Source: a virus | Taxonomy: Duplodnaviria > Caudoviricetes | Virus record (IMG/VR): IMGVR_UViG_3300025909_000005 | Direction: 5' to 3' (one strand) | Length of the DNA stretch: 64,000 nucleotides | Shown here: positions 1-64,000 of the stretch, piece by piece | How positions within the stretch are numbered: position 1 is the stretch's first letter | How the letters are laid out: every line of letters starts with the position of its first letter | Notes under the pieces: model-generated | Databases searched by the model: none | Told to the model about the DNA's origin: nothing | What the model saw: the letters and a program-made list of their open reading frames with translations, nothing else | Translations under genes and position numbers: made by a program

Positions 1-145
1 ATGATGAAATCATTGAGCACGAAATCAACATCACGGTGCGGTTTCGTGGTACAATGTCAGAGTACGAGGCAGTTGCCGACTGCGTGTGCGACGCTGAGTC
101 CATGATCAGTGAATTCATCTCTCAACTCGGCTGCGAGGAACTCTG

Positions 146-457
146 ATGACTAAGCCTTTTACCCCACGTGATGCAGTCGCCGCTCATGCGGAAACCATTC
201 CAGACCTCGTGATCGATGTCGTCAACGGCCTTCTGGCGGAGGAAAGCCGTGGCACCAGCCGTCGCATCACCTTCACGTCGAAGGAAGTGTCGAAGCGTAT
301 CAAGGCCCTACTCCCAGACCATGTCAAGTTCGAGGACCGCTGGCTCGACTTCGAGGGCGTCTACCGACGTTACGGCTGGAAGGTGTCCTATGACGGACCC
401 GGTTACAACGAGTCGTACGATGGCTTCTACATCTTCGAGAAGAAAGACGAGGACTGA
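146..457 (+). CDS. hypothetical phage protein
   Basis: 103 aa ORF, phage-like codon usage, coupled to next ORF. Confidence 0.7.
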   Translation: MTKPFTPRDAVAAHAETIPDLVIDVVNGLLAEESRGTSRRITFTSKEVSKRIKALLPDHVKFEDRWLDFEGVYRRYGWKVSYDGPGYNESYDGFYIFEKKDED

Positions 458-699
458 TGGCCTACTCAACCCCTGGCGTCTCCATCTACTGCACCATCTA
501 CGCGACGATCAACGATCGCGTAGAGGAGTTCAAGAACAAGAAGGGCGAGATCGAGGCGCGCACCATCGAAGGTGAAAAGGTCTGCGAGATGCTGAACGTC
601 GGCCTGACGCCAGGCGCCTTCCACTCCCTCTACACCCAGTTCAAGCGGCAGCACCCGACAGCTGTCGTCCGCTTTGGCAAGGAATACAAGCCATCATGA
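457..699 (+). CDS. hypothetical protein
   Basis: 80 aa ORF, TGATG overlap with previous gene. Confidence 0.7.
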   Translation: MAYSTPGVSIYCTIYATINDRVEEFKNKKGEIEARTIEGEKVCEMLNVGLTPGAFHSLYTQFKRQHPTAVVRFGKEYKPS

Positions 700-1487
700 G
701 CACCACCCGACAGTACCGCTACGCCGATCGTCTGATGACGATCGAGGGACTCAACCTCTCGTACGGCAGCAAGACGATCCTTCGCGACATCAACCTCGTG
801 ATCGACGACATCATCCGCCCAGAGATCACGCAGGGCCAATGCGTCGCGCTGCTCGGCCCCTCGGGCATCGGCAAGACGCAACTCTTTCGCTGCATCGCAG
901 GCCTACAGCGCCCCACGTCTGGCATCGTCCGGATCAATGGTGACAAGGACCACGTGAAGGCTGGTGAGATCGGTGTGGTTCAACAGAGCTACCCATTGCT
1001 CGCTCACCGCACGATCCTCAGCAACCTTCTGCTCGTGAACAAGGACAAGTCGAAGGTGATAGAGCTCCTCACTCGCTTCGGCCTCGAGGAGCACGCGGAC
1101 AAGTACCCCATTCAGCTGTCAGGTGGTCAGCGTCAACGCGTCGCGATCATCCAGCAGATGGTCTGCTCACGCCACTTCCTGCTGATGGACGAGCCGTTCT
1201 CGGGCCTCGACATCATCGCGAAGGACAAGGTCTGCAGCCTCATCAACGAGGTCAACCACGTCGACGAGCTGAACACGACCATCTTCACGACCCACGACCT
1301 CGAGTCCAGTGTACAGATCGCTGACCACATCTGGGTCCTTGGTCGCGAGAAGGACAAGCCTGGTGCCACCGTCATCAAGACGATCGACCTCATCGAGCGA
1401 GACCTCGCCTGGTCACCGGACATCACGAAGCACCCCAACTTCCAACCAACGGTGAACGAGCTCAAGGAGCTCTTCAAGACGCTATGA
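696..1487 (+). CDS. ABC transporter ATP-binding protein (NitT/TauT-like)
   Basis: Walker A GPSGIGKT, signature LSGGQRQRV, Walker B LLMDEPF, H-loop THD. Confidence 0.92.
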   Translation: MSTTRQYRYADRLMTIEGLNLSYGSKTILRDINLVIDDIIRPEITQGQCVALLGPSGIGKTQLFRCIAGLQRPTSGIVRINGDKDHVKAGEIGVVQQSYPLLAHRTILSNLLLVNKDKSKVIELLTRFGLEEHADKYPIQLSGGQRQRVAIIQQMVCSRHFLLMDEPFSGLDIIAKDKVCSLINEVNHVDELNTTIFTTHDLESSVQIADHIWVLGREKDKPGATVIKTIDLIERDLAWSPDITKHPNFQPTVNELKELFKTL

Positions 1488-1825
1488 ACGGCGACACATA
1501 CCACTTCAAGGCGCTCAAGCGCCACCTTCGCGTCTCCTCTATCGACGGCATCACACCGCTCCGCTACAGTGAGGAAGGTGGGCCTATCGACGTCTTCGGC
1601 GATGGCGTAGTCGAGCACGTGCCTGAATCAGGGTTTGCAAGCTTCTCCTTCCTGAGCGGTGGGCGGTGGCAAGAAGTCTCGATCAGCTTCGACACAGAGA
1701 CCTATCACCGCCGCGGCATCAAGGCCGAGAGCGTGTGGCCCGCTCTCCGCGCCTTCAAGGCGGACTACGAAGAGCTGGTTCGGCAATTCCATGGGTGGTC
1801 GCGCCCTCGTCTGGCCATCGACTGA
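1484..1825 (+). CDS. hypothetical protein
   Basis: 113 aa ORF, ATGA overlap. Confidence 0.65.
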   Translation: MNGDTYHFKALKRHLRVSSIDGITPLRYSEEGGPIDVFGDGVVEHVPESGFASFSFLSGGRWQEVSISFDTETYHRRGIKAESVWPALRAFKADYEELVRQFHGWSRPRLAID

Positions 1826-1848
1826 TCAACCTGCGTTTGTGAGTGTCT

Positions 1849-1872
1849 AACCTGTCACAGGTTGCTTACAAT
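1849..1872 (+). promoter_or_regulatory. sigma70-like promoter with perfect palindrome AACCTGT-C-ACAGGTT upstream of -10 TACAAT
   Basis: palindrome 1849-1863, TACAAT 1867-1872, intergenic. Confidence 0.55.
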
Positions 1873-1898
1873 AGCTCATCAACAACCAAAAGGACATC

Positions 1899-3002
1899 AT
1901 GCCGAAGCTCAAGGTTCTCCCGAAGGCGCTCATCGTCGCTGCAGTCGTCGGTGGTGGCGCGTTCGCTGCCTACAAGTTCATGCCGAAGAAGACCGAAGTG
2001 GCACAAGCCACTGAGACGGTCACGACCCCCGCTCCAGCTCCCGTCACCGTCGCGCAAGCACCGGTTCCCGCTCCCATCGCCCAGCCGCCTGCCGTCCAGA
2101 ACGACGCACCTGCTGCAACCGAGGCAGCCACCATTCCCGGCCCGGGCGGCAAGCTCCCTGGTGCAGGCATCGCGTCCGGCCAGAAGACCGGCACGAACTG
2201 GCCGATGGCCGAGAACATCGTCAAGGTCTGCTCGACGAGCGCCTACCCGCTGCGCAACGTCATCAGCGACGGCTCGATCGACAATCTCAACAAGATCTAC
2301 ACGGACCCGAACACGCAGTTCGGCATCGCGCAAGAAGATGCGATGGCCTACCAGAAGCAGATCGACCCGAAGATGATGTCGCGCGTTGTCGCCGTCTTCC
2401 CGTTCTTCTCGGTCGAAGTGCACGCGATCGCCGCCAACGGCTCACCGATCCACAACCTGGCCGACCTCGAAGGCAAGCGCGTCATCGAGGGCCCTGAAGG
2501 TTCCGGTACCTGGGTGACCACGCAGATCATCAAGCAGGTCACGGGCATCCACTGGCAGACCGTCGAGGGCAACCTCTCCCAGAAGGACGGCCTCAAGGCC
2601 GTCGAGACCGGCGCCGCAGACGTTGAGTTCATCGTCGCTGGCCAGCCGATCCAAGTCCTCACCGGCGCGAGCGGCATCCAGCTCGTCAACATCAAGGATC
2701 CGCGTCTCGACAAGTACGGCTACTACACGAAGACGATGCTCCCGACGGGCACGTACCCATGGCAGAGCCAGCCCGTCTCGACCTACAAGGTCAACAACGT
2801 GCTCGCGACGTTCGCGTACAAGTCGCAGTACCAGAAGGAAATCGGCGACCTTGTCGGCTGCATCACGAAGAACATGGACCAGCTGCAGGCAACCGGTCAC
2901 CCGAAGTGGCGCGACGTCGACCCGCTGGACATCGATCGCGTGAAGTGGCCGGTTCACCCCGCCGCCGTGGCCGCCATCAAGCGTGAAGCGAAGCACAAGT
3001 GA
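1899..3002 (+). CDS. TAXI-family (type 2 periplasmic) solute-binding protein with N-terminal membrane anchor and Pro/Ala linker
   Basis: N-terminal hydrophobic helix, PAP-rich linker, motifs LADLEGKRV..GPEGSGT, ADVEFIVAGQP. Confidence 0.75.
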   Translation: MPKLKVLPKALIVAAVVGGGAFAAYKFMPKKTEVAQATETVTTPAPAPVTVAQAPVPAPIAQPPAVQNDAPAATEAATIPGPGGKLPGAGIASGQKTGTNWPMAENIVKVCSTSAYPLRNVISDGSIDNLNKIYTDPNTQFGIAQEDAMAYQKQIDPKMMSRVVAVFPFFSVEVHAIAANGSPIHNLADLEGKRVIEGPEGSGTWVTTQIIKQVTGIHWQTVEGNLSQKDGLKAVETGAADVEFIVAGQPIQVLTGASGIQLVNIKDPRLDKYGYYTKTMLPTGTYPWQSQPVSTYKVNNVLATFAYKSQYQKEIGDLVGCITKNMDQLQATGHPKWRDVDPLDIDRVKWPVHPAAVAAIKREAKHK

Positions 3003-3196
3003 GCGAGTTCCGCGCGATCTTCGAAGGTAGAGGGCAGGGCTTGCACAACACAAGCCTGACCCTCGAGCTGGATGGCGAGGACATCTACTACTTTCGGGCC
3101 GACGACATCGGCTACAACGGACTCGACTCGATCGCGATCATGTACCACAACATCGCCGTCAAGCTCGGCCACACCTACGTGGAGCAGGATCGATGA
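2999..3196 (+). CDS. hypothetical protein
   Basis: 65 aa, GTGA overlap. Confidence 0.6.
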   Translation: MSEFRAIFEGRGQGLHNTSLTLELDGEDIYYFRADDIGYNGLDSIAIMYHNIAVKLGHTYVEQDR

Positions 3197-3414
3197 GCGC
3201 CAAGTCTGAGGCTGCAGGAGTCGCCAGCAAGTTCATGGATCGCGCCATCAAGAAGCGTGAGAAGGAATGGAAAGAGGGTGATGCCTCCAACCCACCTCCA
3301 CTGGGCTTGCTCATGACTGACGTCGCTGAGCTGATGGCGAGGGAGATCGTTCGGCTGCAGCGGAAGATTCACAAGCTGGAGAATCCTCCAGTGCCTGAAA
3401 GACCGTGGAAATGA
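3193..3414 (+). CDS. hypothetical protein
   Basis: 73 aa, ATGA overlap. Confidence 0.6.
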   Translation: MSAKSEAAGVASKFMDRAIKKREKEWKEGDASNPPPLGLLMTDVAELMAREIVRLQRKIHKLENPPVPERPWK

Positions 3415-3923
3415 AGTGGCCCCTCTTCTTTGCCTACATGGTTGCGTCGTACGTGGTTGGAACGTGGATCGGTGACACCTCTGACTCCATCTGGCTCTAC
3501 GCGCTCATCACCGCACCAGGCACGTTCTTCCACGAGTCCATGCACTGGCTTACGGCAGCAGCGTTGCATGGCAATCCTGGAAGCATGCACCTGATTCCAT
3601 CGGGTGACGCACTCGGGTACGTGGCTGTGGAGCCCAACTGGTACAACGCAGCCACGATCGGTGCAGCTCCACTCGTGCTCGCTCCCTTCGCCGGGCTCTT
3701 CCTTGGCCTTGCAACGAGTGCTGGCTTCTCGTGGAAGGCGCCGCTCTACCTGTACCTCGCCTGCTGCTCATGGGCAGCCTGCATTCCATCAGGCGCCGAC
3801 TGGGAAATCGCCCGCTCTTCGGCAATTTCATGGCCAATTGCCCTCGTCATTCTTGGTTCACTCACCGCGCTTATCATCTGGCTGCTGATGCGCTGCGTGG
3901 GAACTCAGGATACAAAGCACTGA
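3411..3923 (+). CDS. membrane metalloprotease, peptidase M50-like
   Basis: multiple TM segments, HExxH (HESMH) in a TM helix, later AAPL and GAD motifs. Confidence 0.65.
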   Translation: MKWPLFFAYMVASYVVGTWIGDTSDSIWLYALITAPGTFFHESMHWLTAAALHGNPGSMHLIPSGDALGYVAVEPNWYNAATIGAAPLVLAPFAGLFLGLATSAGFSWKAPLYLYLACCSWAACIPSGADWEIARSSAISWPIALVILGSLTALIIWLLMRCVGTQDTKH

Positions 3924-3993
3924 ATCACCCTTTTGTGTTATAATGAACTAAGCGGTCGAACCGCGTCACCTACTTTCGTTTGGAGATTTTGAA

Positions 3994-4584
3994 ATGGCAA
4001 AACAACTTTACGTGTCGTCCGCGGTGCAGGTCGCACTACTCAAGGAAGTCCTCATTCCCGAGATGGCAACGGGCTTCTGGAAGGATCACCGCCCCGCCGA
4101 CCACGCAGCGCAGTGGGCTGACGTCGAGATCCTGGTCTCCGATACCGACACCCTCGGCCCAGTCGACTTCAAGATCCCCCGCCTCTACAACTTCGTCAAC
4201 CCCGACTTCATCAAGCCGAACGAGGCCAAGCTCGTGGCAGCAGCCCAGTCCGCCAAGGCGTCGAGCAACTTCCGCTCCGTCAAGAAGGAACTCATCGAGC
4301 TCTCGCGCATCGTCGGCGGCCGTCTCACCGACAAGAACGCCAACCCGACCAAGGCCAATCGCGGCAACAACAAGGTCGGCACCATCCAGGAGAAGTCGAA
4401 GGACATCGTCAAGGAAGCCGGCAAGACCGTGAAGAAGGTCAAGAAGGACACCGAAGGCGACGTCACCGTCACGAAGACGGCCAACGGCGGCACCGTGATC
4501 CGCCGCGCGGTCACCCGTGCTGTCGAGACCACGGCCTTCTCCAGCCCGTTCGCAATGGGCCAGGCAATCGCCGACGGCCAATAA
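3994..4584 (+). CDS. hypothetical protein with Lys-rich C-terminus
   Basis: RBS GGAG, upstream TGTTATAAT promoter at 3936-3944. Confidence 0.75.
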   Translation: MAKQLYVSSAVQVALLKEVLIPEMATGFWKDHRPADHAAQWADVEILVSDTDTLGPVDFKIPRLYNFVNPDFIKPNEAKLVAAAQSAKASSNFRSVKKELIELSRIVGGRLTDKNANPTKANRGNNKVGTIQEKSKDIVKEAGKTVKKVKKDTEGDVTVTKTANGGTVIRRAVTRAVETTAFSSPFAMGQAIADGQ

Positions 4585-4594
4585 GGAGACCAAC

Positions 4595-4873
4595 ATGGGA
4601 TGCTACATCAACCCGACCAACGGCCAAACCAAGGAGCAGTGGCTCGCTGAGCACAGCGACGGCCCCTCCACGACCGGCAAGGCTGGCATCATCGTCAACG
4701 ACTATTACCCCGTCTGCCTCGTCGACAACGGCGCGTTCACCGCTGCCGCTGTCTGCTACAACGGCAGCGAGCTCGAGACGTTCAAGCGCGACGACGGCCG
4801 CCGCAAGGCCTGGTTCCAGGTCCACAAGGACGACCTCTACACGGTCTCCGATCTGGCCAGGTACGAGCGCTGA
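4595..4873 (+). CDS. hypothetical phage protein
   Basis: RBS TAAGGAG, MGCYINP start. Confidence 0.75.
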   Translation: MGCYINPTNGQTKEQWLAEHSDGPSTTGKAGIIVNDYYPVCLVDNGAFTAAAVCYNGSELETFKRDDGRRKAWFQVHKDDLYTVSDLARYER

Positions 4874-4874
4874 C

Positions 4875-5078
4875 ATGATCACCATCACGTGGCATGACGT
4901 CGCCATCGCAATCTTCATCATCGGCCTCCTTGGCCTGATCGGTGGAACGTGGTGGATGGGTCGCCCCGATGACGACGTCGGTTCTGGCACGTCAGGTGCG
5001 CTGGGCGGCACCATCCTTCTCTGGATCATCTTCGTCCCTGTGACGATTGCTGGTCTCATTTCCATGTTCGTGTTCTGA
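4875..5078 (+). CDS. small membrane protein
   Basis: two hydrophobic helices. Confidence 0.65.
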   Translation: MITITWHDVAIAIFIIGLLGLIGGTWWMGRPDDDVGSGTSGALGGTILLWIIFVPVTIAGLISMFVF

Positions 5079-5085
5079 GGAAACA

Positions 5086-5358
5086 ATGAGCTCTGGTCAA
5101 AAACAATGCGCTGAAGACGAGGACGACTGGGACGCCCTCAAGAAGAGAGCGGGCGTCGAGGATACGAACTGGCAGGTCTACAGCAACGAGGCGACTGCCG
5201 CCCGCCGCATCTTTCAAGCAGAAGGCTCCACAGGGATCATGCTGAAGCTGAAGGTCAAGCACGAGATCGAACGTGCAAACCTTCACCGCAAGCAGATGGA
5301 TGAACTGCGCAAGCTCGCCGACGCCCAGGAAACCCTCCGCGAGATGAGCAAACTCTAA
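5086..5358 (+). CDS. hypothetical protein
   Basis: RBS GAGGA, ATG 5086. Confidence 0.65.
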   Translation: MSSGQKQCAEDEDDWDALKKRAGVEDTNWQVYSNEATAARRIFQAEGSTGIMLKLKVKHEIERANLHRKQMDELRKLADAQETLREMSKL

Positions 5359-5459
5359 CCTGCGTAAGTTCGGACTTTTTCGCAAGAGTTCGACTTACAA
5401 TGTAAATACAGTCAGAGAGAAAGACTCTCTACGTCAACCGCCTATCGAGGAGCTCGAAC

Positions 5460-6584
5460 ATGGCATCGAAAGTTCTGACCGTCTACATCGGTCGTTTCCA
5501 ACCACTTCACAACGGACATGTCCACGTTCTGACGAATGCGCTTCGCACGTCGGACCACACGCTGGTGCTCGTCGGCAGCTCGTTCCGTTCCCGCACGATC
5601 AAGAACCCCTTCACGTTCGACGAACGTAAGGAAGTGCTCATGGCCTGGCACGACGACTCGGAGCTCGACAAGAAGAGCCTGACCGTTCTGCCACTGCGTG
5701 ACCAGCCCTACTCAAACTCCAAGTGGATCGAGTCGGTGCAGAAGACGGTCCACAACTTCATGATCGAGAAGCATCTCGACCCCCGCACCACTGAAGTTCG
5801 CCTCACCGGTTCCGACCGTGACGAGTCGACCTGGTACCTGCAGGCCTTCCCGCAGTGGAAGCTGGCGCTCTGCGCTCCAGTTCCTGCCGGCCGCGACCTC
5901 TCAGCCACCAACCTCCGTCATGAGCTGTTCGGCGCCATGCTTGGCACGGCCATCAAGGACGACACCCCTCGCATCACGCAGTTCTTCATCGAGAAGTTCC
6001 GATTCGGCGAGGAGTTCGCGCTCCTCAAGGCCGAGTACGACTTCATCGAGAAGTACAAGAAGGCCTGGAAGGCAGCACCCTACGCACCCTACTTCCTGAC
6101 CGTCGACGGCGTCGTGATCCAATCCGGCCACGTGCTGGTCGTCCGCCGCGGCGCCCTCCCTGGCAAGGGCCTGCTCGCTCTGCCTGGTGGCTTCCTCGAT
6201 CAGAACGAGCGCCTCGCCGACGGCGTGGTTCGTGAACTCATCGAGGAAACGGGTCTGCGTCTGGCTGACGGCAAGAACGCCGAACGCATCACGAAGTCGA
6301 TGCTGCAGGGCGCCATCAAGGCGAAGGAAATCTTCGACGATCCGAATCGCTCGCTGCGTGGTCGCACCGTGACGACTGCCTACCTCATCCGCCTCGATGA
6401 CACCAAGCCGCTTCCGAAGGTGAAGGGCCAGTACGCACCGCTCCACGAGACCGGCGGCAAGCTCGTCGTCGAAACGGCTGACGCGTTCTGGATGCCGATC
6501 GCCGACGCGCTGCGCGACAGCTCGGTGTGGTTCGAGGACCACTACTACATTCTCGAGACGATGCTCGGCTTTGCGAAGGACTGA
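5460..6584 (+). CDS. nadM: bifunctional NMN adenylyltransferase / Nudix hydrolase (NadM-Nudix, NatV-like)
   Basis: GRFQPLHNGH (HxGH) motif; Nudix box PGGFLDQNERLADGVVRELIEETG. Confidence 0.93.
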   Translation: MASKVLTVYIGRFQPLHNGHVHVLTNALRTSDHTLVLVGSSFRSRTIKNPFTFDERKEVLMAWHDDSELDKKSLTVLPLRDQPYSNSKWIESVQKTVHNFMIEKHLDPRTTEVRLTGSDRDESTWYLQAFPQWKLALCAPVPAGRDLSATNLRHELFGAMLGTAIKDDTPRITQFFIEKFRFGEEFALLKAEYDFIEKYKKAWKAAPYAPYFLTVDGVVIQSGHVLVVRRGALPGKGLLALPGGFLDQNERLADGVVRELIEETGLRLADGKNAERITKSMLQGAIKAKEIFDDPNRSLRGRTVTTAYLIRLDDTKPLPKVKGQYAPLHETGGKLVVETADAFWMPIADALRDSSVWFEDHYYILETMLGFAKD

Positions 6585-6737
6585 ATGGCAAGATCAAAAT
6601 GCTGCGCCAAGTGCTTCGGCGTTCTCGAGTATGAAGGCACACCAGTTACAGGCGCTTTTGGCTGTAACTGTTCAAACACCCCATTGTCAGTTTGGCCTGA
6701 CGGCAATGGCACCCAAACACAAGGCCACAAGGAGAAA

Positions 6738-7508
6738 ATGATGACCGGATTCCAATTCCCAGGCAGCGACAAGCTGATGAACCGCCTCTTCCGCCGCGCC
6801 GATGGCGTCGTGTGGGACCTCATGACCGGCCGCGTCGGCGTCCAGTCGAAGGAAGGCATCTCGACCCTGACCGGCGAAGGTGATGACGCTGAAGTCAGCA
6901 TCAACATGTTCGACCAGTTCGGCATGGAAGTTCCCGCCTTCGCGCAGTCCACGCCCGTCGAGGCCGTCAACATCGGCGACCTGATCTTCTTCGGCTCGAC
7001 CGAGAAGCCGGGCTGGGTCGTCGACAAGAAGTACGGCGTCAAGCCGACGGGCTCCACGACTGCCACGAAGCGCAAGACGGCCGCATCTGCTGCCGTCGCA
7101 ACGACCGAGGAAGACAAGAAGAACGTGCAGTTCACCCTCATGAAGGTCGACGGCCAGCGCACCACGTGGAAGCCACCGAAGGTTCAACTGCTCGGCATGG
7201 GCGGTGATGGCGTCATGGTCATTCGCTCGCTGCTGACGATGCTGCCTGGCGGACAGAACGCCCTCGGCGGCATGCAGAACAACCTCGTCATGATGATGCA
7301 GATGTCTGCGATGTCCGGTGACGGTGGTGGCATCGACATGGAATCCCTGATGCCGATCATGCTCATGAGCGCGATGGGCAACGGCGATGGTGGTGCAGGC
7401 GGCAACAACATGATGCAGACCATGATGCTGATGTCCATGATGAAGGGCGGCAACGGCCTCTTCGGCAGCAAGAAGACGGGCTCAAGCAACAGCCCTTTCA
7501 ATCGCTGA
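6738..7508 (+). CDS. hypothetical protein with Met/Gly-rich low-complexity C-terminus
   Basis: RBS AAGGAG; tail MMMMQMSAMSGDGGG...MMLMSMMKGG. Confidence 0.8.
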   Translation: MMTGFQFPGSDKLMNRLFRRADGVVWDLMTGRVGVQSKEGISTLTGEGDDAEVSINMFDQFGMEVPAFAQSTPVEAVNIGDLIFFGSTEKPGWVVDKKYGVKPTGSTTATKRKTAASAAVATTEEDKKNVQFTLMKVDGQRTTWKPPKVQLLGMGGDGVMVIRSLLTMLPGGQNALGGMQNNLVMMMQMSAMSGDGGGIDMESLMPIMLMSAMGNGDGGAGGNNMMQTMMLMSMMKGGNGLFGSKKTGSSNSPFNR

Positions 7509-7603
7509 CCGACGACAGCGACGTAGAGGCGAAGTTCCACTCGGGGCTTCGTTCTCTGACGTACCCTGAGCTTCAGGTTCTCAGTGACGTCACAATCGTC
7601 GGA

Positions 7604-8008
7604 ATGCGGTTCTACAAGGGCGCGCACGACTACCTTCACACGGTAGGACGCGAGGTCCGCGATACCGAAGAGCAGTGCCTGTACCTGGTGCCGGAGGCCT
7701 CAAATGAGTTCGACAGCAACGCGGTGATGCTGCACAACGGAAAGATCAAGCTCGGGTCTGTCGCAGCAGAAAGTGCTGCCAAGGTTCGTCGGATCATGGC
7801 CGATTGGAAAGCAGAATCGGCGAAGAAGGCAGCTGCGGCGGGCGCAAAGCATCCCGAGTGGGCAGATGATGTCATAGTTGTACGGATGGCACCAATTTCA
7901 AGTACAAAGCAAGACTTTGCCCACGTGGCAAGCTTGAAGGTCTACGGGAAGTATCGTATCAACGAGCGTCTCGCTAGGAAGTTTTCAGACAAACATCGGA
8001 AGGAATGA
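7604..8008 (+). CDS. HIRAN-domain protein (true start uncertain; frame is open far upstream)
   Basis: (IVG)MRFY..LYLVPEASNEFDSNAVMLHNGKIKLGSV resembles the HIRAN core. Confidence 0.6.
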   Translation: MRFYKGAHDYLHTVGREVRDTEEQCLYLVPEASNEFDSNAVMLHNGKIKLGSVAAESAAKVRRIMADWKAESAKKAAAAGAKHPEWADDVIVVRMAPISSTKQDFAHVASLKVYGKYRINERLARKFSDKHRKE

Positions 8009-8916
8009 TCATGGGTGGTTCACGTTGGTCAAATGACGACTATGTGTCGTACGCACGCACTACAAACTACGTCAACAAGTCGCGCGACGAAGTCTTCTCT
8101 CACAAGGTTGGTGAGAAGCTGGATCCGCGCAACGTCAAGGTCGGCAAGGGCGACCGCAAGGGCCTGCAGCTTCGCGAGTCCATCATCTCCGAGCAGAACC
8201 CGGACCCGACGCCGATCATCTTCGGTCTCGACGTCACGGGCTCCATGGGTGCGGTCGCCGAGCAGATCGCGAAGACCGAGCTGCCGAAGCTGATGACGCA
8301 GGTGCACGAGACAGGTGTCGTCTCCGACCCGCACGTCATGTTCATGGGCATCGACGACGTCTTCGCTCAAGGCCACGGCGCCCTGCAGGTCTCGTACTTC
8401 GAGCCTGACCTGAAGATCGTCGAGCAGCTGCGCCAGATGTGGCTCGTCGGCAACGGCGGCGGCAACGGCTCAGAGTCGTACGACCTCGCCTGGTACTTCG
8501 CTGGCCACTACACGTACCTCGAGAACTTCGAGAAGACGGGCAAGCCTGGCTTCTTGTTCACGTTCGGCGACGAACCGGCTCCGTACCAGACGGTGTCCAA
8601 GTCCGACCTCCAGACCATCTTCGGTCCGGGCGAGTACGAGAACACCCCGCCGGAATCGAGCCTGCGCTCCGCTCAGGCGAAGTTCCAGGTCTTCCACATC
8701 ATCGTGGAACGCGGTCGCGCCGACCGTGCAACGCGTGACAGCTGGACGAAGATGCTCGGCAACAATGCCATTTTCCTGCGTGACCCGCAGTACCTGACGG
8801 AAGTCGTCATCGCGACCATGGCAATCGCCGGTGGCCGTGACATCAACGAGGTCATCTCCGAGTCGCGTGTTCCCGAGGAACTGCGCTACGCCTTCAGCAA
8901 TTCGCTGAAGGGCTGA
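8005..8916 (+). CDS. vWA-domain protein
   Basis: MIDAS-like FGLDVTGSMG, later FTFGDE. Confidence 0.8.
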   Translation: MIMGGSRWSNDDYVSYARTTNYVNKSRDEVFSHKVGEKLDPRNVKVGKGDRKGLQLRESIISEQNPDPTPIIFGLDVTGSMGAVAEQIAKTELPKLMTQVHETGVVSDPHVMFMGIDDVFAQGHGALQVSYFEPDLKIVEQLRQMWLVGNGGGNGSESYDLAWYFAGHYTYLENFEKTGKPGFLFTFGDEPAPYQTVSKSDLQTIFGPGEYENTPPESSLRSAQAKFQVFHIIVERGRADRATRDSWTKMLGNNAIFLRDPQYLTEVVIATMAIAGGRDINEVISESRVPEELRYAFSNSLKG

Positions 8917-8921
8917 TGTAC

Positions 8922-8959
8922 GTGGGTCCTACTCTGTGATACAATGGAGTAGGACCCAC
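8922..8959 (+). promoter_or_regulatory. extended -10 promoter (TGTGATACAAT) in the loop of a perfect 13-bp inverted repeat
   Basis: GTGGGTCCTACTC / GAGTAGGACCCAC. Confidence 0.65.
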
Positions 8960-8971
8960 AATGGAGCAAGC

Positions 8972-10279
8972 ATGGCAGGATCACGAATCGCACCAGTACT
9001 CGCAGTGATTGGAGCTGGTTACGGTGACGAAGGCAAGGGCCTCTTCACCGACTACCTTGCCCGCAAGCACTCGAGATTCCAAGGCACGAAGGTTCCTCTC
9101 GTCATGAGAGGAAACGGTGGTGCACAAGCTGGCCACACTGTCGTCGATGGCACGAGGCGTCACGTCTTTGGCCACATCGGCTCAGGCACGATGGCTGGTG
9201 CTCGTACCTACCTCGCTGAGAACTTCATCGTCAACCCCATGGCCTTCGCTCCTGAACTGGAGAAGGTGAAGGCCCTTGGCATGGACCCGACCGTCTATGC
9301 CCACTCCAACTGCCGTGTCACAACGATCTTCGACATGGCGCTGAATTCCCTGGCCGAGCTCTTCCGAGGTCGCGCCCTTCACGGCTCATGCGGCTACGGC
9401 ATCAACGAGACCGTGACTCGCAACGAGGCGGGCTACTACCTCACGATGGCTGACATCCGTGCAGGCACCGCAGTTCTCGCAACCAAGCTCGAGGACATCC
9501 TTCGCGAGTACGTACCGACCCGGCTCTATGCCATCGGCTACCAGGAATGGGACCGCGACTCGGCCACCCCGCAAGTCAGAGCGCAGGCGGACGTCTACCT
9601 CAAGACCGTCATGGTGCAACAGGACGATCGTGCGGCCCACTGCAGCGCCCTCGCATCGAGGATGCAGAAGGACGTTCACTCGATCCACCTCTACGACCCG
9701 AAGTCGTTCACGTGGTCAGGCGAGCCGATCATCTACGAAGGTGCACAAGGCCTGCTGCTCGACGAGTACCACGGTACGTTCCCGCACGTGACCCGCTCCG
9801 TGACAGGCGTCGCCTCCGCTGTTCGTGCTGCCGCTGAAGCTGGACGCACTCAAGTTCAGCCGTACTACATCACGCGCTGCTACACGACCCGCCACGGTGC
9901 GGGTCCCCTGTACAAGGAAGGCGAGATCATCACCGATGGCGTCCGCTCGCTTCCTGATGAAACGAACATGCCGAACCAGCACCAGGGCACGCTGCGCTTC
10001 GCACCGCTGAATCTCGGCCACCTTCGGAACGCAATCGAGCGAGACATGGAACGTGCACGTCACGTCGGCCAGGTCTTCAACATCGAGGTCCTTCAGCCGA
10101 AGCTTGTCGTCACCCACCTCGACCAGCTCGGCCGCAAGGTGCAGTTTGCTGGATGGAGCTACCTTGTCGAGAGTGAAGCTGCTGCGAAAGCAATCGGCAA
10201 CTTCCTCGAGGTGTCCGTCTCGCACGTTTCCTACGGACCTGAAGCAAAGGATGTACGAGAGTTCACCTCTGAGCTATAA
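8972..10279 (+). CDS. purA: adenylosuccinate synthetase-like protein (divergent PurA family)
   Basis: GAGYGDEGKG P-loop, GAQAGHT, EGAQGLLLD, FPHVTRS, TRHGAGP. Confidence 0.85.
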   Translation: MAGSRIAPVLAVIGAGYGDEGKGLFTDYLARKHSRFQGTKVPLVMRGNGGAQAGHTVVDGTRRHVFGHIGSGTMAGARTYLAENFIVNPMAFAPELEKVKALGMDPTVYAHSNCRVTTIFDMALNSLAELFRGRALHGSCGYGINETVTRNEAGYYLTMADIRAGTAVLATKLEDILREYVPTRLYAIGYQEWDRDSATPQVRAQADVYLKTVMVQQDDRAAHCSALASRMQKDVHSIHLYDPKSFTWSGEPIIYEGAQGLLLDEYHGTFPHVTRSVTGVASAVRAAAEAGRTQVQPYYITRCYTTRHGAGPLYKEGEIITDGVRSLPDETNMPNQHQGTLRFAPLNLGHLRNAIERDMERARHVGQVFNIEVLQPKLVVTHLDQLGRKVQFAGWSYLVESEAAAKAIGNFLEVSVSHVSYGPEAKDVREFTSEL

Positions 10280-10338
10280 TGTTTCCATACAGTCGTGATA
10301 GACACGACTGCCCATCAACTTGATTAGGAGCTAATCAA

Positions 10339-11811
10339 ATGTCTGAAAAACTCGTTCCCTACACCCCGAAGCGCCTCACGTACAACCCGCTGATGCGCAC
10401 GGACAGCTACAAGTTCTCGCACGCCTTCTCGTACCCGAGCAACGCCACTGGCATGTTCTCGTACATCGAGGCCCGCACCGGCGGCCAGGACATCATCGTC
10501 CCTTTCGGCCTGCAGATCTGGCTGAACGAACACCTCTCCATTCCCATCACCGCAGAGAACATCGACGAGGCCGAGCTCTTCGCAGCTGCCCACGGTGAAC
10601 CCTTCAGCCGCGCGGCCTGGGAGAAGGTCCTCAACAAGTATCACGGCTACATGCCCGTGACCATCCGCGCCGTTCCCGAAGGCACGCCGGTTCCGAGCGG
10701 CAACGCCCTCGTGACCATCCAGTGCGAGGACGAAGAGCTCGTCGGCGAAGTCAACAGGATTCTCGTCTTCTGGATCGCCTCGTACCTCGAGACGCAGATG
10801 CTGCGCGCCTACTGGTACCCGACCACTATCGCCACCCTCGACCGTGCGACGAAGCTGCAGATCAAGCGCTTCTACGAAATCGCCGGTGCCGACCTCAACT
10901 TCCTGCCCTTCTCGCTGCACGACTTCGGCGGCCGCGGCGTTTCGTCCGGCGAGACCGCTGCCATCGGCGGTGCCGCCCACCTGCCGTCCTTCATGGGCTC
11001 GGACACGGTCGAAGGCGTTCGCTACGCCAACTTCTACTACGACGAGGCCATGTCGGCCTTCTCCGTCCGTGCGACGGAGCACTCGGTCGCCTGCTCGTTC
11101 GGCCTGTCGGATGAAGACGAGATCGCGTACATCGCCCACCAGCTGAAGGTCTTCGAAGGCAATGGCAACATCATCTCGATGGTCGGCGACTCGAAGAGCA
11201 TCAAGCGCTTCGCAAAGCACCTGTGCACGACCTTCCGTGACCAGATCATGGACCTCCATGAGCGCCTCGGCATGAAGATCGTCTGCCGCCCGGACTCCGG
11301 CGATCCGCTCGAGATCATTCCGATGCTGCTGAAGATGTTCGCTGACGCGTTCCCGACCACGAAGACCAGCGCCGGCTACATCAAGCTCTACCCCGGCATC
11401 GGCATCCTGCAGGGCGACGGCGTCGATCGCATGACGATCCTCACCATCCTCGGCAACATCATGGCCATGAACTTCTCGCCGGACAACATCGTCTTCGGTT
11501 CCGGTGGCGGCCTGCTGCAGAAGGTCAACCGCGACACGTTCAAGTTCGCGATGAAGGCCTCTGCGATCAAGGTCGACGGCAAGTGGAAGGGCATCGTCAA
11601 GGACCCGGAAACCGACCCCGGCAAGAAGTCGAAGGAAGGCATCCTGACCCTCGCGACGAACGGCCTCGGTGACTACCTCACGGTGCGCCTCGACAACTCC
11701 GAGAACCCGTACCCGCGCGGCTATCACGATGCCATGGTCACGGTCTACGACAAGGGCCAGTTCTACAACCATACGACGCTGGCTGAAGTCCGCGCCCGCT
11801 GCGCGGTCTAA
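10339..11811 (+). CDS. nadV: nicotinamide phosphoribosyltransferase (NAMPT/NadV)
   Basis: TDSYKFSH, LHDFGGRG, ATEHS, RPDSGDP, ILQGDG, GSGGGLLQKVNRDT, KDPETDPGKKSK. Confidence 0.93.
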   Translation: MSEKLVPYTPKRLTYNPLMRTDSYKFSHAFSYPSNATGMFSYIEARTGGQDIIVPFGLQIWLNEHLSIPITAENIDEAELFAAAHGEPFSRAAWEKVLNKYHGYMPVTIRAVPEGTPVPSGNALVTIQCEDEELVGEVNRILVFWIASYLETQMLRAYWYPTTIATLDRATKLQIKRFYEIAGADLNFLPFSLHDFGGRGVSSGETAAIGGAAHLPSFMGSDTVEGVRYANFYYDEAMSAFSVRATEHSVACSFGLSDEDEIAYIAHQLKVFEGNGNIISMVGDSKSIKRFAKHLCTTFRDQIMDLHERLGMKIVCRPDSGDPLEIIPMLLKMFADAFPTTKTSAGYIKLYPGIGILQGDGVDRMTILTILGNIMAMNFSPDNIVFGSGGGLLQKVNRDTFKFAMKASAIKVDGKWKGIVKDPETDPGKKSKEGILTLATNGLGDYLTVRLDNSENPYPRGYHDAMVTVYDKGQFYNHTTLAEVRARCAV

Positions 11812-11813
11812 TC

Positions 11814-12158
11814 ATGATGCGGGTCGTGTACATCGCGGTCCCCAGTCGTGGGGTTGTCAATGGCAACCTCACCTCTGGCTTCATCGAGGAGATGGCAATC
11901 CTCACTGAAGAGAACCGCAACTGCTGCTTCATCTCGCCCATGCTGCAGAACTACCAGCTCCTTGGCTACATGCGAGTCCATGGCGCCGAGTGGGCGGACT
12001 GGGAGGAGCACTGCACCGCGCTCATCAAGAAGTGTGATGAGATGTGGGTGATCAAGTATCGCGGCTGGGAGGAGTCTACTGGCGTGAAGGTCGAGACCTC
12101 GATCGCCAAGGCTGCTGCCATTCCGGTAGTCTACAAGGAAAGCGTCTGGGCTGAGTGA
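11814..12158 (+). CDS. nucleoside deoxyribosyltransferase-like (DUF1937/DUF4406-type) protein
   Basis: VYIAVP...ISPM...W...KCDEMWV...GWEESTGV..E pattern. Confidence 0.6.
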   Translation: MMRVVYIAVPSRGVVNGNLTSGFIEEMAILTEENRNCCFISPMLQNYQLLGYMRVHGAEWADWEEHCTALIKKCDEMWVIKYRGWEESTGVKVETSIAKAAAIPVVYKESVWAE

Positions 12159-12646
12159 TGGACAACAGAGGCAAGCGTCACACTCGCATCGTGAGCTGGC
12201 AGCATTCTCCAATGTGGACGTATGCGGAGCAGGCGGAGTGGCTTGGATTGCAAGGCCTCAAACACCCGCGGCTTAATAAGGCGGCTGACGAGTGGATGGC
12301 GAACACGTGGACCTACGACACCCTCTCTGACGCCGCAAAGCAGTGGATGAAGGAGAATGTCAAGGACTGGGAGGATGAGGAGGCGCTGTACTCCGCCCAG
12401 TACAAGGGCAAGAAGCTTCGCTTCAGGTGCAAGCGCTGTACCGAGTGGTACTCGATCTCGTACTCGCACTGCAAGCGCGGCGGGTGGGGGTCTGAGTACG
12501 AACACACGGACGGTGGCAGCCACTTTCCATGTCGCACACCTGAGGAGCAGATGGCAGAGTGGGACAGGCAGTGGAGGGATTACCAGCGCATGCAGGAGCA
12601 GTGGGCCAAGGAGCCATACGACCCTCACGCACCGAGTGGCTTCTGA
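12155..12646 (+). CDS. hypothetical Trp-rich protein with CxxC
   Basis: 163 aa ORF. Confidence 0.65.
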   Translation: MMDNRGKRHTRIVSWQHSPMWTYAEQAEWLGLQGLKHPRLNKAADEWMANTWTYDTLSDAAKQWMKENVKDWEDEEALYSAQYKGKKLRFRCKRCTEWYSISYSHCKRGGWGSEYEHTDGGSHFPCRTPEEQMAEWDRQWRDYQRMQEQWAKEPYDPHAPSGF

Positions 12647-12690
12647 CCCCACTGTGATATAATGGGTCATCAGCCACTGAAGGACCCAAT

Positions 12691-13005
12691 ATGACTCCCG
12701 AATACAAGGCCTCGTCCGTGATGATCCTCGCGGTGGCCTACAAGACCGTCTCCGCAAAGAAGGGGAAGGGCGAGACCGTCACCCACGAGAACGCCATCGG
12801 CCTGATCCCTTGGAACGTGGAAAAGGACCCACTGCCCGTCGGCTGGAAGTCCGGCAAGAGCCGCGTCGATTTCCGCACCATCTCCATTGGCTGGACCCGC
12901 GATGCGGGCAAGAGCTTCATCAACCACATGGACCTGCTTGAGAAGTACGGTCACCTCGGCGGGATCGGTATGGTCGAAGCCGAGTACCCGAAGGACAAGG
13001 AATGA
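12691..13005 (+). CDS. hypothetical protein
   Basis: RBS AAGGA; hairpin-embedded TGTGATATAAT promoter upstream. Confidence 0.7.
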   Translation: MTPEYKASSVMILAVAYKTVSAKKGKGETVTHENAIGLIPWNVEKDPLPVGWKSGKSRVDFRTISIGWTRDAGKSFINHMDLLEKYGHLGGIGMVEAEYPKDKE

Positions 13006-13541
13006 GAAACACCCACCAGTACCCCGTCACCCTCGAAGAGGTGAACAGCATGATCAAGGGCGTCGATCTCGGTGGCCCTGACGCTCCAATCGGCAGCATC
13101 GATCCGCTGGCCCTACACCTGCTCAAGGGCTTCCTCGACACACCGAAGGTGCAGAAGGCGCTGGGTGCCTACCTCGAAGAGGTTCAGCCCAAGTCAACTG
13201 ACAAGGGACTCGATGCGCTGACGCTCAGCACCATTCGCAACCTCTTCTCGTACGCCTACGGCCGCCGCCCGTTCACGCACATCTACAGTGCCGACTACGC
13301 CGGCATCTCGACCCGCGGCTCGTACGTGTACGACCTCAACAAGGACAACCCGCACACGAAGGTTCGGCTCTACGTTCGCCTCGATCGCATGCGCCTGCGT
13401 GGTGAACTCGATGAAGACCTATTCCAGGACGTGCCACGAATCGAGACCCTGCCTGAGCTGAATGCGCTCAGTGATGAGCCCATCTCCGGCATCGGTGCGC
13501 TTCTCCGGGACCTCCGAAACCTTTTCCCAGGACGTAGCTGA
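13002..13541 (+). CDS. hypothetical protein
   Basis: 179 aa, ATGA overlap. Confidence 0.7.
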   Translation: MRNTHQYPVTLEEVNSMIKGVDLGGPDAPIGSIDPLALHLLKGFLDTPKVQKALGAYLEEVQPKSTDKGLDALTLSTIRNLFSYAYGRRPFTHIYSADYAGISTRGSYVYDLNKDNPHTKVRLYVRLDRMRLRGELDEDLFQDVPRIETLPELNALSDEPISGIGALLRDLRNLFPGRS

Positions 13542-13556
13542 TCCTACTTCATGCCA

Positions 13557-13562
13557 TAAATA
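13557..13562 (+). promoter_or_regulatory. T4-type late promoter TAAATA (also at 15607, 16040, 23954, 31930, 33668, 35617, 36660, 37920, 44582, 48683, 63169, 63726)
   Basis: recurrent TAAATA a short distance upstream of RBSs or RNA genes; matches the gp55-dependent consensus. Confidence 0.75.
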
Positions 13563-13594
13563 AGTGATCTGGAAAAGATCACTTAGAGGCATGA

Positions 13595-14959
13595 ATGAGA
13601 ATCGACCACCTGTACCGTCCGATCCTGCTCGAGTACAAGCGCGACATCACCGCAAAGAACTGGGGCGAGAAGCTCCTGAAGCGCTACAACGAAGACACGG
13701 GTCAAAAGCCTGAGATCAAGGTTGGTCGCAAGCCTGGTGACAACGAAGCCGCAATCAACACCCTCCTCGAGCACATCGAGGCGATGGACCCAACCAAGAA
13801 CAAGCAGTACACCGAGTGGCTCATTCGTCAGTACCTGAAGGGTCAGTTCCTGCTTGAAGACAGTGAGCGAGTCAAGGGAACCCTTGTCAACTTCGAGTCG
13901 CGCAAGCGCCGTATGGAGAACGCCGACATCGGCAAGTACACGTACCACTCGCTCGAGGACGCAGTCGACGCGCACGCCAAGAAGGAAGATGACGAGATCG
14001 ACCTTGACAAGGCTGACGCCACTGACGGTGATGACCCTGACGCCAAGATCAAGGACGTAAAGGTCCTGTACAAGGGACCGCTCGGCCTGCTCGCCATCCC
14101 TCTGACGAAGGAAGCTTCGTGTGAGATTGGTCGCGGCACCAAGTGGTGCACCGCAGCAACCGGTTCGGGCAACTACTTCCACCACTACTCCAAGCCAGAC
14201 AAGCCGCTCATCGTCTGGAAGGACAAGAACGGTGAGAAGTACCAGTTCCACTTCGACACTGACCAGTACATGGACGCGCAGGACCGTGCAATCCCTCAGT
14301 CGAAGCTTGAGGACATGCGCAAGAACAACCCAGTGCTCCGCAAGATGTTTGCGAAGTACGAGGGCGAATTCGGCACCGATCCTGCCAAGGCCATCCGTTA
14401 CGCCCGTCGTTTCGGCAAGCTTGGTCCAGATGTTGAGAAGGCCATCATCAAGTCTGGTCCAGAGAACGTTTACAACTACGCTGTTGCCATCAACCGCCGC
14501 TTCCCCGAGGGCGAGGACACCCTCATGAAGGGACCGATCCGCAACACACTGGACTACGTTGGCAAGTTCCTGAAGGGTGAGGGTCTCTCAAAGGAGAACC
14601 TCAAGATCATCGCGTCGAGCCCAGTCTCTGCAGTCGGCTACGCCGTGCAGATGAAGAAGCCATTCCCTGAGGGTGAGGATGCCATTGCATCTGACCCAAC
14701 AGCATCTGCTGAGTACGCAAAGTCGGTCATCAAGGGTCGTTGGCAACCAGGTGAGTCTGCGATCTCACGAGATGCAGAAGCCACGGTCTCTTACGCAAAG
14801 GACGTTCTCAAGGGTCGCTTTGAGCGCGGTGAGGACAGCCTTGAAAACAACAAGACAGAGGCGTATCGCTACGTCCACTACCTCCGCAGCCTGATCCCTG
14901 GATCCCAGTACAAGGACATCGAAGAGCTGCCAGACATGGCACCAGGCTGGAAGAAATAA
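13595..14959 (+). CDS. late protein with GTKWCTA domain and C-terminal YA..V.KGR..EGE repeats (possibly virion-associated)
   Basis: late promoter; GRGTKWCTAA...KYQFHF...QYMDAQDR; about 23-aa tandem repeats. Confidence 0.75.
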   Translation: MRIDHLYRPILLEYKRDITAKNWGEKLLKRYNEDTGQKPEIKVGRKPGDNEAAINTLLEHIEAMDPTKNKQYTEWLIRQYLKGQFLLEDSERVKGTLVNFESRKRRMENADIGKYTYHSLEDAVDAHAKKEDDEIDLDKADATDGDDPDAKIKDVKVLYKGPLGLLAIPLTKEASCEIGRGTKWCTAATGSGNYFHHYSKPDKPLIVWKDKNGEKYQFHFDTDQYMDAQDRAIPQSKLEDMRKNNPVLRKMFAKYEGEFGTDPAKAIRYARRFGKLGPDVEKAIIKSGPENVYNYAVAINRRFPEGEDTLMKGPIRNTLDYVGKFLKGEGLSKENLKIIASSPVSAVGYAVQMKKPFPEGEDAIASDPTASAEYAKSVIKGRWQPGESAISRDAEATVSYAKDVLKGRFERGEDSLENNKTEAYRYVHYLRSLIPGSQYKDIEELPDMAPGWKK

Positions 14960-14968
14960 GGAACGAAC

Positions 14969-15613
14969 ATGCCAAACGCAGTTGTAAAGAGCTACGCCAA
15001 GAAGACTGGAAAGTCGCCTGAGCACATCGAAGGATGGTGGAAGGAGGCCGAGAAGGAAGCCAAGAAGAAGTTCCCAAAGAAGGGCCCTCACTACTGGGCG
15101 TACGTGAACGGCATCGTGAAGCGCCGTGGTGGCATCAAGGAGGTCATCGGCTTCCGTGACTTCGTTGACCTGCTCTCAGAAGAGGATGGCGGTGAGAAGG
15201 AGTCAGCGCTCTCCAAGATGTCCAAGGAACACGGTCCTGTCCTGGACAGGATCGAGAAGATCAAGGACCTTGGGCGCACCTTCGACAAGGCTCTCAAGGC
15301 TGACGGAGATGAGAAGGCGAAGGGCAACTACGCGCACTGGCTGAAGACGACCGACAAGTACCGAGTCGCCTACTTCACCGACACCGATCTCGACATTGAA
15401 ACCGTCCTCGTCTTCCGCGGCCACAAGTGCTTCGGCCTGGCATCGAAGAACGACAGCGACGCAATCATCGACTTCAAGTTCGTGCCAATGGAACGCAGCG
15501 ACTGGCAGGCGATCGAGGACTTCAGCTTGGACAACCTTGACTCCTCGGCTACAATCACTGATGAGAACCTCGACCACTATGTTGAGATGATTCTCCAGGC
15601 CACTCATAAATAA
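14969..15613 (+). CDS. hypothetical late protein
   Basis: RBS TAAGGA; basic N-terminal domain. Confidence 0.75.
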   Translation: MPNAVVKSYAKKTGKSPEHIEGWWKEAEKEAKKKFPKKGPHYWAYVNGIVKRRGGIKEVIGFRDFVDLLSEEDGGEKESALSKMSKEHGPVLDRIEKIKDLGRTFDKALKADGDEKAKGNYAHWLKTTDKYRVAYFTDTDLDIETVLVFRGHKCFGLASKNDSDAIIDFKFVPMERSDWQAIEDFSLDNLDSSATITDENLDHYVEMILQATHK

Positions 15614-15650
15614 ACCAGAGCACAGGTTGAGGCCTGTGCTATAATAGAAA

Positions 15651-16000
15651 CATACTGCAGCAATGCAGTTGTATTGTCGTAATTCGGCATGACTTGAAGG
15701 ATTTGAGACGCGGGTTCGATTCCCGCCGGCTCCACCACAAATCATCTTAGCAAGAACCTTACGCCAACGTTGTGGCAAGGAAAGCAGCAAGGGTGATTTG
15801 TCATGGGGCCGACCAGGCTATCGATCAGGTTACGGAGATGATTGACGCGACACGTCGTAGTGACGTTAAAAACTCGTCTAGTAAACGCAAACGACTCCAA
15901 CTACGCGATCGCCGCTTAATAACCGGCCCGCGCGCGGCATAAGCCACCGTGTAAAAGAATGAGCTAGGACGGACCCGAGGAGCAATCTTTGGGTCCGTCT
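15651..16000 (+). ncRNA. ssrA: two-piece (circularly permuted) tmRNA: acceptor piece ~15651-15737, intervening hairpin 15738-15804, coding piece from 15805; tag (A)ANDSNYAIAA
   Basis: T-arm and CGGCTCC-A-CCA lie upstream of GGGGCCG (7-bp acceptor with G3.U70); tag ORF GCA AAC GAC...GCC GCT TAA at 15887-15919; promoter TATAAT 15640; 3' hairpin 15968-15999. Confidence 0.92.
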
Positions 16001-16068
16001 GCCTTTCCAGGTCGATGGACCTGACTTTCGCTTCCATCGTAAATACGTTCAACTTCAAAGGAGTTGAG

Positions 16069-16503
16069 ATGATGACCCACCTTCTGGCCGCTGTAGTTGC
16101 AGTTGGCCTGGCCGCAGCAACACCCACACCTCGTCAACCCGTGTGGGATGACATAGCGAGTTCGAAGGTGTTCAAGATCAGTCTGGACCTAAAGTCGGTA
16201 GACGTCAAGGCAGACAACACGGTTCATTCTCAGCTGAAGGTCACGTACAACGTGCCCATCCCTGTGAAGGGAAAGAAGAAGACAGGGCACTACTACATCG
16301 AGCAGGTAACTGCAGACTGCGGTGCCGACAAGCTCGTCGTGACTGGTGCCACACTGTTCTCAAAGGACGGTGAGCCTTTGGCGCAAGACGACCACCTCAA
16401 CATGGACCTGCCAAACAACCACATCGATGGCACGTTTGTCACGAGCTTCATGGACCTCATGTGTAACGGCGGCAAAAATACGATTCCTGCGATCAACGTT
16501 TGA
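16069..16503 (+). CDS. secreted/periplasmic protein (adhesin-E-like fold, tentative)
   Basis: signal peptide, two Cys, late promoter. Confidence 0.7.
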   Translation: MMTHLLAAVVAVGLAAATPTPRQPVWDDIASSKVFKISLDLKSVDVKADNTVHSQLKVTYNVPIPVKGKKKTGHYYIEQVTADCGADKLVVTGATLFSKDGEPLAQDDHLNMDLPNNHIDGTFVTSFMDLMCNGGKNTIPAINV

Positions 16504-16532
16504 GTTATAATGACTCATCGACGGTAAATACT

Positions 16533-16651
16533 GAAGGATGTTGTAGCTCACCGGGAGAGCGGCCCCGAGGACGGGGTGTCCAATCATGTTCAGTCGGGTT
16601 CGCCCGTCATGCGTGATAGCGTAGGTGGTTCGATTCCATCCACAACCTTCA
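16533..16651 (+). ncRNA. tRNA-like RNA with irregular acceptor stem and expanded anticodon/variable region
   Basis: TAGCTCA..GAGC D-arm, GGTGG-TTCGATT-CCATC T-arm, about 45 extra nt. Confidence 0.5.
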
Positions 16652-16666
16652 GTGTTATTGTTCGAC

Positions 16667-16738
16667 GCCTCGGTAGCTCAGTGGTAGAGCGGATGCCTCT
16701 AAAACGTCGGGTCGTGGGTTCGATTCCCACCCGGGGCA
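16667..16738 (+). tRNA. amber suppressor tRNA (anticodon CTA), no encoded CCA
   Basis: GCCTCGG/CCGGGGC acceptor, loop CTCTAAA, canonical D and T arms. Confidence 0.85.
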
Positions 16739-16753
16739 CAGATAAGGATGACC

Positions 16754-16960
16754 ATGGGACGTAGACTTTCCCTGCATGAAATGAATGCCATCAGGCATGA
16801 GGACGATGTTCGCAACTCGCAGATCAAGCGAGGCGAATGGAAGCCGAAGACAAACAACAACTATCACTGCGTGTGTGGTTGTGGTGCGTTCGCATGCGTG
16901 TTCGTGAGCTCAATTCCGCAGACGGTCCTGCCCATGGACGAACGATCAAATGTCTCTTAG
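16754..16960 (+). CDS. small Cys-containing protein between the two suppressor tRNAs; its TAG stop lies inside the second tRNA
   Basis: RBS TAAGG; HCVCGCG motif. Confidence 0.55.
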   Translation: MGRRLSLHEMNAIRHEDDVRNSQIKRGEWKPKTNNNYHCVCGCGAFACVFVSSIPQTVLPMDERSNVS

Positions 16961-17026
16961 CTCAATGGGTAGAGCGACGGTCTCTAAAACCGTATGTTCC
17001 GGGTTCGAGCCCCGGAGGGACGGCCA
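16951..17026 (+). tRNA. amber suppressor tRNA (anticodon CTA), G73, CCA encoded
   Basis: perfect ACGGT/ACCGT anticodon stem, loop CTCTAAA, TGTCTCT/AGGGACG acceptor. Confidence 0.9.
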
Positions 17027-17029
17027 AAC

Positions 17030-17275
17030 ATGTCTGCATTGAAGCGTATCGTTGCTGAGGCTGACGCCGACCCGAAAGGGTACGAGAAGGTGAATGACTT
17101 CTGGCAACAGTTCTTCGACTCGGTAAAGTTCGACAAGGTGAATGACACCGCCATGGTCGAATTTCGCGTCGAGCTGAACATGATCGACGAGGTGCGTGAG
17201 CTGCAGGAAGACCTGGAAAATTTCGAGCAGCTCGAGGCTCAGTTTCGACATCAAATCTCTGGAGACCAGAAGTGA
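17030..17275 (+). CDS. hypothetical protein, ADADPxGY N-terminal family
   Basis: MSALKRIVAEADADPKGYEK. Confidence 0.65.
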   Translation: MSALKRIVAEADADPKGYEKVNDFWQQFFDSVKFDKVNDTAMVEFRVELNMIDEVRELQEDLENFEQLEAQFRHQISGDQK

Positions 17276-17451
17276 AGCGCGTTACCATCACCGATGTCAA
17301 GCTACCTGACGCAGCGATCGAGGTGTACAAGATGTACGCCAAGCTGCTGAAGGACCAGGGGAAGTCTGTTCCCGAGCACGAAGAACTGCTGGAGTACGGC
17401 GAGTACTTCAACGTTCGTCTGAACGCAGACGGAACGTGGGAGCTGGTGTAA
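17272..17451 (+). CDS. small hypothetical protein (59 aa)
   Basis: GTGA overlap, RBS GGAG, ends TAA. Confidence 0.55.
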   Translation: MKRVTITDVKLPDAAIEVYKMYAKLLKDQGKSVPEHEELLEYGEYFNVRLNADGTWELV

Positions 17452-17492
17452 TCTAGTGTGTACTTCCCGGGGACGGGTAGTATAATGGCTTC

Positions 17493-17750
17493 ATGAACAA
17501 ACACATCCTCAAGCTGCTCGAAGAGATCAACAAGCGCAACACCACGCTGCGTGACATCTTCAAGATGAACGTCGAGGTCTACGACCTGACGAAGCCCCTG
17601 ACGAACGAGGAGATCGACAAGCTCCTCGTCCACTGCGAGGTCGAGCTCTCTCCCGAGGTCCTCACCTGCGACGGCGAACGCCGTGTTCCGAAGGGTCGTG
17701 TCGCCATGCTGACGAAGGCGCAGGAAGCCCTGCGTGCCGCGAAGCAATGA
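17493..17750 (+). CDS. hypothetical protein
   Basis: promoter TGTACT-N16-TATAAT directly upstream. Confidence 0.7.
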   Translation: MNKHILKLLEEINKRNTTLRDIFKMNVEVYDLTKPLTNEEIDKLLVHCEVELSPEVLTCDGERRVPKGRVAMLTKAQEALRAAKQ

Positions 17751-18070
17751 GCATCCTCGGCCGACTCGCTGCAGCCGCTGACGCGGACCCGGAAGGGTAC
17801 AAGAGGGCGACGCAGCCGAAGTTCGACTTCTGGAAGGCGGGCCGCGGGAAGACGAGCATTCGACTGCTTGAGGAGCTTGCTGGCGACTTCAACATTGACA
17901 CGCACATGTTTCAATTGGAACGATCACGCGTGATCACTGAGACGGCCCGAGGTATTCAACAGGACATGCTCCGCTACCTTGAGAATGATCTTGCGATCAC
18001 CAATGCTCTGATGCCGCGCCAGCGCGCGATCTTGAGCATTGACACCTCTGGTTCGATGGGGCAGCTGTGA
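17747..18070 (+). CDS. hypothetical protein, ADADPxGY family
   Basis: MSILGRLAAAADADPEGYKR. Confidence 0.65.
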   Translation: MSILGRLAAAADADPEGYKRATQPKFDFWKAGRGKTSIRLLEELAGDFNIDTHMFQLERSRVITETARGIQQDMLRYLENDLAITNALMPRQRAILSIDTSGSMGQL

Positions 18071-18381
18071 GCACACTCTCAAGGATCATCGCAGCTGCTG
18101 ATGCAGACCCTGAGGGGTACGAGTCCGCAACGACGCCGCTCTACAACCGGCTTCTTAAGGCGTTAGGCAAAGTGGAGATTCGTTCGATTTTAACGCCTCA
18201 GCTTTCAGATCAGCACATCGGTCGTGGCTGGCGTCAACTGGCAGATGTACTGCTGATTGCGCCACCGCGAACAGGCAAGTCTGCGATCCGCAACGAGCTG
18301 ATCGTGCTGCGCAGCAAAGAGCGACCTGCGTCTCCGAATGTTCATTTCGACCCACAGTGGTACAATAAATACATCGACTAA
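18067..18381 (+). CDS. hypothetical protein, ADADPxGY family
   Basis: MSTLSRIIAAADADPEGYES. Confidence 0.6.
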   Translation: MSTLSRIIAAADADPEGYESATTPLYNRLLKALGKVEIRSILTPQLSDQHIGRGWRQLADVLLIAPPRTGKSAIRNELIVLRSKERPASPNVHFDPQWYNKYID

Positions 18382-18533
18382 CAAGTTGTAGTTCCGATCA
18401 ACAACCGACGAGGCACCCGAAATGTAAGTCCGACCCTGAGTTTCATCACACAGGCTAACGATTTTGAGTTTCGAGTTTCATGGGAACCTTCTCCATGGTA
18501 AAAAGGTTCCCCAACTTCCCAAGGAAGACCATC

Positions 18534-18890
18534 ATGCAATCGTAGATCCGCGAAGACGCCAAGACCTATCTGTACACCATCTCTCGCCGCGACATCCCTC
18601 TCGCGCAACAAGCTGTGCAAGCCGGCCACGCCGCCCTTGAACACGCTTACCTCTACGGCCGTCCGGCCGACCATCACCCCTCCTACATTCACCTGACGAT
18701 TCGAGACAAGGAACGGCTCGAGAAGCAACGGCGTGCGCTCCAAGAAGCTGGCATTCCGACGGCCGAGTTCCACGAACCGTACAAGGACTGGGGTCTCACC
18801 GCCATTTCCTGCCTCCTCACCGAGGAACAACGTCACCACCTGAAGGGGCTCCAGCTGTGGCGCCTCCCCACCCAAGGAGAAGAAGCATGA
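18534..18890 (+). CDS. peptidyl-tRNA hydrolase type 2-like protein with in-frame TAG at codon 4 (readthrough required)
   Basis: RBS AAGGA 8 nt before ATG CAA TCG TAG; frame continues YLYTISRRDIPLAQQAVQAGHAALE...FHEP...LTAI. Confidence 0.75.
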
Positions 18891-19291
18891 ACTACACCAT
18901 CATTGTCCATGAAGAAGCCCGCCATGGTTACGACCGCTGCGGCGACGGCTGGAACGAACCTGGCACCTTCGAGGTGTTCTGCACCTCTGATCAAACCGAG
19001 TTCGTGAAGAAGTGGGCTGAGTTCGACCTGAAGCAGCCATCCGGTTGCTGGGACGACTTCCAGATCCTGTACGATGGCGTGCCGACGGAATTCGATGACG
19101 CGCACTACGAGCTGGAGCGACTCAAGGACATCGAGTACGCCGCGCTGAAGAAGCAGGCCGAGGCAGACAAGCTGGAGGCGAAGCGTCGCGCCGAGGAAGA
19201 AGCCAGGGTGAAGGCGGCTCGTGCCGTCGAAGCTCAACGACAAGCAGACCTCGCGCAGCTCGAGGCCCTCAAAAAGAAGCTGGGAGTCTAA
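18887..19291 (+). CDS. hypothetical protein with coiled-coil C-terminus
   Basis: RBS AAGGAG. Confidence 0.7.
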   Translation: MNYTIIVHEEARHGYDRCGDGWNEPGTFEVFCTSDQTEFVKKWAEFDLKQPSGCWDDFQILYDGVPTEFDDAHYELERLKDIEYAALKKQAEADKLEAKRRAEEEARVKAARAVEAQRQADLAQLEALKKKLGV

Positions 19292-19292
19292 C

Positions 19293-19817
19293 ATGAAGAT
19301 TACGTACAAGGAAAATCCGCTGGCAACCGTCATCGAGCTCGATGACCATGAGAAGGAGGTCATGCGCCTGAAGCTCAAGCTGGAGATCTACGAGGACCGT
19401 GCCTTCGCCGCCCACTGGGCCCTCGCAAACATTGGCAACGAGCTGCGTGGTCAGATTCGAACGAAGGACATGGCCATCGAGCAGGCCATGAAGGAACTTG
19501 ACCCTGACTACTTGCTTGCTGAGGATGGTGAGGGTATCGAGAAGCGGACTGACGATCTACTGACGTGGTACCTTCAGGAACTCCAGTCATGGCACGACGG
19601 TGACTGCACGGCCTTCCCCGCGTCTTGCTGCAAGTGCCATGCCGAGGACATGCTTGGTCTCAATACGATCAAGGGAATTGGCAAGCACCAAGGGTACGCA
19701 CTGAGCCAGTACTTCGCCCGTGGTCGCACGCTCAATGAGCTCATCGAGGACGTGTCCCTGAAGCAGGAGCTTCGTGACTGGCTCAGTGAACATCGCGAGC
19801 GGCTATCTAGCCACTAA
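19293..19817 (+). CDS. hypothetical protein with DCTAFPASCCKC motif
   Basis: RBS GGGAG. Confidence 0.7.
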   Translation: MKITYKENPLATVIELDDHEKEVMRLKLKLEIYEDRAFAAHWALANIGNELRGQIRTKDMAIEQAMKELDPDYLLAEDGEGIEKRTDDLLTWYLQELQSWHDGDCTAFPASCCKCHAEDMLGLNTIKGIGKHQGYALSQYFARGRTLNELIEDVSLKQELRDWLSEHRERLSSH

Positions 19818-19851
19818 TGCTATTACCCGCTCGCTCACTAAGGAAAGTAAC

Positions 19852-20421
19852 ATGACGTAGGTTTTCTCCCCCAAGCTGCAGGCTCTTCGTGAGAAGATGG
19901 CCGCCTGCAACCAGACCCAAGGCCAGACCATTCTCCAGCACGGCGAGTCCGTGGCCGAGTGGTACAAGGACCTGATTGGTGCACGCACACGTGAGTGGCG
20001 CCTGCCTGACTGGTTCGATCCCGCCCTCTTCGAGCTCTGCCCAGATGTGGGGACGATGGAGCGCTACCACATCTACCATGATTGTGGTAAGCCGTACTGC
20101 CGTACGGTTGACGAAGAAGGTCGTCAACACTTCCCTGACCATGCCCGTATCAGCGCCTCCATCTGGCGCGTGACCGGTGGCGACGCGGCTGTTGCTCGTC
20201 TCATCGAACACGACATGGACATGCACACCCTCAAGCCGGCAGATGCCGACACCTACCTGCACCTGGACATTGCTCCAGCTCTGCTTCTCACCGCCCTTGC
20301 TGAACTGCACTCCAACGCCGACATGTTCGGCGGGATCGAGAGCACGTCCTTCAAGATCAAGTTCAAGAACCTCAACAAGCTCGGCAACCGCCTCATCAAC
20401 CGCATCAAGGAGATCGCATAA
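19852..20421 (+). CDS. HD-domain phosphohydrolase with in-frame TAG at codon 3
   Basis: RBS TAAGGA 7 nt before ATG ACG TAG; in frame with ATG 19897; HG..V, YHDCGKP, HFPDHA, HDMDMH. Confidence 0.75.
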
Positions 20422-20663
20422 TGGACCGCACTGAATACCTGGCTGAAGTCGCCACCTGGATCAACAACTACAACGAACTCTCGGAGAAGATCCGCAAGGC
20501 TCGTACTGCCTACAAGCAGGCCCAACGAGAAGGCGAGTCGGTCTACAAGACCCTCGGTGAGTACGAACGCCTGAAGCACGAAGCCACGGCTGAGCTCAGC
20601 AACCGAGAGGAGCTCAAGGAGGAGGCGCGCCTGGCCTGGGAAGCTCGACGCCAACCTGCATAA
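20421..20663 (+). CDS. hypothetical coiled-coil protein
   Basis: 80 aa. Confidence 0.65.
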   Translation: MDRTEYLAEVATWINNYNELSEKIRKARTAYKQAQREGESVYKTLGEYERLKHEATAELSNREELKEEARLAWEARRQPA

Positions 20664-20729
20664 GCCAGCCACACCAGGTCGATCTGGAGTTACAATAGAT
20701 ATAAGAGCCCACACTCATAAAAGGCTCTC

Positions 20730-21038
20730 ATGAAGCGCGAAAAAGAAATCACAGATCGACTTTGGTACAAAGCACGTTTGACCCCCGTTGCAGCAGGCCT
20801 TTTCACCGAGGCCTTCTACCCGCCCGCAAAGCGGGGTAGCGGGGCACAGTACGTCTTCTTCACGCAAGTGGACACCACTCCTACCTCTCAGAAGGTGGTC
20901 GTGGCCTCGAAGATGTCTGAAGCTGGTCTGAGGATGATGACGCGAGACCTGGCCCAGATGTGCCTGATCCCTGGGGACAAGGCAACGAAGGCTGAAATGT
21001 CTCAGCTCAATGAGCTGAGCAAGAACCTCAAACTCTGA
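20730..21038 (+). CDS. hypothetical protein
   Basis: upstream TACAAT promoter. Confidence 0.65.
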   Translation: MKREKEITDRLWYKARLTPVAAGLFTEAFYPPAKRGSGAQYVFFTQVDTTPTSQKVVVASKMSEAGLRMMTRDLAQMCLIPGDKATKAEMSQLNELSKNLKL

Positions 21039-21040
21039 CA

Positions 21041-21268
21041 ATGAAGATCATCACTCGTTCGAAATCGGCTGGACTCGTTTCATTCAGCACTAACAGGGTT
21101 CACGCCCTCGGTACTGATTGGGCAACGGGTGATCCAATCCTTCCGGTCACCGTCGACATCCGCATTCCCGCTGACAACATCGACAGGCTTATCGACGATG
21201 CGCGGGCCAACGACCTGGACGTGATCGACTACATCGCCAGCCTGCTGCAGAAGAAGATCGAGACATGA
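21041..21268 (+). CDS. hypothetical protein
   Basis: 75 aa. Confidence 0.6.
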   Translation: MKIITRSKSAGLVSFSTNRVHALGTDWATGDPILPVTVDIRIPADNIDRLIDDARANDLDVIDYIASLLQKKIET

Positions 21269-21585
21269 GACCAAATCAGAAGCGTTACCTTGGCCACGTG
21301 AACCCAGCTCGCGAGCTGATCCGTCAGCTTGCCGACGAGGCACTGAACTTCCGCATGTGTATGAGCGTTCGGTTCCCAAGCAAGCCAGGTGACGTTATTC
21401 TGAACCTCCCGCCTGAACAGAGGGCAGCTCTCGCCAACCTAAAGCCCGAGGACCTCATGAACGACCGCTGGCCAAACGGCGTGTGGTCTGGCATGAACCT
21501 TGAAAAGCTGCCAACATGTGGCAGCAGATCACTGTACGACCTCGACTATGACAGAACGTCGCCGCCACTTGCACCTAGACCTTGA
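21265..21585 (+). CDS. hypothetical protein
   Basis: 106 aa, ATGA overlap. Confidence 0.55.
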   Translation: MRPNQKRYLGHVNPARELIRQLADEALNFRMCMSVRFPSKPGDVILNLPPEQRAALANLKPEDLMNDRWPNGVWSGMNLEKLPTCGSRSLYDLDYDRTSPPLAPRP

Positions 21586-22126
21586 GTCGACCCTCATCGC
21601 CCCCGTTCCAACAGGAACTGGAGGCTGGTATCACACCGACCTCTACCCTGCTGGCATCGTGCGAACGAAGGAGTACATCCGCCGGTGGCAGCCGCACTCG
21701 ATCAACATCTTCTCGTTCGCCATCTGGAACGACGAGGAGCGCCAGAACTTCAACCTCGGCTGCCGCCCCAGTCTGGAGAAGGCGCTTGGTGTCAAGTTCG
21801 ACGCCGTGCCAACCGTCGAGGAAATGTGCAAGGTCCTGATCCCCATCTTCCGTCGTGAGCTCTCACGAACTGAGCTGCTCCAATTTCTTGGTAAGCAGAT
21901 CGCGTTTCGAGAGTGCATGCACGCGCGTGGTCTGAAGGGCAACATCGATCCTGGAATTGATGTCACTCTTCTTGACGACGTGGTGTATAATGAAAGCTTC
22001 AACTGGCCCGAGATGAAGATCAGCGGCCACATCCTGAACATCGACCAGATGGAGCACGTGCATGACCCCGACTCAAGACCGATCACTAAGTCAAGTTCTC
22101 CTGGACCACTGGGCTGGGATCGGTGA
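21548..22126 (+). CDS. HAD-like protein
   Basis: HLDLESTL (motif I-like) and LLDD (motif IV-like). Confidence 0.55.
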   Translation: MTERRRHLHLDLESTLIAPVPTGTGGWYHTDLYPAGIVRTKEYIRRWQPHSINIFSFAIWNDEERQNFNLGCRPSLEKALGVKFDAVPTVEEMCKVLIPIFRRELSRTELLQFLGKQIAFRECMHARGLKGNIDPGIDVTLLDDVVYNESFNWPEMKISGHILNIDQMEHVHDPDSRPITKSSSPGPLGWDR

Positions 22127-22391
22127 GAACGTCGACGAGCAGTCCAAGAAGTACTACAAGGACAAGCTCGAGCACGGCACCTGGATTGTCGAGTTCACGA
22201 AGGCAGACGGGAGTGCAGCCGTCATGGAGTGCACCCTCGATCAGAAGCTGACACCGCCGTTGAAGACCGGTTCGACACCTCGACCGGAATCCCCGACCCT
22301 GATTCACGTTTACTCGCTGGACCGCAAGGGCTGGCGCAGCTTTCACGTGACCACTGTCAAGTCATTCTACCAGAAACCGGAGGAACTATGA
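22062..22391 (+). CDS. T4-like SH3/WYL_2-type protein
   Basis: VEFTKADG..MECTL...VYSLDRKGWRSF. Confidence 0.7.
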   Translation: MTPTQDRSLSQVLLDHWAGIGENVDEQSKKYYKDKLEHGTWIVEFTKADGSAAVMECTLDQKLTPPLKTGSTPRPESPTLIHVYSLDRKGWRSFHVTTVKSFYQKPEEL

Positions 22392-22789
22392 GCGAGAAAA
22401 GCGACGAAGAGCTCAGGGAATCTGTTCGCGCCCGGAGCCTTGGCAACTTCATGCAAAACCTCCAAGCAAGGTTCGACGCAAAGCGCGCGGAACTTCTTGC
22501 AAAGTACGGGCTTGACTTTGAGAAGAGGGTCACCACGTTCGGGATAAATAAGGCTGAGCAAGGAGTAATCGACGACTGGCTGGCTCAAGTCCAGGCAGAA
22601 GTCGTGGCCAAGCAGAGCAAAGAACAGCAGGACCTTGGCGCAGGCCAACCCTACTACGGAGCAGTTGGAGGCGGCGTGAGCTACACGTTTACACCGACTT
22701 CCCTCGGCATGATATTGACTGTCAAGGAAGCCATCACGGGCAAGGAGCTGAACGTCACCGATGCCCTCGACTGGTACTTCTACGACTAA
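22388..22789 (+). CDS. hypothetical protein
   Basis: RBS GGAGG. Confidence 0.65.
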   Translation: MSEKSDEELRESVRARSLGNFMQNLQARFDAKRAELLAKYGLDFEKRVTTFGINKAEQGVIDDWLAQVQAEVVAKQSKEQQDLGAGQPYYGAVGGGVSYTFTPTSLGMILTVKEAITGKELNVTDALDWYFYD

Positions 22790-22808
22790 CAGAAGAACCC
22801 TCACAACA

Positions 22809-23399
22809 ATGAAGAAGCTTTTCCTCTCCCTCGCTCTTGCGCTGACGACTGGTCTGGCCAGCGCCGCCGCAACTGTCGGCATCTCGACTGACCTCGATCG
22901 TGCAACAGGTACGAGCAGCCTCGGCATCAAGACGATGTCCGAGACCAAGGCATCTGTCACCGAGTCCACCCGAGTCGGTGCTGTCGATGCAGGCCTGCTC
23001 GCGCTGCGCTTCAATGACTCAGCTCGCGCTCCAAACGCCAATGGCTTTGAAGTCGGCTACGGCAATGGCATCAGCTTCCAAAGTGTTGGCGTGACAGCTC
23101 GCATCGCGGCTGGTCGTCTGAACTTCGTTGATTCGAACGGCGGTGGTTTCACCGGTCACACGAAGTACTACAGCGTCGAAGCACAAGCCTCTATCCGCCT
23201 GACCGACCACATCGACGCCTTCATTGGTGCTCGTCACCGCAATGGCCTCGGCGACTACTACCCGTCTGCCAACAAGATCCAAGTCGGCCTTGACTACGCA
23301 GTCAACAAGCACTTTGACGTGCGCGTCGGCTACGGTCGTTCCCACCAAGATGGCACCAGCTTCAACGGCGTTGGTGTCGCAATCGGGTACACCTTCTGA
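22809..23399 (+). CDS. outer-membrane beta-barrel protein
   Basis: signal peptide, alternating amphipathic strands, C-terminal VAIGYTF. Confidence 0.75.
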   Translation: MKKLFLSLALALTTGLASAAATVGISTDLDRATGTSSLGIKTMSETKASVTESTRVGAVDAGLLALRFNDSARAPNANGFEVGYGNGISFQSVGVTARIAAGRLNFVDSNGGGFTGHTKYYSVEAQASIRLTDHIDAFIGARHRNGLGDYYPSANKIQVGLDYAVNKHFDVRVGYGRSHQDGTSFNGVGVAIGYTF

Positions 23400-23704
23400 T
23401 GCTAGTCCAAGGAATCAAGCTGGTCACAGGCCAGGAGCTCGTCGCTGAAGTTGTTCACGGTGTGGTTGGTGGCGGTGGTGTGGAGCTGAAGAACCCGCTC
23501 CTCCTGATGGTGGCGCCAGGGAAGGACGGCCTCGCCGTCAACTTCTTCCCATGGACGATCATCGCCGAGGGCAACATCACCGTGAACTCGCACGCGATCG
23601 TGGCGCGCTACGACGTGCCAAGCGACGTCGAGGCAGCCTACATTCAGAACACGTCTGGCATTCAGATCGTGTCTGGTATGCCGTCGCAACTTCTGCAGGG
23701 CTGA
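23399..23704 (+). CDS. Sm-like protein typical of T4-like phages
   Basis: IKLVTGQELVAEV...KNPL...FFPW. Confidence 0.6.
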   Translation: MLVQGIKLVTGQELVAEVVHGVVGGGGVELKNPLLLMVAPGKDGLAVNFFPWTIIAEGNITVNSHAIVARYDVPSDVEAAYIQNTSGIQIVSGMPSQLLQG

Positions 23705-23705
23705 C

Positions 23706-23936
23706 GTGAACTTCGTCGAAATCTTCGGTGAGCTCCCGCCTGAGCTTGGAGACATGCTCGTAGAGGCGCTGGAGAAAGCGGAGATTCCAGCAGACGCCAC
23801 GAACATGGAGGTGTTCCTCGCTGCGCACGCGGTTGTCGACGACATCCTGGCGCACCTCGAGAACTACCCACCATCAACACATGTCTGCTGGTTGCTGAGA
23901 CAGGTTCCTCAAGCAATCGTCGACCAGGTATCCTAA
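23706..23936 (+). CDS. hypothetical protein
   Basis: 76 aa. Confidence 0.55.
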   Translation: MNFVEIFGELPPELGDMLVEALEKAEIPADATNMEVFLAAHAVVDDILAHLENYPPSTHVCWLLRQVPQAIVDQVS

Positions 23937-23939
23937 TCG

Positions 23940-23972
23940 AAGGCCGATCACTGTAAATAGGTGATCGGCCTT
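23940..23972 (+). terminator. 12-bp hairpin (terminator-like) with late promoter TAAATA in its loop
   Basis: AAGGCCGATCAC-TGTAAATAG-GTGATCGGCCTT followed by TCTTCT. Confidence 0.7.
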
Positions 23973-23993
23973 TCTTCTATCCAGGACCACCAC

Positions 23994-24671
23994 ATGAAAC
24001 TCGAAGACATCTGCATCAACGAAGAGGACGGCAAGCTGACTGCCCTCGCTGATGCCGCTGAGCAGCACCACCCTGACATCAAGGACGTGGTCAAGAACTT
24101 CCCCAACACCTACAAGAAGGCGATCCACGTTCTTCTTGCCAAGAGCCGCCTCATGTACAACGGCAAGGCGATCTATGATGGCTCCCACAACGGTGAAGCG
24201 ATCGAAGACGCCTACGCAGCCGCGAAGGAAGCAGTGAAGGGCCAAACAGTGGAAGTCGACGTTGACATGGACGGCTCACACGCCGACATGGACGACGCCA
24301 CCTCGTACACGATCGAAGCCGAGGTTGACGACGCAGAGCCGGTCTGGGCTGGTTACTCTGTCAAGAACGGTGATCTCTACGTTGGTCTTGACGCGTGGCT
24401 GAACGAGAATGAATTCAATGAGAAGTGGGACCATAACTTCGAACGCACGTTCGGTGAGGACCACGACCTCGACAACCCTGACCATGACAAGATCTTCCAA
24501 GCTGCTTGGAAGACATGGATCGAACACCAACACTTCCAGGGCGTGCTTGTTCGCGTCAGCGGCGACCATGCTGAAGTTGTAGAGACTCGCCCAGGCGGCT
24601 TCCACAAGGGCATCCTTCACGGCCACGGCAGCTACGAAATTTCTTCTCAGAAGATCATCCCTCTCGAATGA
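23994..24671 (+). CDS. acidic late protein
   Basis: late promoter, RBS AGGA. Confidence 0.75.
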   Translation: MKLEDICINEEDGKLTALADAAEQHHPDIKDVVKNFPNTYKKAIHVLLAKSRLMYNGKAIYDGSHNGEAIEDAYAAAKEAVKGQTVEVDVDMDGSHADMDDATSYTIEAEVDDAEPVWAGYSVKNGDLYVGLDAWLNENEFNEKWDHNFERTFGEDHDLDNPDHDKIFQAAWKTWIEHQHFQGVLVRVSGDHAEVVETRPGGFHKGILHGHGSYEISSQKIIPLE

Positions 24672-24874
24672 CAGCCACGCCTAATCCTATGGAACGAGTT
24701 GCGGCCCTTGAGAAGCAGGTCATTCTCCTGCTGAAGGTGACGAAGGAGCAGGAGACGCGGATCAAGAAGCAAGAGGCGGCAATTGCAGCCCTGAGGAAGG
24801 AGCATGCTGCCCACAAGGATCATGTCAACCTCATTCAACGTGGCGTACACGATCTTCAGAACAGGGTCAAGTGA
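24668..24874 (+). CDS. coiled-coil hypothetical protein
   Basis: 68 aa, ATGA overlap. Confidence 0.6.
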   Translation: MTATPNPMERVAALEKQVILLLKVTKEQETRIKKQEAAIAALRKEHAAHKDHVNLIQRGVHDLQNRVK

Positions 24875-24929
24875 CAAGTCAACCTGCACAAACGTCCACG
24901 CTTTTCGGGCGAAACGCATATATAATCTC

Positions 24930-25040
24930 ATGAACGCAAACCTTACATCACTCGCCGCTTTGGTCGCACTGCTTCCTGGATCAGGTTGCAGCTCGCTGTC
25001 CCCTGCTGCGGTCTATGTAACAAAGGGTTCCCGAATCTAA
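24930..25040 (+). CDS. 36-aa near-leaderless small ORF
   Basis: TATAAT at 24921, ATG 24930, followed by a terminator. Confidence 0.35.
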   Translation: MNANLTSLAALVALLPGSGCSSLSPAAVYVTKGSRI

Positions 25041-25058
25041 CGAGTGCTAAGCTCTAGA

Positions 25059-25097
25059 CGAAGGGACCCTCTGAAAAGACGGTCCCTTTGTTGTTTT
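25059..25097 (+). terminator. intrinsic terminator
   Basis: AAGGGACC...GGTCCCTTT followed by GTTGTTTT. Confidence 0.65.
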
Positions 25098-25104
25098 CAA
25101 GGTT

Positions 25105-25332
25105 ACAAAATTTGTGTGTACAAGCACGCAGCCGATGATAGAATAGCTTCATCGGTTGAAAAACTGATAACGAGTTAGGTCTTCCAAACAAAGACTGCGT
25201 CCGCAGATGGACTCTCTGAGACGGGAAAATTCTGCAGTTTGAACACTGATTGCAAAATTTGTGTACAAGCAAACGAAGTTGTTGTAAAATAGCTTCTTCA
25301 GTCAAACAACGGTTTGATTGGTTCTTTAACAA
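25105..25332 (+). promoter_or_regulatory. tandem promoters plus boxB-like hairpin and boxA (rrn-like leader) of the tRNA array
   Basis: P1 TGTACA-16-TAGAAT, P2 TGTACA-17-TAAAAT, shared CAAAATTTGTG upstream; hairpin 25299-25320; GGTTCTTTAACA 25320-25331. Confidence 0.7.
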
Positions 25333-25339
25333 TTTGAGA

Positions 25340-25456
25340 TGCCAACAGCTTACGCTATCTGGCGACAATCGAGATTGGTTCACTTCATCGCGGGCTCCGG
25401 GGTGTTGGACTAGTAGAAGGTCTCGTAGCTTGATAGACGTAAGAGGACTGTTGGCA
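25340..25456 (+). ncRNA. 117-nt rod-shaped structured RNA of unknown family
   Basis: TGCCAACAG/CTGTTGGCA, CTTACG/CGTAAG, CTATC/GATAG, CGAGAT/GTCTCG stacked stems. Confidence 0.5.
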
Positions 25457-25540
25457 GTGGAGCAAGGGTCTCGGTAGCCTTGCTTAAATTCCCATGTGCC
25501 CTCACAAGAACACGTGGAGTCCATCACAACAGTCCATTCT

Positions 25541-25615
25541 GGGTCCTTAGCTCAGCGGTAGAGCCCCTCCCTTACAAGGAGATTGTCGTAGGTTCGATCC
25601 CTACAGGACCCACCA
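25541..25615 (+). tRNA. tRNA-Val(TAC)
   Basis: cloverleaf, loop CTTACAA, CCA. Confidence 0.9.
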
Positions 25616-25683
25616 TATCAAAGCGCTCCATGGTAGCGTAAGTCTTTTCATGCGGCCGCCGGTCGAGCGTTTTGATATGGTAA

Positions 25684-25808
25684 GGTGTTTGTGGGCAAGA
25701 GACGAAGCCGCCTGCGATTAAGTGGGTTCCAAGTCAATGAGTAGCGTCACCCTTGGGGTCGCGAAAAGCGAGCAAACACGCTGGTTTGAATCCAGCCAAA
25801 CACCACCA
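25684..25808 (+). ncRNA. tRNA-like RNA with 8-bp acceptor, 5-bp T-stem and about 58-nt variable domain
   Basis: GGTGTTTG/CAAACACC-A-CCA; GCTGG-TTTGAAT-CCAGC. Confidence 0.6.
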
Positions 25809-25906
25809 TATCAAAGCACACTCGGTTGTGGCAAGATCAACCAACGTCTGCAGCGTATCCTGCCCAAGGGATCGTGGTTGCGCCTAGTGTGCTTTGATAT
25901 GGTAAT

Positions 25907-25995
25907 GTACGTGCTGTCCTAGGAGAGATAAGTGGATTGTAAATCCGCGGCATAAAAGTAAGTCTGAGTGGGTTCGAATCCCACCGCGTACACCA
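25907..25995 (+). tRNA. tRNA-Tyr(GTA), atypical D-arm
   Basis: loop TTGTAAA, long variable arm, CCA. Confidence 0.75.
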
Positions 25996-26004
25996 ACAGA
26001 ATTT

Positions 26005-26081
26005 GGGCTTGTAGTATTGGGGTTACGGCAGCGCCTTGCAAGTGCTGTGTCAGTGGGGTTCGATTCCCCCCAGGTCCACCA
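26005..26081 (+). tRNA. tRNA-Ala(TGC), atypical
   Basis: G3.U70, loop CTTGCAA, CCA. Confidence 0.75.
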
Positions 26082-26188
26082 AAATTCGCTGCGGCAACGG
26101 TCCTTCATGACGACTGCAGAGAAATGGAACATGAAGGCTGGTCGAACTACCTCCTTGCGAGACCTGCAAAATAAATCGTGGAGGTAAT

Positions 26189-26281
26189 GGAGATGTTAGC
26201 CGAGTTGGCCTAGCGGCAGCGGTCTTGAAAACCGAAGGTTCAGAAATGGACGTGTGAGTTCGAGTCTCACCATCTCCGCCA
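26189..26281 (+). tRNA. tRNA-Ser(TGA)
   Basis: loop CTTGAAA, long variable arm, G73, CCA. Confidence 0.9.
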
Positions 26282-26286
26282 TTGAG

Positions 26287-26492
26287 TTTGTTTTGATCTA
26301 AGTGTGGCTATTGGTTGCTGACAAAGTTCTGCGCTGTCTAGAGCAAGGGACCGAATCGGTGGCTGATATCGTGAAGTTCAAGTAGGGTTCGATTCCCAGC
26401 GGTTGAGGCCGTACAGGTGTCTTGCATGAATCGTTTGCCAGTCAGGAGCTAGACCTCCACCGATCCGTAACGGGCGCTTAGATCAAAACGAA
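26287..26492 (+). ncRNA. structured spacer RNA closed by an 18-bp stem
   Basis: TTTGTTTTGATCTAAGTG/CGCTTAGATCAAAACGAA; internal ATCGGTGG/CCACCGAT; T-loop-like GGGTTCGATTCCC. Confidence 0.55.
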
Positions 26493-26495
26493 TTT

Positions 26496-26571
26496 GGGGG
26501 ATTAGCTCAGCTGGGAGAGCGGCTGCTTTGCAAGCAGTAGGTCAACGGTTCGATCCCGTTATTCTCCACCA
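26496..26571 (+). tRNA. tRNA-Ala(TGC)
   Basis: canonical, G3.U70, CCA. Confidence 0.93.
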
Positions 26572-26655
26572 AAACAAGAAGGTTGTAGGTAGACGGTCTC
26601 TATGGCGCGTACCCGGAAGGGCAACGGCTACGAGTTGGAACCTTCACGAATAATT

Positions 26656-26732
26656 GTCGGGGTGGGAGAGTGGTCCATCCGAGGAGCTGCAACCTCCTAG
26701 ACGCATCGGTTCGATTCCGGCTCCCGACTCCA
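26656..26732 (+). tRNA. tRNA-Cys(GCA)
   Basis: loop CTGCAAC, U73, CCA. Confidence 0.85.
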
Positions 26733-26811
26733 AACATGCAACCGATCTGGCAGGCTTATCGGCAAAATATTCGCCTGTCAAACCTTTTTGTTGCACTTAC
26801 ACGAGACCTCG

Positions 26812-27207
26812 ATGATCTGCAAAGGCTGCGATAAGGAAACTTCGAATCTGAAATACTGTGACAATGCTTGTCAGCAAGTAGCTCAGACGAAGGCCAAAGT
26901 TGAAGCGTTCCTCGAAGGAAAATACGTCGGCAAATTCATGCAGTACGGGACCGGTTCCTGGCCGCGTAGAATGCTGATCGAACATTTTGGTTACAAGTGC
27001 AATGCGCCGGGTTGCACTGTCGCTGATACGTGGCTAGGAAAACCAGTCACGTTGGAAGTGAACCACATTGATGGCATTGCGACAAACAATGTCCTAACGA
27101 ATTTAGAATTCCTGTGCCCCACCTGTCACTCGCAGACGCCCAACTTTCGGGCTCTCAACAAGGTTTCAGTTAGAACGCACAGGAAGCCCCGAGCCCCTTT
27201 AGCATAG
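26812..27207 (+). CDS. HNH endonuclease inserted in the tRNA array
   Basis: LEVNHIDGIATNNVLTNLEFLCPTCHSQT; AT-richer than flanking genes; stop inside tRNA-Thr. Confidence 0.85.
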   Translation: MICKGCDKETSNLKYCDNACQQVAQTKAKVEAFLEGKYVGKFMQYGTGSWPRRMLIEHFGYKCNAPGCTVADTWLGKPVTLEVNHIDGIATNNVLTNLEFLCPTCHSQTPNFRALNKVSVRTHRKPRAPLA

Positions 27208-27267
27208 TGGCACTGCATCCGCCTTGTAAGCGGGAGATCGTCTGTTCGATTCAGACAAGGGGCACCA
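27193..27267 (+). tRNA. tRNA-Thr(TGT)
   Basis: loop CTTGTAA, CCA. Confidence 0.9.
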
Positions 27268-27275
27268 AGAATTTT

Positions 27276-27362
27276 GCGGTCGTGATGGAATTTGGTAGTC
27301 TTCACGCGTTGAGAACGCGTGGCTCTTAGAGCGTGCGGGTTCGACTCCCGCCTTCCGCACCA
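27276..27362 (+). tRNA. tRNA-Leu(GAG)
   Basis: loop TTGAGAA, long variable arm, CCA. Confidence 0.85.
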
Positions 27363-27368
27363 AGTTAT

Positions 27369-27447
27369 CTGTGTGTATTGTCAGTCTGGTTAGACGGCTG
27401 AGTTTGGAACTCGGAGGTCGCAGGTTCAAATCCTGCCACACAGACCA
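27369..27447 (+). tRNA. tRNA-Pro(TGG)
   Basis: loop TTTGGAA, C1-G72, A73. Confidence 0.85.
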
Positions 27448-27475
27448 AGTTATTGTGATACAATGAAAGTTCAAT

Positions 27476-27552
<77 letters not shown>

Positions 27553-27607
27553 TTCACCTACTCGCGTGAAGTAAACGCAGCTGACATCTTCAACAACGGA
27601 GTATGTC

Positions 27608-27889
27608 ATGCGAGTATCAGTGAAGCAAGTTGTTAACGTAGCATTCGCCCACCATGGCGCTCGTACGTTGTCTCCTGGCTGCCTTGGCGAAAATCCTTCG
27701 GGATGGACGATCACAGGTGAAGTGATGGAAGACTACGTTGAGTGGGTCAACTACTTCGAAGCAACGCATCCTACTCTCGGGTGGGTACGCGGCGACTACG
27801 AAGGAATTGTCGAAGCGAAGTCGAAGAAGGCGTACGCGCACTTCATTGAACACCACCCTCCACAAGAGTGGGACTACTGGGACATCTAA
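27608..27889 (+). CDS. hypothetical protein within the tRNA array
   Basis: RBS GGAG, 93 aa. Confidence 0.7.
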   Translation: MRVSVKQVVNVAFAHHGARTLSPGCLGENPSGWTITGEVMEDYVEWVNYFEATHPTLGWVRGDYEGIVEAKSKKAYAHFIEHHPPQEWDYWDI

Positions 27890-27958
27890 CGCCCTTCCTC
27901 TGCGTCATGAGGCTGCTTACCGCCAACGGGGAGAGCGTAAGTTAACAGTTGGATTTTA

Positions 27959-28034
27959 GCGGGCGTAATTCAGTTGGTAGAATGCTTCCTTGCCAAGGAA
28001 GTCGTCGTCGGTTCGAGTCCGATCACCCGCTCCA
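27959..28034 (+). tRNA. tRNA-Gly(GCC)
   Basis: loop TTGCCAA, U73, CCA. Confidence 0.92.
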
Positions 28035-28039
28035 AATTT

Positions 28040-28471
28040 ATGACACCAATCCAAGATTACATTCAGCTCCCACGAGAAACAAGACGTTCGCATCTTGATC
28101 TCACTGCTGAGTGCTCGAAGATCGGTGGAACGTCGAAGGAGTTCAAAGGGCTTCTTGCTTACCATCTTGGAACAACGATTCCATCTGGTCGTCAAGTTTT
28201 CCTCTGCCATGCATGCCATAATGGAGCTTGCTCCAATGTCAAGCACCTCTACTGGGGAACTCCAAAGGACAACTACATTGACTGTGTAGAAGATCGTGGA
28301 ACACTCCATGAAAGAAGTTTGAAAATTCACGGTCAAGAGTTTCTTGCAAAGCGCTACACGAGTGGAAGCTCAGCAGGCGGAAAGGGAAATTCTGGAAGAC
28401 CAAAATCCGAAGAGCACAAGCAAAAGATCGCTGAATCTCTGCGGAAGAAGAAAAATGCGGCTATGGTGTAG
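28040..28471 (+). CDS. HNH/His-Cys-type homing endonuclease with NUMOD3-like tail
   Basis: CHACHNGACSNVKHLYWGTPKDN; KSEEHKQKIAESL; stop inside the next tRNA. Confidence 0.8.
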   Translation: MTPIQDYIQLPRETRRSHLDLTAECSKIGGTSKEFKGLLAYHLGTTIPSGRQVFLCHACHNGACSNVKHLYWGTPKDNYIDCVEDRGTLHERSLKIHGQEFLAKRYTSGSSAGGKGNSGRPKSEEHKQKIAESLRKKKNAAMV

Positions 28472-28530
28472 TGGTAACCCATGACATTGCCAATGTTAAG
28501 ACGCGAGTTCGATTCTCGCTAGCCGCTCCA
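28457..28530 (+). tRNA. tRNA-Gly(GCC)
   Basis: loop TTGCCAA, U73, CCA. Confidence 0.88.
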
Positions 28531-28688
28531 AACACGTTCTGGTTTCGCTAATGAAGCGTAGTCAGATAGACAGACGATCCCGTGTAGTTCGTCTGCGACA
28601 TGCGCCAGCACGGTGGAAAAGTCCACAACTGTGGCCAGCGAGCATTGCTGATTACGAGTAGGGAGTGAAGCTCCGCGGCCCTACACAT

Positions 28689-28775
28689 GCGGGTGTGGTC
28701 CATAGGCGGGCACCAGCCTTCCAAGCTGGCAGTGCGCAAGCACGCAAGTGGGTTCGAGTCCCATCACCCGCTCCA
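28689..28775 (+). tRNA. tRNA-Gly(TCC) with long variable arm
   Basis: loop CTTCCAA, U73; V-arm GTGC-GCAA-GCAC. Confidence 0.8.
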
Positions 28776-28781
28776 AATTCT

Positions 28782-28867
28782 GGGTTCTGAGCAGCACTGG
28801 CGACTGCACCGGACTGTAAATCCGACGCCTTCGGGCATACTTGGTTCGACTCCAAGAGGACCCACCA
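28782..28867 (+). tRNA. tRNA-Tyr(GTA)
   Basis: loop CTGTAAA, long variable arm, CCA. Confidence 0.88.
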
Positions 28868-28872
28868 AATTT

Positions 28873-28947
28873 GCGGGAGTAGCTCAGTGAAAGAGCAGCC
28901 GGTGTATAACCGGACGGTCGTAGGTTCAAGTCCTACCTCCCGCACCA
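28873..28947 (+). tRNA. atypical tRNA, apparent anticodon TAT (Ile) with G33; D-loop lacks GG
   Basis: perfect acceptor and T arms; loop TGTATAA. Confidence 0.55.
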
Positions 28948-28949
28948 GG

Positions 28950-29230
28950 AATTTCAGAAGTACATGCCGCGGCGGAAGCACGACGGCTCCAAGAATTCCC
29001 ACGTGGCGGCGTGAATCCGCTAGTTTGTATAGTCTGTCACTTAACATGACTTTCGTCGCCATTACGTTACTGGTAGGCGTCAACTCAGGACCCCTGGCTT
29101 TCGACTCAAAATCGAAGGAGATACGAAGCTGCTGATGTCGGTGTTGTGAGAACCTTTTCGTTAGGGGAACTCTCTAGGTGCTTGAGCCAAATCTCTTGAA
29201 GTCGTGAGGGTGGAACCTGGCGCAGAAATT
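28950..29230 (+). ncRNA. about 280-nt structured spacer RNA, unknown
   Basis: non-coding; AATTTC/GAAATT ends, CATGACTT/AAGTCGTG, TGGCT/AGCCA stems. Confidence 0.4.
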
Positions 29231-29232
29231 TC

Positions 29233-29349
29233 GGGGACCTAGCTCAGTAGGTAGAGCACTGGATGAAAACGTTGCTGCATAGGTCGACCTTCAATGCACA
29301 ACGAAGTACGTACCGGCTGTCCGAGGTTCGAGCCCTCGGGTCCCCACCA
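29233..29349 (+). tRNA. tRNA-Phe-derived RNA with about 41-nt hairpin inserted in the anticodon loop
   Basis: perfect acceptor, D and T arms; GAGCA-CTGGA-TGAAAA, then insert CGTTG..CAACG, then ACCGG-CTGTC. Confidence 0.65.
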
Positions 29350-29354
29350 GAATT

Positions 29355-29493
29355 TGACAACCGATAGATTAGGATTATCATCCAAGCAGGTATACGTAGG
29401 TTCGAATCCTACACGGTGCGCAAGTGCCGTTCGACAAGTGGTAAAGTCACCCGCCTCGCCGCAAGGCATTTTCCTGTCGCTCCTTTGTTGTCA
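29355..29493 (+). ncRNA. circularly permuted tRNA-like module
   Basis: order: 3' anticodon strand, T-arm, 3' acceptor strand, GCAA loop, 5' acceptor strand, D-arm, 5' anticodon strand; outer TGACAAC/GTTGTCA stem. Confidence 0.65.
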
Positions 29494-29502
29494 CTTAGAT
29501 TT

Positions 29503-29588
29503 GCGGTTGTGATGGAATCTGGTAGTCTTCCTGTGCTCAGAACGCAGGGCCTTCGGGCGTGTGGGTTCGAATCCCACCTTCCGCACCA
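29503..29588 (+). tRNA. tRNA-Leu(CAG)
   Basis: loop CTCAGAA, long variable arm, CCA. Confidence 0.87.
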
Positions 29589-29593
29589 AACAA

Positions 29594-30001
29594 GTGTCCT
29601 ACTCTAGGATTAGTCATAGGAACGACCGGGAAATCATAACCGGATGTAAGCAAACCTATGGAGTGAGAGAGGAATGAGATTTTCCTCACGATTTAGCTCA
29701 CGTACCATGTGTACGAGGAGTATACGGCATCGTTCTGCGATGCTAGCCTATTTGATTGATGCCCTTAGCGGGGACAGTGTGGTGGCACGGATCGTTTTGC
29801 GGTAGTCACCTATGCATGAAGGTTCTTCCCAAGAGTAAGCAAACGTGAGGGGAGACGTCAATCACCAGTTGTCGTAACTGCAGCCTAAGGGTATGCAGTA
29901 CCGGCGCTTCGCCTGCCAATGGCTCCAGGTAGGGACGCACAGTGTGCCGAATCCGTTCAAGCCGGTTTGAGAATAAGGCTGCGTGCCGAATATAGGACCA
30001 C
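29594..30001 (+). ncRNA. about 410-nt structured RNA between tRNA-Leu and tRNA-Ser, unknown family
   Basis: closing GTGTCCTA/TAGGACCAC; several long-range pairings; no credible ORF. Confidence 0.5.
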
Positions 30002-30005
30002 AATT

Positions 30006-30097
30006 GGAGACATGGCAGAGAGGCCGATTGCGCCGGTTTGCTAAACCGGAGATCCACGAAAGTGGGTCCGTGGGTTCGAATCCCACTGTCTCCTCCA
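30006..30097 (+). tRNA. tRNA-Ser(GCT)
   Basis: loop TTGCTAA, long variable arm. Confidence 0.92.
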
Positions 30098-30104
30098 GAA
30101 TTTT

Positions 30105-30189
30105 GCACTCGTGGCGTAATTGGTAGCCGCGCTAGCTTGAGGTGCTAGAGGGGAAACCCGTGCTGGTTCGAGTCCAGTCGAGTGCACCA
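30105..30189 (+). tRNA. tRNA-Leu(GAG)
   Basis: loop TTGAGGT, long variable arm. Confidence 0.9.
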
Positions 30190-30317
30190 GAATGAACTCC
30201 CCTTCGAGGGAATCGCCGAACGTGGTAGGCGTAGAGCGCATGGCTAAGATCGATGATGCAGTGCGAGGCTAAGTAAAGACAACTCTTTCGGGTTATCAGA
30301 CCAAACCCGACCAACAT

Positions 30318-30409
30318 GGAGAAATGGCAGAGAGGCCGATTGCACAACCTTGGAAAGGTTGAGACCGGGTCAAACCGGTCCGTGGGTTCGAATCCCACTT
30401 TCTCCTCCA
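30318..30409 (+). tRNA. tRNA-Ser(GGA)
   Basis: loop TTGGAAA, long variable arm. Confidence 0.92.
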
Positions 30410-30525
30410 TGAAAGAAGACTGGCGTTCCATGCCCGGCCAAAAACCGTAATGCACATGAAAGTGTGGGGCTGTCAGGGAGAAATATGGTGGAAGTAAATC
30501 TCCTTCATCTTCATGAACAAGATTT

Positions 30526-30600
30526 CAGGGTGGGAGGCGTGTGGCAGCCGATGACGTCCGGAGCGTTGTAGTCAGGGTTCGACTCCCTGCACCCTGACCA
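30526..30600 (+). tRNA. tRNA-Pro(CGG), atypical loop (C33)
   Basis: C1-G72, A73, loop TCCGGAG. Confidence 0.65.
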
Positions 30601-30721
30601 GATTTACCTCGCGAGAGGGCTGCCCCTTGTCTACGGACCTGGGGACCAGCAAAGGAACAGCACATCGTGGTTTGCGGCTGTTCCCTTCACCAGCACAGGC
30701 TGGAGGAAGTCCACGAGATCA

Positions 30722-30797
30722 CGGTGCATGGAGTGAGAGGTTAACCGGCTGTGTAACATACAGTCTGATGTAGGTTCGAGTCCTACTGCACCGACCA
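30722..30797 (+). tRNA. atypical or pseudo tRNA (apparent loop GTAACAT)
   Basis: perfect acceptor and T-arm, weak D-arm. Confidence 0.5.
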
Positions 30798-30802
30798 ATT
30801 TC

Positions 30803-30885
30803 GTTTCGATAGCTCAAGGGACAGAGCACGTGGCCCAAGAGGTAGGTACGATGGAAAGCGGTTCGACTCCGCAACGAAACATCCA
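30803..30885 (+). pseudogene. degenerate tRNA-like gene
   Basis: D and T arms recognisable; anticodon arm irregular. Confidence 0.4.
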
Positions 30886-31051
30886 ATTTGAAGCGTTAGC
30901 ATGAGAGAATCCTGCATGCCTAATTGTCGTTTGTCCGAGGTCCGACTGGTTGTCGATGAACGATTACAGCGACGTGGATCGGCCGATCCTAGCTGTTTGT
31001 GACTACCTGGTTGTGGGGAGTAACGGTCCCACCGCTTCAATTCAATTTCAT

Positions 31052-31126
31052 GGGGGCAGCAATGGGTTGCGGTTCTCGCTGGCAGCGAGGATGTCTAGAC
31101 GAGTTCGATTCTCGCGGTCTCCACCA
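31052..31126 (+). tRNA. tRNA-Ala(GGC), atypical
   Basis: G3.U70, loop CTGGCAG, CCA. Confidence 0.7.
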
Positions 31127-31475
31127 GATTTGATCCAAGGCATTAGCCGCCCCTAGGCAAGTCCCAACGAAAGTTGAGGTGGAACGCAGTGTTGAAGCGT
31201 TGAGGATCGCCCGAACAAGTCACGGCTTGGAACTCCGCAGTGCGCCATGGAACTCTGCGTCGATAAGAGAAGGCAGTCGTGCACCAATTTGAGAGCTAGA
31301 TGCGGATACGGGACACCCACGTCGGAAAACCCTTCCACCGCCATGACAGAACGTAGACGAGCTAGTGGATGCAGCATGAAACCTCGTAGGCGTGGTTGCC
31401 GTAGAGGAAGTTCCCTGCTCTAGGCCAACCTACGCAGGCAATCACTGCTCTCAATGAACATGGTATAATGAACTC

Positions 31476-31691
31476 ATGATCCTCTGCAGCTGCGCGAACA
31501 TTCCTGAGAGCGTTGCTCGAGAGAAGCTTAAGACGCAAACGCTGTCTGAGTTCATGATCGAAACGAATTGCGCGATGCAGTGCGGCTCCTGCTGGCAGGA
31601 CCTCCTTGACATCGCAGATGAATACGACAACCGATCGACCAGGGTTATCTCCCATTCGACAACCCCTGGTCAACCTCCTTCGTTGTCATGA
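31476..31691 (+). CDS. bfd: bacterioferritin-associated ferredoxin-like [2Fe-2S] protein
   Basis: MILCSC...CAMQCGSC; own TGGTATAAT promoter. Confidence 0.7.
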   Translation: MILCSCANIPESVAREKLKTQTLSEFMIETNCAMQCGSCWQDLLDIADEYDNRSTRVISHSTTPGQPPSLS

Positions 31692-31695
31692 TTGC

Positions 31696-31772
31696 GCCCT
31701 TGTACGCTAATCGGCAGTGCGGCTCCCCTTAAAATGGAGTGGTTGTGGGCTCGAATCCCACCTTGGGCACCA
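31696..31772 (+). tRNA. tRNA-Leu(TAA), short variable loop
   Basis: loop CTTAAAA, A73, CCA. Confidence 0.78.
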
Positions 31773-31778
31773 ACCCTG

Positions 31779-31926
31779 TTGGCAAATGTTAGAGCAACCG
31801 CTTGATCTTGGATTATCTACTTTTATTGGTTAAAAACCCGGATACGTTCGACTCGTGTCATCCCTTTATGCCGGTGCACGGAAGGGAATTCTCCAAATCG
31901 CCTTTTGTTGCCCTAACATTTGCCAA
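31779..31926 (+). ncRNA. structured spacer RNA with perfect 14-bp closing stem and a T-arm module
   Basis: TTGGCAAATGTTAG/CTAACATTTGCCAA; GATACG-TTCGACT-CGTGTC. Confidence 0.5.
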
Positions 31927-31958
31927 TGATAAATAGTCCTCCAACAGGAGGACGATGA

Positions 31959-32303
31959 ATGTTGCTGAACGAACTGCTCGAGCTAAACGAAATGGCCGAG
32001 CTTGAAGAACTCTTCGAGAAGGAATGGTCTGACGCGGTGACGCACCGCAAGCCAGGCACCTTCGCCCCAAAGGGAACGCACTCCAAGTCCGCTGAAGAGA
32101 TCTTCAAGATCTACAAGCGACACAGGGTCTCTCCACATGGAGACGGCTCTGCAATTCAGATGCTGCAGTTCTTCATCAACCGTGCCGGAAAACGTCTGAA
32201 GCCGGAACGGAAACAGGAACTTGAGAAGGCCATTCGAATGCTTCAGGCGGACAACGCCAAGATGAAGGCAGAGAAGAAGGCCAAGGAAAAGAAGGACGAC
32301 TGA
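31959..32303 (+). CDS. DUF3175-like late protein
   Basis: KEWS...MLQFFINRAGKRL; late promoter. Confidence 0.65.
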   Translation: MLLNELLELNEMAELEELFEKEWSDAVTHRKPGTFAPKGTHSKSAEEIFKIYKRHRVSPHGDGSAIQMLQFFINRAGKRLKPERKQELEKAIRMLQADNAKMKAEKKAKEKKDD

Positions 32304-32307
32304 TTGT

Positions 32308-32381
32308 AGCGGGCGAGTGTGATGGTAGCACGTTGGGCTCATAACCCAGAGGGCCGGTTCGATTCCGAGGCGCCGCAACCA
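32308..32381 (+). tRNA. initiator-like tRNA-Met(CAT), irregular stems
   Basis: three G-C pairs closing loop CTCATAA, 1:72 mismatch. Confidence 0.65.
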
Positions 32382-32649
32382 AATCCGTAAGGATCGTGGA
32401 GATTCGCACATCTCCTAGTATAAAGTGGGCGGCTCGCGACCGCAATGACTCGGCTACCTGAGACTTCCTAACGGTGCTCATACGCGGCTAACAGAGTCCA
32501 CGACGGGTCCTAGCCCGTCACGAACAAATGGCATGCAGACGTGTATGCAAAGTCCCACGCCGGAACCAAGGACCTTCACAGGCACCAAAGACGGTGGGAA
32601 AAGGTGGGCGACGAACAGGGCAGAGCACCCTTCCTGTTTCACGAATTTA

Positions 32650-32728
32650 TGCGGAGGGCCGGCCAGCAGTCGGACGAGGTCTCATAAGCCACGGTAAAGA
32701 TGGGTGCGACTCCTAATCTCCGCTACCA
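32650..32728 (+). tRNA. tRNA with CAT anticodon (Met/fMet/Ile2), atypical
   Basis: loop CTCATAA, T-loop TGCGACT, U1.U72. Confidence 0.6.
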
Positions 32729-32745
32729 TAACTAGAAGGAAGCCC

Positions 32746-33075
32746 ATGAAGAAGATCCTCCTCGCGCTCAGTGCGCTCGTCTCCATTTCCGCCCTGGCTG
32801 CTCCTCAAGCTCCGGCCCCACAAGGAAGCTTTGAAACCCGCCCCGGCTGTATCTGGTCTCATGACGTTGCGCGATGCGCCGTGGACAATCACTCACGGGT
32901 AAACTTGAGCTGCACCGTGCATGTCTTCGGTCGCACCGAAAGGGGCTTCAAGATCGGCAACACACGCACCGTATCGGTTCCAGCCTTCAAGTACAACGAC
33001 GACGCTCGCCTCTATGCCGCTGAAGGCGACAAGCTCGTCAAGGTCGATGCAGAAGCAACCTGCTCGCCTGAATGA
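32746..33075 (+). CDS. small secreted protein
   Basis: signal peptide MKKILLALSALVSISALA, four Cys. Confidence 0.75.
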   Translation: MKKILLALSALVSISALAAPQAPAPQGSFETRPGCIWSHDVARCAVDNHSRVNLSCTVHVFGRTERGFKIGNTRTVSVPAFKYNDDARLYAAEGDKLVKVDAEATCSPE

Positions 33076-33084
33076 AAACGCGCG

Positions 33085-33157
33085 GTCTCGGTATCTTAAC
33101 TGGTAAAGACGCCTCCCTTATAAGGGGTAGATCTAGGTTCGAATCCTAGTCGAGACA
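33085..33157 (+). tRNA. tRNA-Ile(TAT), no encoded CCA
   Basis: loop CTTATAA, A73, canonical T-arm. Confidence 0.75.
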
Positions 33158-33168
33158 CACAGAACAAC

Positions 33169-33245
33169 GCGGGTGTGACGCAATTGGTAGACGTACTGGA
33201 TTTAGAATCCAGGTCCTGAGGGTTCGAGTCCCTCCACCCGTACCA
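33169..33245 (+). tRNA. tRNA-Leu(TAG), short variable loop
   Basis: loop TTTAGAA, CCA. Confidence 0.85.
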
Positions 33246-33250
33246 AACAT

Positions 33251-33340
33251 GGATTGTGCGGAGCATGGCGCTCAACTGCCCTCGAAAAGCAGCGTGTCGG
33301 TGATGAGCCGGCAGGGGTTCGATTCCTCCACTCTCCGCCA
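33251..33340 (+). tRNA. tRNA-Ser(CGA)
   Basis: loop CTCGAAA, long variable arm, G73. Confidence 0.8.
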
Positions 33341-33485
33341 AGATATGGAAGACGCGGCGTCGAAACCGCGTGGTAGTTCGGCCGAACGGTCCGGTAGCGG
33401 GTGGCCACCTGCGAAAGACTTAGAACCTGATTTGGCTCGCGGGGTTCGACTCCTCGCAGGTAAAACCAACTTCCATTTGAACTCT

Positions 33486-33563
33486 GCCCTTGTACGCTAA
33501 TTGGAAGACGCGCGCGAGCTCAAACCTCGTGGGTTGTCGGTTCGAATCCGACCTTGGGTACCA
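33486..33563 (+). tRNA. tRNA-Leu(CAA), short variable loop
   Basis: loop CTCAAAC, CCA. Confidence 0.8.
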
Positions 33564-33714
33564 CCATATGGCATCTCAGATTGAGACCCCACCCCACACT
33601 GATTTGCGATCTGTAGCTTTTACAGATCGCATGTTGTCGTTCCCGGCCCCGCCAGCCGGTGTCCGGATAAATACCCATACGTGCTACGATGTTGTAGCTC
33701 TTCCTCAAGGAATC

Positions 33715-34104
33715 ATGATGACCAAGCTTACCCTCTCCGCTCTTGCGGCAGGCCTCCTCGCCCTCTCGGCAGGTGCCTTCGCAGACGAACCCGTCCTCAA
33801 GGCAACGCCAAACAAGGACGCATACCTCTACTCCAACACATGGGATCGTGCTGACCTTGGCGTCCGTGGCTACGGCTGCGTTCTCCCATGGAAGTACGCA
33901 GGCAAGGTCGCTCTCGGCCACGACACCGTCGTGCGCGTTGAAGTTGGCGACATCACGACCTTCGTCGACTGCCACTACGCACCAGAAGTAGTGAAGCAAA
34001 CTGTCGTCGAACAGACGGTCCAAGTCACCGAAGAACCAGCACCGGCTCCAGCTCCTGAACCAGCTCCAGCACCGGTCGAAACCAAGAAGCGAGTCAAGGA
34101 ATGA
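33715..34104 (+). CDS. secreted late protein with Pro-rich tail
   Basis: late promoter 33668, signal peptide. Confidence 0.75.
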   Translation: MMTKLTLSALAAGLLALSAGAFADEPVLKATPNKDAYLYSNTWDRADLGVRGYGCVLPWKYAGKVALGHDTVVRVEVGDITTFVDCHYAPEVVKQTVVEQTVQVTEEPAPAPAPEPAPAPVETKKRVKE

Positions 34105-34337
34105 CACTTCAACGTCTCAAGGCCGCGATGAAGGACAAGACGCTCTTGCGTCGAGTTCTTCTTCGATATGACGGACGCTACTCAGTTGGCGTCGGCTCAG
34201 AGGGCGATGAGTACGTTCTGAATCTTCATGTTGAACCCACCACACCGCTGTACGACTTCCCATTCGTCATTGACGTCGAAAACGAGATCGTGCGCGTTGT
34301 GGTGAAGGATGACTTCACAGTCCCTGTACTTTCGTAA
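34101..34337 (+). CDS. hypothetical protein
   Basis: ATGA overlap. Confidence 0.6.
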   Translation: MTLQRLKAAMKDKTLLRRVLLRYDGRYSVGVGSEGDEYVLNLHVEPTTPLYDFPFVIDVENEIVRVVVKDDFTVPVLS

Positions 34338-34387
34338 GGGACTTCTCCTAGACACAGAGCCGCAAACGGCGGTCACAGTAAGGAGAG

Positions 34388-34702
34388 ATGATGGACAACA
34401 AGAATCCACCGGACGTACCTCAGCAGCCTGAAACTGAGGAAGAAAAGCTGAAGCGTCTCCAGCAAGAAGCTGAGATTCGCAAGGTTGGCCCGAACGCACC
34501 TGACGTTCACACGGGCGATGACACCGTTGGGGTTGGCATGCCAGCTGCACAGCCAGTTTCGCAAGGCAACTCCCTTCCACAGTCAGCCATTCCTGTGAAG
34601 AGCAAGTTCGAAGGAGCCGACTTCTACAACCCACAGGATGCAGAGAACTCTGCCATCCAGAAGGAGCGCGCTAATAGCGGCGCCCAGAAGACGGAGGAGT
34701 AA
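34388..34702 (+). CDS. hydrophilic hypothetical protein
   Basis: RBS TAAGGAG. Confidence 0.7.
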   Translation: MMDNKNPPDVPQQPETEEEKLKRLQQEAEIRKVGPNAPDVHTGDDTVGVGMPAAQPVSQGNSLPQSAIPVKSKFEGADFYNPQDAENSAIQKERANSGAQKTEE

Positions 34703-35148
34703 TGGACGCAATTCAACTCCTGATCGATGACCACAACGCGGTCAAAGAGAAGTTTGCGCAGTTCGAACACATCGACAACTTGAACAACGCCGACGAGAAG
34801 ATCACGCTGTCACACGAGATCTGTGCTGCTCTAGCCACTCACATGGCGATCGAGGAAGAGCTCTTCTACCCGGCTGCTCGTGCCCTCTTCGACGACAAGG
34901 ACGATGAACTCGTCGATGACGCCGTGAAGGAACACAAGCACGCTCGCTCGTTGATGAAGGACATTCAGACTCTTGAGGTCGGTGTTCGCCTCAATCTCGA
35001 GATGAAGGCGCTCAAGCTCATGATCGAAGACCACGTCAAGGACGAGGAAGGCACCATGTTCCCTAAGCTTCGTCAGCTTGGCATGGAGACGACCCAGCTC
35101 GGTGAAAAGATGGCTCAACGAAAGAAGGAACTTTCACCGAACGTGTGA
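34702..35148 (+). CDS. hemerythrin/HHE cation-binding domain protein
   Basis: LLIDDH, HMAIEEELFYP, EH, HVKDEEGTMFP. Confidence 0.88.
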   Translation: MDAIQLLIDDHNAVKEKFAQFEHIDNLNNADEKITLSHEICAALATHMAIEEELFYPAARALFDDKDDELVDDAVKEHKHARSLMKDIQTLEVGVRLNLEMKALKLMIEDHVKDEEGTMFPKLRQLGMETTQLGEKMAQRKKELSPNV

Positions 35149-35161
35149 TATAATCACCACA

Positions 35162-35564
35162 TGCTCAATCACCCGGCCTAACGCTGGCTTCACGGCTAGA
35201 ACAAGTTCGGGGCTGCACAGGACAGGGCTTGTCGCTCTGTGGAAGAAGCGGTCGTGCGTTGGAAACTGCCTTTAAACTCGAAAGGGTCGGAAGCTCCAGC
35301 AACGTTCAATCGTGGTCGATCTCTCGCGGTAACAGTGAGAGCTCTCTATTGCCACTTTAGCTTTGCTTGACCACAACGACTCCGCAGCAAGTCAAACAGA
35401 CCTCGTCGACGCTGTCCGCTGAGGGGTCGGGTTGATGCACCTATGATCCGGATTGGAACCCGGGGAGGACGTCGGTCACACGGCGTAGTCAAATGTTAGG
35501 AACCATCGGCGGTTGTGAATGCCTGATGGAGAAAGTAGAACCCCGGCTATGAGGTGATTGAGCA
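35162..35564 (+). ncRNA. rnpB: RNase P RNA, bacterial type A-like
   Basis: P1 TGCTCAATCACC/GGTGATTGAGCA; P2 CCTAAC/GTTAGG; P4 AG(T)TCGGGG/CCCCGGCT; P5 GCTGC/GCAGC followed by AAG; P6 GGACA/TGTCC; CR-IV AGTCAAATG; CR-V AGAACCCCGGCTA; own TATAAT promoter. Confidence 0.88.
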
Positions 35565-35706
35565 CCTTTTACAAACACATCTCCATAAAAGAAGCAGATG
35601 AAGCACTTGTCCCTGCTAAATACTAGCAAGGATGAAGTTGAGATTCTTCCCGAATGCCGGTTCCCTCACGGACCCGAGAAGCATTCCAACCTTTTAAGGA
35701 GATGAC

Positions 35707-36267
35707 ATGACTGACATGACCAACAAGGATGCAGCACAGAACTCGGCACCAGATGCCAAGGTTCTTCCTGCTTCCCAGCAGCCAGCAGCAACTGGCACGT
35801 CGACGAACTCGCTGCCTGTGACCCCACAGACCGCTGACGCCGCACACGTTGCCAACGCAAACCTGCCTCGCGCCGCAGTTCCAACCACAAACGCCGTTCC
35901 AACGGCCAAGATGACGGACTCGACGAAGGAAGAGCAGTCGAACCTGAAGTCCATCGTTGACAAGACGAAGGACATGTCGGAGTACGACAAGCAGGAAGCC
36001 TACGCCAAGATGGCTGAGGACAAGCTCGGTGAAGACAGCTACCGCAAGGCAGCTCGTCTCGAACGCGAGCGTGAAGCTGCTCTCGCCGAAGGCGACCCAA
36101 CCCGTGACCCTGTTGCAAAGCAGAAGGCCATGGACATGACGGTCGTCCAGCCAGGCGCAGTTGCTGACGCACAGAAGATCAAGCAAGTCGGCAAGGAAGC
36201 ACTCGCTGATCAAGCGAAGGCACGTGGCACTGACGGCGACGTCAACCCACAGTTCGTTCAGAAGTAA
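35707..36267 (+). CDS. hydrophilic late protein
   Basis: late promoter 35617, RBS TAAGGAG. Confidence 0.75.
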   Translation: MTDMTNKDAAQNSAPDAKVLPASQQPAATGTSTNSLPVTPQTADAAHVANANLPRAAVPTTNAVPTAKMTDSTKEEQSNLKSIVDKTKDMSEYDKQEAYAKMAEDKLGEDSYRKAARLEREREAALAEGDPTRDPVAKQKAMDMTVVQPGAVADAQKIKQVGKEALADQAKARGTDGDVNPQFVQK

Positions 36268-36377
36268 GAAAGATGGGAGGGCTTCGGCTCTCCCACTTCA
36301 GCCCAGGGAGGGCCAGCCACCAAGATGATGGTGGCCAGTGATGTGAAGACGGAGAGTGTTTCCGTCGGGAGACCATC

Positions 36378-36662
36378 ATGGACCTTTGGACCACATGGGC
36401 AGATCACTACGCCTCTGGTGAAGGCCGGACGCTGATGGCCCAGATCTCGTACTGTCAAGACGAGACAGATGCCAGACAGAAATTCAAACAGACTTTCGGG
36501 GACTTCTTCGCAGTTGGCTGTGGAGCGGGCCCCGGTGTCGTTACAAACGCAGTGACGAACTACCTGTTCTCCGAGCGTCACCTGCACCTGATCAAGTCAG
36601 AAGTAGGAAATGCAAAGAGCTTGGACACTCACGTGCAGTTTCATATCAGCTTCGTCCAGTAA
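36378..36662 (+). CDS. hypothetical protein
   Basis: RBS GGGAG. Confidence 0.7.
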   Translation: MDLWTTWADHYASGEGRTLMAQISYCQDETDARQKFKQTFGDFFAVGCGAGPGVVTNAVTNYLFSERHLHLIKSEVGNAKSLDTHVQFHISFVQ

Positions 36663-36690
36663 ATAGAAGTTCCAGATACAGGAGACTTAC

Positions 36691-36942
36691 ATGAAGGTAG
36701 ATGAACTGTTCGAGGCGAAGTGGTCAGCGGACGTCAAGGAGAAGAAGCACCCTCCAGAGGGACTCTTCAAGGATGGCTCAGCTGAAAAGATTGCAGCGTG
36801 GGCATTGAAGTCGCATGGTGGAGACAAGGCAAAGGCCATGGCTTCCCTGAACTTCTACAACAACCGCGCAGGCAAGAACGAAAGCGCAGAAATCAAGGCG
36901 AAGGTAAACGCCGCAAAGAAGATTGTTTCCGCCAAGGAATAA
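36691..36942 (+). CDS. DUF3175-like late protein (paralog of 31959)
   Basis: AKWS...SLNFYNNRAGKN; late promoter. Confidence 0.65.
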   Translation: MKVDELFEAKWSADVKEKKHPPEGLFKDGSAEKIAAWALKSHGGDKAKAMASLNFYNNRAGKNESAEIKAKVNAAKKIVSAKE

Positions 36943-37010
36943 CAAACTTTGAGATGATAGACATAGACTCCAATCCTTGGAGCCCATGTTCAATTGATGA
37001 AGGAATTACC

Positions 37011-37523
37011 ATGAAGAAGACTCTTGTAGCAGTCGCCGTAGCGGCATTGTCGCTCGGCGCGTTTGCGCAAACCGCACAGACGCAAACCATCCAAGTGCAG
37101 CACCACGAGGAACACCACGATCGCGATCGTCATGATGATCGTCGTGGTGACCGTGATGGCGATCATCGCGGTTGGCACCGTGACAACCACGGCAACTGGG
37201 TTCGTGACCTCGCAATCGGCGCCGGCATCGGCCTGTTGATCAACGGCATCGAACACAACAACGAAGCAGCTCAGCAAGATCAATGGCGTGACCGCGAAGA
37301 GTGGCGCCACCGCTACCATCGTTGGGATCGTGGCTACTACCTCGACGACAACGATCAGCCATACATCGAGCCAACTGTCACCGTGTCCTACGAGTGGGAC
37401 CGCTACGGTCGCAAAATCCGTGTAACGCGTACCCAAACTTGTGTAGAATCTACACTGGATGCGTATGACAACGCCGTGTGCACCCGCTGGGAAATCACGA
37501 CTGAACGTCGTTACGTTCGCTAA
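37011..37523 (+). CDS. secreted His/Arg/Asp-rich protein with glycine-zipper-like segment
   Basis: signal peptide, HHDRDRHDDRRGD, LAIGAGIGLLING. Confidence 0.75.
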   Translation: MKKTLVAVAVAALSLGAFAQTAQTQTIQVQHHEEHHDRDRHDDRRGDRDGDHRGWHRDNHGNWVRDLAIGAGIGLLINGIEHNNEAAQQDQWRDREEWRHRYHRWDRGYYLDDNDQPYIEPTVTVSYEWDRYGRKIRVTRTQTCVESTLDAYDNAVCTRWEITTERRYVR

Positions 37524-37582
37524 ATCTACGGAGGGGCTTTCGCCTCTCCTAGAAGTTCTCACTAACCATGGAGATGAATGAG

Positions 37583-37891
37583 ATGATCAAGACCCTTATT
37601 GTAGCTGCGCTTGCAGCAATGTCCCTCGGCGCAGTCGCTGCCGAAACCGTCGTCACAAAGACGGTGGACACCCACCATGAAATGCGTGATCAAGGTCGCC
37701 ATGAAGGCCACCCATACCGCCATGACATGGGCCACCACTACGGCTGGCGCCATCACCGTCACCACCGCCACGTAGTGGTCGTGCGTGACACGGAAGTGCG
37801 TCACATGCACCGTCACCACCGCCATCACATGATGCGCGACGGCAGCGTTGATCGCCATGTCGTTGTAACGAAGGACGTGCACTCGCACTAA
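37583..37891 (+). CDS. secreted His-rich protein
   Basis: signal peptide, about 25% His. Confidence 0.7.
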   Translation: MIKTLIVAALAAMSLGAVAAETVVTKTVDTHHEMRDQGRHEGHPYRHDMGHHYGWRHHRHHRHVVVVRDTEVRHMHRHHRHHMMRDGSVDRHVVVTKDVHSH

Positions 37892-37972
37892 GAAAACGCG
37901 GTGGTTGAAAGACCACCCGTAAATACTTCGTGAGCGGCAATTCCGCGGCTCAACGTTGATTAGGAGACTCAC

Positions 37973-38149
37973 ATGCTGTACTACGCACTTGTCTTCTTTG
38001 TCATCGCCGTTATCGCTGGTCTGCTTGGCTTTGGTGTCATCGCCACTGCTGCTGCCGGCGTAGCGAAGATCCTCTTCTGGATCTTCCTGGTTGTCTTCCT
38101 CGTCGCGCTCGTCGTGGGCATGATGGGTGGACGTGGGCCAAGGCTGTAA
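37973..38149 (+). CDS. DUF1328 (UPF0391) small membrane protein
   Basis: [40 protein letters not shown]; late promoter, RBS TAGGAG. Confidence 0.88.
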
Positions 38150-38167
38150 CGACGTCGCAAAGACACC

Positions 38168-38189
38168 AAAGGACCTTCGGGTCCTTTTT
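38168..38189 (+). terminator. intrinsic terminator with TTCG loop
   Basis: AAAGGACC-TTCG-GGTCCTTTTT. Confidence 0.85.
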
Positions 38190-38325
38190 CTTTGCCCGCC
38201 TCAATCAGGCTAACCTCATGTACTTCGAACACAGCAGGTTGTACAATGAACCTCTGAGCGTATAAATAGACCGTCGCGAACGAGCGACAGTGTTTCATTT
38301 TACAGTTTCGTTTGAAAGGTTTTCC

Positions 38326-39378
38326 ATGAAGAACTACGTAGGCATGTCCCGTGACCACTCCTCGTCAATGCAAGGGATCGCCAAGGCCGCAATGGCCGAC
38401 TACAACGGTACCGTCAACGCCATCAAGGCCGGCGCCGTGGCAAACAACCAAGACACCATTCTGTCAACGGTCCGTTTCGCCAACCGAGTTCAACGCGAAC
38501 TCGTCAACTCCAACGTTCAAGTCTTTCAGCCCATCACGAGCTACCCTGCGAACGGCATGACTGCGCTGTGGGACTCCATCTGGGAACTGATGGACATCAT
38601 GGAGTCGGTACCTGATGCCGACGACCCGAACGTTTCGTTTCTGATCCTCGCCACCACCGACGGCGAAGAGAACAACTCCGATCACACCATCGATCAACTG
38701 CTTGCGCGTATGTACGAGAAGACCCGTACGGACCGCTGGACGTTCGTGTTCCGTGTGCCACGTGGTGCTGCACGTCGTCTGATCCAGCTGGGCATCCCAG
38801 AGGGCAACGTCCTCGAGTGGGACACGACCTCGCGCGGCATGGCAGTCGCTCAACAGCAGAGCGAGCAGGCCTTCACGCAGTACTTCAACGACCGCTCGAC
38901 GGGCATGAAGTCGACGACGAAGTTCTACGCGAACCTCGCCGACGTCTCCATCAAGGACATCCAGCAGTACGCTGCCAACGGTGACCTCACCGACATCTCT
39001 AGCGAGGTCAAGTACTTCCCTGTCTCCAACATCGAGGCCGGCACGGCGATCCGTGACTTCGTCGAGCAGAAGACGGGTGCTCCTCTCCTGAAGGGCGCCG
39101 CGTTCTACCAGCTCGTGAAGACGGAACCGAAGGTGCAGGCCAACAAGCGCATCGCGATCCGCAACAAGACGACCGGCGCGGTCTACGCAGGCGACGCTGC
39201 ACGCCAGATGCTGGCTCTCCCGCTGATCGGCACGGTGCGTCTCGCGCCTGACGAGCTCGGCGACTTCGAGGTCTTCATTCAGTCCACCTCCGTGAACCGC
39301 AAGGTCGACGGTGGCACCAAGCTGATGTACTGGGACCAAGTCGGCAAGGCCTTCAAGGAAGGTCCGTCGGCACGCTGA
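38326..39378 (+). CDS. vWA-domain protein
   Basis: DHSSSMQG, GMTALWD, ATTDGEEN. Confidence 0.82.
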   Translation: MKNYVGMSRDHSSSMQGIAKAAMADYNGTVNAIKAGAVANNQDTILSTVRFANRVQRELVNSNVQVFQPITSYPANGMTALWDSIWELMDIMESVPDADDPNVSFLILATTDGEENNSDHTIDQLLARMYEKTRTDRWTFVFRVPRGAARRLIQLGIPEGNVLEWDTTSRGMAVAQQQSEQAFTQYFNDRSTGMKSTTKFYANLADVSIKDIQQYAANGDLTDISSEVKYFPVSNIEAGTAIRDFVEQKTGAPLLKGAAFYQLVKTEPKVQANKRIAIRNKTTGAVYAGDAARQMLALPLIGTVRLAPDELGDFEVFIQSTSVNRKVDGGTKLMYWDQVGKAFKEGPSAR

Positions 39379-39380
39379 TC

Positions 39381-39986
39381 ATGCGTACCTACGACTTCGA
39401 CGAAGTTGCTAACAGATTGCTGGCCTCCGGAGACGGGGTCAGCCTTCTCAAGCACCTCTACCGTGATGAACTGGAGAAACAACAAATGTTCGACAAGCAA
39501 GCTCAGCGCGCCCGCGCTCAATCCCTCACTGACTCCCTCGCAGCCCAAGGCCTCGTTCCGCCCAAGCTCCCTGTCCCAGCGCCAACTCCTCGTGTGGTGG
39601 TGGCTACGCCAGAACAGGCGCAACAAGACCGTGACGCGTTCAAGCGTCAGTACGGCAAGTCCTGGCCGTTCCCTACCGGTCTCGCAGCGCCAGTGACGCA
39701 GTCGCCTCCCTTCCCGAGCGGCCCGCTCGATGAGCCGTCGGTGCCTGGTACGAAGCGGAAGGCAGCTCGCTTCGTCAAGGACGCGGCTGACAAGACGCTG
39801 CACATCGGCGACAAGGTGGCCTGCTCGCAGTACATGGGCTCGGCCCTCTTGATCGGTGTCGTCACCGGCTTCACGCCGAAGATGGTCCGCCTGGAGGTCA
39901 ACAAGCCTTCGTACGATCGCCGCACACGTCAGCGCAGACCGACTCGCAGCGTCGTCAAGAACCGTCTCTACATCGTCAAGATCTGA
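39381..39986 (+). CDS. hypothetical protein with Pro-rich linker and C-terminal SH3/KOW-like region
   Basis: IGDKVA..GVVTGFTPKMVRL. Confidence 0.65.
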   Translation: MRTYDFDEVANRLLASGDGVSLLKHLYRDELEKQQMFDKQAQRARAQSLTDSLAAQGLVPPKLPVPAPTPRVVVATPEQAQQDRDAFKRQYGKSWPFPTGLAAPVTQSPPFPSGPLDEPSVPGTKRKAARFVKDAADKTLHIGDKVACSQYMGSALLIGVVTGFTPKMVRLEVNKPSYDRRTRQRRPTRSVVKNRLYIVKI

Positions 39987-40792
39987 TGAGCTGGCTGATC
40001 ATCGGTTCAGTGGCGGCGTACCACTGGTTTCCCGACTACCGCGAGCCGCACGACCTTGACCTGCTGACACCGGCAGGCATCACGTCAAGCGACCTCAGCG
40101 AGTGCTTCGTGGACGCGCAGTGGCACGACGCGGCCAAGCTGGTGATGACCTACTCAGTTGACAAGGTCTTCGCGGACCCAAACGTCCTCTTCACTCTCAA
40201 GGTGTCTCACGCAAATTGGGACATCAAGTGGAAGAAGACGATGTGGGACATTGGCTTCCTCAAGAAGAAGGGGTGCACGCTCATCCTTCCTCTTCACGAG
40301 GAACTGACGAAGGTCTGGAAGGTGGTGCACGGGAAGAAGCGCGTCAACATGCGCCAATCTCGTGAGACCTTCTGGAAGGACGCTGTTGTTCGCATCTACG
40401 ACCACGAGGACCTACACACCCTCGTGGCGTTCTATGATCGCCCACTTCACGAGACGATTCGCCCAGATCCAGAGACGGTGTGGTGTTCGGTTGAGACCTT
40501 CAACAGCCTCGACCCTGAGGTGCAGTACGAGCTGTGCCTCGAAGAGATGATGGCCACTGCGATCGAACGGTCGCGGCTGACCCCCGAAAGTTCGCGCATT
40601 GACAAGCTTCAGGCAATGTCAAACGCGTACTTCAAGTTGTGCACGTCAATGACCACGGGCTGGTTTGCACGGCACTTGATTTTGAACCAAAGAGAACTTT
40701 TGTCCGAAAGGAAAGAGAAATGGATGAACAAGCTGAACTCAGCCCTGAGCAATCTATCCTCCTTGCCGGTACTGACCCCGGCAAATGGATGA
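39986..40792 (+). CDS. phage nucleotidyltransferase-like protein
   Basis: N-terminal IIGS..(HDLDLL) GS/DxD pattern; HEDLH. Confidence 0.6.
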   Translation: MSWLIIGSVAAYHWFPDYREPHDLDLLTPAGITSSDLSECFVDAQWHDAAKLVMTYSVDKVFADPNVLFTLKVSHANWDIKWKKTMWDIGFLKKKGCTLILPLHEELTKVWKVVHGKKRVNMRQSRETFWKDAVVRIYDHEDLHTLVAFYDRPLHETIRPDPETVWCSVETFNSLDPEVQYELCLEEMMATAIERSRLTPESSRIDKLQAMSNAYFKLCTSMTTGWFARHLILNQRELLSERKEKWMNKLNSALSNLSSLPVLTPANG

Positions 40793-41133
40793 ACGCGTAC
40801 ATCGACCAGTTCGAGCTGCGCCAAGAAGGGCGCTGGCGCGCCGGTCAGCCCGACATGTACGAACTGGAAGACGCTGACGACTTGCTCGGCGGGCTGCGCC
40901 CGTACCTCGTGCACTCAGAGGGAGGTGGTGAGGGTGAAGGCGAGTCGGTTGACCGCGTCTTCGCAATTGCGGCACCTGGTCTTTCACTATCGGACGGTAA
41001 GGTCGATGGTGCCCTCGCCTACGTGCGTATCACCGGCTACTACACCTCCGAAGAAGGTACGGAATGGGACAGCAGTTGGGAACCCGTCGAGCCGCGCGCG
41101 GTCGTGGTGACTCAGTACTTCAACAAGGGCTGA
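40789..41133 (+). CDS. acidic hypothetical protein
   Basis: ATGA overlap; GGGEGEGE motif. Confidence 0.65.
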   Translation: MNAYIDQFELRQEGRWRAGQPDMYELEDADDLLGGLRPYLVHSEGGGEGEGESVDRVFAIAAPGLSLSDGKVDGALAYVRITGYYTSEEGTEWDSSWEPVEPRAVVVTQYFNKG

Positions 41134-41134
41134 C

Positions 41135-41527
41135 ATGACACAAGACAACAGCAACGCAGCAATCGCTGACCGGCAGCTGAAGTGGCTCGAGGCTTTCCTC
41201 GAGAAGCACGAGATCGAACAGTACGATGTTGACGAACTTCGCTCGCAGCTCGAAGACGAGGATGCAGAAGTTCTCGAGCACGAGGGCCTGACTCTCGTCG
41301 AAGTCGACTCGAACGGCGGCTACGAAGGTGGCGGCGAGGACCAAGACGTCACGTTCGCCGTGGTGTCTGTAGAGGATGCCAAGGACTTCAACTTGATGCG
41401 TGACGTCAACAAGGCGCTCACGTTCGTGCAGGCCTCAGGCCCATTCGACTCGTGGGGCGGTGAGGAGTGGAATGACTGGGAAGTCATGAAGCCCGTTCCC
41501 TCGTACGTTTTCCATCCTTTCGTGTAA
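41135..41527 (+). CDS. acidic hypothetical protein (probable paralog of previous)
   Basis: GGYEGGGE..F...G..SW.G.EW. Confidence 0.7.
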   Translation: MTQDNSNAAIADRQLKWLEAFLEKHEIEQYDVDELRSQLEDEDAEVLEHEGLTLVEVDSNGGYEGGGEDQDVTFAVVSVEDAKDFNLMRDVNKALTFVQASGPFDSWGGEEWNDWEVMKPVPSYVFHPFV

Positions 41528-41561
41528 AAGGTGGTATAATGGTCAGATAGAAAGGAACGAC

Positions 41562-41765
41562 ATGAAAACTTCCCCTATCTGGCACCAAGCCTGGATTCGT
41601 CCAGGTGTCTACGAAAACTTCCACGGCGGTGCACCGATCCAACTCAAGGGCCACATGCACGGCCAGTGGAATCCCTCCAGCGGGGTGTTCACGTTTGCTG
41701 GCCGAGATGGTCAGAACGTGGTCCTCGCCAACTCGGAGCAGTTGGAGATTGAAGATGACGAGTGA
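41562..41765 (+). CDS. hypothetical protein
   Basis: TGGTATAAT promoter, RBS AAGGA. Confidence 0.65.
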   Translation: MKTSPIWHQAWIRPGVYENFHGGAPIQLKGHMHGQWNPSSGVFTFAGRDGQNVVLANSEQLEIEDDE

Positions 41766-41979
41766 AGCTGAGCGTCTGTGGGCAGGTTTCATTCAGCTCT
41801 TGAATGAGCGGCGGCCCCTCGGCAAGCACGATGACTTCATCCCGCACAAGTCGTTCATCGGCCCGATCGACGGCTACAAGAAGATCTTCCTCGAAGCTGC
41901 TCGTAACATGGACAAGGAAGAAAGTGGGATACAGCACAACATTTCTGGGGCTGGCGAAGTTCCGCAAACCCCTGACTGA
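41755..41979 (+). CDS. hypothetical protein
   Basis: RBS GGAG. Confidence 0.5.
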   Translation: MTSEAERLWAGFIQLLNERRPLGKHDDFIPHKSFIGPIDGYKKIFLEAARNMDKEESGIQHNISGAGEVPQTPD

Positions 41980-42286
41980 CGAGCAGCTCGGTATCATCCA
42001 GAGCTACATCGACGACGAGAGCGCAGACCTCGAGCTGGCTGGTCGAGATGAGGACGGCAACTGGATCGACTACGATGCACTGAAGTGGAACGGAGCCGAG
42101 AAGACCTACGACATGGTCAGGTGGCTCTTCGAAATTGGCGAGCTCCTGCAGGAGAACGATCCTGAGCAGGGCTTTGCTGATGGCTACCTCGAGGCGTACG
42201 GCGAAAGCGCGGGCGACCTGTGGTGTGTCAAGTTCAAGGATGGCCTCGCCTACGAGGTCGGCGCAAAGTTGGTACCAGACGAATAG
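41924..42286 (+). CDS. hypothetical phage protein (MGYST.F family); ends in TAG
   Basis: GTG start after AAGGA; LKWNGAEKTY..GESAGDLW. Confidence 0.65.
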   Translation: MGYSTTFLGLAKFRKPLTDEQLGIIQSYIDDESADLELAGRDEDGNWIDYDALKWNGAEKTYDMVRWLFEIGELLQENDPEQGFADGYLEAYGESAGDLWCVKFKDGLAYEVGAKLVPDE

Positions 42287-42295
42287 GAGAGAAGC

Positions 42296-42403
42296 ATGAA
42301 GCAAGAAATGGCAGCAATGAATGTCGCGAGCATCGTCGCGATGGTCCTGTCGGCAGGCCTGATCGTTGGCCTGATCTGGGCCGCGGTCCACTTCTATGGT
42401 TGA
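42296..42403 (+). CDS. 35-aa membrane peptide
   Basis: RBS TAGGAG, one TM helix. Confidence 0.55.
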   Translation: MKQEMAAMNVASIVAMVLSAGLIVGLIWAAVHFYG

Positions 42404-42477
42404 GGTGAGCTGCGCGTAACGTTGTACTTTTGCGGTCGGTGTGGATATAATCTATTCATACCAACGGAGTTAGTCAA

Positions 42478-44010
42478 ATGACCGACCGCAAGTACAAGTT
42501 CATGCAGAAGCCGTCTGTTCAGCAGTTCGGCTTCTTCGAGTGGATCATCCACGGAACCGGCTCGTGCATTCTCGAGGCGGTCGCCGGTGCTGGCAAGACC
42601 ACGACCCTGCTCGAAGCGCTCTCGATGATGAAGGGCCGGAAGTTCTTCGGTGCCTACAACAAGAAGATCGCCGAGGAGATCGCGCAACGTGCCGGTATGC
42701 TGCCTGGTCTGACCGTCCAAACGATCCACGCTGCCGGTATGAAGGCCTGGCGCGGAGTCGCAGACAAGTACATGAAGGTGGAAGGCGGCAAGTGCCGCGA
42801 CATCTTCCGCCAGATGACGTTCCGCCAGATCGAGTACGCCATCCTCGAAAGTCCGGTGCTCCAGCTCGTCTCGCTGGCCAAGCAGGCCGGCTTCGGCATC
42901 GAGACCATCCCCAACACGGACCCTGATGTTCGTGACAACTGGATGGCTCTGATCACCCACTTCAGTGTCGAGGTCTTCGATGAGAAGCGTGGTCGTGACA
43001 ACACCGACGCCATCATTGCACTCTCGAAGGAACTCTTCCAACGGTCTTCCGAGTGCTGCCGCAAGATCATCGACTTCGACGACATGATCTGGGCTCCGCT
43101 CTACTTCAACTGCTCGATCGAGAAGTTCGACTGGGTGCTGATCGACGAAGCGCAGGACACCAACGCCACCCGACGCGAGCTCGCTCTGCGGATGCTGCAC
43201 GACAAGTCACGCCTCGTCGCAGTCGGCGACCGCCACCAAGCTATCTACGGCTTCACCGGTGCGGATGCCAAGGCCCTCGACATGATCGGCGATGCAGTGA
43301 ACGCAGCTCGCATGCCGCTCACCACGACCTTCCGCTGCCCGAAGGCGGTCGTCCAGTACGCAAAGACATGGGTCAACCACATCGAAGCTCACGAGACGGC
43401 TCCTGAAGGTCTCGTTCGCCACGCACCGATCGAGGACCTCTACAAGGAAGTCAAGGTCGGCGATGCCATCCTCTGCCGCTTCAACGCGCCGCTGATCAAG
43501 TACGTCTACCAGCTGATCGCCAAGGGCATTCCTGCTCGAGTCGAAGGTCGTGAAATCGGCGACGGTCTCAAGCAGCTCGCGAACCGCTGGAAGGTCAAGA
43601 CGATCGACGCGCTGCTCGAGAAGCTGGAGGAGTTCAAGGAGCGCGAGGTCGAGAAGCTGCTGGCCAAGGACCAAGGCAAGAAGGCCCAGGACGTGGCCGA
43701 CAAGGTTGAGTGCCTGCGGATCATCATCAACCGCGTGTTGGCCAAGGGTGCTGTCACCAAACCGCCGCAACTCGCAGTCATCGAAGAGATCGACGCGATC
43801 TTCGGTGGTGATCCTGACCAGCCGGTCGTGCTGCTCTCTTCGATCCACAAGTCGAAGGGTCGTGAATGGCACAAGGTGATCTGGTTGGTCACCGGCCCGT
43901 CTGGCTTCGCTCGCCTGCCCTGGGAGCTGGAGCAGGAAGACAACCTCTGCTACGTTGCATCGACCCGTGCCAAGCACGAGCTGGTGCTGATCGAAGTCCC
44001 GAAGAACTGA
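42478..44010 (+). CDS. superfamily I (UvrD/Rep-like) DNA helicase
   Basis: AVAGAGKTT, IDEAQD, VGDRHQAIYGFTGA, TFRCP, SIHKSKGREW, YVASTRAK. Confidence 0.93.
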   Translation: MTDRKYKFMQKPSVQQFGFFEWIIHGTGSCILEAVAGAGKTTTLLEALSMMKGRKFFGAYNKKIAEEIAQRAGMLPGLTVQTIHAAGMKAWRGVADKYMKVEGGKCRDIFRQMTFRQIEYAILESPVLQLVSLAKQAGFGIETIPNTDPDVRDNWMALITHFSVEVFDEKRGRDNTDAIIALSKELFQRSSECCRKIIDFDDMIWAPLYFNCSIEKFDWVLIDEAQDTNATRRELALRMLHDKSRLVAVGDRHQAIYGFTGADAKALDMIGDAVNAARMPLTTTFRCPKAVVQYAKTWVNHIEAHETAPEGLVRHAPIEDLYKEVKVGDAILCRFNAPLIKYVYQLIAKGIPARVEGREIGDGLKQLANRWKVKTIDALLEKLEEFKEREVEKLLAKDQGKKAQDVADKVECLRIIINRVLAKGAVTKPPQLAVIEEIDAIFGGDPDQPVVLLSSIHKSKGREWHKVIWLVTGPSGFARLPWELEQEDNLCYVASTRAKHELVLIEVPKN

Positions 44011-44020
44011 AGGAACGAAC

Positions 44021-44257
44021 ATGAGTAAGAAAGTACGGGCAGATGGCCCGCCCGAACCGGTGCCAACGCACTTCGAAATCTTCCACTGGGCCGGCGGCAT
44101 CAAGGACCTGGAGCCGACGCACCCGCACCGCTCGCTTCGCCCCGTCGAGGAGTACTACGCCGTGGCTGAGCAGCTCCACAAGATGGGCTACCACGTCATG
44201 CTGATCCCGAACCGCATGTACCTGGCCGTCGACACCCGCACCTTTGGACAACGCTGA
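44021..44257 (+). CDS. hypothetical protein
   Basis: RBS AAGGA. Confidence 0.65.
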   Translation: MSKKVRADGPPEPVPTHFEIFHWAGGIKDLEPTHPHRSLRPVEEYYAVAEQLHKMGYHVMLIPNRMYLAVDTRTFGQR

Positions 44258-44258
44258 C

Positions 44259-44531
44259 ATGTCACGCATTCAAGACCTCACCATCTCCCTGCAGGGCCGC
44301 ATCTACGCGGAGGACTACTATCCCACTCTATGGGACCGCGCCCTCATGAAGCACAACTGCTCAGTCGCGACCATCGATCAACACGAGGAGTCCGACCGCA
44401 CGTGCGTCGCCCTCGCGAACACGTTCTGGGCCCTGCTGCCCGACTCTCCGGTGATCCACACGGGTCCGTTCAACGCGCTGTGCGACCTCTGCGTCGAGGA
44501 CTACCGCGAGCCTGACGACAAAGCAGTGTAA
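44259..44531 (+). CDS. hypothetical protein
   Basis: 90 aa. Confidence 0.6.
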   Translation: MSRIQDLTISLQGRIYAEDYYPTLWDRALMKHNCSVATIDQHEESDRTCVALANTFWALLPDSPVIHTGPFNALCDLCVEDYREPDDKAV

Positions 44532-44592
44532 GTTCTTCAAGTCGCTGAGGGTCAAAGCTCGGTGACACCCGCGCTGACGCCTAAATATCTTC

Positions 44593-45699
44593 ATGATGAA
44601 GATGACAAGGCGTCAGATGTGGGTCGCCTTCTGGGTGCTGTTGGTGTTGAACACCTACCTTGCCTGCAAGGTCTACGAGGGGATGTTCTACATGGAACCA
44701 ACCCCACGCTGGGTCGTACCCATCGCCTCTGAGCAGGCCCCTGAGCCAGTCATCGTTTCTCCTGCTGAGCAGATCGCAAATGAAACTGCCGAGATTCAGC
44801 GTGAGGCAAAGCGAGCCGCCGTTCTAGCTGAGGGGACTCGCTACCTGAACGGCAAGGTGCTCGCTGCGGTCATCGACTTGCACCAGCACAACAACCTGAA
44901 CCCGACCCTGCTGTCTCGATTTGAGCCGCAGATCACCGCACCTGACACGTTCGCTGCTGAGAGCGCGCTGACAGAGGCGCACACTTTTGAGAACGACCCT
45001 GAGCAGTTGAAGGTTCTTCAAGACCTGCGCAACGACCTTGACCTCATCACGAAGTATCGTGCTGACATGCAGAAGAAGCTGAATGCTGCCGACGAGAAGG
45101 CGGCACTGCAGCCTACACAGCTCGAAGAAGACACTCCTGCCTCAACGCCTGAGCCTCAGCAAGAGGAGCCTGCACCTGAGCCGGACCCAGCTCCTGTGGA
45201 TCCAACAATCCCACCTGACCTGACGCAGTCGATTCCTGACCAGCCTGCAGCTCCCGAGTACAAGGCGCCTGTCAGTCCATGGGAACGCCCACTGAACATC
45301 AGCTCTAAGGACGGTGCCTTGATTGGTGCTGTCAACCAGCGGCTGCAGGAGTACAACGACGCAGTGAAGCAAGTGAGTGACCTCATCACTTCCATTGTCG
45401 AACGTCAGAAGAGAATCGCCGATCTCAAGACCCAGCCCGCCACACCTCAGAAGAAGTACACGGGCCTGGTGTTCGTCGCCAACACGTCGAAGCTTGCAGT
45501 GAATGACCAGCTCTTCGAGTGCAAGTTTGGTCTCCTGTTCTGCGACTACGTCGGCACAGTAACCGGTCTTCGAACCCAACCAATTGAGTCACAGTCGCCG
45601 TGGAGTGGTGGTAAAATGAATGGATACGCTGCTGAGGTGGAGTTCACCAAGCCGCAGGCCCAACATCAACCTATCCTCTTCATCTACGAGCCTCTATGA
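44593..45699 (+). CDS. membrane-anchored late protein (coiled coils, Pro-rich linker, C-terminal domain)
   Basis: late promoter 44582, N-terminal TM helix. Confidence 0.75.
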
Positions 45700-46295
45700 T
45701 CCATTCTCCCTTCTTTCGTGAGGAGGGTGCCCGCGTTTCCGATCAGGTCGAAGTCTGCCCTGGTGTTCGGATGGGTGCCCACTCCTACATGAACGGTGGC
45801 CGCATCAACAGCGGCTCGTACATCGGTCGGTACTGTTCGATCGGCTACAGCGTCACGATCGGCGTGGGTCACCACGACAAGGACCTCATGTCCACGTCTC
45901 CTTGGTTCAACTCGGAGAAAGGTCCGACCGTTAGGCACGTAGGTGATGACCAGTCCGTTCGAGTCGTGATCAAGAACGACGTGTGGATTGGCGATGGCGT
46001 CATCATCCTGAATGGAGTCACCATCGGAAATGGTGCCGTGATCGGCGCAGGCGCGGTCGTCACACACGACATTCCTGACTACGCGATTGCCATCGGCGTG
46101 CCCGCGAAGATCTACGAGATGCGGTTCGACCCACCAACCATCGAGCGGCTGCTCAAGCTGAAGTGGTGGGACATCGACCCGTCTGCCCTGAAGAGCCGCC
46201 CTCTTCACTTCACCGATGAAGACATCGCGTACTGGGAACTCCAGTCGATGGACAACCCAGCTCTTCGACCAAAGTTCGCTCTCGAAAAGAGCTGA
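45696..46295 (+). CDS. hexapeptide-repeat O-acetyltransferase (CatB/Vat-related)
   Basis: [46 protein letters not shown]. Confidence 0.85.
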
Positions 46296-46329
46296 GAACA
46301 AGTTACAATTGCTCTTTACGGAGAGCACT

Positions 46330-47001
46330 GTGGCACGCGATCACCTTTTCACTGGCGAAACCTGGCTCAAGGAGCAGAAGCTCATTCAGCCAGAAGAGCT
46401 GCGTTCGACCCCGATCAAGTACGTCTTCTTGGACATTGATGGCGTGCTGAACTCTTCGGGCTCATGCCTCGTGAAGACTGGTCCGATTCGTGACTCGATT
46501 CAAATGGAGAGCTTTCAGCACCTCCACATGGTCTGGGCTGATGAGGACTTCCAGCTCGACTACCGGAAGCAGGACACGATCGACACCGCGGATCCGACTG
46601 CCGTTGCGTTGATGACGCGGCTGCTCGTCAAGGGCCACTGCAAGCTGGTCATGAGCTCCTCGCACCGCTACTCCTTCCGAGATCACCCACGTCTACCGTG
46701 CGGTTATAACTCAAAGGAGCACCGCGTCTGGCTGGCCCTGTACCTCCAGGCCATGGGCCTGGGCTTCTTTGGTGAGCTCGACATCACACCTGACCTTCAC
46801 TGCGAGCGCGGCCATGAGGTCGACATGTACATTGAAAATGTGCTCCAAGACGGTGATAAATACGTGATCATCGATGATGGTGCAGATTTCTTCTCGCACC
46901 AGAACCTGGTGAAGACAGATCCCACGGTCGGTTTCACGCACACGAACTACCTCGAGTGCTGCAAGATCCTGGGTATCGACGAGTCCTCACTCATCTACTA
47001 G
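46330..47001 (+). CDS. HAD-superfamily (Swiss-Army-knife RNA-repair-like) phosphatase; ends in TAG
   Basis: FLDIDGVLNS, SSSHR, YVIIDD. Confidence 0.75.
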   Translation: MARDHLFTGETWLKEQKLIQPEELRSTPIKYVFLDIDGVLNSSGSCLVKTGPIRDSIQMESFQHLHMVWADEDFQLDYRKQDTIDTADPTAVALMTRLLVKGHCKLVMSSSHRYSFRDHPRLPCGYNSKEHRVWLALYLQAMGLGFFGELDITPDLHCERGHEVDMYIENVLQDGDKYVIIDDGADFFSHQNLVKTDPTVGFTHTNYLECCKILGIDESSLIY

Positions 47002-47008
47002 GAATCAC

Positions 47009-47248
47009 ATGGACATCATTCAACCCGGCGACGTCGTTCAGCTCCGCTCTGGCAGCCCAAACATGACAGTCGTGAATGCGAACGATGGCTTCGCAACCCT
47101 CGTCTACTACAACACGCTCAATGGAATCATCTGCTCTGTGAGCACGCGTGTGGAGACCCTGCGCCACGCCACCGAACGTCCCATCAACCCTGCCGATCAA
47201 GCCCAACTGCGGAACACCGGCGTCCTTGCGAAGTCGAGCCTGTCATGA
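47009..47248 (+). CDS. YodC/DUF2158-like protein
   Basis: PGDVVQLRSGSPNMTV. Confidence 0.7.
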   Translation: MDIIQPGDVVQLRSGSPNMTVVNANDGFATLVYYNTLNGIICSVSTRVETLRHATERPINPADQAQLRNTGVLAKSSLS

Positions 47249-47475
47249 AGAAGCTTTCCGACAAGAAGAAGGTAGAGCTGTTCGAAGGGGTCTGTGGCCG
47301 CCTGAACTACCACTACACCATCACTGGCAGCGAGAAGGCCCGTCAGCGCATCTCTGACGAACTGTCGAACTACGCAGCTCTCACGAAGATGGTGAAGGCC
47401 GCTCAAGGCACGCCGAAGGCAGAACAGTACGAAGCTGACCTGACGAAGTGCATCGAAACCTTGAAGGCACTCTGA
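47245..47475 (+). CDS. hypothetical protein
   Basis: ATGA overlap. Confidence 0.65.
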   Translation: MKKLSDKKKVELFEGVCGRLNYHYTITGSEKARQRISDELSNYAALTKMVKAAQGTPKAEQYEADLTKCIETLKAL

Positions 47476-47666
47476 TGGGCAAGCTCATCTGGACCTACCA
47501 GCCACCAGCTCACTACGGTGAAGATGCATGGCCACGTACGGTCTCGCTGCCCTACACCATCGATCCCAACAACTTCACTGCCAACTTCACCGTCAGCATG
47601 GAAGCCCTGCAGGACATCGTCTCCCTGATCCAAAGCTACGGCGTCAACATCAAGATTCAAGAATGA
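47475..47666 (+). CDS. hypothetical protein
   Basis: TGATG overlap. Confidence 0.55.
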   Translation: MGKLIWTYQPPAHYGEDAWPRTVSLPYTIDPNNFTANFTVSMEALQDIVSLIQSYGVNIKIQE

Positions 47667-47941
47667 ACTTCCGTCCACTACAGAACTACGTCCTCGTTGA
47701 GCGCGATGAGGACAAGCAGGTCTCCTCGATCATCTCCATGATCAAGCAAGAGAAGGCCGATCGAGGTACCGTCATCGCTGTCGGTCCAGGAAAGAGGAAC
47801 CCGAAGGGTGAGCTCGTCCCGACCGTCGTGCAGGCGGGTGACCGCGTTGTCTTCCAGAAGTACGGTGGCCAGATCGTGAAGGTCGAAGGCCAGGAGTTCT
47901 TCCTTGTTCGCGAAGAAGAGATCTTCGCCGTTCTACGATGA
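47663..47941 (+). CDS. groES: co-chaperonin GroES
   Basis: FRPLQNYVLV, GTVIAVGPG, GDRVVFQKYGG, VREEEIFAV. Confidence 0.92.
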   Translation: MNFRPLQNYVLVERDEDKQVSSIISMIKQEKADRGTVIAVGPGKRNPKGELVPTVVQAGDRVVFQKYGGQIVKVEGQEFFLVREEEIFAVLR

Positions 47942-48171
47942 GCTCGTTCAACGACATCACTGGCCAGCAGATGAAGACGAAGGCCAGCACAGATGCCTAC
48001 CGCGATGGGTGGGACACGATCTTCGGCAAGAAGAAGGAGCCTGTGAAGATCTCACTTGACGGCATCGAGACGGTCACGCCTGAGATGCGGAAGCAGATGG
48101 AAGAAGCTGCTCGTCAACCTGACCATCGCCAACAGGAAGCACTGCCTGTTCCAAAGGACGAGCAAGAGTGA
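47938..48171 (+). CDS. hypothetical phage protein
   Basis: NDITG...YRDGWDTIFGKK. Confidence 0.65.
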   Translation: MSSFNDITGQQMKTKASTDAYRDGWDTIFGKKKEPVKISLDGIETVTPEMRKQMEEAARQPDHRQQEALPVPKDEQE

Positions 48172-48183
48172 TATAATGGTCGT

Positions 48184-48432
48184 ATGACTAAGCTCTACGA
48201 CCCCAACGTCTTCCACGTTCATGTGTTTGTCGACTACGGCATGCACATCGAGGTGACGCACCTTCCAACCGGCAAGGAGAAGAAGTTCTTCATCGCTGTG
48301 GCGGGTGAAGAGGAGTTCGTTCCGATCTACGAGCGCCACATGGACTCCCTGACCGACGACTTGCTCCTGCAGTGGTTCGAGCCGAAGGGCGGCAAGCCCA
48401 AGAAGGAAAAGAAGAATGTCAGCCAAGCGTAA
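48184..48432 (+). CDS. hypothetical protein
   Basis: near-leaderless after TATAAT 48172. Confidence 0.65.
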   Translation: MTKLYDPNVFHVHVFVDYGMHIEVTHLPTGKEKKFFIAVAGEEEFVPIYERHMDSLTDDLLLQWFEPKGGKPKKEKKNVSQA

Positions 48433-48685
48433 GCTTGTCTACGTCATCGTCGACCGTGACAACGAAGGTCGCGCTCCGATTCGGGGCATCTACCTGAGTT
48501 GGAAGAAGGCGCTGCAGGCACTCGACAAGATGGGCAGGTCTGACAACTACTACTACGGCAACCACATTGACGTGCACGAAGTTGGTGGTCAGATCGTCGT
48601 GTGTTGCGCGGATGAAGCGCCGTACAACCATGAGACCAAGAGGCGAGATGGGCCGATGTGGCAACCATCAAAGGCCCTGCGATAA
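48416..48685 (+). CDS. hypothetical protein
   Basis: 89 aa. Confidence 0.6.
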   Translation: MSAKRKLVYVIVDRDNEGRAPIRGIYLSWKKALQALDKMGRSDNYYYGNHIDVHEVGGQIVVCCADEAPYNHETKRRDGPMWQPSKALR

Positions 48686-48770
48686 ATACCAAGTGCATCT
48701 TACAGGTTCATCAGGCCCATCGCGTATGGGATTTGGAGGAAACCTGCGGGGAGGTGAGAAGCCTTCCTAT

Positions 48771-48847
48771 GCGACTGTAGTTCAACTGGATAGAATGCGG
48801 GCCTCCTAAGCCTGAGGTTGTGGGTTCGAACCCCGCCAGTCGCACCA
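48771..48847 (+). tRNA. tRNA-Arg(CCT), isolated
   Basis: canonical cloverleaf, loop CTCCTAA, CCA. Confidence 0.92.
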
Positions 48848-48883
48848 GTTTACTTTTGTCCCGGCCTATGGTATAATGGGCCT

Positions 48884-49072
48884 ATGGACAAAGAGCTCCC
48901 TCCGAAAAAGATGCCCGAGTGCTGCGACTTTGCAGCAGCGAAGGCCAAGCATCCCGAATGGGACTCTCTCACGACGCGCAAGAAGAACGCGCTGGCTCGT
49001 GATGAGATGTTTCACCGCGAATACCACGCACTAGCATGCGCGATCATGCAAACTGGGAGCAACCGTGGCTGA
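48884..49072 (+). CDS. hypothetical protein
   Basis: near-leaderless after TTTACT-17-TATAAT. Confidence 0.55.
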   Translation: MDKELPPKKMPECCDFAAAKAKHPEWDSLTTRKKNALARDEMFHREYHALACAIMQTGSNRG

Positions 49073-49397
49073 CGCCATCGCCCTTTGGGAAATCCTCGTC
49101 CCCACTGAAATCCGCCAGCAGCCTGGCAAGGTGTACCGCACCCGCTACCACCGCGTGTGGGATGCCAAGGTTCGCGCCATCACCGGCGGCCTGACGATTC
49201 TACCGCCTGCCAAGGGCCAGTGGATCTCGCCAGACGACGAACTCTTCATCGAACGTATGATCCCGGTTCGCATCGCCTGCACGCGCGAGCAGATCGACAA
49301 GATCATCGACATGACGCTGGTCTACTACGACCAGCTCGCTGTCCTCTGCTACAAGATCAGCGAGGAAGTCATCATCAAGCACCGTGAGGTCAAGTAA
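49065..49397 (+). CDS. conserved-looking phage protein
   Basis: WEILVP...WDAKVRAITGGLTI...GQW...ERMIPVRIAC. Confidence 0.7.
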   Translation: MADAIALWEILVPTEIRQQPGKVYRTRYHRVWDAKVRAITGGLTILPPAKGQWISPDDELFIERMIPVRIACTREQIDKIIDMTLVYYDQLAVLCYKISEEVIIKHREVK

Positions 49398-49618
49398 TGG
49401 ATTGGATGAAGTTTCTCCACATCGCCGTCTGGACGTTCGCCATTGGCGTTACGATCATCACCGTGCTCTCGCTGGCCTTCTTCGCGTGGCGCGAGTTCAC
49501 CACCGAGGGTCGGCTGGACAAGGCCCTCGATGCACTCAAGGGCCGGGTCTACAGCTTCCGGATGTCACTTCTCGTCTACACCGTCTTTGCGTGGATCGCA
49601 GTGGCTTGCCTGCGCTGA
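49397..49618 (+). CDS. small membrane protein
   Basis: two TM helices. Confidence 0.6.
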   Translation: MDWMKFLHIAVWTFAIGVTIITVLSLAFFAWREFTTEGRLDKALDALKGRVYSFRMSLLVYTVFAWIAVACLR

Positions 49619-50179
49619 GCGCACCAGGTGACCGTGAATCAGCTGCATTGAGATGTCATCACCGACGATGCAGACCGTCAGGTCTGAGTCAGGCGTGACC
49701 TGACGTGAGTCGCGCTGGCCAAGCACCCGCTCTGCGATCTTCTTGAGGAAGTCTAGAGCACCGTGACGTTCATGCTCGGGGACCAGACGAAGGTTCCTCG
49801 ATTCGATGAACAGGACTGGCTTGCCAAGTACAGGATTCCAGTCTCGGTTGCACTCGCGCTCAACAGTGTCAATCACGAACTGAGCGATCGCCTCGCTGCG
49901 GTTCTGGTGACGGTGCTCAGGGAAAACCTCAATGTGCTCGAGTGAGATCGTGCGGCGTTCCACACCGTCGGCGAAGAACTGGTAGGCTGAGAACTTGCTC
50001 TTACCGATCAGCACACCACGGTGAACCATGTGCAGGTCCCAGTGACGGTTGCGCCAATCGAGCTTGTGGAGGTGAAGTGCTGGAAAGTTGAAGTCGAGGT
50101 TCGTTACGACACCATCATCCTCGCCTGCCGGAGCAATGACGATGTCCACTCCATCCTTGTCGTAGATCAGGTCCATCAT
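49565..50179 (-). CDS. hypothetical late protein
   Basis: coupled downstream of the glycosyltransferase. Confidence 0.6.
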   Translation of the reverse strand: MMDLIYDKDGVDIVIAPAGEDDGVVTNLDFNFPALHLHKLDWRNRHWDLHMVHRGVLIGKSKFSAYQFFADGVERRTISLEHIEVFPEHRHQNRSEAIAQFVIDTVERECNRDWNPVLGKPVLFIESRNLRLVPEHERHGALDFLKKIAERVLGQRDSRQVTPDSDLTVCIVGDDISMQLIHGHLVRSAQASHCDPRKDGVDEK

Positions 50180-51222
50180 GCCTCCAAGTAGTTGAGCCAG
50201 CGGCGACGAGAAGCAGATGCGTAGATCGACAGACCGGCGCGGTTGTTGTGGATGAAGAACTTCTTGTTGCTCATGATGAGCTCAAGCTTGCGCAGGCAGT
50301 CACCGACAGATTGAGGGTCGCCGTACGTTGGGTAGGCCCAAGAAATCTCCTTCGAGACGATGATTGGGCGGCCAACGAGGGTGGCATCGGCGGCGACGAT
50401 GTTGAACGTCTCGGAGATGGAGAGCTGCATGAGCAGGTCAACCTGTGACAGAGAGTTCAGGAAGGTCTCGCGATCTTCCCAGTCATGTACGATAAGCTCA
50501 GCACCGGCGTTGGACAGCAGCGAGGTAACGTTCCGAGATACTGGAGCGCCACCTGAGTCCATGCGGCCATTGGTGTGGAAGCGGAGCTGCTTGCCCTGCT
50601 TCTCTGCAAACTCGAGAGCAATGAAGGCCTGCTGAAGCTGGTTCTTCAGAGGACGGAAGGCGCCGAAGCAGGCGATGTCCAGGTGATCCTTTGCCGATGT
50701 GTCGAGGTTTTGGATGGGAAACGGAGAGTAGTCAACCGGGTAGCAGTTCGGCAGGTACACGACGTTGTTGGTGTTGCCGAGCATCTTCTTCGACAGCCAT
50801 GAGATCTGCTCATGGGCGCGAGGAGCGTTCGGTGAAACGATAACGCCCTGCTGCAGGTACTGGGCAATCCAATCCATCGCAATTCCTTCTGTCGCGATGA
50901 ACGGAATTTCGGAGTGAATGCGAACGTGCCAGTTGACAGCTTGGTGGCGCTGAATACGCAGCAGCTCGGTGAACTTGGCAGGGGTAACCCACAGACCTTC
51001 GATGAAGACGTCTGTTGGTTGGTAGGCGGTTACAACACGGTCGATGTCGTTGGCGTCGATGACCAGTTCAATCTCGGCTTCTCGGCCGGCAGCATTGAGC
51101 TCATCGACAACGAACTTAGCCGAGTTCCACATGCCTGTAGCGATCTGATAGGAGCCCGAGTAGCTCGGGTCCTGCGAGTAATCCTCGCGACGCTTCAAGA
51201 TGAAGAGGGAACGGGTGGTCAT
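50176..51222 (-). CDS. GT-B (family 1/4-like) glycosyltransferase
   Basis: IACFGAFRPLKNQ, SISETFNIVAADA..VGRPIIVS; minus-strand late promoter TAAATA at 51250-51255. Confidence 0.78.
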   Translation of the reverse strand: MTTRSLFILKRREDYSQDPSYSGSYQIATGMWNSAKFVVDELNAAGREAEIELVIDANDIDRVVTAYQPTDVFIEGLWVTPAKFTELLRIQRHQAVNWHVRIHSEIPFIATEGIAMDWIAQYLQQGVIVSPNAPRAHEQISWLSKKMLGNTNNVVYLPNCYPVDYSPFPIQNLDTSAKDHLDIACFGAFRPLKNQLQQAFIALEFAEKQGKQLRFHTNGRMDSGGAPVSRNVTSLLSNAGAELIVHDWEDRETFLNSLSQVDLLMQLSISETFNIVAADATLVGRPIIVSKEISWAYPTYGDPQSVGDCLRKLELIMSNKKFFIHNNRAGLSIYASASRRRWLNYLEA

Positions 51223-51332
51223 TTGTAGGGGTCTCCAGGTGGTCTGGCCTATTTATGGGCTGACCTAAAGCCAGGATGAGTTATGAGTCTGGGCATTGTA
51301 GAATGAGCTTACACGTAACAATGGAGTGTATC

Positions 51333-51947
51333 TTGGAACTTTTTGGATTTGTAGTTGGCACCTGGACACTTGCGGTCTTCGCACTGTTCTTCGTTGCCAT
51401 GGTCATCGGAACGATGTTCGACCGCACCCACGCGGAAGCACCAAAGTGGTGGATCTTCTCAGCAGGGTTGGTCGCTTTCCTGATCTGGCAGTACAACAAC
51501 GGTGCAACCTGGCGTGACCTGCTCGTCATTCCCTGGGGCCACATCGTCTGCTACGCCCTGATCGGCGTCGCCTACTCCGTTGTCGAGTTCCTGATCGAGC
51601 TGCGCCGTTCGAAGCGCTACTGGTCAAAGGAGTGGTCTGACTACCTGAAGAACGCCAAGGAAGATCAAGCAACGATCGTTCGTGACTTCGTGAGCCGCTT
51701 CGGTGGCAACCAGTACCGCATCATCGGTGTGGTCTCGTCAGCAGACAAGAAGGCAATCGAACCTCGCGTGAACCGCAAGCAGCTCGCAGAGAACGTGGGC
51801 TGCTGGACGATCTTCTGGCCGTTCTACCTCGTCAGCCTCGTCCTTGGTGACCTGCTCCGTGAGTTCTTCCGTGCTGTCGCCGACTTCATCGCCTCGATCT
51901 CTGGTCGTCTCGTTCGCGTGACGTTCAAGGACGTCTTCAAGTTCTGA
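51333..51947 (+). CDS. membrane protein
   Basis: TTG start after GGAG; four TM segments. Confidence 0.7.
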   Translation: MELFGFVVGTWTLAVFALFFVAMVIGTMFDRTHAEAPKWWIFSAGLVAFLIWQYNNGATWRDLLVIPWGHIVCYALIGVAYSVVEFLIELRRSKRYWSKEWSDYLKNAKEDQATIVRDFVSRFGGNQYRIIGVVSSADKKAIEPRVNRKQLAENVGCWTIFWPFYLVSLVLGDLLREFFRAVADFIASISGRLVRVTFKDVFKF

Positions 51948-51949
51948 TC

Positions 51950-52144
51950 ATGTTTCCTACAGACTACCGCCTCGTCGAGCGTGCACTTCAAGCAAGCTAC
52001 AAGCTGCGGGGCCTGCAGGAAATCCTCAAGCTCTTGAAGGATTTCCTCAGCCGTGGAACCATCGAGGACTTTGCAGCAGATCCATTAGGGATCGCTGTGA
52101 AGTTTCCCGATGAGGACGACTTCAACTACATCTCACTGACATGA
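51950..52144 (+). CDS. hypothetical protein
   Basis: 64 aa. Confidence 0.55.
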   Translation: MFPTDYRLVERALQASYKLRGLQEILKLLKDFLSRGTIEDFAADPLGIAVKFPDEDDFNYISLT

Positions 52145-52662
52145 AAATCACAGACACCCAGGTCCTCTTCTGGCGGACCGCTGACATCTACTCCAACTGG
52201 CACCCAAGCGAGTTCACTCTCCCGTACTCGTTCGATGTCGATGTCAAGGGGTTTGTCTTTGACAACGCAGAGCAGGCGCTGATGTTCTACAAGGCCCAGA
52301 TGATGGGCGATGAAGAGACGTCACTGAAGATCTTGGCGGCCAAGGGGCAACACCCGAACGTGGTGAAGCAGCTTGGCCGCCAGGTGAAGAACTGGAATGA
52401 GAAGATGTGGGTGGCGGGCCGCGAGCAGGTCATGGTGGAGATTCTCGTTGAGAAGTTTCACCAGAACCCGAATCTTGAGGACCAACTCCTTGCGACCGGC
52501 ACCCGTCGCATTGTTGAGGCCTCGCCCGTTGACAAGATCTGGGGCATTGGATTGGAAGAGAACGACCCACGCTGCGCTGACGAAAGCCAGTGGCAGGGGT
52601 TGAACCTACTAGGAGATACGCTCGAAAAGACGCGCAGCATTCTCCTTCAGTGGCCCGCATGA
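52141..52662 (+). CDS. NADAR (YbiA-like) protein
   Basis: YSNWHPS, AEQALMFYKA, LGRQV, KFHQN, EASPVDKIWGIG, GLNLLG. Confidence 0.9.
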   Translation: MKITDTQVLFWRTADIYSNWHPSEFTLPYSFDVDVKGFVFDNAEQALMFYKAQMMGDEETSLKILAAKGQHPNVVKQLGRQVKNWNEKMWVAGREQVMVEILVEKFHQNPNLEDQLLATGTRRIVEASPVDKIWGIGLEENDPRCADESQWQGLNLLGDTLEKTRSILLQWPA

Positions 52663-52677
52663 TACAATAGAACAGTA

Positions 52678-53676
52678 ATGAAGAACATCCTGAAGACCTT
52701 TGGCCCAAACGAGAGTGGCCGTGACTTTGTCATCGGCGACCTCCATGGCGCGTACGACTGCTTTGAGAACCTCCTGCGTGGCATCAACTTCGATGAGAAG
52801 CGCGATCGCATGTTTTCCGTCGGCGACCTCGTCGACCGTGGTCCGAAGCCGCTCGAGTGCCTCGGTCTTCTGCGCAAGAACTGGTTCCATGCTGTGCTCG
52901 CCAATCACGAGCAGATGATGTACGAGGGCTTCAACGGCGGTTACATGGGCGCCTACTGGTTCATGAACGGCGGTGGGTGGGGCATGTCTGCTTGGAACGT
53001 GGCTGAGGCCATCAAGAAGCGCGACTCAGGCCTGCTCGACCCGCAGAACATGCCCATCATCACGGACGATGACTTCGAACTGCTCGACCTACTGCCGCTC
53101 GTTGAAGAGCTGCCGTACCTGATCACGATCAACCACAAGAGTGGGAAGAAGTTCCACATCATCCATGCTGAGCTGCCACCCGGTCATCAGATCACCGATG
53201 ACACTCTGTCCAGCCCTGGCAAGGTCGAAGAGTTGGCCACGATTCAAACGCAGAACGGCGGCGACACGATGTGCTGGGGTCGCTACCTCTTCATGCCGTT
53301 CTACGACCGTGACCTGAACAACCGCAACAAGGTGCTGCGCATCATCAAGCGCGGCCACGCCTTGGGCATGTTCAATGACAAGCTGTCGCACATCATCTCT
53401 GGTCACACGATTCTGAAGCGCCCGCTGACGATTCTCGGTCAAACGAACATCGACACTGAAGCATACGGCTCGTACCCGGAGAAGCGCGGGTCGCAGTACG
53501 GCGTTGCTGGCTACGAGCGGCCTGCTCCTCAGTGGAAGGGTTTGACGTGCGTCAACTTGGATGACTGGACGTTTGTCAACGCGACACCCACCCAGTTTCG
53601 CGAAGTCGAGCCGATGGTTGTAAATAGACAGGATCTTCTGGATTTATCGGAAGATGAGGAGCCCAAAGATGAGTGA
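52678..53676 (+). CDS. metallophosphoesterase (PphA/NinI-like Ser/Thr phosphatase)
   Basis: GDLHG, GDLVDRG, ANHE, HAE, SGHT. Confidence 0.87.
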   Translation: MKNILKTFGPNESGRDFVIGDLHGAYDCFENLLRGINFDEKRDRMFSVGDLVDRGPKPLECLGLLRKNWFHAVLANHEQMMYEGFNGGYMGAYWFMNGGGWGMSAWNVAEAIKKRDSGLLDPQNMPIITDDDFELLDLLPLVEELPYLITINHKSGKKFHIIHAELPPGHQITDDTLSSPGKVEELATIQTQNGGDTMCWGRYLFMPFYDRDLNNRNKVLRIIKRGHALGMFNDKLSHIISGHTILKRPLTILGQTNIDTEAYGSYPEKRGSQYGVAGYERPAPQWKGLTCVNLDDWTFVNATPTQFREVEPMVVNRQDLLDLSEDEEPKDE

Positions 53677-53878
53677 GATTACCATTCGAATTCCTGTTTC
53701 ACCAGAGCAGGAAGAAGTCATCGCCCTTCACCTGCTGAAGGGAACTGTCTTGGGCATGGTCGAAGACGAGAGAGCGTGGATGCTCGCTCACGCCCGCAAC
53801 CTCCATCCCGGCTGCACGATCAAGGCAGCCGACCTGGACGTTGGTGAGGGTGAATGGGTCCTCGACCTTGAAGTGTAA
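53669..53878 (+). CDS. hypothetical protein
   Basis: RBS GAGGAG. Confidence 0.55.
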   Translation: MSEITIRIPVSPEQEEVIALHLLKGTVLGMVEDERAWMLAHARNLHPGCTIKAADLDVGEGEWVLDLEV

Positions 53879-53929
53879 CAGTTGAACACGTCAACCCTGT
53901 TCGATGTATAATGGGACATCGACAAACGA

Positions 53930-54136
53930 TTGACACCCAGGATCATGTACCGCACCACCCGTCGTGAAGACAACGAAGACAACGTCATTCGCATTGAGCG
54001 TCAGAAGCCCCGTGCTCGCGAGCTCAATGAGACCCTGATGCGTCGCAAGGGCGGTCCGATGAAGAATCCGAAGGACGTCTCTCGCTCCAAGGAAAAGCAA
54101 GCGCTCCGTCGAGGCGACTACAACCTCGAGGAATGA
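53930..54136 (+). CDS. basic hypothetical protein
   Basis: after hairpin-embedded promoter. Confidence 0.55.
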   Translation: MTPRIMYRTTRREDNEDNVIRIERQKPRARELNETLMRRKGGPMKNPKDVSRSKEKQALRRGDYNLEE

Positions 54137-54345
54137 CCATGCACAAGATGAAGGCAGGAGATCTGGTTCGCTTGAACCCGGTCAACATGCAGCCCGCAGA
54201 CCCTCTGCTGGTGCACTCGAACCGCGCCTTCAAAGTGCTGAGCTTCACCGAAGACGGAGTCAACATCGAATCCGTCAAACGCTCGCAGATGATGCACATC
54301 GTCATCTCGGGCATCCGCCGCAACGAGCTACAGTACATCGTATAA
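54133..54345 (+). CDS. hypothetical protein
   Basis: ATGA overlap. Confidence 0.55.
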   Translation: MTMHKMKAGDLVRLNPVNMQPADPLLVHSNRAFKVLSFTEDGVNIESVKRSQMMHIVISGIRRNELQYIV

Positions 54346-54762
54346 ATGGATGAAGACCTGAAGTATGTCGAGAATGAACTCTCGATGAAGTTGAGGGGTG
54401 CGCTCCTCGGCAAGACACTCAATGCGTTTGGCGACGATGGCTTCGGTCAACGTGGCCAACACCCATTTGCGAAGTTCTACAAGATTCTCGACGTCGATGT
54501 TGGCACGTACTTGAAGACATGGAAAGACAAGGGCGACACGATCGAAGCGCAGCTCGTCATTCGCCTCGAAGACTACCACTGGCCAACTCTCGATGCAATC
54601 ACCGATCAGAACCTCGAACTGTCGCTCACGAAGCTCCTCACGGATGCTGGCATGAAGCGCAGCGACCTCGAATTCGTCAACATAAAGACCCAGGTGGTCT
54701 ACGTCGGCTACTCAAGCATGGCCTTCAACCTCGATGTCCCATCTTTGATGGACTGGGCTTAA
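54346..54762 (+). CDS. hypothetical protein
   Basis: 138 aa. Confidence 0.6.
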   Translation: MDEDLKYVENELSMKLRGALLGKTLNAFGDDGFGQRGQHPFAKFYKILDVDVGTYLKTWKDKGDTIEAQLVIRLEDYHWPTLDAITDQNLELSLTKLLTDAGMKRSDLEFVNIKTQVVYVGYSSMAFNLDVPSLMDWA

Positions 54763-54794
54763 CACGTCTTCCTTACTTTGGTGTATAATCGACC

Positions 54795-54992
54795 ATGAAT
54801 CACGCAGAGCTGCAAGCCATCGTCAACGAGAACATGGACAACGCGTTGGACAACGCGCCCGAGTTCATTAAGACGGCGTCAAACCTCGCCATCGCCGAGG
54901 ACATGCTGGAGTACTGTGCAGACTTCGAGTTCCTCGACCTATCGCCTGACGACCTGGTCCCCTTCATCGAAACATGGTGGAACAAGGTATGA
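54795..54992 (+). CDS. acidic hypothetical protein
   Basis: near-leaderless after TATAAT. Confidence 0.6.
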   Translation: MNHAELQAIVNENMDNALDNAPEFIKTASNLAIAEDMLEYCADFEFLDLSPDDLVPFIETWWNKV

Positions 54993-56095
54993 AGATCTAC
55001 ATCGTCGGTGGCGCAGTTCGCGACGCCGCAATGGGCCTGAAAGCTAAGGACGAGGACTACGTCGTCGTTGGCGCGACGCCTGAAGAGATGCTGGCCAAGG
55101 GCTTCAAGCAGGTCGGCGCAGACTTCCCAGTTTTCCTGCACCCGCAGAGCGGTGATGAATGGGCTCTGGCACGGACGGAACGCAAGTCAGGTTCCGGCTA
55201 CCTGGGCTTCGACGTCGAAACTGACGGCGTGACGCTGGAAGAAGACCTGTCGCGTCGCGACCTGACGATGAACGCAATGGCCATCGCCATTGGCTCCACA
55301 GAGATCATCGACCCATTCGGCGGTCTGAACGACATCAAGAACAGGGTGCTGCGCCACATCGGCCCGGCCTTTGCTGAGGACCCGCTGCGCGTCATCCGCC
55401 TGGCTCGCTTCTTTGCTCGCTACGAAGACTTCGTCGTCGCTGAGGAAACTGCCGAGCTGTGCAAGCAGGTGGTCAACAGCGGTGAGCTGGATGCCCTGCC
55501 GTTCGAGCGCTTCTGGGCCGAACTGGAGAAGGTCTTCACTGAGAAGCGGCCTGATCGCTTCTTCCAGGCGCTGCACGAAATGGGTGCGCTGAAGAAGGTG
55601 CGGTTCTTCCAACGCGTCTTTGGCGACACGCCGATCCAAACGCTGATGGGCGTTGCTGAAAAGCTGAAGCTGTCTCAAGAACAGCGCGTTCGTCAGTTCG
55701 TCGCCCTCGTCGGCACGCAGAAGGAACTGAAGAACGTTGCGGCGTCGACCGAGATCATGGACGTGCACCGCAACCTGCGCTTCGCGCGTTCGATCAAGAA
55801 GGTCGTCAACCGAGAAAGCGTGCATGCCTTCATCAAGCAGGCAGGCGGCTTTCAACGCGGTGAACACCACCTGACTCAGCAGTCGCTGGATGCACTGGAC
55901 GCGATCTCGTTGTCTCATCAACTGGGTCTGGATGACTTCTCTTCGCTGGCAGAGGGCTGGTTCATGATGGCCTGGATGAACGCCACGCGTGTAGGACAAG
56001 CCGACTTCCCTGAGCTCTCGGGCAAGGAGCTGGGCGAGGCCATCAAGAACAAGCGCATGGACCTGATCATGAGCTCGATCAACATGTCAACCTGA
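54989..56095 (+). CDS. cca: tRNA nucleotidyltransferase (class II CCA-adding enzyme, short form without HD domain)
   Basis: IVGGAVRD, DEDYVV, ALARTERK, EEDLSRRDLTMNAMA, DPFGG, EDPLRVIRLARF. Confidence 0.93.
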   Translation: MKIYIVGGAVRDAAMGLKAKDEDYVVVGATPEEMLAKGFKQVGADFPVFLHPQSGDEWALARTERKSGSGYLGFDVETDGVTLEEDLSRRDLTMNAMAIAIGSTEIIDPFGGLNDIKNRVLRHIGPAFAEDPLRVIRLARFFARYEDFVVAEETAELCKQVVNSGELDALPFERFWAELEKVFTEKRPDRFFQALHEMGALKKVRFFQRVFGDTPIQTLMGVAEKLKLSQEQRVRQFVALVGTQKELKNVAASTEIMDVHRNLRFARSIKKVVNRESVHAFIKQAGGFQRGEHHLTQQSLDALDAISLSHQLGLDDFSSLAEGWFMMAWMNATRVGQADFPELSGKELGEAIKNKRMDLIMSSINMST

Positions 56096-56155
56096 ACAAT
56101 GGTGTGTATTTCTGGTCACACCGGTCTATAATTCATCATCAACACAAGGAAGCAA

Positions 56156-56440
56156 ATGTCCCGTCAAAGCAAGAATGCTCGCAAGCTGGCCAAGGCCAAG
56201 GAAATCACTGCCCTCCACCTGAAGGGTGAGAAGGCCGCAGCGAAGACCACGCCGCTGCACGGCAAGCGCTGGACGTACCGCCAGAACCCCGAAGTCGCGA
56301 AGCGCATCGCTGAGCAGATCAAGGCCACCTCGGCACCGACCGAGAAGACCTCCGGCAAGAAGATCCTCGAAGGCGCTGGTGGCGCATCGAAGCCTGCCAA
56401 GGGAACTGGCAAGGCCGCTTCGCAAGGCAAGGCCCTCTGA
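56156..56440 (+). CDS. small basic protein
   Basis: Lys/Ala-rich, RBS AAGGA. Confidence 0.7.
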   Translation: MSRQSKNARKLAKAKEITALHLKGEKAAAKTTPLHGKRWTYRQNPEVAKRIAEQIKATSAPTEKTSGKKILEGAGGASKPAKGTGKAASQGKAL

Positions 56441-56580
56441 CCTGAATGAATCCGATTGTAAGACGCGTGAGCGGCTTATAATCAACCACTCATCAAGCAA
56501 CGGCAACGTTAGCAGATGAACTCCCTGTGGGGTAACATTAGTTACCTCGATGATCGTTACTCCTAAAAGGAAGTTACCAA

Positions 56581-57396
56581 ATGAAGAAGTCTTTCCTGGC
56601 TCTCGCAGCCCTCGCTCTGGTCGGCTCGTCCGCATTCGCATGTGAAGGCGGCAACTGCACCATCAGCGGCGTCTCCGGCTCCTACGCCACCGTCAAGGGC
56701 AGCAACACCGTCGTGAGCGGCTCCACCGCCCAGTCGTCTTCGTCCGGCGCCGGCTCTTCGAGCACGTCGTACGCAACGAACACCACGACCGCAACGACCA
56801 CGGTCGGCGCGTCGGCAGCTGCCAACTACGTCGGTGCCAACTGCGACACCACGCTGAGCGGTTCCGCATCGGTGAACGGCTCGGTCGCCCTGACCTCGAC
56901 GTCGGCCGCTGGCAACGTCTCCACCGGCAACGGCTCCGGCTTCGCAGCCGCTGGTGGCCTGGCACAAGGTTCGGTCTCCGGTTCCGGTTCGACTGGTGGC
57001 GTCAGCGCCAACGGTTCGGCTGAACTCGGCGGCGTGACCGGTTCCGCATCCGCTTCCCTCGCTTCCGGCGTTCTCGCTGGCAAGAACCAGGGTGCTTCAG
57101 AAGGTGCCGTCGCTGGCGCCTCCTTCACCTCGAGCATCGCCCTCGGCGTGACGACCACCGGCACCTGCGACCACGGCTGCACGACCACTTCGGACACGAA
57201 GACGGCTTCGACGACCGCCATCGCCACGTCGTACACCGACCAGGCCAAGGGTTCCTTCACGCTCAACGGCGTGACCCTGTCGAACGCGGCAGCTGGCAGC
57301 CTGACCAACGCAACGTCGAGCGCCACGGCTCTCGGCGGTGCACAGGCCGTCGTCGGCAAGACGGTCTCCGTCATCGACGTCAACGCGCAGCACTAA
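56581..57396 (+). CDS. secreted Ser/Gly/Ala/Thr-rich protein
   Basis: signal peptide; low-complexity beta-rich composition. Confidence 0.8.
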   Translation: MKKSFLALAALALVGSSAFACEGGNCTISGVSGSYATVKGSNTVVSGSTAQSSSSGAGSSSTSYATNTTTATTTVGASAAANYVGANCDTTLSGSASVNGSVALTSTSAAGNVSTGNGSGFAAAGGLAQGSVSGSGSTGGVSANGSAELGGVTGSASASLASGVLAGKNQGASEGAVAGASFTSSIALGVTTTGTCDHGCTTTSDTKTASTTAIATSYTDQAKGSFTLNGVTLSNAAAGSLTNATSSATALGGAQAVVGKTVSVIDVNAQH

Positions 57397-57415
57397 GCTC
57401 TCGAGCTGAATGCAA

Positions 57416-57441
57416 GGAGGGACTTCGGTCCCTCCCTTTCC
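57416..57441 (+). terminator. TTCG-loop hairpin (terminator or processing site)
   Basis: GGAGGGAC-TTCG-GTCCCTCC-CTTTC. Confidence 0.7.
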
Positions 57442-57463
57442 TCCTCTCCCCTCTGGAGTACAT

Positions 57464-58192
57464 ATGAAGAAGATTCTCACGGTTTCCGTGTTGATGCTGG
57501 CGTGTTTCGCAGCTTCAGCAGGTACCACCAGCTCGGGCTCCGGTTCGGGTGCAGGTGGTTCGCAGAAGACGGACGTGACCTCGACCGCTGGAGCGACCTC
57601 CAACAACGGTGGTCAGCAGAACGCGCAGAACATCACGTTCACATCACCTGGTGAAACGACCTCGACAATCACGTCGACGGCCACTGTGAACCAGAACGTC
57701 AGCGGCACGCAGACGATCAACAACAACCAGAACGTCAGCGGCGGTACCGATTCGCACGAGCGCATCGACTACGGCACGCAGATCATCCGCAACACGCCAT
57801 CCGTCTCGGGTCCGCCGCTGGTTTCCAGCAACGACACCTGCATGGGCTCGGCTTCCGGTTCGGCCAACATCCCCGGTTTCGGCCTCTCCGTCGGCAAGAC
57901 CTACACGGACGCCAACTGCGTGATGCTGAAGAACGCGCGTGAACTGTGGAACATGGGCATGAAGGGCGCTGCAATGGCTCGCATGTGCATGGACGCGGAA
58001 AACCGCGAAGCACTCGAGATGACCGGCTTCACCTGCCCGCAGACCCTGCGCGCTCGTGGCCAGGCCTACAACGCCGGTGCCACCACGACGACCGTCGTGA
58101 CCACGCCAGCCGCTCCCGCAGCTGACTCATCGGTCTACACGGGCAACGACCCGATCGTTCGTCGCCGCCTCGGCCTTCCGGTCAAGGAATAA
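57464..58192 (+). CDS. secreted protein with Thr/Asn-rich N-terminus and Cys-containing domain
   Basis: signal peptide; TCMGSASG...ANCVMLKNARELWNMG..AAMARMC. Confidence 0.8.
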   Translation: MKKILTVSVLMLACFAASAGTTSSGSGSGAGGSQKTDVTSTAGATSNNGGQQNAQNITFTSPGETTSTITSTATVNQNVSGTQTINNNQNVSGGTDSHERIDYGTQIIRNTPSVSGPPLVSSNDTCMGSASGSANIPGFGLSVGKTYTDANCVMLKNARELWNMGMKGAAMARMCMDAENREALEMTGFTCPQTLRARGQAYNAGATTTTVVTTPAAPAADSSVYTGNDPIVRRRLGLPVKE

Positions 58193-58204
58193 GGAGCTGA
58201 CGCC

Positions 58205-58615
58205 ATGATGAAGCATCTTCTGTTTGCCGTCATGGCAGTCGCCGTTACGGCGGCTTCTGCCCAGACCGTCACCGCCCCTGTCGTCGGTATCGAACGCGAG
58301 ACCCTCGGGTCCGGCACCCCAGGCCAATACGGCTGGGAACAAGCCCAACCCGTTCTCGAGAACGACATCTTCCACGCACCGCAGTACCTGCCGTACTACC
58401 CGACCGCAGCGACCATCTGGCCGCGGATCATTGAAGTTCCATGCGTCCACGTCGGCAATGCGCTGAAGTGCGAAGGCTACCACTTCGACGGCATCTACCG
58501 CGCCGAGTACCTGTTCTTCACGCCGAAGATCGTTGAACCTGCCAAGTCGACCGTCGTGGTCGTCCCAGGTCCCGTGATCCTCAAGGAAGTTCCCGTCAAG
58601 AAGATGAAGGAATAA
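58205..58615 (+). CDS. secreted protein
   Basis: signal peptide; FHAPQY..YPTAATIWPR..EVPC..CEGY..RAEYLFF. Confidence 0.8.
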   Translation: MMKHLLFAVMAVAVTAASAQTVTAPVVGIERETLGSGTPGQYGWEQAQPVLENDIFHAPQYLPYYPTAATIWPRIIEVPCVHVGNALKCEGYHFDGIYRAEYLFFTPKIVEPAKSTVVVVPGPVILKEVPVKKMKE

Positions 58616-58616
58616 T

Positions 58617-58814
58617 GTGGTCTACGCCGTTATCGCACTGATCATTGGCATCGTCTGGCCCCTTATCGGGATACTCGTTGCAGGTCGTGATGACGGCAAT
58701 CGGACCTCAGGGCCACTGGGACTGTGGCTCCTTTTCTTTGTCTTCCCAGGTGCAGCAGTGGCGATCATGTCACTGCTCTTCATCTGCTACCTTCTGATCG
58801 TGCATCACACATGA
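58617..58814 (+). CDS. small membrane protein
   Basis: two TM helices. Confidence 0.55.
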   Translation: MVYAVIALIIGIVWPLIGILVAGRDDGNRTSGPLGLWLLFFVFPGAAVAIMSLLFICYLLIVHHT

Positions 58815-59179
58815 CCGTCGTCGTCTCAATCCTGCTTGCCACCATCTGCTTCACGAAGGCACCAGACGCTCCGCAAGAGTGCCACAATGCCCTCATTGGT
58901 GCAGCAACACCACGTGGTGAGTACACGCTTCAGCAGCGGCTCGTTGAGAGTCCCGGCTACGGCGGCGACGTTCTTCAGTTCAAGGAAGACTCAAAGGATG
59001 GTGAAATCTTCGCCATTCACCGGGTTTGGCTGCTACGACCGTGGGAGCACCGCGAGCAGCGAATCAAGTCGAAGGACCCGAAGGTGAGGCACATCACCAA
59101 GGGTTGCATCAACGTGGAGCCGGCCGTCTACGCAGAACTGGTCGACTGCTGCTCCAACCAAAAGCTGATCATTCAGTAA
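58811..59179 (+). CDS. L,D-transpeptidase (YkuD)-like protein
   Basis: TPRGEY, FAIHRVW...ITKGCINV. Confidence 0.7.
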   Translation: MTVVVSILLATICFTKAPDAPQECHNALIGAATPRGEYTLQQRLVESPGYGGDVLQFKEDSKDGEIFAIHRVWLLRPWEHREQRIKSKDPKVRHITKGCINVEPAVYAELVDCCSNQKLIIQ

Positions 59180-59206
59180 CCACTTTCTCAACTTTGGAAC
59201 TTTACC

Positions 59207-59512
59207 ATGGGACAACCTCCGATCAAGGCCATCACCGAAGCAGCTGACGCGGTCACTACCGCCACGAAGGCGCTGTGGGATCACATCAACTCCCTCGCCG
59301 GCGAGCAGCGTGACAAGGCCATCGCCTACCAGCAGCGCCTCGAGAAGGAAGCAGCCGAGCACCCGAACGGCATGAACGGCGTCATCCTCGACCACCTGAA
59401 GCACAACAACATGCTCATGATGGAACACCTGCACGAGACAGCTGAGCACTTCGCCGGCATCATCGGCAGCTTCCACGTCGGCAAGGCGAAGGAAGACTCG
59501 AAGGCCGAGTGA
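59207..59512 (+). CDS. helical hypothetical protein
   Basis: 101 aa. Confidence 0.65.
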   Translation: MGQPPIKAITEAADAVTTATKALWDHINSLAGEQRDKAIAYQQRLEKEAAEHPNGMNGVILDHLKHNNMLMMEHLHETAEHFAGIIGSFHVGKAKEDSKAE

Positions 59513-59546
59513 TCCTCTAGGTCGTTAGCGACCACTCATCTCTTTC

Positions 59547-59599
59547 AACGGCTCCTTAGCGTGTGATAAAATGAATCATACGTAAGGAGCCGTTTTCGT
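59547..59599 (+). promoter_or_regulatory. long hairpin enclosing the -10 (TGATAAAAT) and sequestering RBS TAAGGAG
   Basis: AACGGCTCCTTA(G)CGTGTGAT / ATCATACGTAAGGAGCCGTT followed by TTCG. Confidence 0.7.
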
Positions 59600-60022
59600 A
59601 TGGGTAAGATGATTTACACGGGTGGTGGTGCGAAGAAGCACGACAAGAAGAAGCCGGGCTGGCAAGCAGCTCAGCAGCAGGAAGCCGAGTGGCTTGCTGG
59701 GATCAACTCAATGAAGGCCTTCAGCACGAGCAAGTGGAAGGGAGCCAAGAAAGCGGCTCCGAGTCCGGTCGTTGGTGTTGTCAAGAGGCAGGTGATCGAC
59801 GGTGTCGTCGTTCAATCCGTGCCGATGGGCGTGGGTGGTGGCACCAAGAAGGTGATTCGCCCTGAGATCGAATACAAGGGCAATGACGAGATGGTCGAAC
59901 GTGAGCGCATTGCCAGGGAGCGAAGGTTCAACATCGCTCCAGCATACAACAAGGGTGGCGACGTGTTCGTCACTGAAGAGGAGCTGGCAAACCAGCTTCG
60001 TGGCAACAAACGGAGAGGCTGA
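59600..60022 (+). CDS. basic hypothetical protein
   Basis: C-terminal IAPAYNKGG motif. Confidence 0.75.
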   Translation: MGKMIYTGGGAKKHDKKKPGWQAAQQQEAEWLAGINSMKAFSTSKWKGAKKAAPSPVVGVVKRQVIDGVVVQSVPMGVGGGTKKVIRPEIEYKGNDEMVERERIARERRFNIAPAYNKGGDVFVTEEELANQLRGNKRRG

Positions 60023-60213
60023 TGACACTGGACGAATACATCAACATGCTCGTGGAATTTGCCGCGTCGAACCCTGGCTCGATCAACATGGACGTGTTCA
60101 CCAGCGGCTACTACGAGCCGAGCATGCCAATCATTGTCGAAACCGAGCCTGGTGACTTTCCAGCAGACTGGAACATGCCGGACCAGTTCATTCACCTCGA
60201 CCAGAACGACTGA
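60022..60213 (+). CDS. hypothetical protein
   Basis: TGATG overlap. Confidence 0.6.
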   Translation: MTLDEYINMLVEFAASNPGSINMDVFTSGYYEPSMPIIVETEPGDFPADWNMPDQFIHLDQND

Positions 60214-60356
60214 CATGGAAATCGTCCACGCGTTAATGTTGTTGCTGTACGCGGTGACGGTTCTCCCACTGATCTACCTGATCGCATACGTGTGCCTAAC
60301 CGTCGGCGTCATCGCTACGGTGGTGGTACTTTTTCTTTTGATCCAGAGGAAACGAA

Positions 60357-60614
60357 ATGAAGCTGCACGAACTCATTCACGAACCGACTCTGGCGGTGAG
60401 GACACAGAGGGCCCTTGAGGGCATGGACTGGAACTTCGACCTTGACGCGACAGATGAGCTGCGCATGGACCGGGGCCAGAAGAAGCTCAAGGAAATCGAG
60501 CGGCTGATCGGCGCGCTGCACTCAGCAAAGCCGGACGTGGCGCAGAACATGTGGGAGACCCACTGCCCGTGGGCGCGTCCAGGATCCCTTCCACTGGGAG
60601 TGCTGCGTCGGTGA
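60357..60614 (+). CDS. hypothetical protein
   Basis: RBS GAGGA. Confidence 0.6.
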   Translation: MKLHELIHEPTLAVRTQRALEGMDWNFDLDATDELRMDRGQKKLKEIERLIGALHSAKPDVAQNMWETHCPWARPGSLPLGVLRR

Positions 60615-60778
60615 CTCCATACTTCGTTGCCATCGTCATCGAGCTTGCGCTCATCTACGGCGTGACACCGTTTCTTTCAAGGTACGGTGACTACGTCGCA
60701 CTCATTTTCGGTGGTGTCATGGTCATGCTGTTGATCATGACGCTCTTTGTTGCCGTCCTACTGAAGGCCATTCCATGA
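60611..60778 (+). CDS. small membrane protein
   Basis: GTGA overlap, two TM helices. Confidence 0.5.
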   Translation: MTPYFVAIVIELALIYGVTPFLSRYGDYVALIFGGVMVMLLIMTLFVAVLLKAIP

Positions 60779-60981
60779 GCTACGGCCTTCGTGAGATCGC
60801 AAGGGACTTGATCGCTGGTCGTCTTCAGCTCTCCTCTGAGGAGCTGGCACGCGAGCGCATCAAGGTGTGTGAGGTATGCCCGTCGTTCAGGGCTGGAACA
60901 AGAACGTGCGCGCTGTGCAACTGCCAGCTCGACATGAAAACAAAAGTGCTGCGTGCCGAGTGCCCAGCAGAAAAGTGGTAA
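60775..60981 (+). CDS. small Cys-rich (zinc-binding) protein
   Basis: RIKVCEVCP..CALCNC..KTK..AECPAEKW. Confidence 0.75.
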   Translation: MSYGLREIARDLIAGRLQLSSEELARERIKVCEVCPSFRAGTRTCALCNCQLDMKTKVLRAECPAEKW

Positions 60982-61532
60982 TGCTAAGAGTCGACGCCCC
61001 CATTACGCAAGAACATTGGAAACCCATCTTTGACGTCATCGTCAGGAACTTTCAAAAGGGAAACTACGAGAAGCTTCTCGGCAAGCCAGTCTACAAGATG
61101 TTTGTACGTGGTCCATGGGGACACACGAACTGGATCTACGTCCTTGCCCGCAAGCCGCATGGTACGTTTGAGATTCAAGGCTGGCTGTTCCTAGCGCAGA
61201 AGACGAATTGGAACTGCTGGGAGGTGGCGCAGTCGTACATCTTCACAGCGTGGCGAGGTCGAGGGCTGGGCACAAAGCTCTACTCGGCTGTGATCCACGA
61301 CGGCGTGCTGCTCGCTTCTGGCAGCCAACAGTCAAAGACTGGACGAGCGATGTGGAAGTCGCTTATCAAGAGCGACAAGTTCAACATCTGGGCCCATGAC
61401 TTCTCGAACCTCGAGATCTTTGGACCAGTTACATACGACCCGGAAACAGATGAACTGTGGAGCGAGCTCGAGATCTATGAGCGAACTTTCTGGGAAGCCA
61501 ATGACATTCGCCTACTGGCGCTAAGGAAGTAA
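60981..61532 (+). CDS. GNAT-fold acetyltransferase-like protein
   Basis: AWRGRGLGTKLY..SQQSKTGRAMWKSL. Confidence 0.65.
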   Translation: MLRVDAPITQEHWKPIFDVIVRNFQKGNYEKLLGKPVYKMFVRGPWGHTNWIYVLARKPHGTFEIQGWLFLAQKTNWNCWEVAQSYIFTAWRGRGLGTKLYSAVIHDGVLLASGSQQSKTGRAMWKSLIKSDKFNIWAHDFSNLEIFGPVTYDPETDELWSELEIYERTFWEANDIRLLALRK

Positions 61533-62345
61533 ATGACATCAGGACTCGTTACAGCAACCATGACTGAGACGGTCGGTGGTGAGTTCATCGACCTCACGGA
61601 CCCGGAGCTGGAGAAGATCCACCTTCACGACATTGCCTGGGCAATCAGCCGACAGTCGCGCTACGCTGGACACACGATGAGCAAGATCCCCTACACCGTT
61701 GCCCAGCACACGGTGATGGTCTCACGCTACGTGGAGGAGGCGCTCACGCCCGACACTGAGCTGTATGGACAGTTTCGTCGCTACCTGGAGGAGCAGTTCA
61801 AGCTGGCTCTGAATGGGCGCAAGGCTTCAGAGAAGACCAACGAAAGCTGCGACAAGTGGAGCCGCGCGCTCGACAAGCACATTCAGTTCTCAAGTGAAGG
61901 CATGGACACGCATCGTCGCATGTACACCCGCCACGGTCTCATGCACGACTACGCCGAGTACATCCTCGTTGACCTTCCAACTCCAGTGAAGCGCCTGCCT
62001 GGCGTCTACGAGGCGTACAAGAAGTACGAGCTCATCTGGGATGCAGCGATGTACAAGAAGTTCCAGCTCGGCTACGGCCCTGAGGGCCTCATGAGCGGAC
62101 CGATCAAGCACCCTGAAATGTGGGAGTTTGGTCTGATCGTCGTGGCTTGGGCTGACATGTACGCGCTGCTGCTTGAAGCGTACCACTTCATGCCATCCCG
62201 TGCAAAGAACTGGAACATCAACATCGAGGGCCCGTCTCTCTCGAAGATCTACAACTTCCGCTGGCCAGTTTCGAACGAGCAGGCCTACCTTGAACTTGTC
62301 GCGCGCCATGAGGAGCTCGACAACCCGGAGCTGATCTATGAATAA
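61533..62345 (+). CDS. HD-domain 5'-deoxynucleotidase (YfbR/YfdR-like)
   Basis: DIAWAISRQSRYAGH, YTVAQH, LMHDYAEY..DLPTPVK. Confidence 0.82.
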   Translation: MTSGLVTATMTETVGGEFIDLTDPELEKIHLHDIAWAISRQSRYAGHTMSKIPYTVAQHTVMVSRYVEEALTPDTELYGQFRRYLEEQFKLALNGRKASEKTNESCDKWSRALDKHIQFSSEGMDTHRRMYTRHGLMHDYAEYILVDLPTPVKRLPGVYEAYKKYELIWDAAMYKKFQLGYGPEGLMSGPIKHPEMWEFGLIVVAWADMYALLLEAYHFMPSRAKNWNINIEGPSLSKIYNFRWPVSNEQAYLELVARHEELDNPELIYE

Positions 62346-63171
62346 GCTGCTTGCCCTACTCGCACTCGTGGCCGGTGCCAACGCGAGCGCCGCTCGTCTG
62401 CCACAAGTTGCGCCACTTCCACTGGACCAGTGCAAGTCTCAGGCCCTCTACGGGTTCCCGACGACTACGAAGCCAAACGTTACGATCGTGTGTCGCGCTG
62501 GCTACGTGACAGCTTACGACACCGTCAACAAGACGCCCGTGTGGGAAGCCTACGTCCTGACTCCCGAGCACGCCACTGGCTGCTCGAAGCGGTCGAACGC
62601 GTTCGCACATGACGACTCCGTTCCACAGTCTGGAAACCCGAAGGACTTCGCAGGGGTTCTCATCAAGCGGCCGGATGGCACGGTGTACGGCATCGACCTT
62701 GGTCACGGCGTGAACGACTTCGACCAACGCTGGTCAGACCTCAGCGAGCAGCAGTCGTTCCTCATGACGAACATGTGGGTGCAGTTCGCTCAGTTCAATC
62801 GTGGCGTCTGGAAGAAGCTCGAGGACTCGACTCGTGGCTGGGCTGTCACACGTGGCCATCCGATCCAGATCTACATCTCGGCCCAGTATGGCCCTACGAG
62901 CCAGCACATCCCAGCTGGTGAGGTCGTGCCCGAGAAGTTCACCAAGATCCTGATCGACACGGTCACCGGTGAAACGGCCATCTTTGACTTCGAGCACAAG
63001 GCTTGGCCAAAGGCTGACCTCAACCAGTTCCTGGCACCGATCGCTCAGGTGCAGGCCGAAGACCAAGTCACGTTCCCACTTCCTGCAAACCACTCCTACG
63101 TCTCACAGATCTGGGAGCGCACGATGAAGAACGTGAACAAACTTCATGCAGAGGTCTGCCCACTCCAATAA
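62338..63171 (+). CDS. secreted DNA/RNA non-specific endonuclease (NucA/EndA family)
   Basis: signal peptide; TPVWEAYVL, DLGH, SFLMTNM..Q..FNRGVWKKLE. Confidence 0.82.
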   Translation: MNKLLALLALVAGANASAARLPQVAPLPLDQCKSQALYGFPTTTKPNVTIVCRAGYVTAYDTVNKTPVWEAYVLTPEHATGCSKRSNAFAHDDSVPQSGNPKDFAGVLIKRPDGTVYGIDLGHGVNDFDQRWSDLSEQQSFLMTNMWVQFAQFNRGVWKKLEDSTRGWAVTRGHPIQIYISAQYGPTSQHIPAGEVVPEKFTKILIDTVTGETAIFDFEHKAWPKADLNQFLAPIAQVQAEDQVTFPLPANHSYVSQIWERTMKNVNKLHAEVCPLQ

Positions 63172-63200
63172 ATAGGTCTCCAATCCTAAGGAGACACTAG

Positions 63201-63614
63201 ATGGAATTCGAACTCAAGAAGCTGCAAGCCCTCGCAGAAGCCAAGCGCCACAAGAAGAAGCCAGTCGACATGGACGACGATGGCGACAAGGACGATGACG
63301 CGAAGCGCTTTGGTGCACCTCGTGCAAAGAAGGTTGCGGACGCAGAGCGCCCATCCACGAAGGGTGCCAAGGCTGACCTCGACGAAGCACGTCGCCACAA
63401 GGCCAAGGCTCTCACCGACAACGAAGACCCACGCGTAGCCGCTGGCGAGAAGAAGAACGGCAAGGCAGCCGCTCTCGGTGCGCCAGATGCCAAGCGAGTC
63501 AAGGTCAAGGCTGAGCCACCTGTTGCCGTCGGCAAGGGCAAGGCACCGATGAAGGGCAAGGGTTCTCTTGCCAAGGTCGAAGCCGCAGCAGCTGCTTACA
63601 AGGGCAAGAAGTGA
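63201..63614 (+). CDS. Lys/Ala/Asp-rich late protein
   Basis: late promoter 63169, RBS TAAGGAG. Confidence 0.7.
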   Translation: MEFELKKLQALAEAKRHKKKPVDMDDDGDKDDDAKRFGAPRAKKVADAERPSTKGAKADLDEARRHKAKALTDNEDPRVAAGEKKNGKAAALGAPDAKRVKVKAEPPVAVGKGKAPMKGKGSLAKVEAAAAAYKGKK

Positions 63615-63754
63615 GCTGGCCAAATGGAGGCTCTCGCTGAGCGCGCGCACGGATAATAGCATTAGTGGCTAGATAGCACCAAGTAAAGGGCTCCCTCGTA
63701 GAGCCCTTTCTCTTGCCCGGGCCAATAAATACCCCACATAACGGAGAACACCCA

Positions 63755-64000
63755 ATGGCTTTTACCCACCTCAAAGAACTCGTCAGCCTGAACGAGAGCC
63801 GTCCAGGCAATGGCTTCTTCCAAGAAGCCCGTCAGTACGGCGACCAGAGCGAGTTTTCGGATGAGTTCTACGACCTTCTCACACAGATCACCAAGATGAA
63901 GAAGGTCATGAAGAACCCGAAGTGGATCGACTACATGCAGACCTTCGATCGTCAGAACGACTCTTCGACTGAAGGCCCAGCCAAGGACGCAAAGTCGTTC
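63755..64000 (+). CDS. late protein, truncated by the window end
   Basis: late promoter 63726, RBS GGAG, open to window end. Confidence 0.65.
   Translation, partial: MAFTHLKELVSLNESRPGNGFFQEARQYGDQSEFSDEFYDLLTQITKMKKVMKNPKWIDYMQTFDRQNDSSTEGPAKDAKSF

What the first reader, a model, noticed from the sequence alone, without database searches (positions are those of the whole stretch)
15627..16000. Circularly permuted two-piece tmRNA in a phage
The 3' tRNA-like half (T-arm, CGGCTCC-A-CCA ending at 15737) precedes the 5' half (GGGGCCG at 15805). They are joined by a 67-nt intervening segment that folds on itself (CAAATCATC/GGTGATTTG). Helix 2 (CAGGTTA/TGACTTG) links the pieces, and the tag ANDSNYAIAA resembles proteobacterial tags. 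Permuted tmRNAs are known from Alphaproteobacteria, some Betaproteobacteria and cyanobacteria. A phage copy needs RNase P to mature, and this phage appears to encode one.
Basis: partly seen in the sequence, partly recalled or inferred. Interest (0 to 1): 0.8.

Follow-up and report, generated by a model that had tools for sequence, protein, structure and literature searches.

The report
Phage-encoded two-piece tmRNA gene
This giant soil phage carries a complete, conserved gene for a split ("two-piece") tmRNA, the RNA that frees stalled ribosomes and tags the unfinished protein; the call is correct, but such genes are already known in many phages, so this is a new example of a known kind.

Summary
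ARAGORN calls a permuted tmRNA at 15645-16010 (+) with the tag ANDSNYAIAA and two stop codons. Rfam matches tmRNA_permuted (102 bits, cut-off 47) and beta_tmRNA (91.9 bits, cut-off 84).

All parts are present:
- acceptor stem with G3:U70, A73 and an encoded CCA
- T-arm
- helix P2a, 7 of 7 pairs
- 67-nt intervening hairpin
- tag frame
- a PK2-type pseudoknot with a compensating base change

Against a soil-metagenome relative (L066), the structural parts differ at 2 of 324 positions. The flanks differ by 3.6-7.4%. The other 10 changes fall in 28 nt around the tag.

This is not a new kind. Buchholz et al. 2022 listed 53 two-piece forms among 133 unique phage tmRNAs. I found beta-type permuted tmRNAs in the cultured phages XacN1, Marzo and JGB6 and in many IMG/VR contigs. 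This scan has also reported phage two-piece tmRNAs on other DNA many times.

- The conserved helix-2 register is 15700-15706 with 15825-15831.
- Rfam finds no RNase P RNA at 35149-35564. P1- and P4-like pairings are visible there by eye only.

No smpB lies in the window, so host SmpB is presumably used. The host is unknown.

The parts
15637..15645 (+). Probable promoter: extended -10 element TGCTATAAT. The start site is inferred near 15652.
   Evidence: Read from the sequence. It is invariant in the relatives L066 and L068. The consensus scan found no -35/-10 pair here, so this is an inference.
15654..15669 (+). 5' hairpin of the acceptor piece (6-bp stem, 4-nt loop). It is extra relative to the Rfam beta consensus.
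   Evidence: The single change in L066 turns A-U into G-U and keeps the pair.
15675..15737 (+). Core of the acceptor piece. Distal P2 strand 15675-15683; P2a strand 15700-15706; GAC 15707-15709; T-arm 15710-15726; acceptor 3' strand 15727-15733; discriminator A 15734; encoded CCA 15735-15737.
   Evidence: Rfam alignments, sequence, anchored P2a pairing 7 of 7.
15738..15804 (+). Intervening segment, removed on maturation. An 11-bp closing stem (15738-15748 with 15790-15800) is followed by a 4-nt single-stranded leader, TCAT, just before G1. It holds no ORF.
   Evidence: In 16 of the 21 distinct sequences (window and L066 included) the stem is 8 bp or longer, built from different sequences, and it always ends 4-6 nt before G1.
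15805..15866 (+). 5' part of the coding piece. Acceptor 5' strand GGGGCCG 15805-15811 (G3 pairs with U70); D-loop analogue 15812-15824; P2a strand 15825-15831; distal P2 strand 15841-15852; PK1 hairpin 15852-15866.
15887..15922 (+). Tag reading frame. The resume codon GCA is at 15887; ten codons give ANDSNYAIAA, followed by TAA TAA.
   Evidence: ARAGORN. The frame, AND..., F/Y-AIAA and the double stop are kept in L068 (ANDSNFAIAA) and L066 (ANDNLFAIAA).
15932..15965 (+). PK2-type pseudoknot. CGCGG (15932-15936) pairs with the loop bases CCGTG (15947-15951). The hairpin stem is 15942-15946 with 15960-15965.
   Evidence: Motif listing across relatives. The family consensus is CGGGG with CCTTG. 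The window changes both sides of the third pair (G-U becomes C-G). L038 and L013 show other two-sided changes.
15964..16003 (+). 3' terminal hairpin, a long G+C-rich stem followed by a weak U tract. It probably ends the transcript or protects its 3' end.
   Evidence: MFE fold. It aligns with the terminal stem of RF01850 and is invariant in L066 and L068.

Best explanation
This is a functional phage ssrA gene of the circularly permuted (two-piece) form. Its own promoter makes a precursor of about 350 nt, in which the 3' tRNA-like half lies ahead of the 5' half. The two halves fold into an alanine-tRNA-like domain: a 7-bp acceptor stem with G3:U70, A73-CCA and a T-arm, held together by helix P2. 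The 67-nt hairpin between CCA and G1 is cut out. RNase P cleaves 5' of G15805, and tRNA 3'-end nucleases trim back to the encoded CCA at 15737. The products are an acceptor piece of about 70-85 nt and a coding piece of about 200 nt that stay base-paired. The RNA is charged with alanine by host AlaRS and delivered by host SmpB and EF-Tu. It enters ribosomes stalled at the ends of broken or stop-less mRNAs during infection and switches them to the tag frame, which adds (A)ANDSNYAIAA and terminates. That frees the ribosome and marks the peptide for the host's ClpXP-type proteases. Shown here: the gene anatomy, family membership, covariation and purifying selection. Inferred from the literature on tmRNA: processing, charging, the use of host SmpB and tagging.
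For: ARAGORN makes a permuted tmRNA call with a tag. RF04321 scores 102 bits and RF01850 scores 91.9 bits, both over their cut-offs. G3:U70, A73 and CCA are read directly from the sequence. P2a pairs 7 of 7 in the window, and 18 of 22 viral sequences also pair 7 of 7, with 18 distinct duplexes among the 22; slid controls give about 2.8 pairs. The closing stem of the intervening segment is conserved in place but not in sequence. PK2 carries a two-sided compensating change. The precursor folds with z = -4.7. Against L066, 2 of 324 structural positions differ, one of them A-U to G-U and the other a loop indel. The flanks differ by 3.6-7.4%. The tag frame and its conserved ends are kept in three variants. 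The same kind of gene occurs in cultured phages and in many viral contigs. Literature: two-piece tmRNA works in Caulobacter, and its precursor is thought to be processed by RNase P and tRNase Z (PMC3985003); phage two-piece tmRNAs are reported in PMC9004378.
Against: There are no expression, processing or tagging data. The beta_tmRNA score is only 8 bits over its cut-off. The middle part of P2 has non-canonical positions in the Rfam alignment. The host is unknown, so it is unknown whether host SmpB and AlaRS accept this RNA. No smpB lies in the window, and the rest of the genome, more than 350 kb, could not be searched.
Confidence: 0.8

Rival explanations
1. Read-through buffer. This is the same molecule and the same chemistry, but its specific job is to clear ribosomes that run past stop codons because of the phage's own two amber-suppressor tRNAs, which begin 660 nt downstream (16667, 16951).
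For: The two CUA tRNAs lie next to the tmRNA. XacN1 has two CUA tRNAs about 1 kb from its permuted tmRNA, and L038 has CUA and UUA tRNAs about 4 kb away. Of 49 viral contigs with this type of suppressor tRNA, 9 have a permuted tmRNA over the cut-off, including 5 of 16 near-complete ones. For comparison, 2.3% of all phage genomes carry any tmRNA (PMC9004378). Suppressor tRNAs are known to create tmRNA substrates (Ueda et al. 2002, as cited in PMC3985003).
Against: Only 1 of 57 suppressor-tRNA loci has a tmRNA within the fetched flank, and that one is one-piece. No suppressor tRNA was seen in the fetched flanks of many tmRNA loci, such as L007, L013 and L064.
Confidence: 0.12
2. Competitor or re-tagger. 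The phage RNA displaces host tmRNA from SmpB and gives rescued peptides a phage-chosen tag (...AIAA), changing which proteins are degraded or how fast, rather than simply adding rescue capacity.
For: The tag interior is a hot spot. Ten of the 12 differences from L066 lie in 28 nt around the resume codon and tag, and they turn SNY into NLF. A tRNA-like-domain-only phage molecule (DS6A) is reported to inhibit tmRNA (PMC4131195, PMC11915505).
Against: The tag keeps the canonical AND start and the A-x-A-A end of degradation tags. The molecule is complete and not a bare tRNA-like domain. The hot spot may instead be a recombination patch or relaxed constraint.
Confidence: 0.06
3. Non-functional cargo: a recently captured host gene or a leftover integration-site fragment.
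For: Phages often carry 3' fragments of ssrA at attachment sites. Many of the 40 T-arm matches in IMG/VR lie at contig ends.
Against: Both halves, the tag frame and the promoter are all present. The structural parts are about 6- to 12-fold more conserved than the flanks. No bacterial sequence in my sample is as close as the viral ones, and the window sits in a starred all-viral clade. The gene lies inside a large lytic-type phage region with 28 tRNAs.
Confidence: 0.02

Closest known systems
Beta-type permuted tmRNAs of cultured phages: Xanthomonas phage XacN1 (AP018399.1, about 37201-37621), Stenotrophomonas phage Marzo and the Menderavirus group (annotated as tmRNA), and Xanthomonas phage JGB6
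   Same: The gene order is the same, and the best Rfam model is the same, RF01850 (107.8, 94.6 and 94.7 bits against 91.9 here). Each has a closing stem in the intervening segment and an AND-type tag, and each sits among tRNA genes. XacN1 also has two CUA suppressor tRNAs next to it.
   Different: Outside the tRNA-like domain the sequences are only distantly related. The tags differ: ANANTFDYALAA, VAANDDSYTVRIAA and VTANDSYFEVALAA. The window's nearest relatives are uncultured soil and viral contigs (L068, L066, L038/L069, L001).
Two-piece tmRNA of Rhodocyclales (the 'third lineage', Sharkady and Williams 2004; Rfam RF01850 beta_tmRNA)
   Same: It shares the permuted order, the P2 geometry, the PK2 loop motif and the tag style. 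The window scores over the family cut-off.
   Different: The 50 Rhodocyclales sequences form one tight cluster that excludes the window. Their intervening segments are 23-48 nt against 67 nt here. The window's PK2 loop has diverged: CCGTGTAAAAGAA against CCTTGTNACCCAA.
Two-piece tmRNAs of marine T4-like phages (Methylophilales phage Melnitz, pelagimyophages) and of Caulobacter phages (CcrPW, CcrSC, CcrBL9)
   Same: These are also phage-borne, permuted and located near tRNA genes. They are reported in PMC9004378 and its Table S1.
   Different: They are of the alpha type (CcrPW: RF01849, 66.8 bits). Melnitz carries a glutamine riboswitch, which Rfam did not find here.
One-piece tmRNA (SsrA, RF00023), for example in E. 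coli and mycobacteriophage Bxz1
   Same: It has the same tRNA-like domain, resume-codon context and degradation-tag logic. With the charged alanine, the window's tag reads AANDSNYAIAA against E. coli's AANDENYALAA (E. coli tag quoted from general knowledge).
   Different: The gene here is not colinear. The mature RNA should consist of two base-paired pieces, and it has fewer pseudoknots.

Membership tests
tmRNA, permuted / two-piece form (Rfam RF04321) | Covariance-model score at or above the gathering score | tested here: met
   102 bits against a cut-off of 47, E 9.5e-19, full model 1-213.
tmRNA, permuted / two-piece form (Rfam RF04321) | Alanine-tRNA-like domain: 7-bp acceptor stem with G3:U70, discriminator A, 3' CCA, and a T-arm with a GGUUCGAUUCC-type loop | tested here: met
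   GGGGCCG (15805-15811) pairs 7 of 7 with CGGCTCC (15727-15733), and the third pair is G-U. A is at 15734, CCA at 15735-15737 and the T-arm at 15710-15726.
tmRNA, permuted / two-piece form (Rfam RF04321) | Permuted order: the 3' acceptor half lies upstream of the 5' half, joined by a segment that must be removed | tested here: met
   CCA ends at 15737 and G1 is at 15805. The 67-nt hairpin between them has a closing stem conserved in position across relatives.
tmRNA, permuted / two-piece form (Rfam RF04321) | Helix P2 joins the two pieces next to the tRNA-like domain | tested here: met
   15700-15706 pairs with 15825-15831, 7 of 7. Across 22 viral sequences the mean is 6.8 of 7 with 18 distinct duplexes, against 2.8 for slid controls.
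tmRNA, permuted / two-piece form (Rfam RF04321) | Tag reading frame with an alanine resume codon, a hydrophobic ...AA end and a stop codon | tested here: met
   GCA at 15887, ANDSNYAIAA, then TAA TAA. The frame is kept in two variants.
tmRNA, permuted / two-piece form (Rfam RF04321) | Processing into two pieces, alanylation, SmpB binding and tagging in vivo | not testable with these tools
   This needs RNA end mapping and proteomics in the (unknown) host.
beta_tmRNA (Rfam RF01850) | Model score at or above the gathering score, including the 3' hairpins after the tag | tested here: met
   91.9 bits against 84, full model 1-331. This is a narrow margin.
beta_tmRNA (Rfam RF01850) | PK2: a G-rich run after the tag pairs with the CCUUG of a conserved hairpin loop | tested here: met
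   CGCGG (15932-15936) pairs with CCGTG (15947-15951), with a two-sided change relative to the consensus CGGGG with CCTTG.
beta_tmRNA (Rfam RF01850) | Belongs to the chromosomal betaproteobacterial (Rhodocyclales) lineage | tested here: not met
   In the tree the window lies in a starred all-viral clade, and the 50 Rhodocyclales sequences cluster apart. So it has the beta-type architecture but does not belong to the bacterial clade.
Bacterial RNase P RNA (RF00010/RF00011), for the companion claim at 35149-35564 | Match to a curated RNase P model | tested here: not met
   No Rfam match of any family at 35000-35700, even at E<=10, and none in 10000-40000 at E<=1.
Bacterial RNase P RNA (RF00010/RF00011), for the companion claim at 35149-35564 | P1 helix joining the two ends, and P4 formed by the CR-I and CR-V motifs | tested here: inconclusive
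   By eye, 35163-35173 is the exact complement of 35553-35563. AAGTTCGGGGC (35203-35213) and AGAACCCCGGCT (35537-35548) resemble the P4 strands, with one extra G:C pair. The reference motifs were recalled from memory, and I ran no covariation test.

The most novel reading that the evidence does not exclude
The 'betaproteobacterial' two-piece tmRNA architecture may be mainly a phage-borne lineage. Viral copies are far more diverse than the single tight Rhodocyclales cluster, and they occur in phages of hosts whose own tmRNA is one-piece by general knowledge (Xanthomonas, Stenotrophomonas). If so, the chromosomal Rhodocyclales form may descend from a phage gene that replaced the native one-piece ssrA, rather than the reverse.
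Probability: 0.15. Interest if true: 0.6.

Novelty: new member of a known kind. Interest (0 to 1): 0.22.

Why it matters
This adds a well-documented soil example to the list of phage tmRNAs. It shows that the gene is under strong selection in a giant phage that also carries about 28 tRNAs, suppressor tRNAs and tRNA-maintenance genes. That fits the view that large phages bring much of their own translation-upkeep equipment.

It does not change what is known about tmRNA. Two side results may be worth a specialist's time:
- Changes between near-identical phages are concentrated in the tag.
- It remains open whether the beta-type two-piece form arose in phages or in Rhodocyclales.

Tried and rejected
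1. Searching for relatives through the upstream protein (14969-15613) in IMG/VR found nothing. Megablast of the locus against cultured phages also found nothing.

2. A search of the whole genome for smpB or RNase P was not possible, because no genome is held for this window.

3. SmpB. A 5-sequence HMM run against the six-frame window gave a best E of 3.6, so smpB is absent from these 64 kb. My first attempt used wrongly chosen ORFs and was discarded. PF01668 is also absent from the complete genomes of XacN1, Marzo and CcrPW and from two IMG/VR contigs.

4. Rooting the permuted-tmRNA tree with 13 one-piece sequences left it unresolved. AU tests rejected nothing: all permuted sequences as one clade, p = 0.49; viral sequences as one clade, p = 0.20; bacterial sequences as one clade, p = 0.10. 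The direction of transfer therefore stays open.

5. Local linkage between suppressor tRNAs and tmRNA is not general. Only 1 of 57 loci shows it.

7. The flanking genes show no link to trans-translation. The only Pfam hit is a marginal Adhesin_E match for 16069-16503, and PHROGs gave nothing for the two neighbours.

8. Sharkady and Williams 2004 (PMC516066) is not held in the library, so I could not check features of the beta lineage against it.

9. Host identity was not established.

Full report
**Observation**

The stretch reads exactly as described. The T-arm lies at 15710-15726, followed by CGGCTCC (15727-15733), a discriminator A (15734) and CCA (15735-15737). Next come 67 nt (15738-15804), then GGGGCCG (15805-15811). 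The two heptamers pair 7 of 7, and the third pair is G-U, the alanine identity pair.

ARAGORN reports a permuted tmRNA at 15645-16010 on the + strand, with the tag ANDSNYAIAA and two stop codons. Rfam reports tmRNA_permuted RF04321 at 15675-15919 (102 bits, cut-off 47, E 9.5e-19). It also reports beta_tmRNA RF01850 at 15573-16003 (91.9 bits, cut-off 84, E 1.8e-26). Both matches cover the full model.

**Context**

The window carries 28 tRNA genes, two of them with a CUA anticodon and starting 660 nt downstream of the tmRNA. PHROG matches include a helicase, nicotinamide phosphoribosyltransferase, a cytidyltransferase/Nudix protein and a PurZ-like synthetase. The nearest cultured relatives are remote jumbo phages, at about 30% protein identity. 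There is no nucleotide match among cultured phages. No whole genome is held for the window. Earlier notes of this scan call it a giant soil phage.

**Anatomy**

- **Promoter.** An extended -10 element, TGCTATAAT (15637-15645), precedes the gene. It is invariant in the two close relatives. Its promoter role is my inference.
- **Acceptor piece.** It has a small 5' hairpin (15654-15669), a distal P2 strand (15675-15683), a P2a strand (15700-15706), GAC, the T-arm, the acceptor 3' strand and ACCA.
- **Intervening segment.** It is a hairpin with an 11-bp closing stem that starts immediately after CCA. Four unpaired bases (TCAT) lie before G1.
- **Coding piece.** It has the acceptor 5' strand, a D-loop analogue ending in TCGA (15824), the P2a strand (15825-15831), a distal P2 strand (15841-15852), a PK1 hairpin (15852-15866), and the resume codon GCA at 15887 preceded by GUAAAC. 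Ten codons and TAA TAA follow. After them comes a PK2-type pseudoknot, in which 15932-15936 pairs with loop bases 15947-15951 of a hairpin at 15942-15965. A long terminal hairpin ends near 16003.
- **Fold.** The whole precursor folds better than every shuffle, with z = -4.7.

**Comparative support**

An exact-pattern scan of metagenomes found two syntenic soil contigs. L068 is 99.5% identical over the gene and L066 is 96.8% identical.

Against L066 the flanks differ by 7.4% upstream and about 3.6% downstream. Within the 352-nt gene there are 12 differences, and 10 of them lie within 28 nt (15876-15903), just upstream of the resume codon and inside the tag. The other 324 nt carry only two changes. 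One converts A-U to G-U in the 5' hairpin. The other is a one-base deletion in a loop of the intervening segment. The structural RNA is therefore under strong constraint.

The tag interior changes quickly: ANDSNYAIAA, ANDSNFAIAA and ANDNLFAIAA. The frame, the AND start, the aromatic-AIAA end and the double stop are all kept.

Among more distant viral sequences:
- The P2a helix is defined purely by anchors: the 7 nt before GAC plus T-arm, against the 7 nt after TCGA. It pairs 7 of 7 in 18 of the 22 sequences, and the 22 use 18 different duplex sequences. Slid controls give 2.8 pairs.
- The intervening closing stem is 8 bp or longer in 16 of the 21 distinct sequences (window and L066 included). 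It always begins 0-2 nt after CCA and ends 4-6 nt before G1.
- PK2 shows two-sided changes, including one specific to the window.

**Is it new?**

No. Buchholz et al. 2022 (PMC9004378) surveyed 18,146 phage genomes. They found tmRNA in 402 of them, with 133 unique structures, 53 of which ARAGORN called two-piece. Their Table S1 lists permuted forms in Stenotrophomonas, Caulobacter, Synechococcus and Streptomyces phages. The 2025 tmRNA database holds 79 phage sequences (PMC11915505).

I confirmed beta-type permuted genes in three cultured phages:
- Xanthomonas jumbo phage XacN1: 107.8 bits, not annotated in the record, about 1 kb from two CUA tRNAs.
- Stenotrophomonas phage Marzo: 94.6 bits, annotated as tmRNA.
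- Xanthomonas phage JGB6: 94.7 bits, not annotated.

Caulobacter phage CcrPW carries an alpha-type gene instead. More than a dozen IMG/VR contigs also carry beta-type genes. This scan itself has many earlier reports of phage two-piece tmRNAs on other DNA. The window is a new member of a known kind.

**Lineage**

No bacterial sequence in my sample is as close to the window as the viral ones. The bacterial sample was 120 pattern matches, mostly Rhodocyclales.

In a tree of 73 permuted sequences, the window groups with L068, L066, L038/L069 and L001 in a starred all-viral clade. The 50 Rhodocyclales sequences form one short-branched cluster, and the viral sequences are much more diverse. Bacterial intervening segments are 23-48 nt and viral ones are 31-111 nt.

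Adding one-piece outgroups did not resolve the root, and AU tests rejected no arrangement. Whether phages took the gene from Rhodocyclales or the reverse stays open. Both sequence samples were selected by exact patterns in the tRNA-like domain, which biases them.

**Partners**

SmpB is absent from the window. It is also absent from the complete genomes of XacN1, Marzo and CcrPW, so phage tmRNAs of this type presumably use host SmpB. The rest of this phage's genome could not be searched.

On RNase P, Rfam finds nothing at 35000-35700 even at E<=10. It also has P4-like strands with a matching extra G and C. I regard it as plausible but unverified here. Host RNase P would in any case suffice. The literature says that tmRNA 5' ends are made by RNase P and that permuted precursors are probably processed by RNase P and tRNase Z (PMC3985003).

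**Possible special role**

Suppressor tRNAs create tmRNA substrates by read-through (Ueda et al. 2002, cited in PMC3985003). Here the tmRNA sits beside two CUA tRNAs, as in XacN1, and L038 has suppressor tRNAs about 4 kb from its tmRNA.

However, only 1 of 57 IMG/VR loci with this type of suppressor tRNA has a tmRNA nearby. At the level of whole contigs, 9 of 49 have a permuted tmRNA over the cut-off, including 5 of 16 near-complete ones. I keep this as a minor rival reading.

**Verdict**

This is a genuine, conserved, probably functional phage two-piece tmRNA of the beta architecture. It is a correct call, with modest novelty.

Noticed in passing
window 15876-15903, against L066 and L068: This is a hot spot of change. 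Ten of the 12 differences between the window and L066 within the tmRNA gene fall in 28 nt covering the 11 nt before the resume codon and tag codons 4-6 (SNY becomes NLF). It could be a recombination patch or fast tag evolution.
   Followed up: partly
L063 1439-1859 (AP018399.1, about 37201-37621); L065 1452-1860 (OQ436456.1); L062 1473-1888 (MH588545.1): The permuted tmRNA genes of Xanthomonas phages XacN1 and JGB6 and of Caulobacter phage CcrPW are not annotated in these GenBank records. In JGB6 a 'hypothetical protein' CDS on the opposite strand overlaps the gene.
   Followed up: partly
Rfam finds nothing even at E<=10. However, the ends form an exact 11-bp P1-like helix (35163-35173 with 35553-35563), and P4-like strands are present (35203-35213 and 35537-35548).
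   Followed up: partly
window 8936-10279: This ORF matches phrog_1211, named '2-aminooxy adenylosuccinate synthetase' (PurZ-like), at E 3.6e-57. It may hint at a 2-aminoadenine (Z-base) genome. Nampt (10339-11811) and an Nmnat/Nudix protein (5460-6584) lie close by.
   Followed up: no
window 16069-16503: The gene just downstream of the tmRNA encodes a small protein with a signal-peptide-like start and a marginal Pfam Adhesin_E match (24.3 bits against a cut-off of 23.7). It is 96% conserved in L066 and L068.
   Followed up: no
window 15620-15639: A 7-bp hairpin (GCACAGG ... CCTGTGC) lies between the stop codon of the upstream gene and the tmRNA -10 element. L066 changes only a loop base. It may end the upstream transcript.
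   Followed up: no
L129 (Azohydromonas caseinilytica, NZ_JABBFW010000035.1): This Burkholderiales genome carries a beta-type permuted tmRNA that falls outside the Rhodocyclales cluster, among the viral sequences. It may be a prophage-borne or second copy.
   Followed up: no
L247-L255 (IMG/VR contigs of 40-608 kb): Nine of 49 viral contigs that carry a CUA suppressor tRNA of the window's type also carry a permuted tmRNA elsewhere on the contig. Their tags are diverse, for example ANDAFYGEMRLAA and ANDNVAPSYALAA.
   Followed up: partly

Follow-up and report, generated by a model that had tools for sequence, protein, structure and literature searches.

Introduction

RNase P matures the 5′ ends of tRNAs and tmRNA, the HD domain of E. 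coli Cca has phosphatase and cyclic phosphodiesterase activity, and phage T4 Pnkp and Rnl1 repair tRNA-Lys cut by PrrC. Comparable gene sets have been described in large phages. Jumbo-phage gene sets for RNA repair and tRNA provisioning were described by Iyer, Anantharaman, Krishnan, Burroughs and Aravind in 2021 (PMC7824862), and translation genes of huge phages by Al-Shayeb et al. in 2020 (PMC7162821). Earlier papers have put forward the idea that giant phages protect translation by importing tRNAs and enzymes of RNA repair (PMC7824862, PMC10264068), and such tRNAs and repair genes have established or proposed roles in counter-defense (PMC7824862, PMC10264068, PMC11555353, PMC11464382, PMC12851939).

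Here, we analyze a window of 64,000 nucleotides from a tailed-phage record of IMG/VR (IMGVR_UViG_3300025909_000005; Caudoviricetes). Deposited phages hold no close DNA relative of the window, with matches of tRNA size only. A first-pass annotation had described a "near-complete" toolkit for tRNA maturation, repair and ribosome rescue between positions 15,651 and 56,095, acting as one coordinated defense. We favor, at a probability of roughly 60%, a looser arrangement: a region of an uncultured giant soil phage that provides stable RNAs and translation support, built from several small modules with partly independent inheritance rather than from one machine.

Results

A phage family of divergent RNase P RNAs

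A divergent type-A RNase P RNA lies at 35160..35568 on the plus strand, assigned by homology to a relative (L129), membership in a metagenomic phage RNA family of 16, and covariation. The first-pass call of an RNase P RNA holds, even though Rfam returns no match on the window copy at E ≤ 10. The identification runs through a homology chain, in which the window RNA matches L129:2622-2975 (blastn E 2e-22) and the L129 relative is in turn matched by RF00010 (56.2 bits, E 1.9e-16) and by the bacterial covariance model CM R1 (E 2.3e-6). Searched directly, a bacterial profile of the 3′ part and CM R1 both place their best match in the window at this locus, at non-significant values (E 0.65 and 0.51). 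An nhmmer profile built over the whole length of 99 bacterial RNase P RNAs gave no match to the window or to the candidate RNA, the window contains no canonical CR-I 11-mer, and by minimum free energy the RNA folds no better than shuffles (z −0.53).

Related loci supply the signal. Ten of 11 match RF00010 at 60–75 bits, and the relatives together span 56–75 bits (E 1e-16 to 1e-21); neither the window RNA nor any relative reaches the curated gathering score of 100 bits. In an alignment of the 16 RNAs, 97.7% of cells pair, against 28–44% for slid partners, and 26 of 57 pairs carry compensatory changes, including pairs of the pseudoknot helices P2 and P6. None of 500 shuffles reached the observed values. 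Judged by compensatory change, the family has the helices of the type-A catalytic domain (P1, P2, P3, P4, P5, P6, P15, P16), of which P4 and P5 are invariant in the alignment and so carry no information on covariation. Taken together, these tests show that the divergent type-A RNase P RNA is a member of a phage RNA family with conserved structure.

A blastn search of 50,697 phage records returned nothing for the family, Xanthomonas phage Xoo-sp13 gave no RF00010 match, and our literature search found no paper describing a phage RNase P RNA. At L157:12895-13017, a weak CM R1 match (E 0.0014) has no Rfam counterpart, and in two relatives the genes that flank the RNase P RNA elsewhere are adjacent with no RNA between them. 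Two further probes of IMG/VR were unproductive: the 15-mer GTAGAACCCCGGCTA gave three matches, by chance, and protein-pattern scans with both flanking genes returned nothing.

Core strands of the window copy

Thirteen family members keep the core strands GAGG-AAG, GUAGAUGAAUG or a close variant, and ACAGAA. The remaining three (the window RNA, L135 and L147) have GAAC/GAAG-AAG, GUAGUCAAAUG and GUAGAA. In the window copy, J3/4 reads GAAC-AAG, J18/2 reads GUAGUCAAAUG and J2/4 reads GUAGAA, where the rest of the family and bacteria have GAGG-AAG, GUAGAUGAAUG and ACAGAA, respectively. Given these changes, the window RNA may be weakened or inactive.

Such changes raise an alternative for the region as a whole, namely that the tRNAs and their processing helpers only raise the translation capacity of a very large phage after host transcription shut-off and that the RNase P RNA is a decaying, inactive relic. 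The presence of substitutions in three core strands of the window lineage fits this account, as do the loss of most of the specificity domain (S-domain) in L147, a close relative of the window RNA, and the silence of Rfam on the window copy. Yet the window RNA retains pairing in P1 (GCTCAATCACC/GGTGATTGAGC), P2, P4, P5, P6, P15 and P16, an extended −10 element (TGATATAAT, 35146-35154) sits exactly upstream of P1, and the existence of L135, a near-identical copy from another contig, argues against rapid decay. We consider this account of supply plus relic unlikely, and return to it below with the tRNAs and the CCA enzyme.

tmRNA, tRNAs and a conserved amber codon

A two-piece (circularly permuted) tmRNA occupies 15573..16010 on the plus strand (ARAGORN, 15645-16010). 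It scores 102 bits with RF04321 and 91.9 bits with RF01850, both above the gathering scores, and its tag, ANDSNYAIAA, ends in AA followed by stop (two stop symbols in the ARAGORN output). The RNase P RNA lies 1–3 kb from a two-piece tmRNA in 5 of 11 related loci by Rfam, with ARAGORN adding two, and tRNAs flank it in many of the 11. The ORFs between the two RNAs in L144 were considered as SmpB or RnpA and are neither.

The window encodes 28 tRNAs by ARAGORN, with Rfam in agreement, so the tRNA set reported earlier is genuine and its count of "about 30" slightly high. Reading of the 3′ ends found CCA encoded in 26 of the 28 and bore out its absence from the tRNAs at 16667 and 33085. The former (16667..16739, plus strand; ARAGORN, Rfam) is an amber suppressor with anticodon CUA and orthologs in L157, L138 and L158. 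A second CUA suppressor at 16951..17026 (plus strand), found by the same means, has an encoded CCA, U1-G72 and G73, and an ortholog in L158. A 25-gene array spans 25541..33563 on the plus strand (ARAGORN, Rfam, 3′-end reading) and includes the CCA-less tRNA-Ile (UAU) at 33085; a tRNA-Arg (CCU) lies apart at 48771..48847 on the same strand (ARAGORN, Rfam). The set covers codons scarcely used by the window's own genes (ATA 1%, TTA 0%) and does not look like plain codon matching. This pattern stands against the supply-only account, favors counter-defense, and is in keeping with that part of the first-pass claim which set the region apart from codon supplementation.

Close to the suppressor tRNAs, a PTH2-fold gene at 18534..18890 (plus strand; translation, homologs, AF2, Foldseek) carries an in-frame TAG at codon 4 (18543-18545). 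Its product scores 12.8 bits with PF01981 (E 0.14), below the Pfam threshold of at least 23 bits, and its AF2 model (pLDDT 90.6) has the Pth2 fold: the top Foldseek matches are almost all Pth2 structures (TM 0.63–0.70), among them 1wn2, 2zv3, 3erj, 1q7s and 1xty at TM 0.64–0.70 and probability 1.00. Thus, the PTH2-like protein proposed earlier is present, by fold rather than by Pfam. Among 144 homologs, those free of TAG have Gln at the amber site. The TAG at codon 4 is kept in all five phage contigs read, with CUA tRNAs nearby in four, and the first beta-strand of the model (residues 11–18) precedes the next usable start.

A CCA enzyme without its HD half, and a separate HD protein

The gene at 54974..56095 on the plus strand encodes a predicted class-II CCA-adding enzyme that lacks an HD domain, as identified by Pfam, NCBIfam, PHROG 2244 (1e-100) and PDB chains. 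It matches PF01743 at 9e-21, and its scores exceed the Pfam cut-offs for the head (74.9 bits) and the neck (30.2 bits). Its alignment to the E. coli-type Cca profile PRK10885 (1.6e-94) is confined to positions 1-239 of 409, indicating that the HD domain is absent; the missing half also explains a score of 317 bits on the NCBIfam Cca equivalog, whose cut-off is 451. Matching PDB chains include 1VFG, 3H37 and 3WFO, and the enzyme maps to residues 38-251 of the 3WFO-3WFS chains. Homologs occur in 481 phage records, which marks CCA enzymes as common accessories and in this respect suits the supply-only account.

The HD-superfamily protein is encoded 35 kb away, at 19852..20421 on the plus strand (table-11 ORF from 19897). 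Pfam HD scores it at 18.8 bits (E 0.002), below the cut-off of 22; PHROG 14850 matches at 5.6e-61, and the metal-ligand motif H..HD..H..D (H30, H76, D77, H97, D121) is invariant in an alignment of 19 homologs. Together with the HD fold of the AF2 model (pLDDT 95.8), the motif places the protein in the HD phosphohydrolase superfamily. The best structural match of the model is the HD-bearing half, residues 245-447, of the tRNA nucleotidyltransferase chains 3WFO-3WFS (Z 15.1 to 3WFR, VIA-align), against Z 8–11 for many other HD enzymes. The HD profile likewise matches these chains (E 0.0013), while a PDB search with the protein sequence alone found nothing. A required TAG at codon 3 of this gene was considered and rejected, as the Met encoded by the ATG at 19897 is invariant and is the start residue of several homologs. 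On the model, the HD protein fits the shape of the missing HD half of Cca and could supply 3′-end healing in trans to the HD-less enzyme, a possible split form of bifunctional Cca.

Two further candidate end-processing enzymes are present. A stand-alone HAD_SAK_2 phosphatase-like protein (P0122, 223 aa) at 46330..47001 on the plus strand (long ORF from 46216) matches PF18143 at 56.4 bits against a cut-off of 27.5. Its homologs are single-domain proteins of ~190 aa, and all 120 of those listed contain PF18143; none was found in deposited phages, and a PDB search with the sequence alone found nothing. A calcineurin-like metallophosphoesterase (NinI/ApaH-like; Pfam, NCBIfam, PHROG 246) at 52678..53676 on the plus strand may also heal ends. 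The CCA, HAD SAK-type and HD proteins and the tmRNA of the first-pass annotation are thus all in place; the putative roles of the HAD, HD and PTH2-fold proteins are read from fold and family names only.

Probably small modules rather than one machine

Among ~90 window ORFs scanned with Pfam, none matched an RNA ligase, a kinase, SmpB, RnpA, a synthetase or a release factor. "Near-complete" was therefore an overstatement, and a T4-type tRNA repair pathway, with polynucleotide kinase and RNA ligase, is absent from the ORFs scanned. The window also carries genes of anti-defense type, namely NADAR and, for NAD salvage, NadV and NMNAT/Nudix; a scan of species genomes for NadV found nothing.

The components extend across 40 kb, interspersed with unrelated genes. 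Almost all window genes lie on one strand, so their shared orientation says nothing of co-regulation. Subsets of the components vary between relatives: in a 310-kb relative (L006/L007), the HD gene is missing at the syntenic site, a canonical PTH2 stands in place of the amber-bearing gene, and the 30 kb read contain no RNase P-like RNA. Two linkages recur in related phages. One joins RNase P RNA, tmRNA and tRNAs; the other joins tmRNA, amber-suppressor tRNAs and the PTH2-fold gene with TAG at codon 4.

These patterns bear on the proposal that the components form one coordinated counter-defense system against tRNA-cleaving or translation-stalling immunity, such as anticodon nucleases, PARIS, retron effectors or the tRNA-tail-cutting Cas12a3. 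Counter-defense is a plausible role for the region as read from its genes: the tRNAs and repair genes of other phages offer the precedents cited above, genes for NADAR and NAD salvage share the window, tRNA ends are the substrate of several genuine components, the HD protein is similar in structure to the HD-bearing part of a tRNA nucleotidyltransferase, and the two linkages recur. Several observations stand against a coordinated system. The ligase and kinase required to repair anticodon cuts were not found in the window, the genes are scattered, their subsets differ between relatives, the common strand is uninformative, and no defense-linked trigger or sensor was seen in the window. We regard a single coordinated counter-defense system as improbable; the earlier interpretation is supported in part.

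Discussion

In the modular reading, the phage would transcribe many tRNA and tmRNA precursors, and its RNase P RNA, probably with the host protein RnpA, would add 5′-trimming capacity. The HD protein, perhaps with the HAD protein or the metallophosphoesterase, could first clear 2′,3′-cyclic or 3′-phosphate ends; the CCA enzyme would then complete the two CCA-less tRNAs and rebuild nibbled 3′ ends. tmRNA with host SmpB would free stalled ribosomes, and the suppressor tRNAs would be required to decode the early amber codon of the PTH2-fold gene. The net effect, we infer, would be continued translation when host tRNA supply falls or is damaged, by host shut-off or host defense.

A larger reading is tentative, and we think it rather unlikely. 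A lineage of giant soil and freshwater phages may long have kept an active type-A RNase P ribozyme below the Rfam cut-off, co-inherited with the two-piece tmRNA and suppressor tRNAs, and in some members the ribozyme's ends may be cut from tRNA precursors by its own reactions. The PTH2-fold gene would be translated only with working phage amber-suppressor tRNAs, so that the phage might sense or tune its own decoding system.

The window adds three elements: a phage RNase P RNA family missed by the standard annotation threshold, a bifunctional Cca enzyme that may exist here in split form, and a conserved amber codon tying suppressor tRNAs to a PTH2-fold gene. If the RNase P RNAs are active, some phages would rely less on their hosts to mature tRNA 5′ ends, and the family would offer a set of natural, reduced type-A ribozymes for study.

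Like the jumbo- and huge-phage sets (PMC7824862, PMC7162821), the region combines many tRNAs, a CCA-adding enzyme, tmRNA, phosphoesterases, NADAR and NAD salvage, and shares their proposed purpose of heading off attacks on the translation apparatus. It differs in that neither paper mentions RNase P (0 occurrences), no ligase or kinase was found among the window ORFs scanned, the HD half of Cca is a separate gene, and the PTH2-fold gene has a conserved amber codon. As with T4 Pnkp and Rnl1, a phage answer to tRNA damage is proposed and the gene set includes a HAD-type phosphatase domain; however, the window scan turned up neither kinase nor RNA ligase, and the HAD protein belongs to the HAD_SAK_2 family rather than with T4 Pnkp. 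Relative to the multifunctional E. coli Cca (nucleotidyltransferase plus HD phosphohydrolase) and 3WFO-3WFS, the window CCA enzyme corresponds to head and neck and the HD protein to the HD-bearing half, but the two are separate genes.

The phage RNA family resembles bacterial class A RNase P RNA (RF00010; E. coli M1 RNA) in P1-P5, the P4 and P6 pseudoknots, J5/15 and, in most members, J18/2, in P15/P16 with a GGGU-type L15 loop, and in a P19-type hairpin found in some bacteria. It departs from that class in its sub-threshold scores, a reduced S-domain and the P4 strands AAGUUCGGGG/CCCCGGCUA, with further core changes and no Rfam match in the window copy. The nearest parallel is Microcystis phage MaAM05 (MW495066.1), a deposited giant-phage genome with an unannotated RNase P RNA. 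Its canonical copy (RF00010, 251.8 bits) was probably taken recently from a host, whereas the present family is of an age that has let it diverge below the Rfam cut-off.

Genomic context of the window

The window is part of a giant uncultured phage: one of its encoded proteins also turns up on metagenome contigs as long as 376,608 bp, and there are syntenic relatives of 310 kb and 332 kb. No close DNA relative was found among 50,697 deposited phage records. G+C content is ~57%, and the + strand holds almost all genes; the sole clear exceptions lie at 50176-51222 (-) and 49565-50179 (-), and one of the two weakly matches the 'GT4-conflict' glycosyltransferase family. The left flank carries two NAD-salvage genes, an NMNAT/Nudix fusion (5460-6584) and NadV (10339-11811), plus an adenylosuccinate-synthetase-like gene (8936-10279). 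The top PHROG for the latter is phrog_1211, of PurZ type, and the gene could be PurA or an enzyme of the 2-aminoadenine pathway. A NADAR gene is found at 52141-52662. In large phages, NAD-salvage and ADP-ribose-processing genes of these types (NMNAT/Nudix, NadV, NADAR) have been linked with counter-defence. The NAD-salvage pair also occurs in the 310-kb relative (L006).

A phage family of predicted RNase P RNAs

Standard models do not detect the RNase P RNA at 35160-35568 (+). Rfam RNase P models gave no match in the window at E<=1 and none in 35050-35720 at E<=10, and a profile built on the whole length of 99 RNase P RNAs from bacteria likewise matched nothing in the window. The best window match of a cleaner profile, and likewise of a covariance model made from the 3' part of bacterial sequences (A3 and R1), fell at 35386-35438, at the expected place and on the expected strand, but at only E 0.65 and 0.51. 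The RNA of a relative, L129, aligned to the window RNA by blastn (80% over 102 nt, E 2e-22), and was itself matched by R1 (29.7 bits, E 2.3e-6) and, over its full length, by the Rfam bacterial class A model RF00010 (56.2 bits, E 1.9e-16). A scan with the shared CR-I variant returned 25 metagenome loci and one in IMG/VR. RF00010 matched 10 of the 11 loci scanned at 60-75 bits, each below the cut-off of 100.

We aligned 16 distinct full-length RNAs and wrote onto the alignment the type-A helices P1-P6, P15 and P16 and two hairpins. Pairing held in 97.7% of alignment cells, versus 28-44% with slid partners, and compensatory changes were present in 26 of 57 pairs, some of them in the pseudoknot helices P2 and P6. 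The observed values were reached by none of the shuffles. The window RNA thus belongs to a family of RNase P RNAs carried by phages.

Within this family no branch has diverged further than the window RNA, in which J3/4, J18/2 and J2/4 are altered and the P19 hairpin is large. Its close kin at L147:204-507 has lost most of the specificity domain, where ~105 nt are missing, and keeps the catalytic-domain helices; it might be either a mini RNase P of natural origin or a copy in decay. Given the divergence in core strands and the domain loss in L147, ribozyme activity of the window copy is only putative. An extended -10 (TGATATAAT) lies directly upstream of P1, and a simple promoter scan found no full sigma-70 site.

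The family had no blastn match in deposited phages. In Microcystis phage MaAM05, a query with bacterial rnpB recovered a canonical, unannotated RNase P RNA (RF00010, 251.8 bits), located in an unannotated gap of the deposited 274-kb genome (L159:1462-1861, equivalent to MW495066.1 about 115284-115683). Separately, L157:12895-13017, where a tRNA array begins, weakly matches the bacterial 3'-part model (19.2 bits, E 0.0014); it sits in a called ORF without a family and has no Rfam match.

In related loci, RNase P RNA neighbours tRNA and tmRNA genes

A two-piece tmRNA lies 1-3 kb from the RNase P RNA in 5 of the 11 relative loci scanned, and ARAGORN adds two more. In these loci the RNase P RNA is often directly flanked by tRNAs, with suppressor tRNAs on the same contigs. 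This linkage is understandable, as tRNA and tmRNA are both known to be matured by RNase P. tRNA genes abut the RNA on both sides at L129:2539-3069 and on one side at L137:915-1334; at L136:1-505 one tRNA lies 14 nt upstream and another abuts downstream. The ends of the RNase P RNA in such relatives may be made by tRNA processing, with the 3' end cut by RNase P itself. In two relatives, the genes that flank the RNA adjoin with no RNA in between.

A CCA enzyme and a separate HD protein

The CCA enzyme gene (54974-56095) encodes PolyA_pol head and neck domains (Pfam). Its match to the NCBI E. coli-type Cca model (1.6e-94) is confined to profile positions 1-239 of 409, and the enzyme therefore lacks the HD domain. 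CCA-adding enzymes of this kind occur in 481 phage records.

The HD protein (19852/19897-20421), which the first-pass annotation had listed for possible end healing, scores under the cut-offs of Pfam HD and NCBIfam HDIG. It belongs to a large family of 452 clusters, and H30, H76-D77, H97 and D121 are invariant across 19 homologs. The tRNA nucleotidyltransferase of PDB 3WFO-3WFS provides the best structural match to the whole length of its model (pLDDT 95.8), through residues 245-447 (Z 15.1, rmsd 3.3 Å over 162 residues, 22% identity), with other HD enzymes scoring ~4 Z units lower. The family profile matches the same chains (E 0.0013), and the window CCA enzyme aligns to their residues 38-251. 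These matches support a predicted role in which the separate HD protein provides HD function in trans to the CCA enzyme. We rejected a need for TAG read-through at codon 3 of the HD gene: the homologs share the Met encoded at 19897 without exception, and several of them begin with it.

The HAD_SAK_2 protein (46216-47001; 56.4 bits, Pfam) is present as claimed, as is the CCA enzyme. The HAD_SAK_2 homologs are single-domain proteins of ~190 aa, with none found in deposited phages.

An amber codon in a PTH2-fold gene

The gene at 18534-18890 encodes 118 aa when its TAG is read as a residue. The Pfam PTH2 score is only 12.8 bits. An AlphaFold2 model from an alignment of 83 homologs reached pLDDT 90.6, and its significant Foldseek matches are nearly all archaeal or human Pth2 structures (TM 0.63-0.70). 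Of the proposed PTH2-like hydrolase, the fold is thus confirmed and the hydrolase function stays putative.

An ATG-N-N-TAG start is found in all five large phage contigs read (window 18534-18545; L005, L006, L157 and L158 around position 10001), giving the N-termini MQS*I, MKQ*I, MKH*I, MRS*T and MTL*I. Gln occupies the amber site in TAG-free homologs, and the first beta-strand of the model precedes the next usable start codon. Of the 120 homolog clusters listed, about one-third have short gene calls (88-92 aa), the outcome expected if they carry the same stop. CUA suppressor tRNAs, which form two orthologous groups, lie near the gene in four of the five contigs, and L158 preserves the window order of tmRNA, two CUA tRNAs and PTH2-fold gene. 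In one relative, an ochre-suppressor tRNA (anticodon UUA; L154:348-422) lies close to the tmRNA and the RNase P RNA.

tRNA content and codon use

ARAGORN called 28 tRNA genes, every one of them + strand, together with a permuted tmRNA whose tag is ANDSNYAIAA (Rfam RF04321, 102 bits; RF01850, 91.9 bits). The reported tRNAs and tmRNA are thus present, with the tRNA count 28 instead of about 30. CCA is encoded in 26 of the 28, and reading of the 3' ends bore out the two exceptions named earlier, the CUA suppressor at 16667 and the Ile-UAU tRNA at 33085. A tRNA-Gly(UCC) at 28689-28775 has an odd length of 87 nt, and Rfam adds two weak tRNA-like matches uncalled by ARAGORN (sites noted: 25907-25995, 32312-32375, 30803-30881).

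Across 41 window genes, ATA makes up 1% of Ile codons, and TTA, CTA, AGG and GGA have shares of 0%, 3%, 4% and 7%. Each of these rare codons has a tRNA, and ATA has two; TAG ends only 2 of the 41 genes. The tRNA set does not seem to be simply fitted to the codons that the phage itself uses, a weak point since late genes and the host lie outside the comparison.

Separate modules and the counter-defence reading

The observation of the listed parts holds. The description of a 'near-complete' toolkit fails for the window, as none of the ~90 ORFs scanned against Pfam gave a match to an RNA ligase, kinase, SmpB, RnpA, synthetase or release factor. The parts are scattered across 40 kb. At the syntenic site of the 310-kb relative the HD gene is missing. 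Besides its amber-interrupted PTH2-fold gene, that relative encodes a canonical PTH2 of family PF01981 (L007:12525-12926), for which no ortholog exists in the window. The picture from these comparisons is one of small modules that appear to move separately. Coordinated counter-defence, as first proposed, has real parts on its side, and no link to host immunity was seen in the window data; it is a hypothesis already in the literature and is unproven.

Iyer et al. 2021 (PMC7824862) proposed jumbo-phage tRNA provisioning, RNA repair and CCA enzymes as answers to translation attack, and the huge-phage genes listed by Al-Shayeb et al. 2020 (PMC7162821) include those for tmRNA, SmpB, CCA enzymes and release factors. 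Neither mentions RNase P, and we found no published account of a phage-encoded RNase P RNA. Experimental cases exist of phage tRNAs overcoming tRNA-cutting defences. Relative to this literature, the new elements are an RNase P RNA family below the Rfam cut-off, a Cca-like HD protein encoded separately from the CCA enzyme, and an amber codon kept in a PTH2-fold gene.

What the first reader, a model, noticed from the sequence alone, without database searches (positions are those of the whole stretch)
16667..20421. Candidate amber-gated module: phage suppressor tRNAs unlock two tRNA-recycling/repair genes
Seen in sequence: two CUA-anticodon tRNAs (16667, 16951) lie 1.5-3 kb upstream of two genes whose best RBS and ATG are followed by an in-frame TAG at codon 4 (PTH2-like, 18534) and codon 3 (HD protein, 19852). 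I found no other in-frame TAG in the remaining ORFs I checked, and TAG still terminates several genes, so this is not genome-wide recoding. Established: PTH2 recycles peptidyl-tRNA, HD domains of this type heal RNA ends, and very short ORFs promote peptidyl-tRNA drop-off. Inference: expression of these two enzymes is switched on only when the phage suppressor tRNA is made and charged, acting as a timer or a sensor of tRNA or release-factor status. I know of no description of such a gene-specific N-terminal amber gate.
Basis: partly seen in the sequence, partly recalled or inferred. Interest (0 to 1): 0.95.

Follow-up and report, generated by a model that had tools for sequence, protein, structure and literature searches.

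The report
Stop-codon-gated tRNA-repair genes with own suppressor tRNAs
A giant soil phage that otherwise uses the normal genetic code keeps a UAG stop a few codons into two tRNA-maintenance genes and carries two UAG-reading tRNAs next to them, which gives the "orphan" suppressor tRNAs of many jumbo phages a natural target.

Summary
There are two CUA-anticodon tRNAs (16667-16739, 16951-17026). A PTH2-fold gene opens ATG-CAA-TCG-TAG at 18534, and an HD gene opens ATG-ACG-TAG at 19852.

It is not an error, a pseudogene or genome-wide recoding:
- 29 related viral contigs and six cultured jumbo phages (ME3, BF, GAP32, RsoM2USA, Arash, XacN1) keep an early in-frame stop in one or both genes.
- The stop matches the neighbouring tRNA: TAG goes with CUA. 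In two independent lineages TGA goes with UCA.
- The base after the gate stop is a purine in all 28 parsed cases; after ordinary TAG terminators it is a purine in 48%.
- Three complete relatives (about 350 kb each) have standard-code coding density of 0.91. No other conserved gene in them showed this layout.

Both folds need residues that lie upstream of any canonical start codon. The best reading is therefore gene-specific programmed readthrough by the phage's own suppressor tRNAs. Nothing here is experimental. The purpose of the gate (timer, dose-matching, feedback or release-factor sensing), the amino acid inserted and the enzyme activities remain open.

I found no published description. 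The XacN1 paper states that targets of its suppressor tRNAs could not be found. This scan has noted the same motif before on other DNA (for example e1-933198, e1-5344394, e1-5356139).

The parts
15573..16010 (+). Two-piece (permuted) tmRNA with tag peptide ANDSNYAIAA. It opens the conserved order tmRNA, suppressor tRNAs, gene A, gene B.
   Evidence: ARAGORN places it at 15645-16010. Rfam beta_tmRNA scores 91.9 bits and tmRNA_permuted 102 bits. It holds the same position in G001, G002, G003 and G006.
16667..16739 (+). Suppressor tRNA 1. Anticodon CUA, anticodon loop CU-CUA-AA, discriminator A73, no encoded CCA.
   Evidence: ARAGORN cloverleaf. Rfam tRNA 62.4 bits.
16951..17026 (+). Suppressor tRNA 2. 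Anticodon CUA, first pair U1-G72, discriminator G73, CCA encoded. Its nearest ordinary tRNA is a phage tRNA-Trp (78%).
17030..18381 (+). Five small ORFs between the tRNAs and gene A. Three are paralogues sharing the motif A(A/E)ADADP(E/K)GY. The first starts 4 nt after the tRNA's CCA. Function unknown, no Pfam match.
   Evidence: ORF list and sequence. Pfam finds nothing.
18521..18545 (+). Gate of gene A: SD AAGGAAG, ATG 18534, CAA, TCG, TAG 18543-18545, followed by A (ATC).
   Evidence: Sequence. The same layout occurs in relatives. The base after the stop is always a purine.
18534..18890 (+). Gene A: PTH2-fold protein, 118 aa if TAG is read through. Strand beta-1 (residues 11-18) and the start of helix 1 lie upstream of the first canonical start (GTG 18615).
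   Evidence: AlphaFold model, pLDDT 89. The top 14 PDB matches are all PTH2 or Bit1-type, TM 0.61-0.73. Pfam PF01981 is sub-threshold in 18 of 34 homologues.
18887..19817 (+). Two ORFs of unknown function between genes A and B (18887-19291 and 19293-19817). They are absent in ME3, BF, GAP32 and Arash, where A and B abut.
19840..19860 (+). Gate of gene B: SD AAGGA, ATG 19852, ACG, TAG 19858-19860, followed by G (GTT).
   Evidence: Sequence. ATG-ACG-TAG-GTT is identical in six diverged relatives.
19852..20421 (+). Gene B: HD-domain protein, 189 aa if TAG is read through. Helix 7-18 spans Met16 (ATG 19897), so the fold needs residues upstream of that ATG.
   Evidence: Model pLDDT 96.4. The best fold matches are the HD-bearing C-terminal part of class II tRNA nucleotidyltransferases. 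The phrog_14850 match starts at residue 13.

Best explanation
Genes A and B are made in full only by programmed readthrough of one early in-frame stop codon, and the phage's own suppressor tRNAs, encoded 1.5-3 kb upstream beside a tmRNA, do the reading. Gene A is a PTH2-fold, peptidyl-tRNA-hydrolase-like protein. Gene B is an HD phosphohydrolase of the kind attached to CCA-adding enzymes. The ribosome starts at the SD-led ATG and reaches UAG at codon 3 or 4. There it either terminates, or drops a di- or tripeptidyl-tRNA and yields nothing useful, or it accepts the CUA tRNA and goes on. Output of both tRNA-maintenance enzymes is thus tied to the ratio of active suppressor tRNA to release factor. 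The rest of the genome uses the standard code.

Shown by comparison: the stop is conserved, it is specific to these genes, and it co-varies with the tRNA anticodon.

Inferred: the tRNAs are expressed and charged; the early position makes the OFF state cheap and readthrough efficient; and the gate couples A and B to the phage tRNA programme (as a timer or by dose-matching), or else closes a feedback loop or a release-factor-sensing loop.
For: (1) The gate is present and conserved. Of 24 non-redundant related loci, 21 read M-x(0-6)-TAG and two read TGA in gene A. About 17 of the 29 fetched loci (before removing near-duplicates) carry an early in-frame stop in gene B. Cultured phages do the same: ME3 MT#IH, BF MTH#ND, GAP32 MAQ#NE, RsoM2USA ML#IS and MKS#IS, Arash ML#NK, and the XacN1 HD-PTH2 fusion MK#TI.
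(2) Stop and anticodon co-vary. A CUA tRNA is found for every TAG-gated locus with enough flank (21 loci), and for the cultured phages. The two TGA-gated loci (L015, L024) carry UCA tRNAs instead. In L024 both genes and both tRNAs have switched. On the gene A tree the two TGA lineages are separate, so two changes are forced, and L024 is sister to the TAG/CUA locus L021 at 96/94 support.
(3) The layout is specific. Among 541 conserved ORFs of the loci it occurs 34 times behind TAG, every time in gene A or B. It occurs 4 times behind TGA (two are L024's A and B) and 2 times behind TAA. The same holds genome-wide in three complete genomes.
(4) The genomes are not recoded. Coding density is 0.91 under the standard code with no gain if TAG is read as sense. 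No internal stops appear in conserved genes. TAG and TGA end ordinary genes.
(5) The proteins need the upstream residues. Strand beta-1 of the PTH2 fold and helix 7-18 of the HD fold lie before any canonical start. In BF, GAP32 and L020 the TAG of gene B sits inside the domain, after the invariant His30-Gly31, so restarting downstream cannot give a whole enzyme.
(6) The context looks selected. The base after the gate stop is A (22) or G (6), never a pyrimidine. After 52 ordinary TAG terminators it is T 16, C 11, G 13, A 12. The tRNAs carry the loop CU-CUA-AA.
(7) A and B are functionally linked. They are fused as PTH2-HD in bacterial proteins P0219 and P0236, and as HD-PTH2 in XacN1.
Against: There is no experimental evidence of any kind. 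Expression, processing and charging of the tRNAs, the amino acid inserted and the readthrough peptide have all not been seen.

L024's genome (G003) ends 115 of 226 conserved ORFs in TGA. It shows no enrichment of backup stops although it carries two UGA suppressors. So either suppression is weak or tightly timed, or its cost is tolerated; this is unexplained.

Gene A may lack the catalytic lysine of PTH2, so 'peptidyl-tRNA hydrolase' is not secure.

Three near-identical loci (L026-L028, one lineage) have no stop in gene A, and ME3 and Arash have none in gene B. Neither gate is therefore obligatory.

If A and B are the only targets, the benefit of routing them through a suppressor tRNA is not self-evident.
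Confidence: 0.8

Rival explanations
1. Feedback or sensor version of the same gate. A and B act on the suppressor tRNA itself (deacylating it or trimming its 3' end), or they relieve termination stress. The in-frame stop would then make a homeostat that holds suppression, or the release-factor to tRNA balance, within limits, in the way prfB senses RF2 through its in-frame UGA.
For: Both enzymes are of kinds that work on tRNA 3' ends. The module sits beside a tmRNA. GAP32 and BF carry a separate, annotated canonical PTH2 as well (GAP32's note cites PF01981), so gene A is an extra, divergent paralogue that could have a special substrate. G003 tolerates UGA suppressors although half its genes end in TGA, which fits tightly limited suppression.
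Against: Nothing shows the substrate of A or B. A loop with no other output leaves unexplained why the suppressor exists at all. ME3 and Arash gate only gene A.
Confidence: 0.2
2. The ATG-xx-TAG is a regulatory mini-ORF of the uORF or 'bar minigene' type. The real proteins start downstream by reinitiation or at a non-canonical start codon, independently of the suppressor tRNAs.
For: The layout of SD, ATG, one to three codons and a stop is that of lambda bar-type minigenes (my own knowledge). Gene B has an in-frame ATG 15 codons downstream, where most database gene calls begin. The codon after the stop is often ATT, ATC or GTT.
Against: This reading predicts no link between stop type and tRNA anticodon, yet they switch together twice. 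The codon after the stop is as often AAC, AAT or ACN, which are not near-cognate starts. Gene A has no canonical start before codon 28, and in some relatives none at all. Conserved fold elements lie before those starts. Internal TAGs in gene B of BF, GAP32 and L020 cannot be bypassed by reinitiation. The SD is spaced for the ATG.
Confidence: 0.08
3. The phage uses an alternative code (TAG as sense, 'code 15') in all or part of its genome, as crAss-like and Lak phages do, and these are just two of many recoded genes.
For: Phage-encoded suppressor tRNAs are the hallmark of recoded phages (bioRxiv 10.1101/2021.08.26.457843). Public gene callers translated many homologues with TAG=Q.
Against: Coding density is 0.86-0.92 under the standard code and gains nothing specific from reading TAG as sense. 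No conserved gene in three complete genomes or in the window has an internal stop bridged by homology. TAG terminates 5-10% of conserved ORFs. The gate layout is confined to two genes.
Confidence: 0.03
4. The TAGs are sequencing or assembly errors, or A and B are decaying pseudogenes.
For: None beyond the bare presence of an in-frame stop.
Against: The same stops occur in an independent 99%-identical contig (L001), in 28 further loci at 55-83% protein identity, and in finished genomes of cultured phages. The rest of each frame is intact and conserved, with confident folds.
Confidence: 0.01

Closest known systems
Stop-codon-recoded phages with phage-encoded suppressor tRNAs (TAG as Gln 'code 15', TGA as Trp 'code 4'; crAss-like, Lak, Jade 'code-change module'; bioRxiv 10.1101/2021.08.26.457843, PMC9523058)
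   Same: A phage-encoded suppressor tRNA allows translation of phage genes that carry in-frame stops. Recoding has been proposed there to act as a switch for a gene set.
   Different: Here the genome is standard-code, with density 0.91 and TAG and TGA used as terminators. Only one or two genes are affected. The stop is single and sits at codon 2-7. The gated genes are tRNA-maintenance enzymes next to the tRNAs, not late structural or lysis genes.
prfB (release factor 2) autoregulation through an early in-frame UGA
   Same: A conserved early in-frame stop in a translation-factor gene makes its output depend on how well that stop is recognised.
   Different: prfB escapes by a +1 frameshift and senses its own product. 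Here the frame is kept and a dedicated tRNA reads the stop. Whether A or B feeds back on decoding is unknown.
Lambda bar-type minigenes and peptidyl-tRNA drop-off (my own knowledge)
   Same: SD, ATG, one to three codons and a stop. The link to peptidyl-tRNA hydrolase is thematic.
   Different: bar minigenes stand alone and act by sequestering tRNA. Here the mini-frame continues in frame into a conserved enzyme, and the stop matches a resident suppressor tRNA.
Engineered suppressor-tRNA feed-forward gates in E. coli (PMC7969014, PMC13276491)
   Same: Amber codons are placed in a target gene and a suppressor tRNA is supplied, so that expression needs both.
   Different: Those are synthetic. This would be a natural, widely conserved counterpart.
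'Orphan' suppressor tRNAs of cultured jumbo phages (XacN1, PMC5852040; Atu_ph07, PMC6102473; the Sup-tRNAs annotated in GAP32 and BF)
   Same: These are the same tRNAs in the same phage groups.
   Different: [quoted passage not shown] The targets proposed here lie at the 5' ends of genes that are unannotated or called short.

Membership tests
PTH2 peptidyl-tRNA hydrolase (PF01981) | PTH2 alpha/beta fold | tested here: met
   The model has pLDDT 89. The top 14 PDB matches are archaeal Pth2, human Bit1 and one uncharacterised protein (2gax, Atu0240), with probability 1.00 and TM 0.61-0.73.
PTH2 peptidyl-tRNA hydrolase (PF01981) | Score above Pfam's gathering threshold | tested here: not met
   12.8 bits against a cut-off of 23 for the window's protein. 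The match is sub-threshold in 18 of 34 homologues, best E 0.0029.
PTH2 peptidyl-tRNA hydrolase (PF01981) | N-terminal catalytic lysine (GK..AQ..HA motif; that it is catalytic is recalled from memory) | tested here: inconclusive
   BLAST and a weak hhalign alignment to the PTH2 domain of P0236 put Gln25 opposite Lys5, while AQAGHA is kept. The alignment has low confidence.
PTH2 peptidyl-tRNA hydrolase (PF01981) | Hydrolysis of peptidyl-tRNA | not testable with these tools
   Needs an enzyme assay.
HD phosphohydrolase superfamily (PF01966) | H...HD...D metal-binding residues | tested here: met
   His76-Asp77 are invariant, as are His93, His97, Asp121, Asp123 and His125 across 34 homologues.
HD phosphohydrolase superfamily (PF01966) | Score above Pfam's gathering threshold | tested here: not met
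   18.5 bits against 22, E 0.0025.
HD domain of class II tRNA nucleotidyltransferases (CCA-adding or CC-adding enzymes) | Fold likeness to that domain | tested here: met
   The best PDB matches are 3wfo-3wfs, 'tRNA processing enzyme', TM by query 0.59-0.67. The best Swiss-Prot match is residues 254-449 of the Aquifex CC-adding enzyme. The window's own PolyA_pol-type enzyme (54974-56095, 373 aa) shows no HD domain.
HD domain of class II tRNA nucleotidyltransferases (CCA-adding or CC-adding enzymes) | 2',3'-cyclic phosphodiesterase or phosphatase activity on tRNA ends | not testable with these tools
   Needs an enzyme assay.
Suppressor tRNA | Cloverleaf tRNA whose anticodon is complementary to a stop codon | tested here: met
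   ARAGORN and Rfam. The anticodon loop is CU-CUA-AA. They are not initiator-like: there is no C1xA72 mismatch and no run of three G-C pairs in the anticodon stem.
Suppressor tRNA | Expressed, aminoacylated and active at the stop | not testable with these tools
   The only indirect support is the co-variation with the gate stops.
Alternative-code (recoded) phage | Low coding density under the standard code that is restored by recoding, with in-frame stops in many genes | tested here: not met
prfB-type autoregulatory in-frame stop | Conserved early in-frame stop in a translation-related gene | tested here: met
prfB-type autoregulatory in-frame stop | The product controls decoding of its own stop | not testable with these tools
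   Needs genetics or biochemistry.

The most novel reading that the evidence does not exclude
The module is a self-contained translational homeostat or sensor. The suppressor tRNAs compete with release factor at a stop placed where termination is intrinsically poor (a two- to three-residue nascent chain). The PTH2-like and HD enzymes made by readthrough then act back on the suppressor tRNA, or on the products of failed termination (dropped peptidyl-tRNA, damaged tRNA 3' ends). The phage would thereby measure and correct termination or tRNA stress in the infected cell. That would be a natural tRNA-based analogue of prfB autoregulation, working together with the adjacent tmRNA.
Probability: 0.2. 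Interest if true: 0.9.

Novelty: new variant of a known kind. Interest (0 to 1): 0.8.

Why it matters
Suppressor tRNAs are annotated in many cultured jumbo phages that use the standard code, and their purpose has been an acknowledged puzzle. The XacN1 authors looked for targets and found none (PMC5852040).

This finding names conserved targets. It explains why these genes are missing or truncated in GenBank annotations. It also suggests a natural form of the 'amber-codon plus suppressor tRNA' gate that synthetic biologists build by hand.

The idea can be tested at once in laboratory phage-host pairs of Salmonella, Cronobacter, Serratia, Acinetobacter and Ralstonia. If the gate proves to sense release-factor or tRNA status, it would be a new kind of translational control in viruses.

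There is also a warning for databases. Gene callers that switch to code 15 on short contigs silently write Gln at these stops.

Tried and rejected
(1) 'TAG aligns with Gln in homologues.' My first alignments showed MKSQI and MQSQI in database proteins. A look-up showed that those proteins translate to the query only 'with_TAG=Q'. The Q is therefore an artefact of code-15 gene calling and says nothing about the amino acid inserted.

(2) tRNA identity. Pairwise comparison with 167 ordinary phage tRNAs gave no clear parent; the suppressors resemble each other most. Pairs usually combine one A73 and one G73 tRNA, which hints at two identities but proves nothing.

(3) Initiator-like tRNA starting at UAG. 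Rejected on cloverleaf features and SD spacing.

(4) RNA structure that stimulates readthrough. Folding 111 nt around each gate gave z-scores of 0.31 and 1.04, which are unremarkable.

(5) Megablast of the region against GenBank phages found no match. Relatives were reached only by protein search.

(6) My first HSP-spanning scan for internal stops was dominated by antisense and off-frame shadows. After filtering to the best-scoring frame, nothing remained.

(7) Backup stops. There is no enrichment after TGA in the UGA-suppressor genome. After TAG in CUA genomes there is at most a weak excess (11 of 39, against 30 of 245 after TAA), which is too few to lean on.

(8) Reads. Contigs from three other rhizosphere samples, and one 263-nt contig from an RNA library, lie over gene A's start (18400-18661). 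The output does not show every difference, and RNA libraries can hold DNA, so this is neither proof of the TAG in those samples nor of transcription.

(9) The promoter and terminator scan gave nothing above chance.

(10) ARAGORN missed the CUA tRNA of L011 and L012, which has an odd T-loop. Rfam found it at 43.4 bits. L008 and L013 are short contigs in which no suppressor tRNA was found.

Full report
What is there. The window comes from a jumbo phage found in rhizosphere metagenomes. It has 57% G+C and almost all its genes lie on the + strand. It holds a tRNA array and RNA-repair genes. ARAGORN finds a tmRNA (15645-16010), two tRNAs with anticodon CUA (16667-16739, 16951-17026) and 26 ordinary tRNAs. 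Rfam confirms a two-piece tmRNA and scores both CUA tRNAs at about 62 bits against a gathering score of 29.

The sequence shows gene A as AAGGAAG-N6-ATG(18534) CAA TCG TAG(18543) ATC, open to 18890. The first ATG, GTG or TTG after the TAG is 24 codons downstream. Gene B reads AAGGA-N7-ATG(19852) ACG TAG(19858) GTT, open to 20421, and its next ATG is at 19897.

Not error, not decay. A search of IMG/VR with an alignment of gene A homologues returned 29 loci, many from contigs of 300-360 kb. I translated each locus in frame. Gene A begins M, then zero to six residues, then TAG, then the conserved KTYLYTISRRD in 21 of 24 non-redundant loci. Two loci (L015, L024) have TGA at that spot. One lineage (L026-L028) has no stop. 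Gene B shows M, one to three residues, then TAG in most loci, and TGA again in L024. L001 is an independent contig 99% identical to the window, and it has both TAGs.

Cultured phages show the same thing. ME3 reads MT#IH. Serratia BF reads MTH#ND. GAP32 reads MAQ#NE. RsoM2USA reads ML#IS in gene A and MKS#IS in gene B. Salmonella phage Arash reads ML#NK. In XacN1 the two proteins are fused (HD then PTH2) behind MK#TI. In BF and GAP32, gene B carries its TAG inside the domain (ELDTG#GDP), and in L020 it follows the invariant His-Gly (LQHGE#VYE). GenBank leaves gene A unannotated in many of these records, or calls short fragments.

The stop matches the tRNA. Every TAG-gated locus with enough flank has one or two CUA tRNAs, usually 0.2-3 kb upstream of gene A. 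In L011 and L012 the tRNA has an odd T-loop that ARAGORN misses and Rfam finds. In RsoM2USA it lies 12 kb away. In XacN1 two CUA tRNAs are reported in the terminal repeats. The two TGA-gated loci carry UCA tRNAs and no CUA tRNA. In L024's complete genome (G003), both genes have TGA and both tRNAs have UCA. On a maximum-likelihood tree of gene A the two TGA lineages are apart. L024 is sister to the TAG/CUA locus L021 (support 96/94), and L015 groups with the window. No bootstrap tree unites them. The stop and the anticodon therefore changed together at least twice. This is the strongest argument that these tRNAs read these stops.

Specific to two genes, in a standard-code genome. I searched the 29 loci and the window for conserved ORFs whose homology begins at least 8 residues before any canonical start, and which sit behind a stop with an in-frame ATG at most 8 codons upstream. 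This found 34 cases behind TAG, all of them gene A or gene B. It found 4 behind TGA (two being L024's A and B) and 2 behind TAA.

I then fetched three complete relatives: G001 (349,660 bp), G002 (358,444 bp) and G003 (342,591 bp). Each has exactly two suppressor tRNAs, next to a tmRNA. Coding density is 0.91 under the standard code and does not rise specifically when TAG is read as sense. After filtering for the true frame, no conserved gene has an internal stop bridged by homology. Both the homology-based scan and a pure pattern scan find the gate layout only at A and B. TAG ends 5-10% of conserved ORFs, and TGA ends 51% of them in the UGA-suppressor genome.

The proteins need the gated residues. 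The gene A model (pLDDT 89) has strand beta-1 at residues 11-18 and helix 1 from residue 23, and the first canonical start is at codon 28. The gene B model (pLDDT 96.4) has a helix at residues 7-18 that spans Met16. The PHROG match to gene B starts at residue 13.

Context. The base after the gate stop is A in 22 and G in 6 of 28 automatically parsed gates. After 52 ordinary TAG terminators in the same genomes it is T 16, C 11, G 13, A 12. A purine after UAG is the classical context for efficient amber suppression; I recall this from Bossi and from Miller and Albertini and did not check it here. The tRNAs have the loop CU-CUA-AA. No unusual RNA structure flanks the gates.

What the genes are. 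Gene A has no Pfam match at threshold, but its fold is PTH2: the top 14 PDB matches are archaeal Pth2, human Bit1 and one uncharacterised protein (2gax, Atu0240). A weak alignment puts Gln where PTH2 has its N-terminal lysine, so its activity is uncertain. GAP32 and BF also carry a separate gene annotated as peptidyl-tRNA hydrolase, for which GAP32's record cites Pfam PTH2.

Gene B has the HD residues. It best matches the HD-bearing C-terminal part of class II tRNA nucleotidyltransferases. The window's own PolyA_pol-type enzyme (54974-56095) has no HD domain.

A and B are fused in bacterial proteins P0219 and P0236, one of which a source names 'peptidyl-tRNA hydrolase', and in XacN1. They probably work together on tRNA 3' ends.

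How it most likely works. Translation starts at the SD-led ATG. At codon 3-4 the ribosome meets UAG, and only decoding by the phage tRNA gives the enzyme. An early stop makes the OFF product trivial. From what is known of minigenes (my own knowledge), it also places the competition where release is slow. I put 0.8 on suppressor-dependent readthrough as the way A and B are made.

The purpose is open. I lean towards coupling A and B to the phage tRNA programme, as a timer or by dose-matching to the level of suppression. I give about 0.2 to a true feedback or release-factor-sensing loop. The tolerance of UGA suppressors in a genome that ends half its genes in TGA, without backup stops, remains unexplained and argues for weak or brief suppression.

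A correction of my own. Database homologues that read MKSQI or MQSQI seemed to place Gln at the gate. They are translations 'with_TAG=Q'. The amino acid inserted is unknown.

Novelty. Full-text searches found phage recoding, engineered amber gates and papers that note orphan suppressor tRNAs. None describes early stop gates in PTH2-like or HD genes. The library is incomplete, so this is not proof of absence. This scan has reported the same motif on other genomes. I tested the shared claims independently here: conservation, co-variation, presence in cultured phages, and the two-gene version.

Noticed in passing
window 15573-16010: The phage encodes a two-piece (permuted) tmRNA of betaproteobacterial type, with tag ANDSNYAIAA. 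The order tmRNA, suppressor tRNAs, gene A, gene B is kept in G001, G002, G003 and G006.
   Followed up: partly
window 17030-17275, 17747-18070, 18067-18381: Three paralogous small ORFs share the N-terminal motif A(A/E)ADADP(E/K)GY. The first begins 4 nt after the CCA of suppressor tRNA 2. There is no Pfam match.
   Followed up: no
window 46216-47001, 52678-53676, 54974-56095: RNA-repair and tRNA genes lie downstream: a HAD domain of 'Swiss Army Knife' RNA repair proteins, a calcineurin-like phosphoesterase, and a PolyA_pol-type (CCA-adding family) enzyme of 373 aa without an HD domain.
   Followed up: partly
window 696-1487, 5460-6584, 8936-10279, 10339-11811: Auxiliary metabolism genes: an ABC ATPase, a cytidylyltransferase-like plus NUDIX fusion (NadR/NMNAT-like), an adenylosuccinate synthetase, and a NAMPT/NAPRTase. 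This is an NAD salvage set like that reported for other jumbo phages.
   Followed up: no
G003 (genome of L024), whole: This relative carries two UCA (UGA-reading) tRNAs yet ends 115 of 226 conserved ORFs in TGA. It has no excess of backup stops: 6% within 5 codons, against 10% in the TAG-gated genomes G001 and G002.
   Followed up: partly
L090 924-1274, L091 1589-1939 (database proteins P0039 and similar): Public gene calls for many gene A and B homologues were made with TAG=Q on short contigs. The protein databases therefore show Gln where the DNA has the gate stop, which hides the feature and mimics a sense codon.
   Followed up: yes
L012 9753-9824: A CUA tRNA with a non-canonical T-loop (GGGGUAGGCACCC in place of GGUUCGAAUCC). 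ARAGORN missed it and Rfam found it at 43.4 bits.
   Followed up: partly
L085 (Serratia phage BF) 6001-6884; L086 (GAP32) 8001-8890: GenBank annotation leaves gene A blank or shortened. It splits gene B into two to four small 'hypothetical proteins' around its internal TAG.
   Followed up: yes
L087 (XacN1) 8001-8840; proteins P0219 and P0236: The two gated proteins occur fused in both orders: HD-PTH2 in XacN1 ORF364, and PTH2-HD in 317-aa proteins, P0236 from a contig of about 1 Mb (presumably bacterial).
   Followed up: partly
window 18400-18661: A 263-nt contig from a rhizosphere metatranscriptome library lies over the start of gene A, with one substitution and one inserted base. This may be RNA or carried-over DNA.
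   Followed up: no
window 16667-16739 against 16951-17026: The two suppressor tRNAs differ in kind: A73 without encoded CCA, against U1-G72 with G73 and encoded CCA. Most relatives with two suppressors also pair an A73 tRNA with a G73 tRNA, which suggests two different amino-acid identities.
   Followed up: partly
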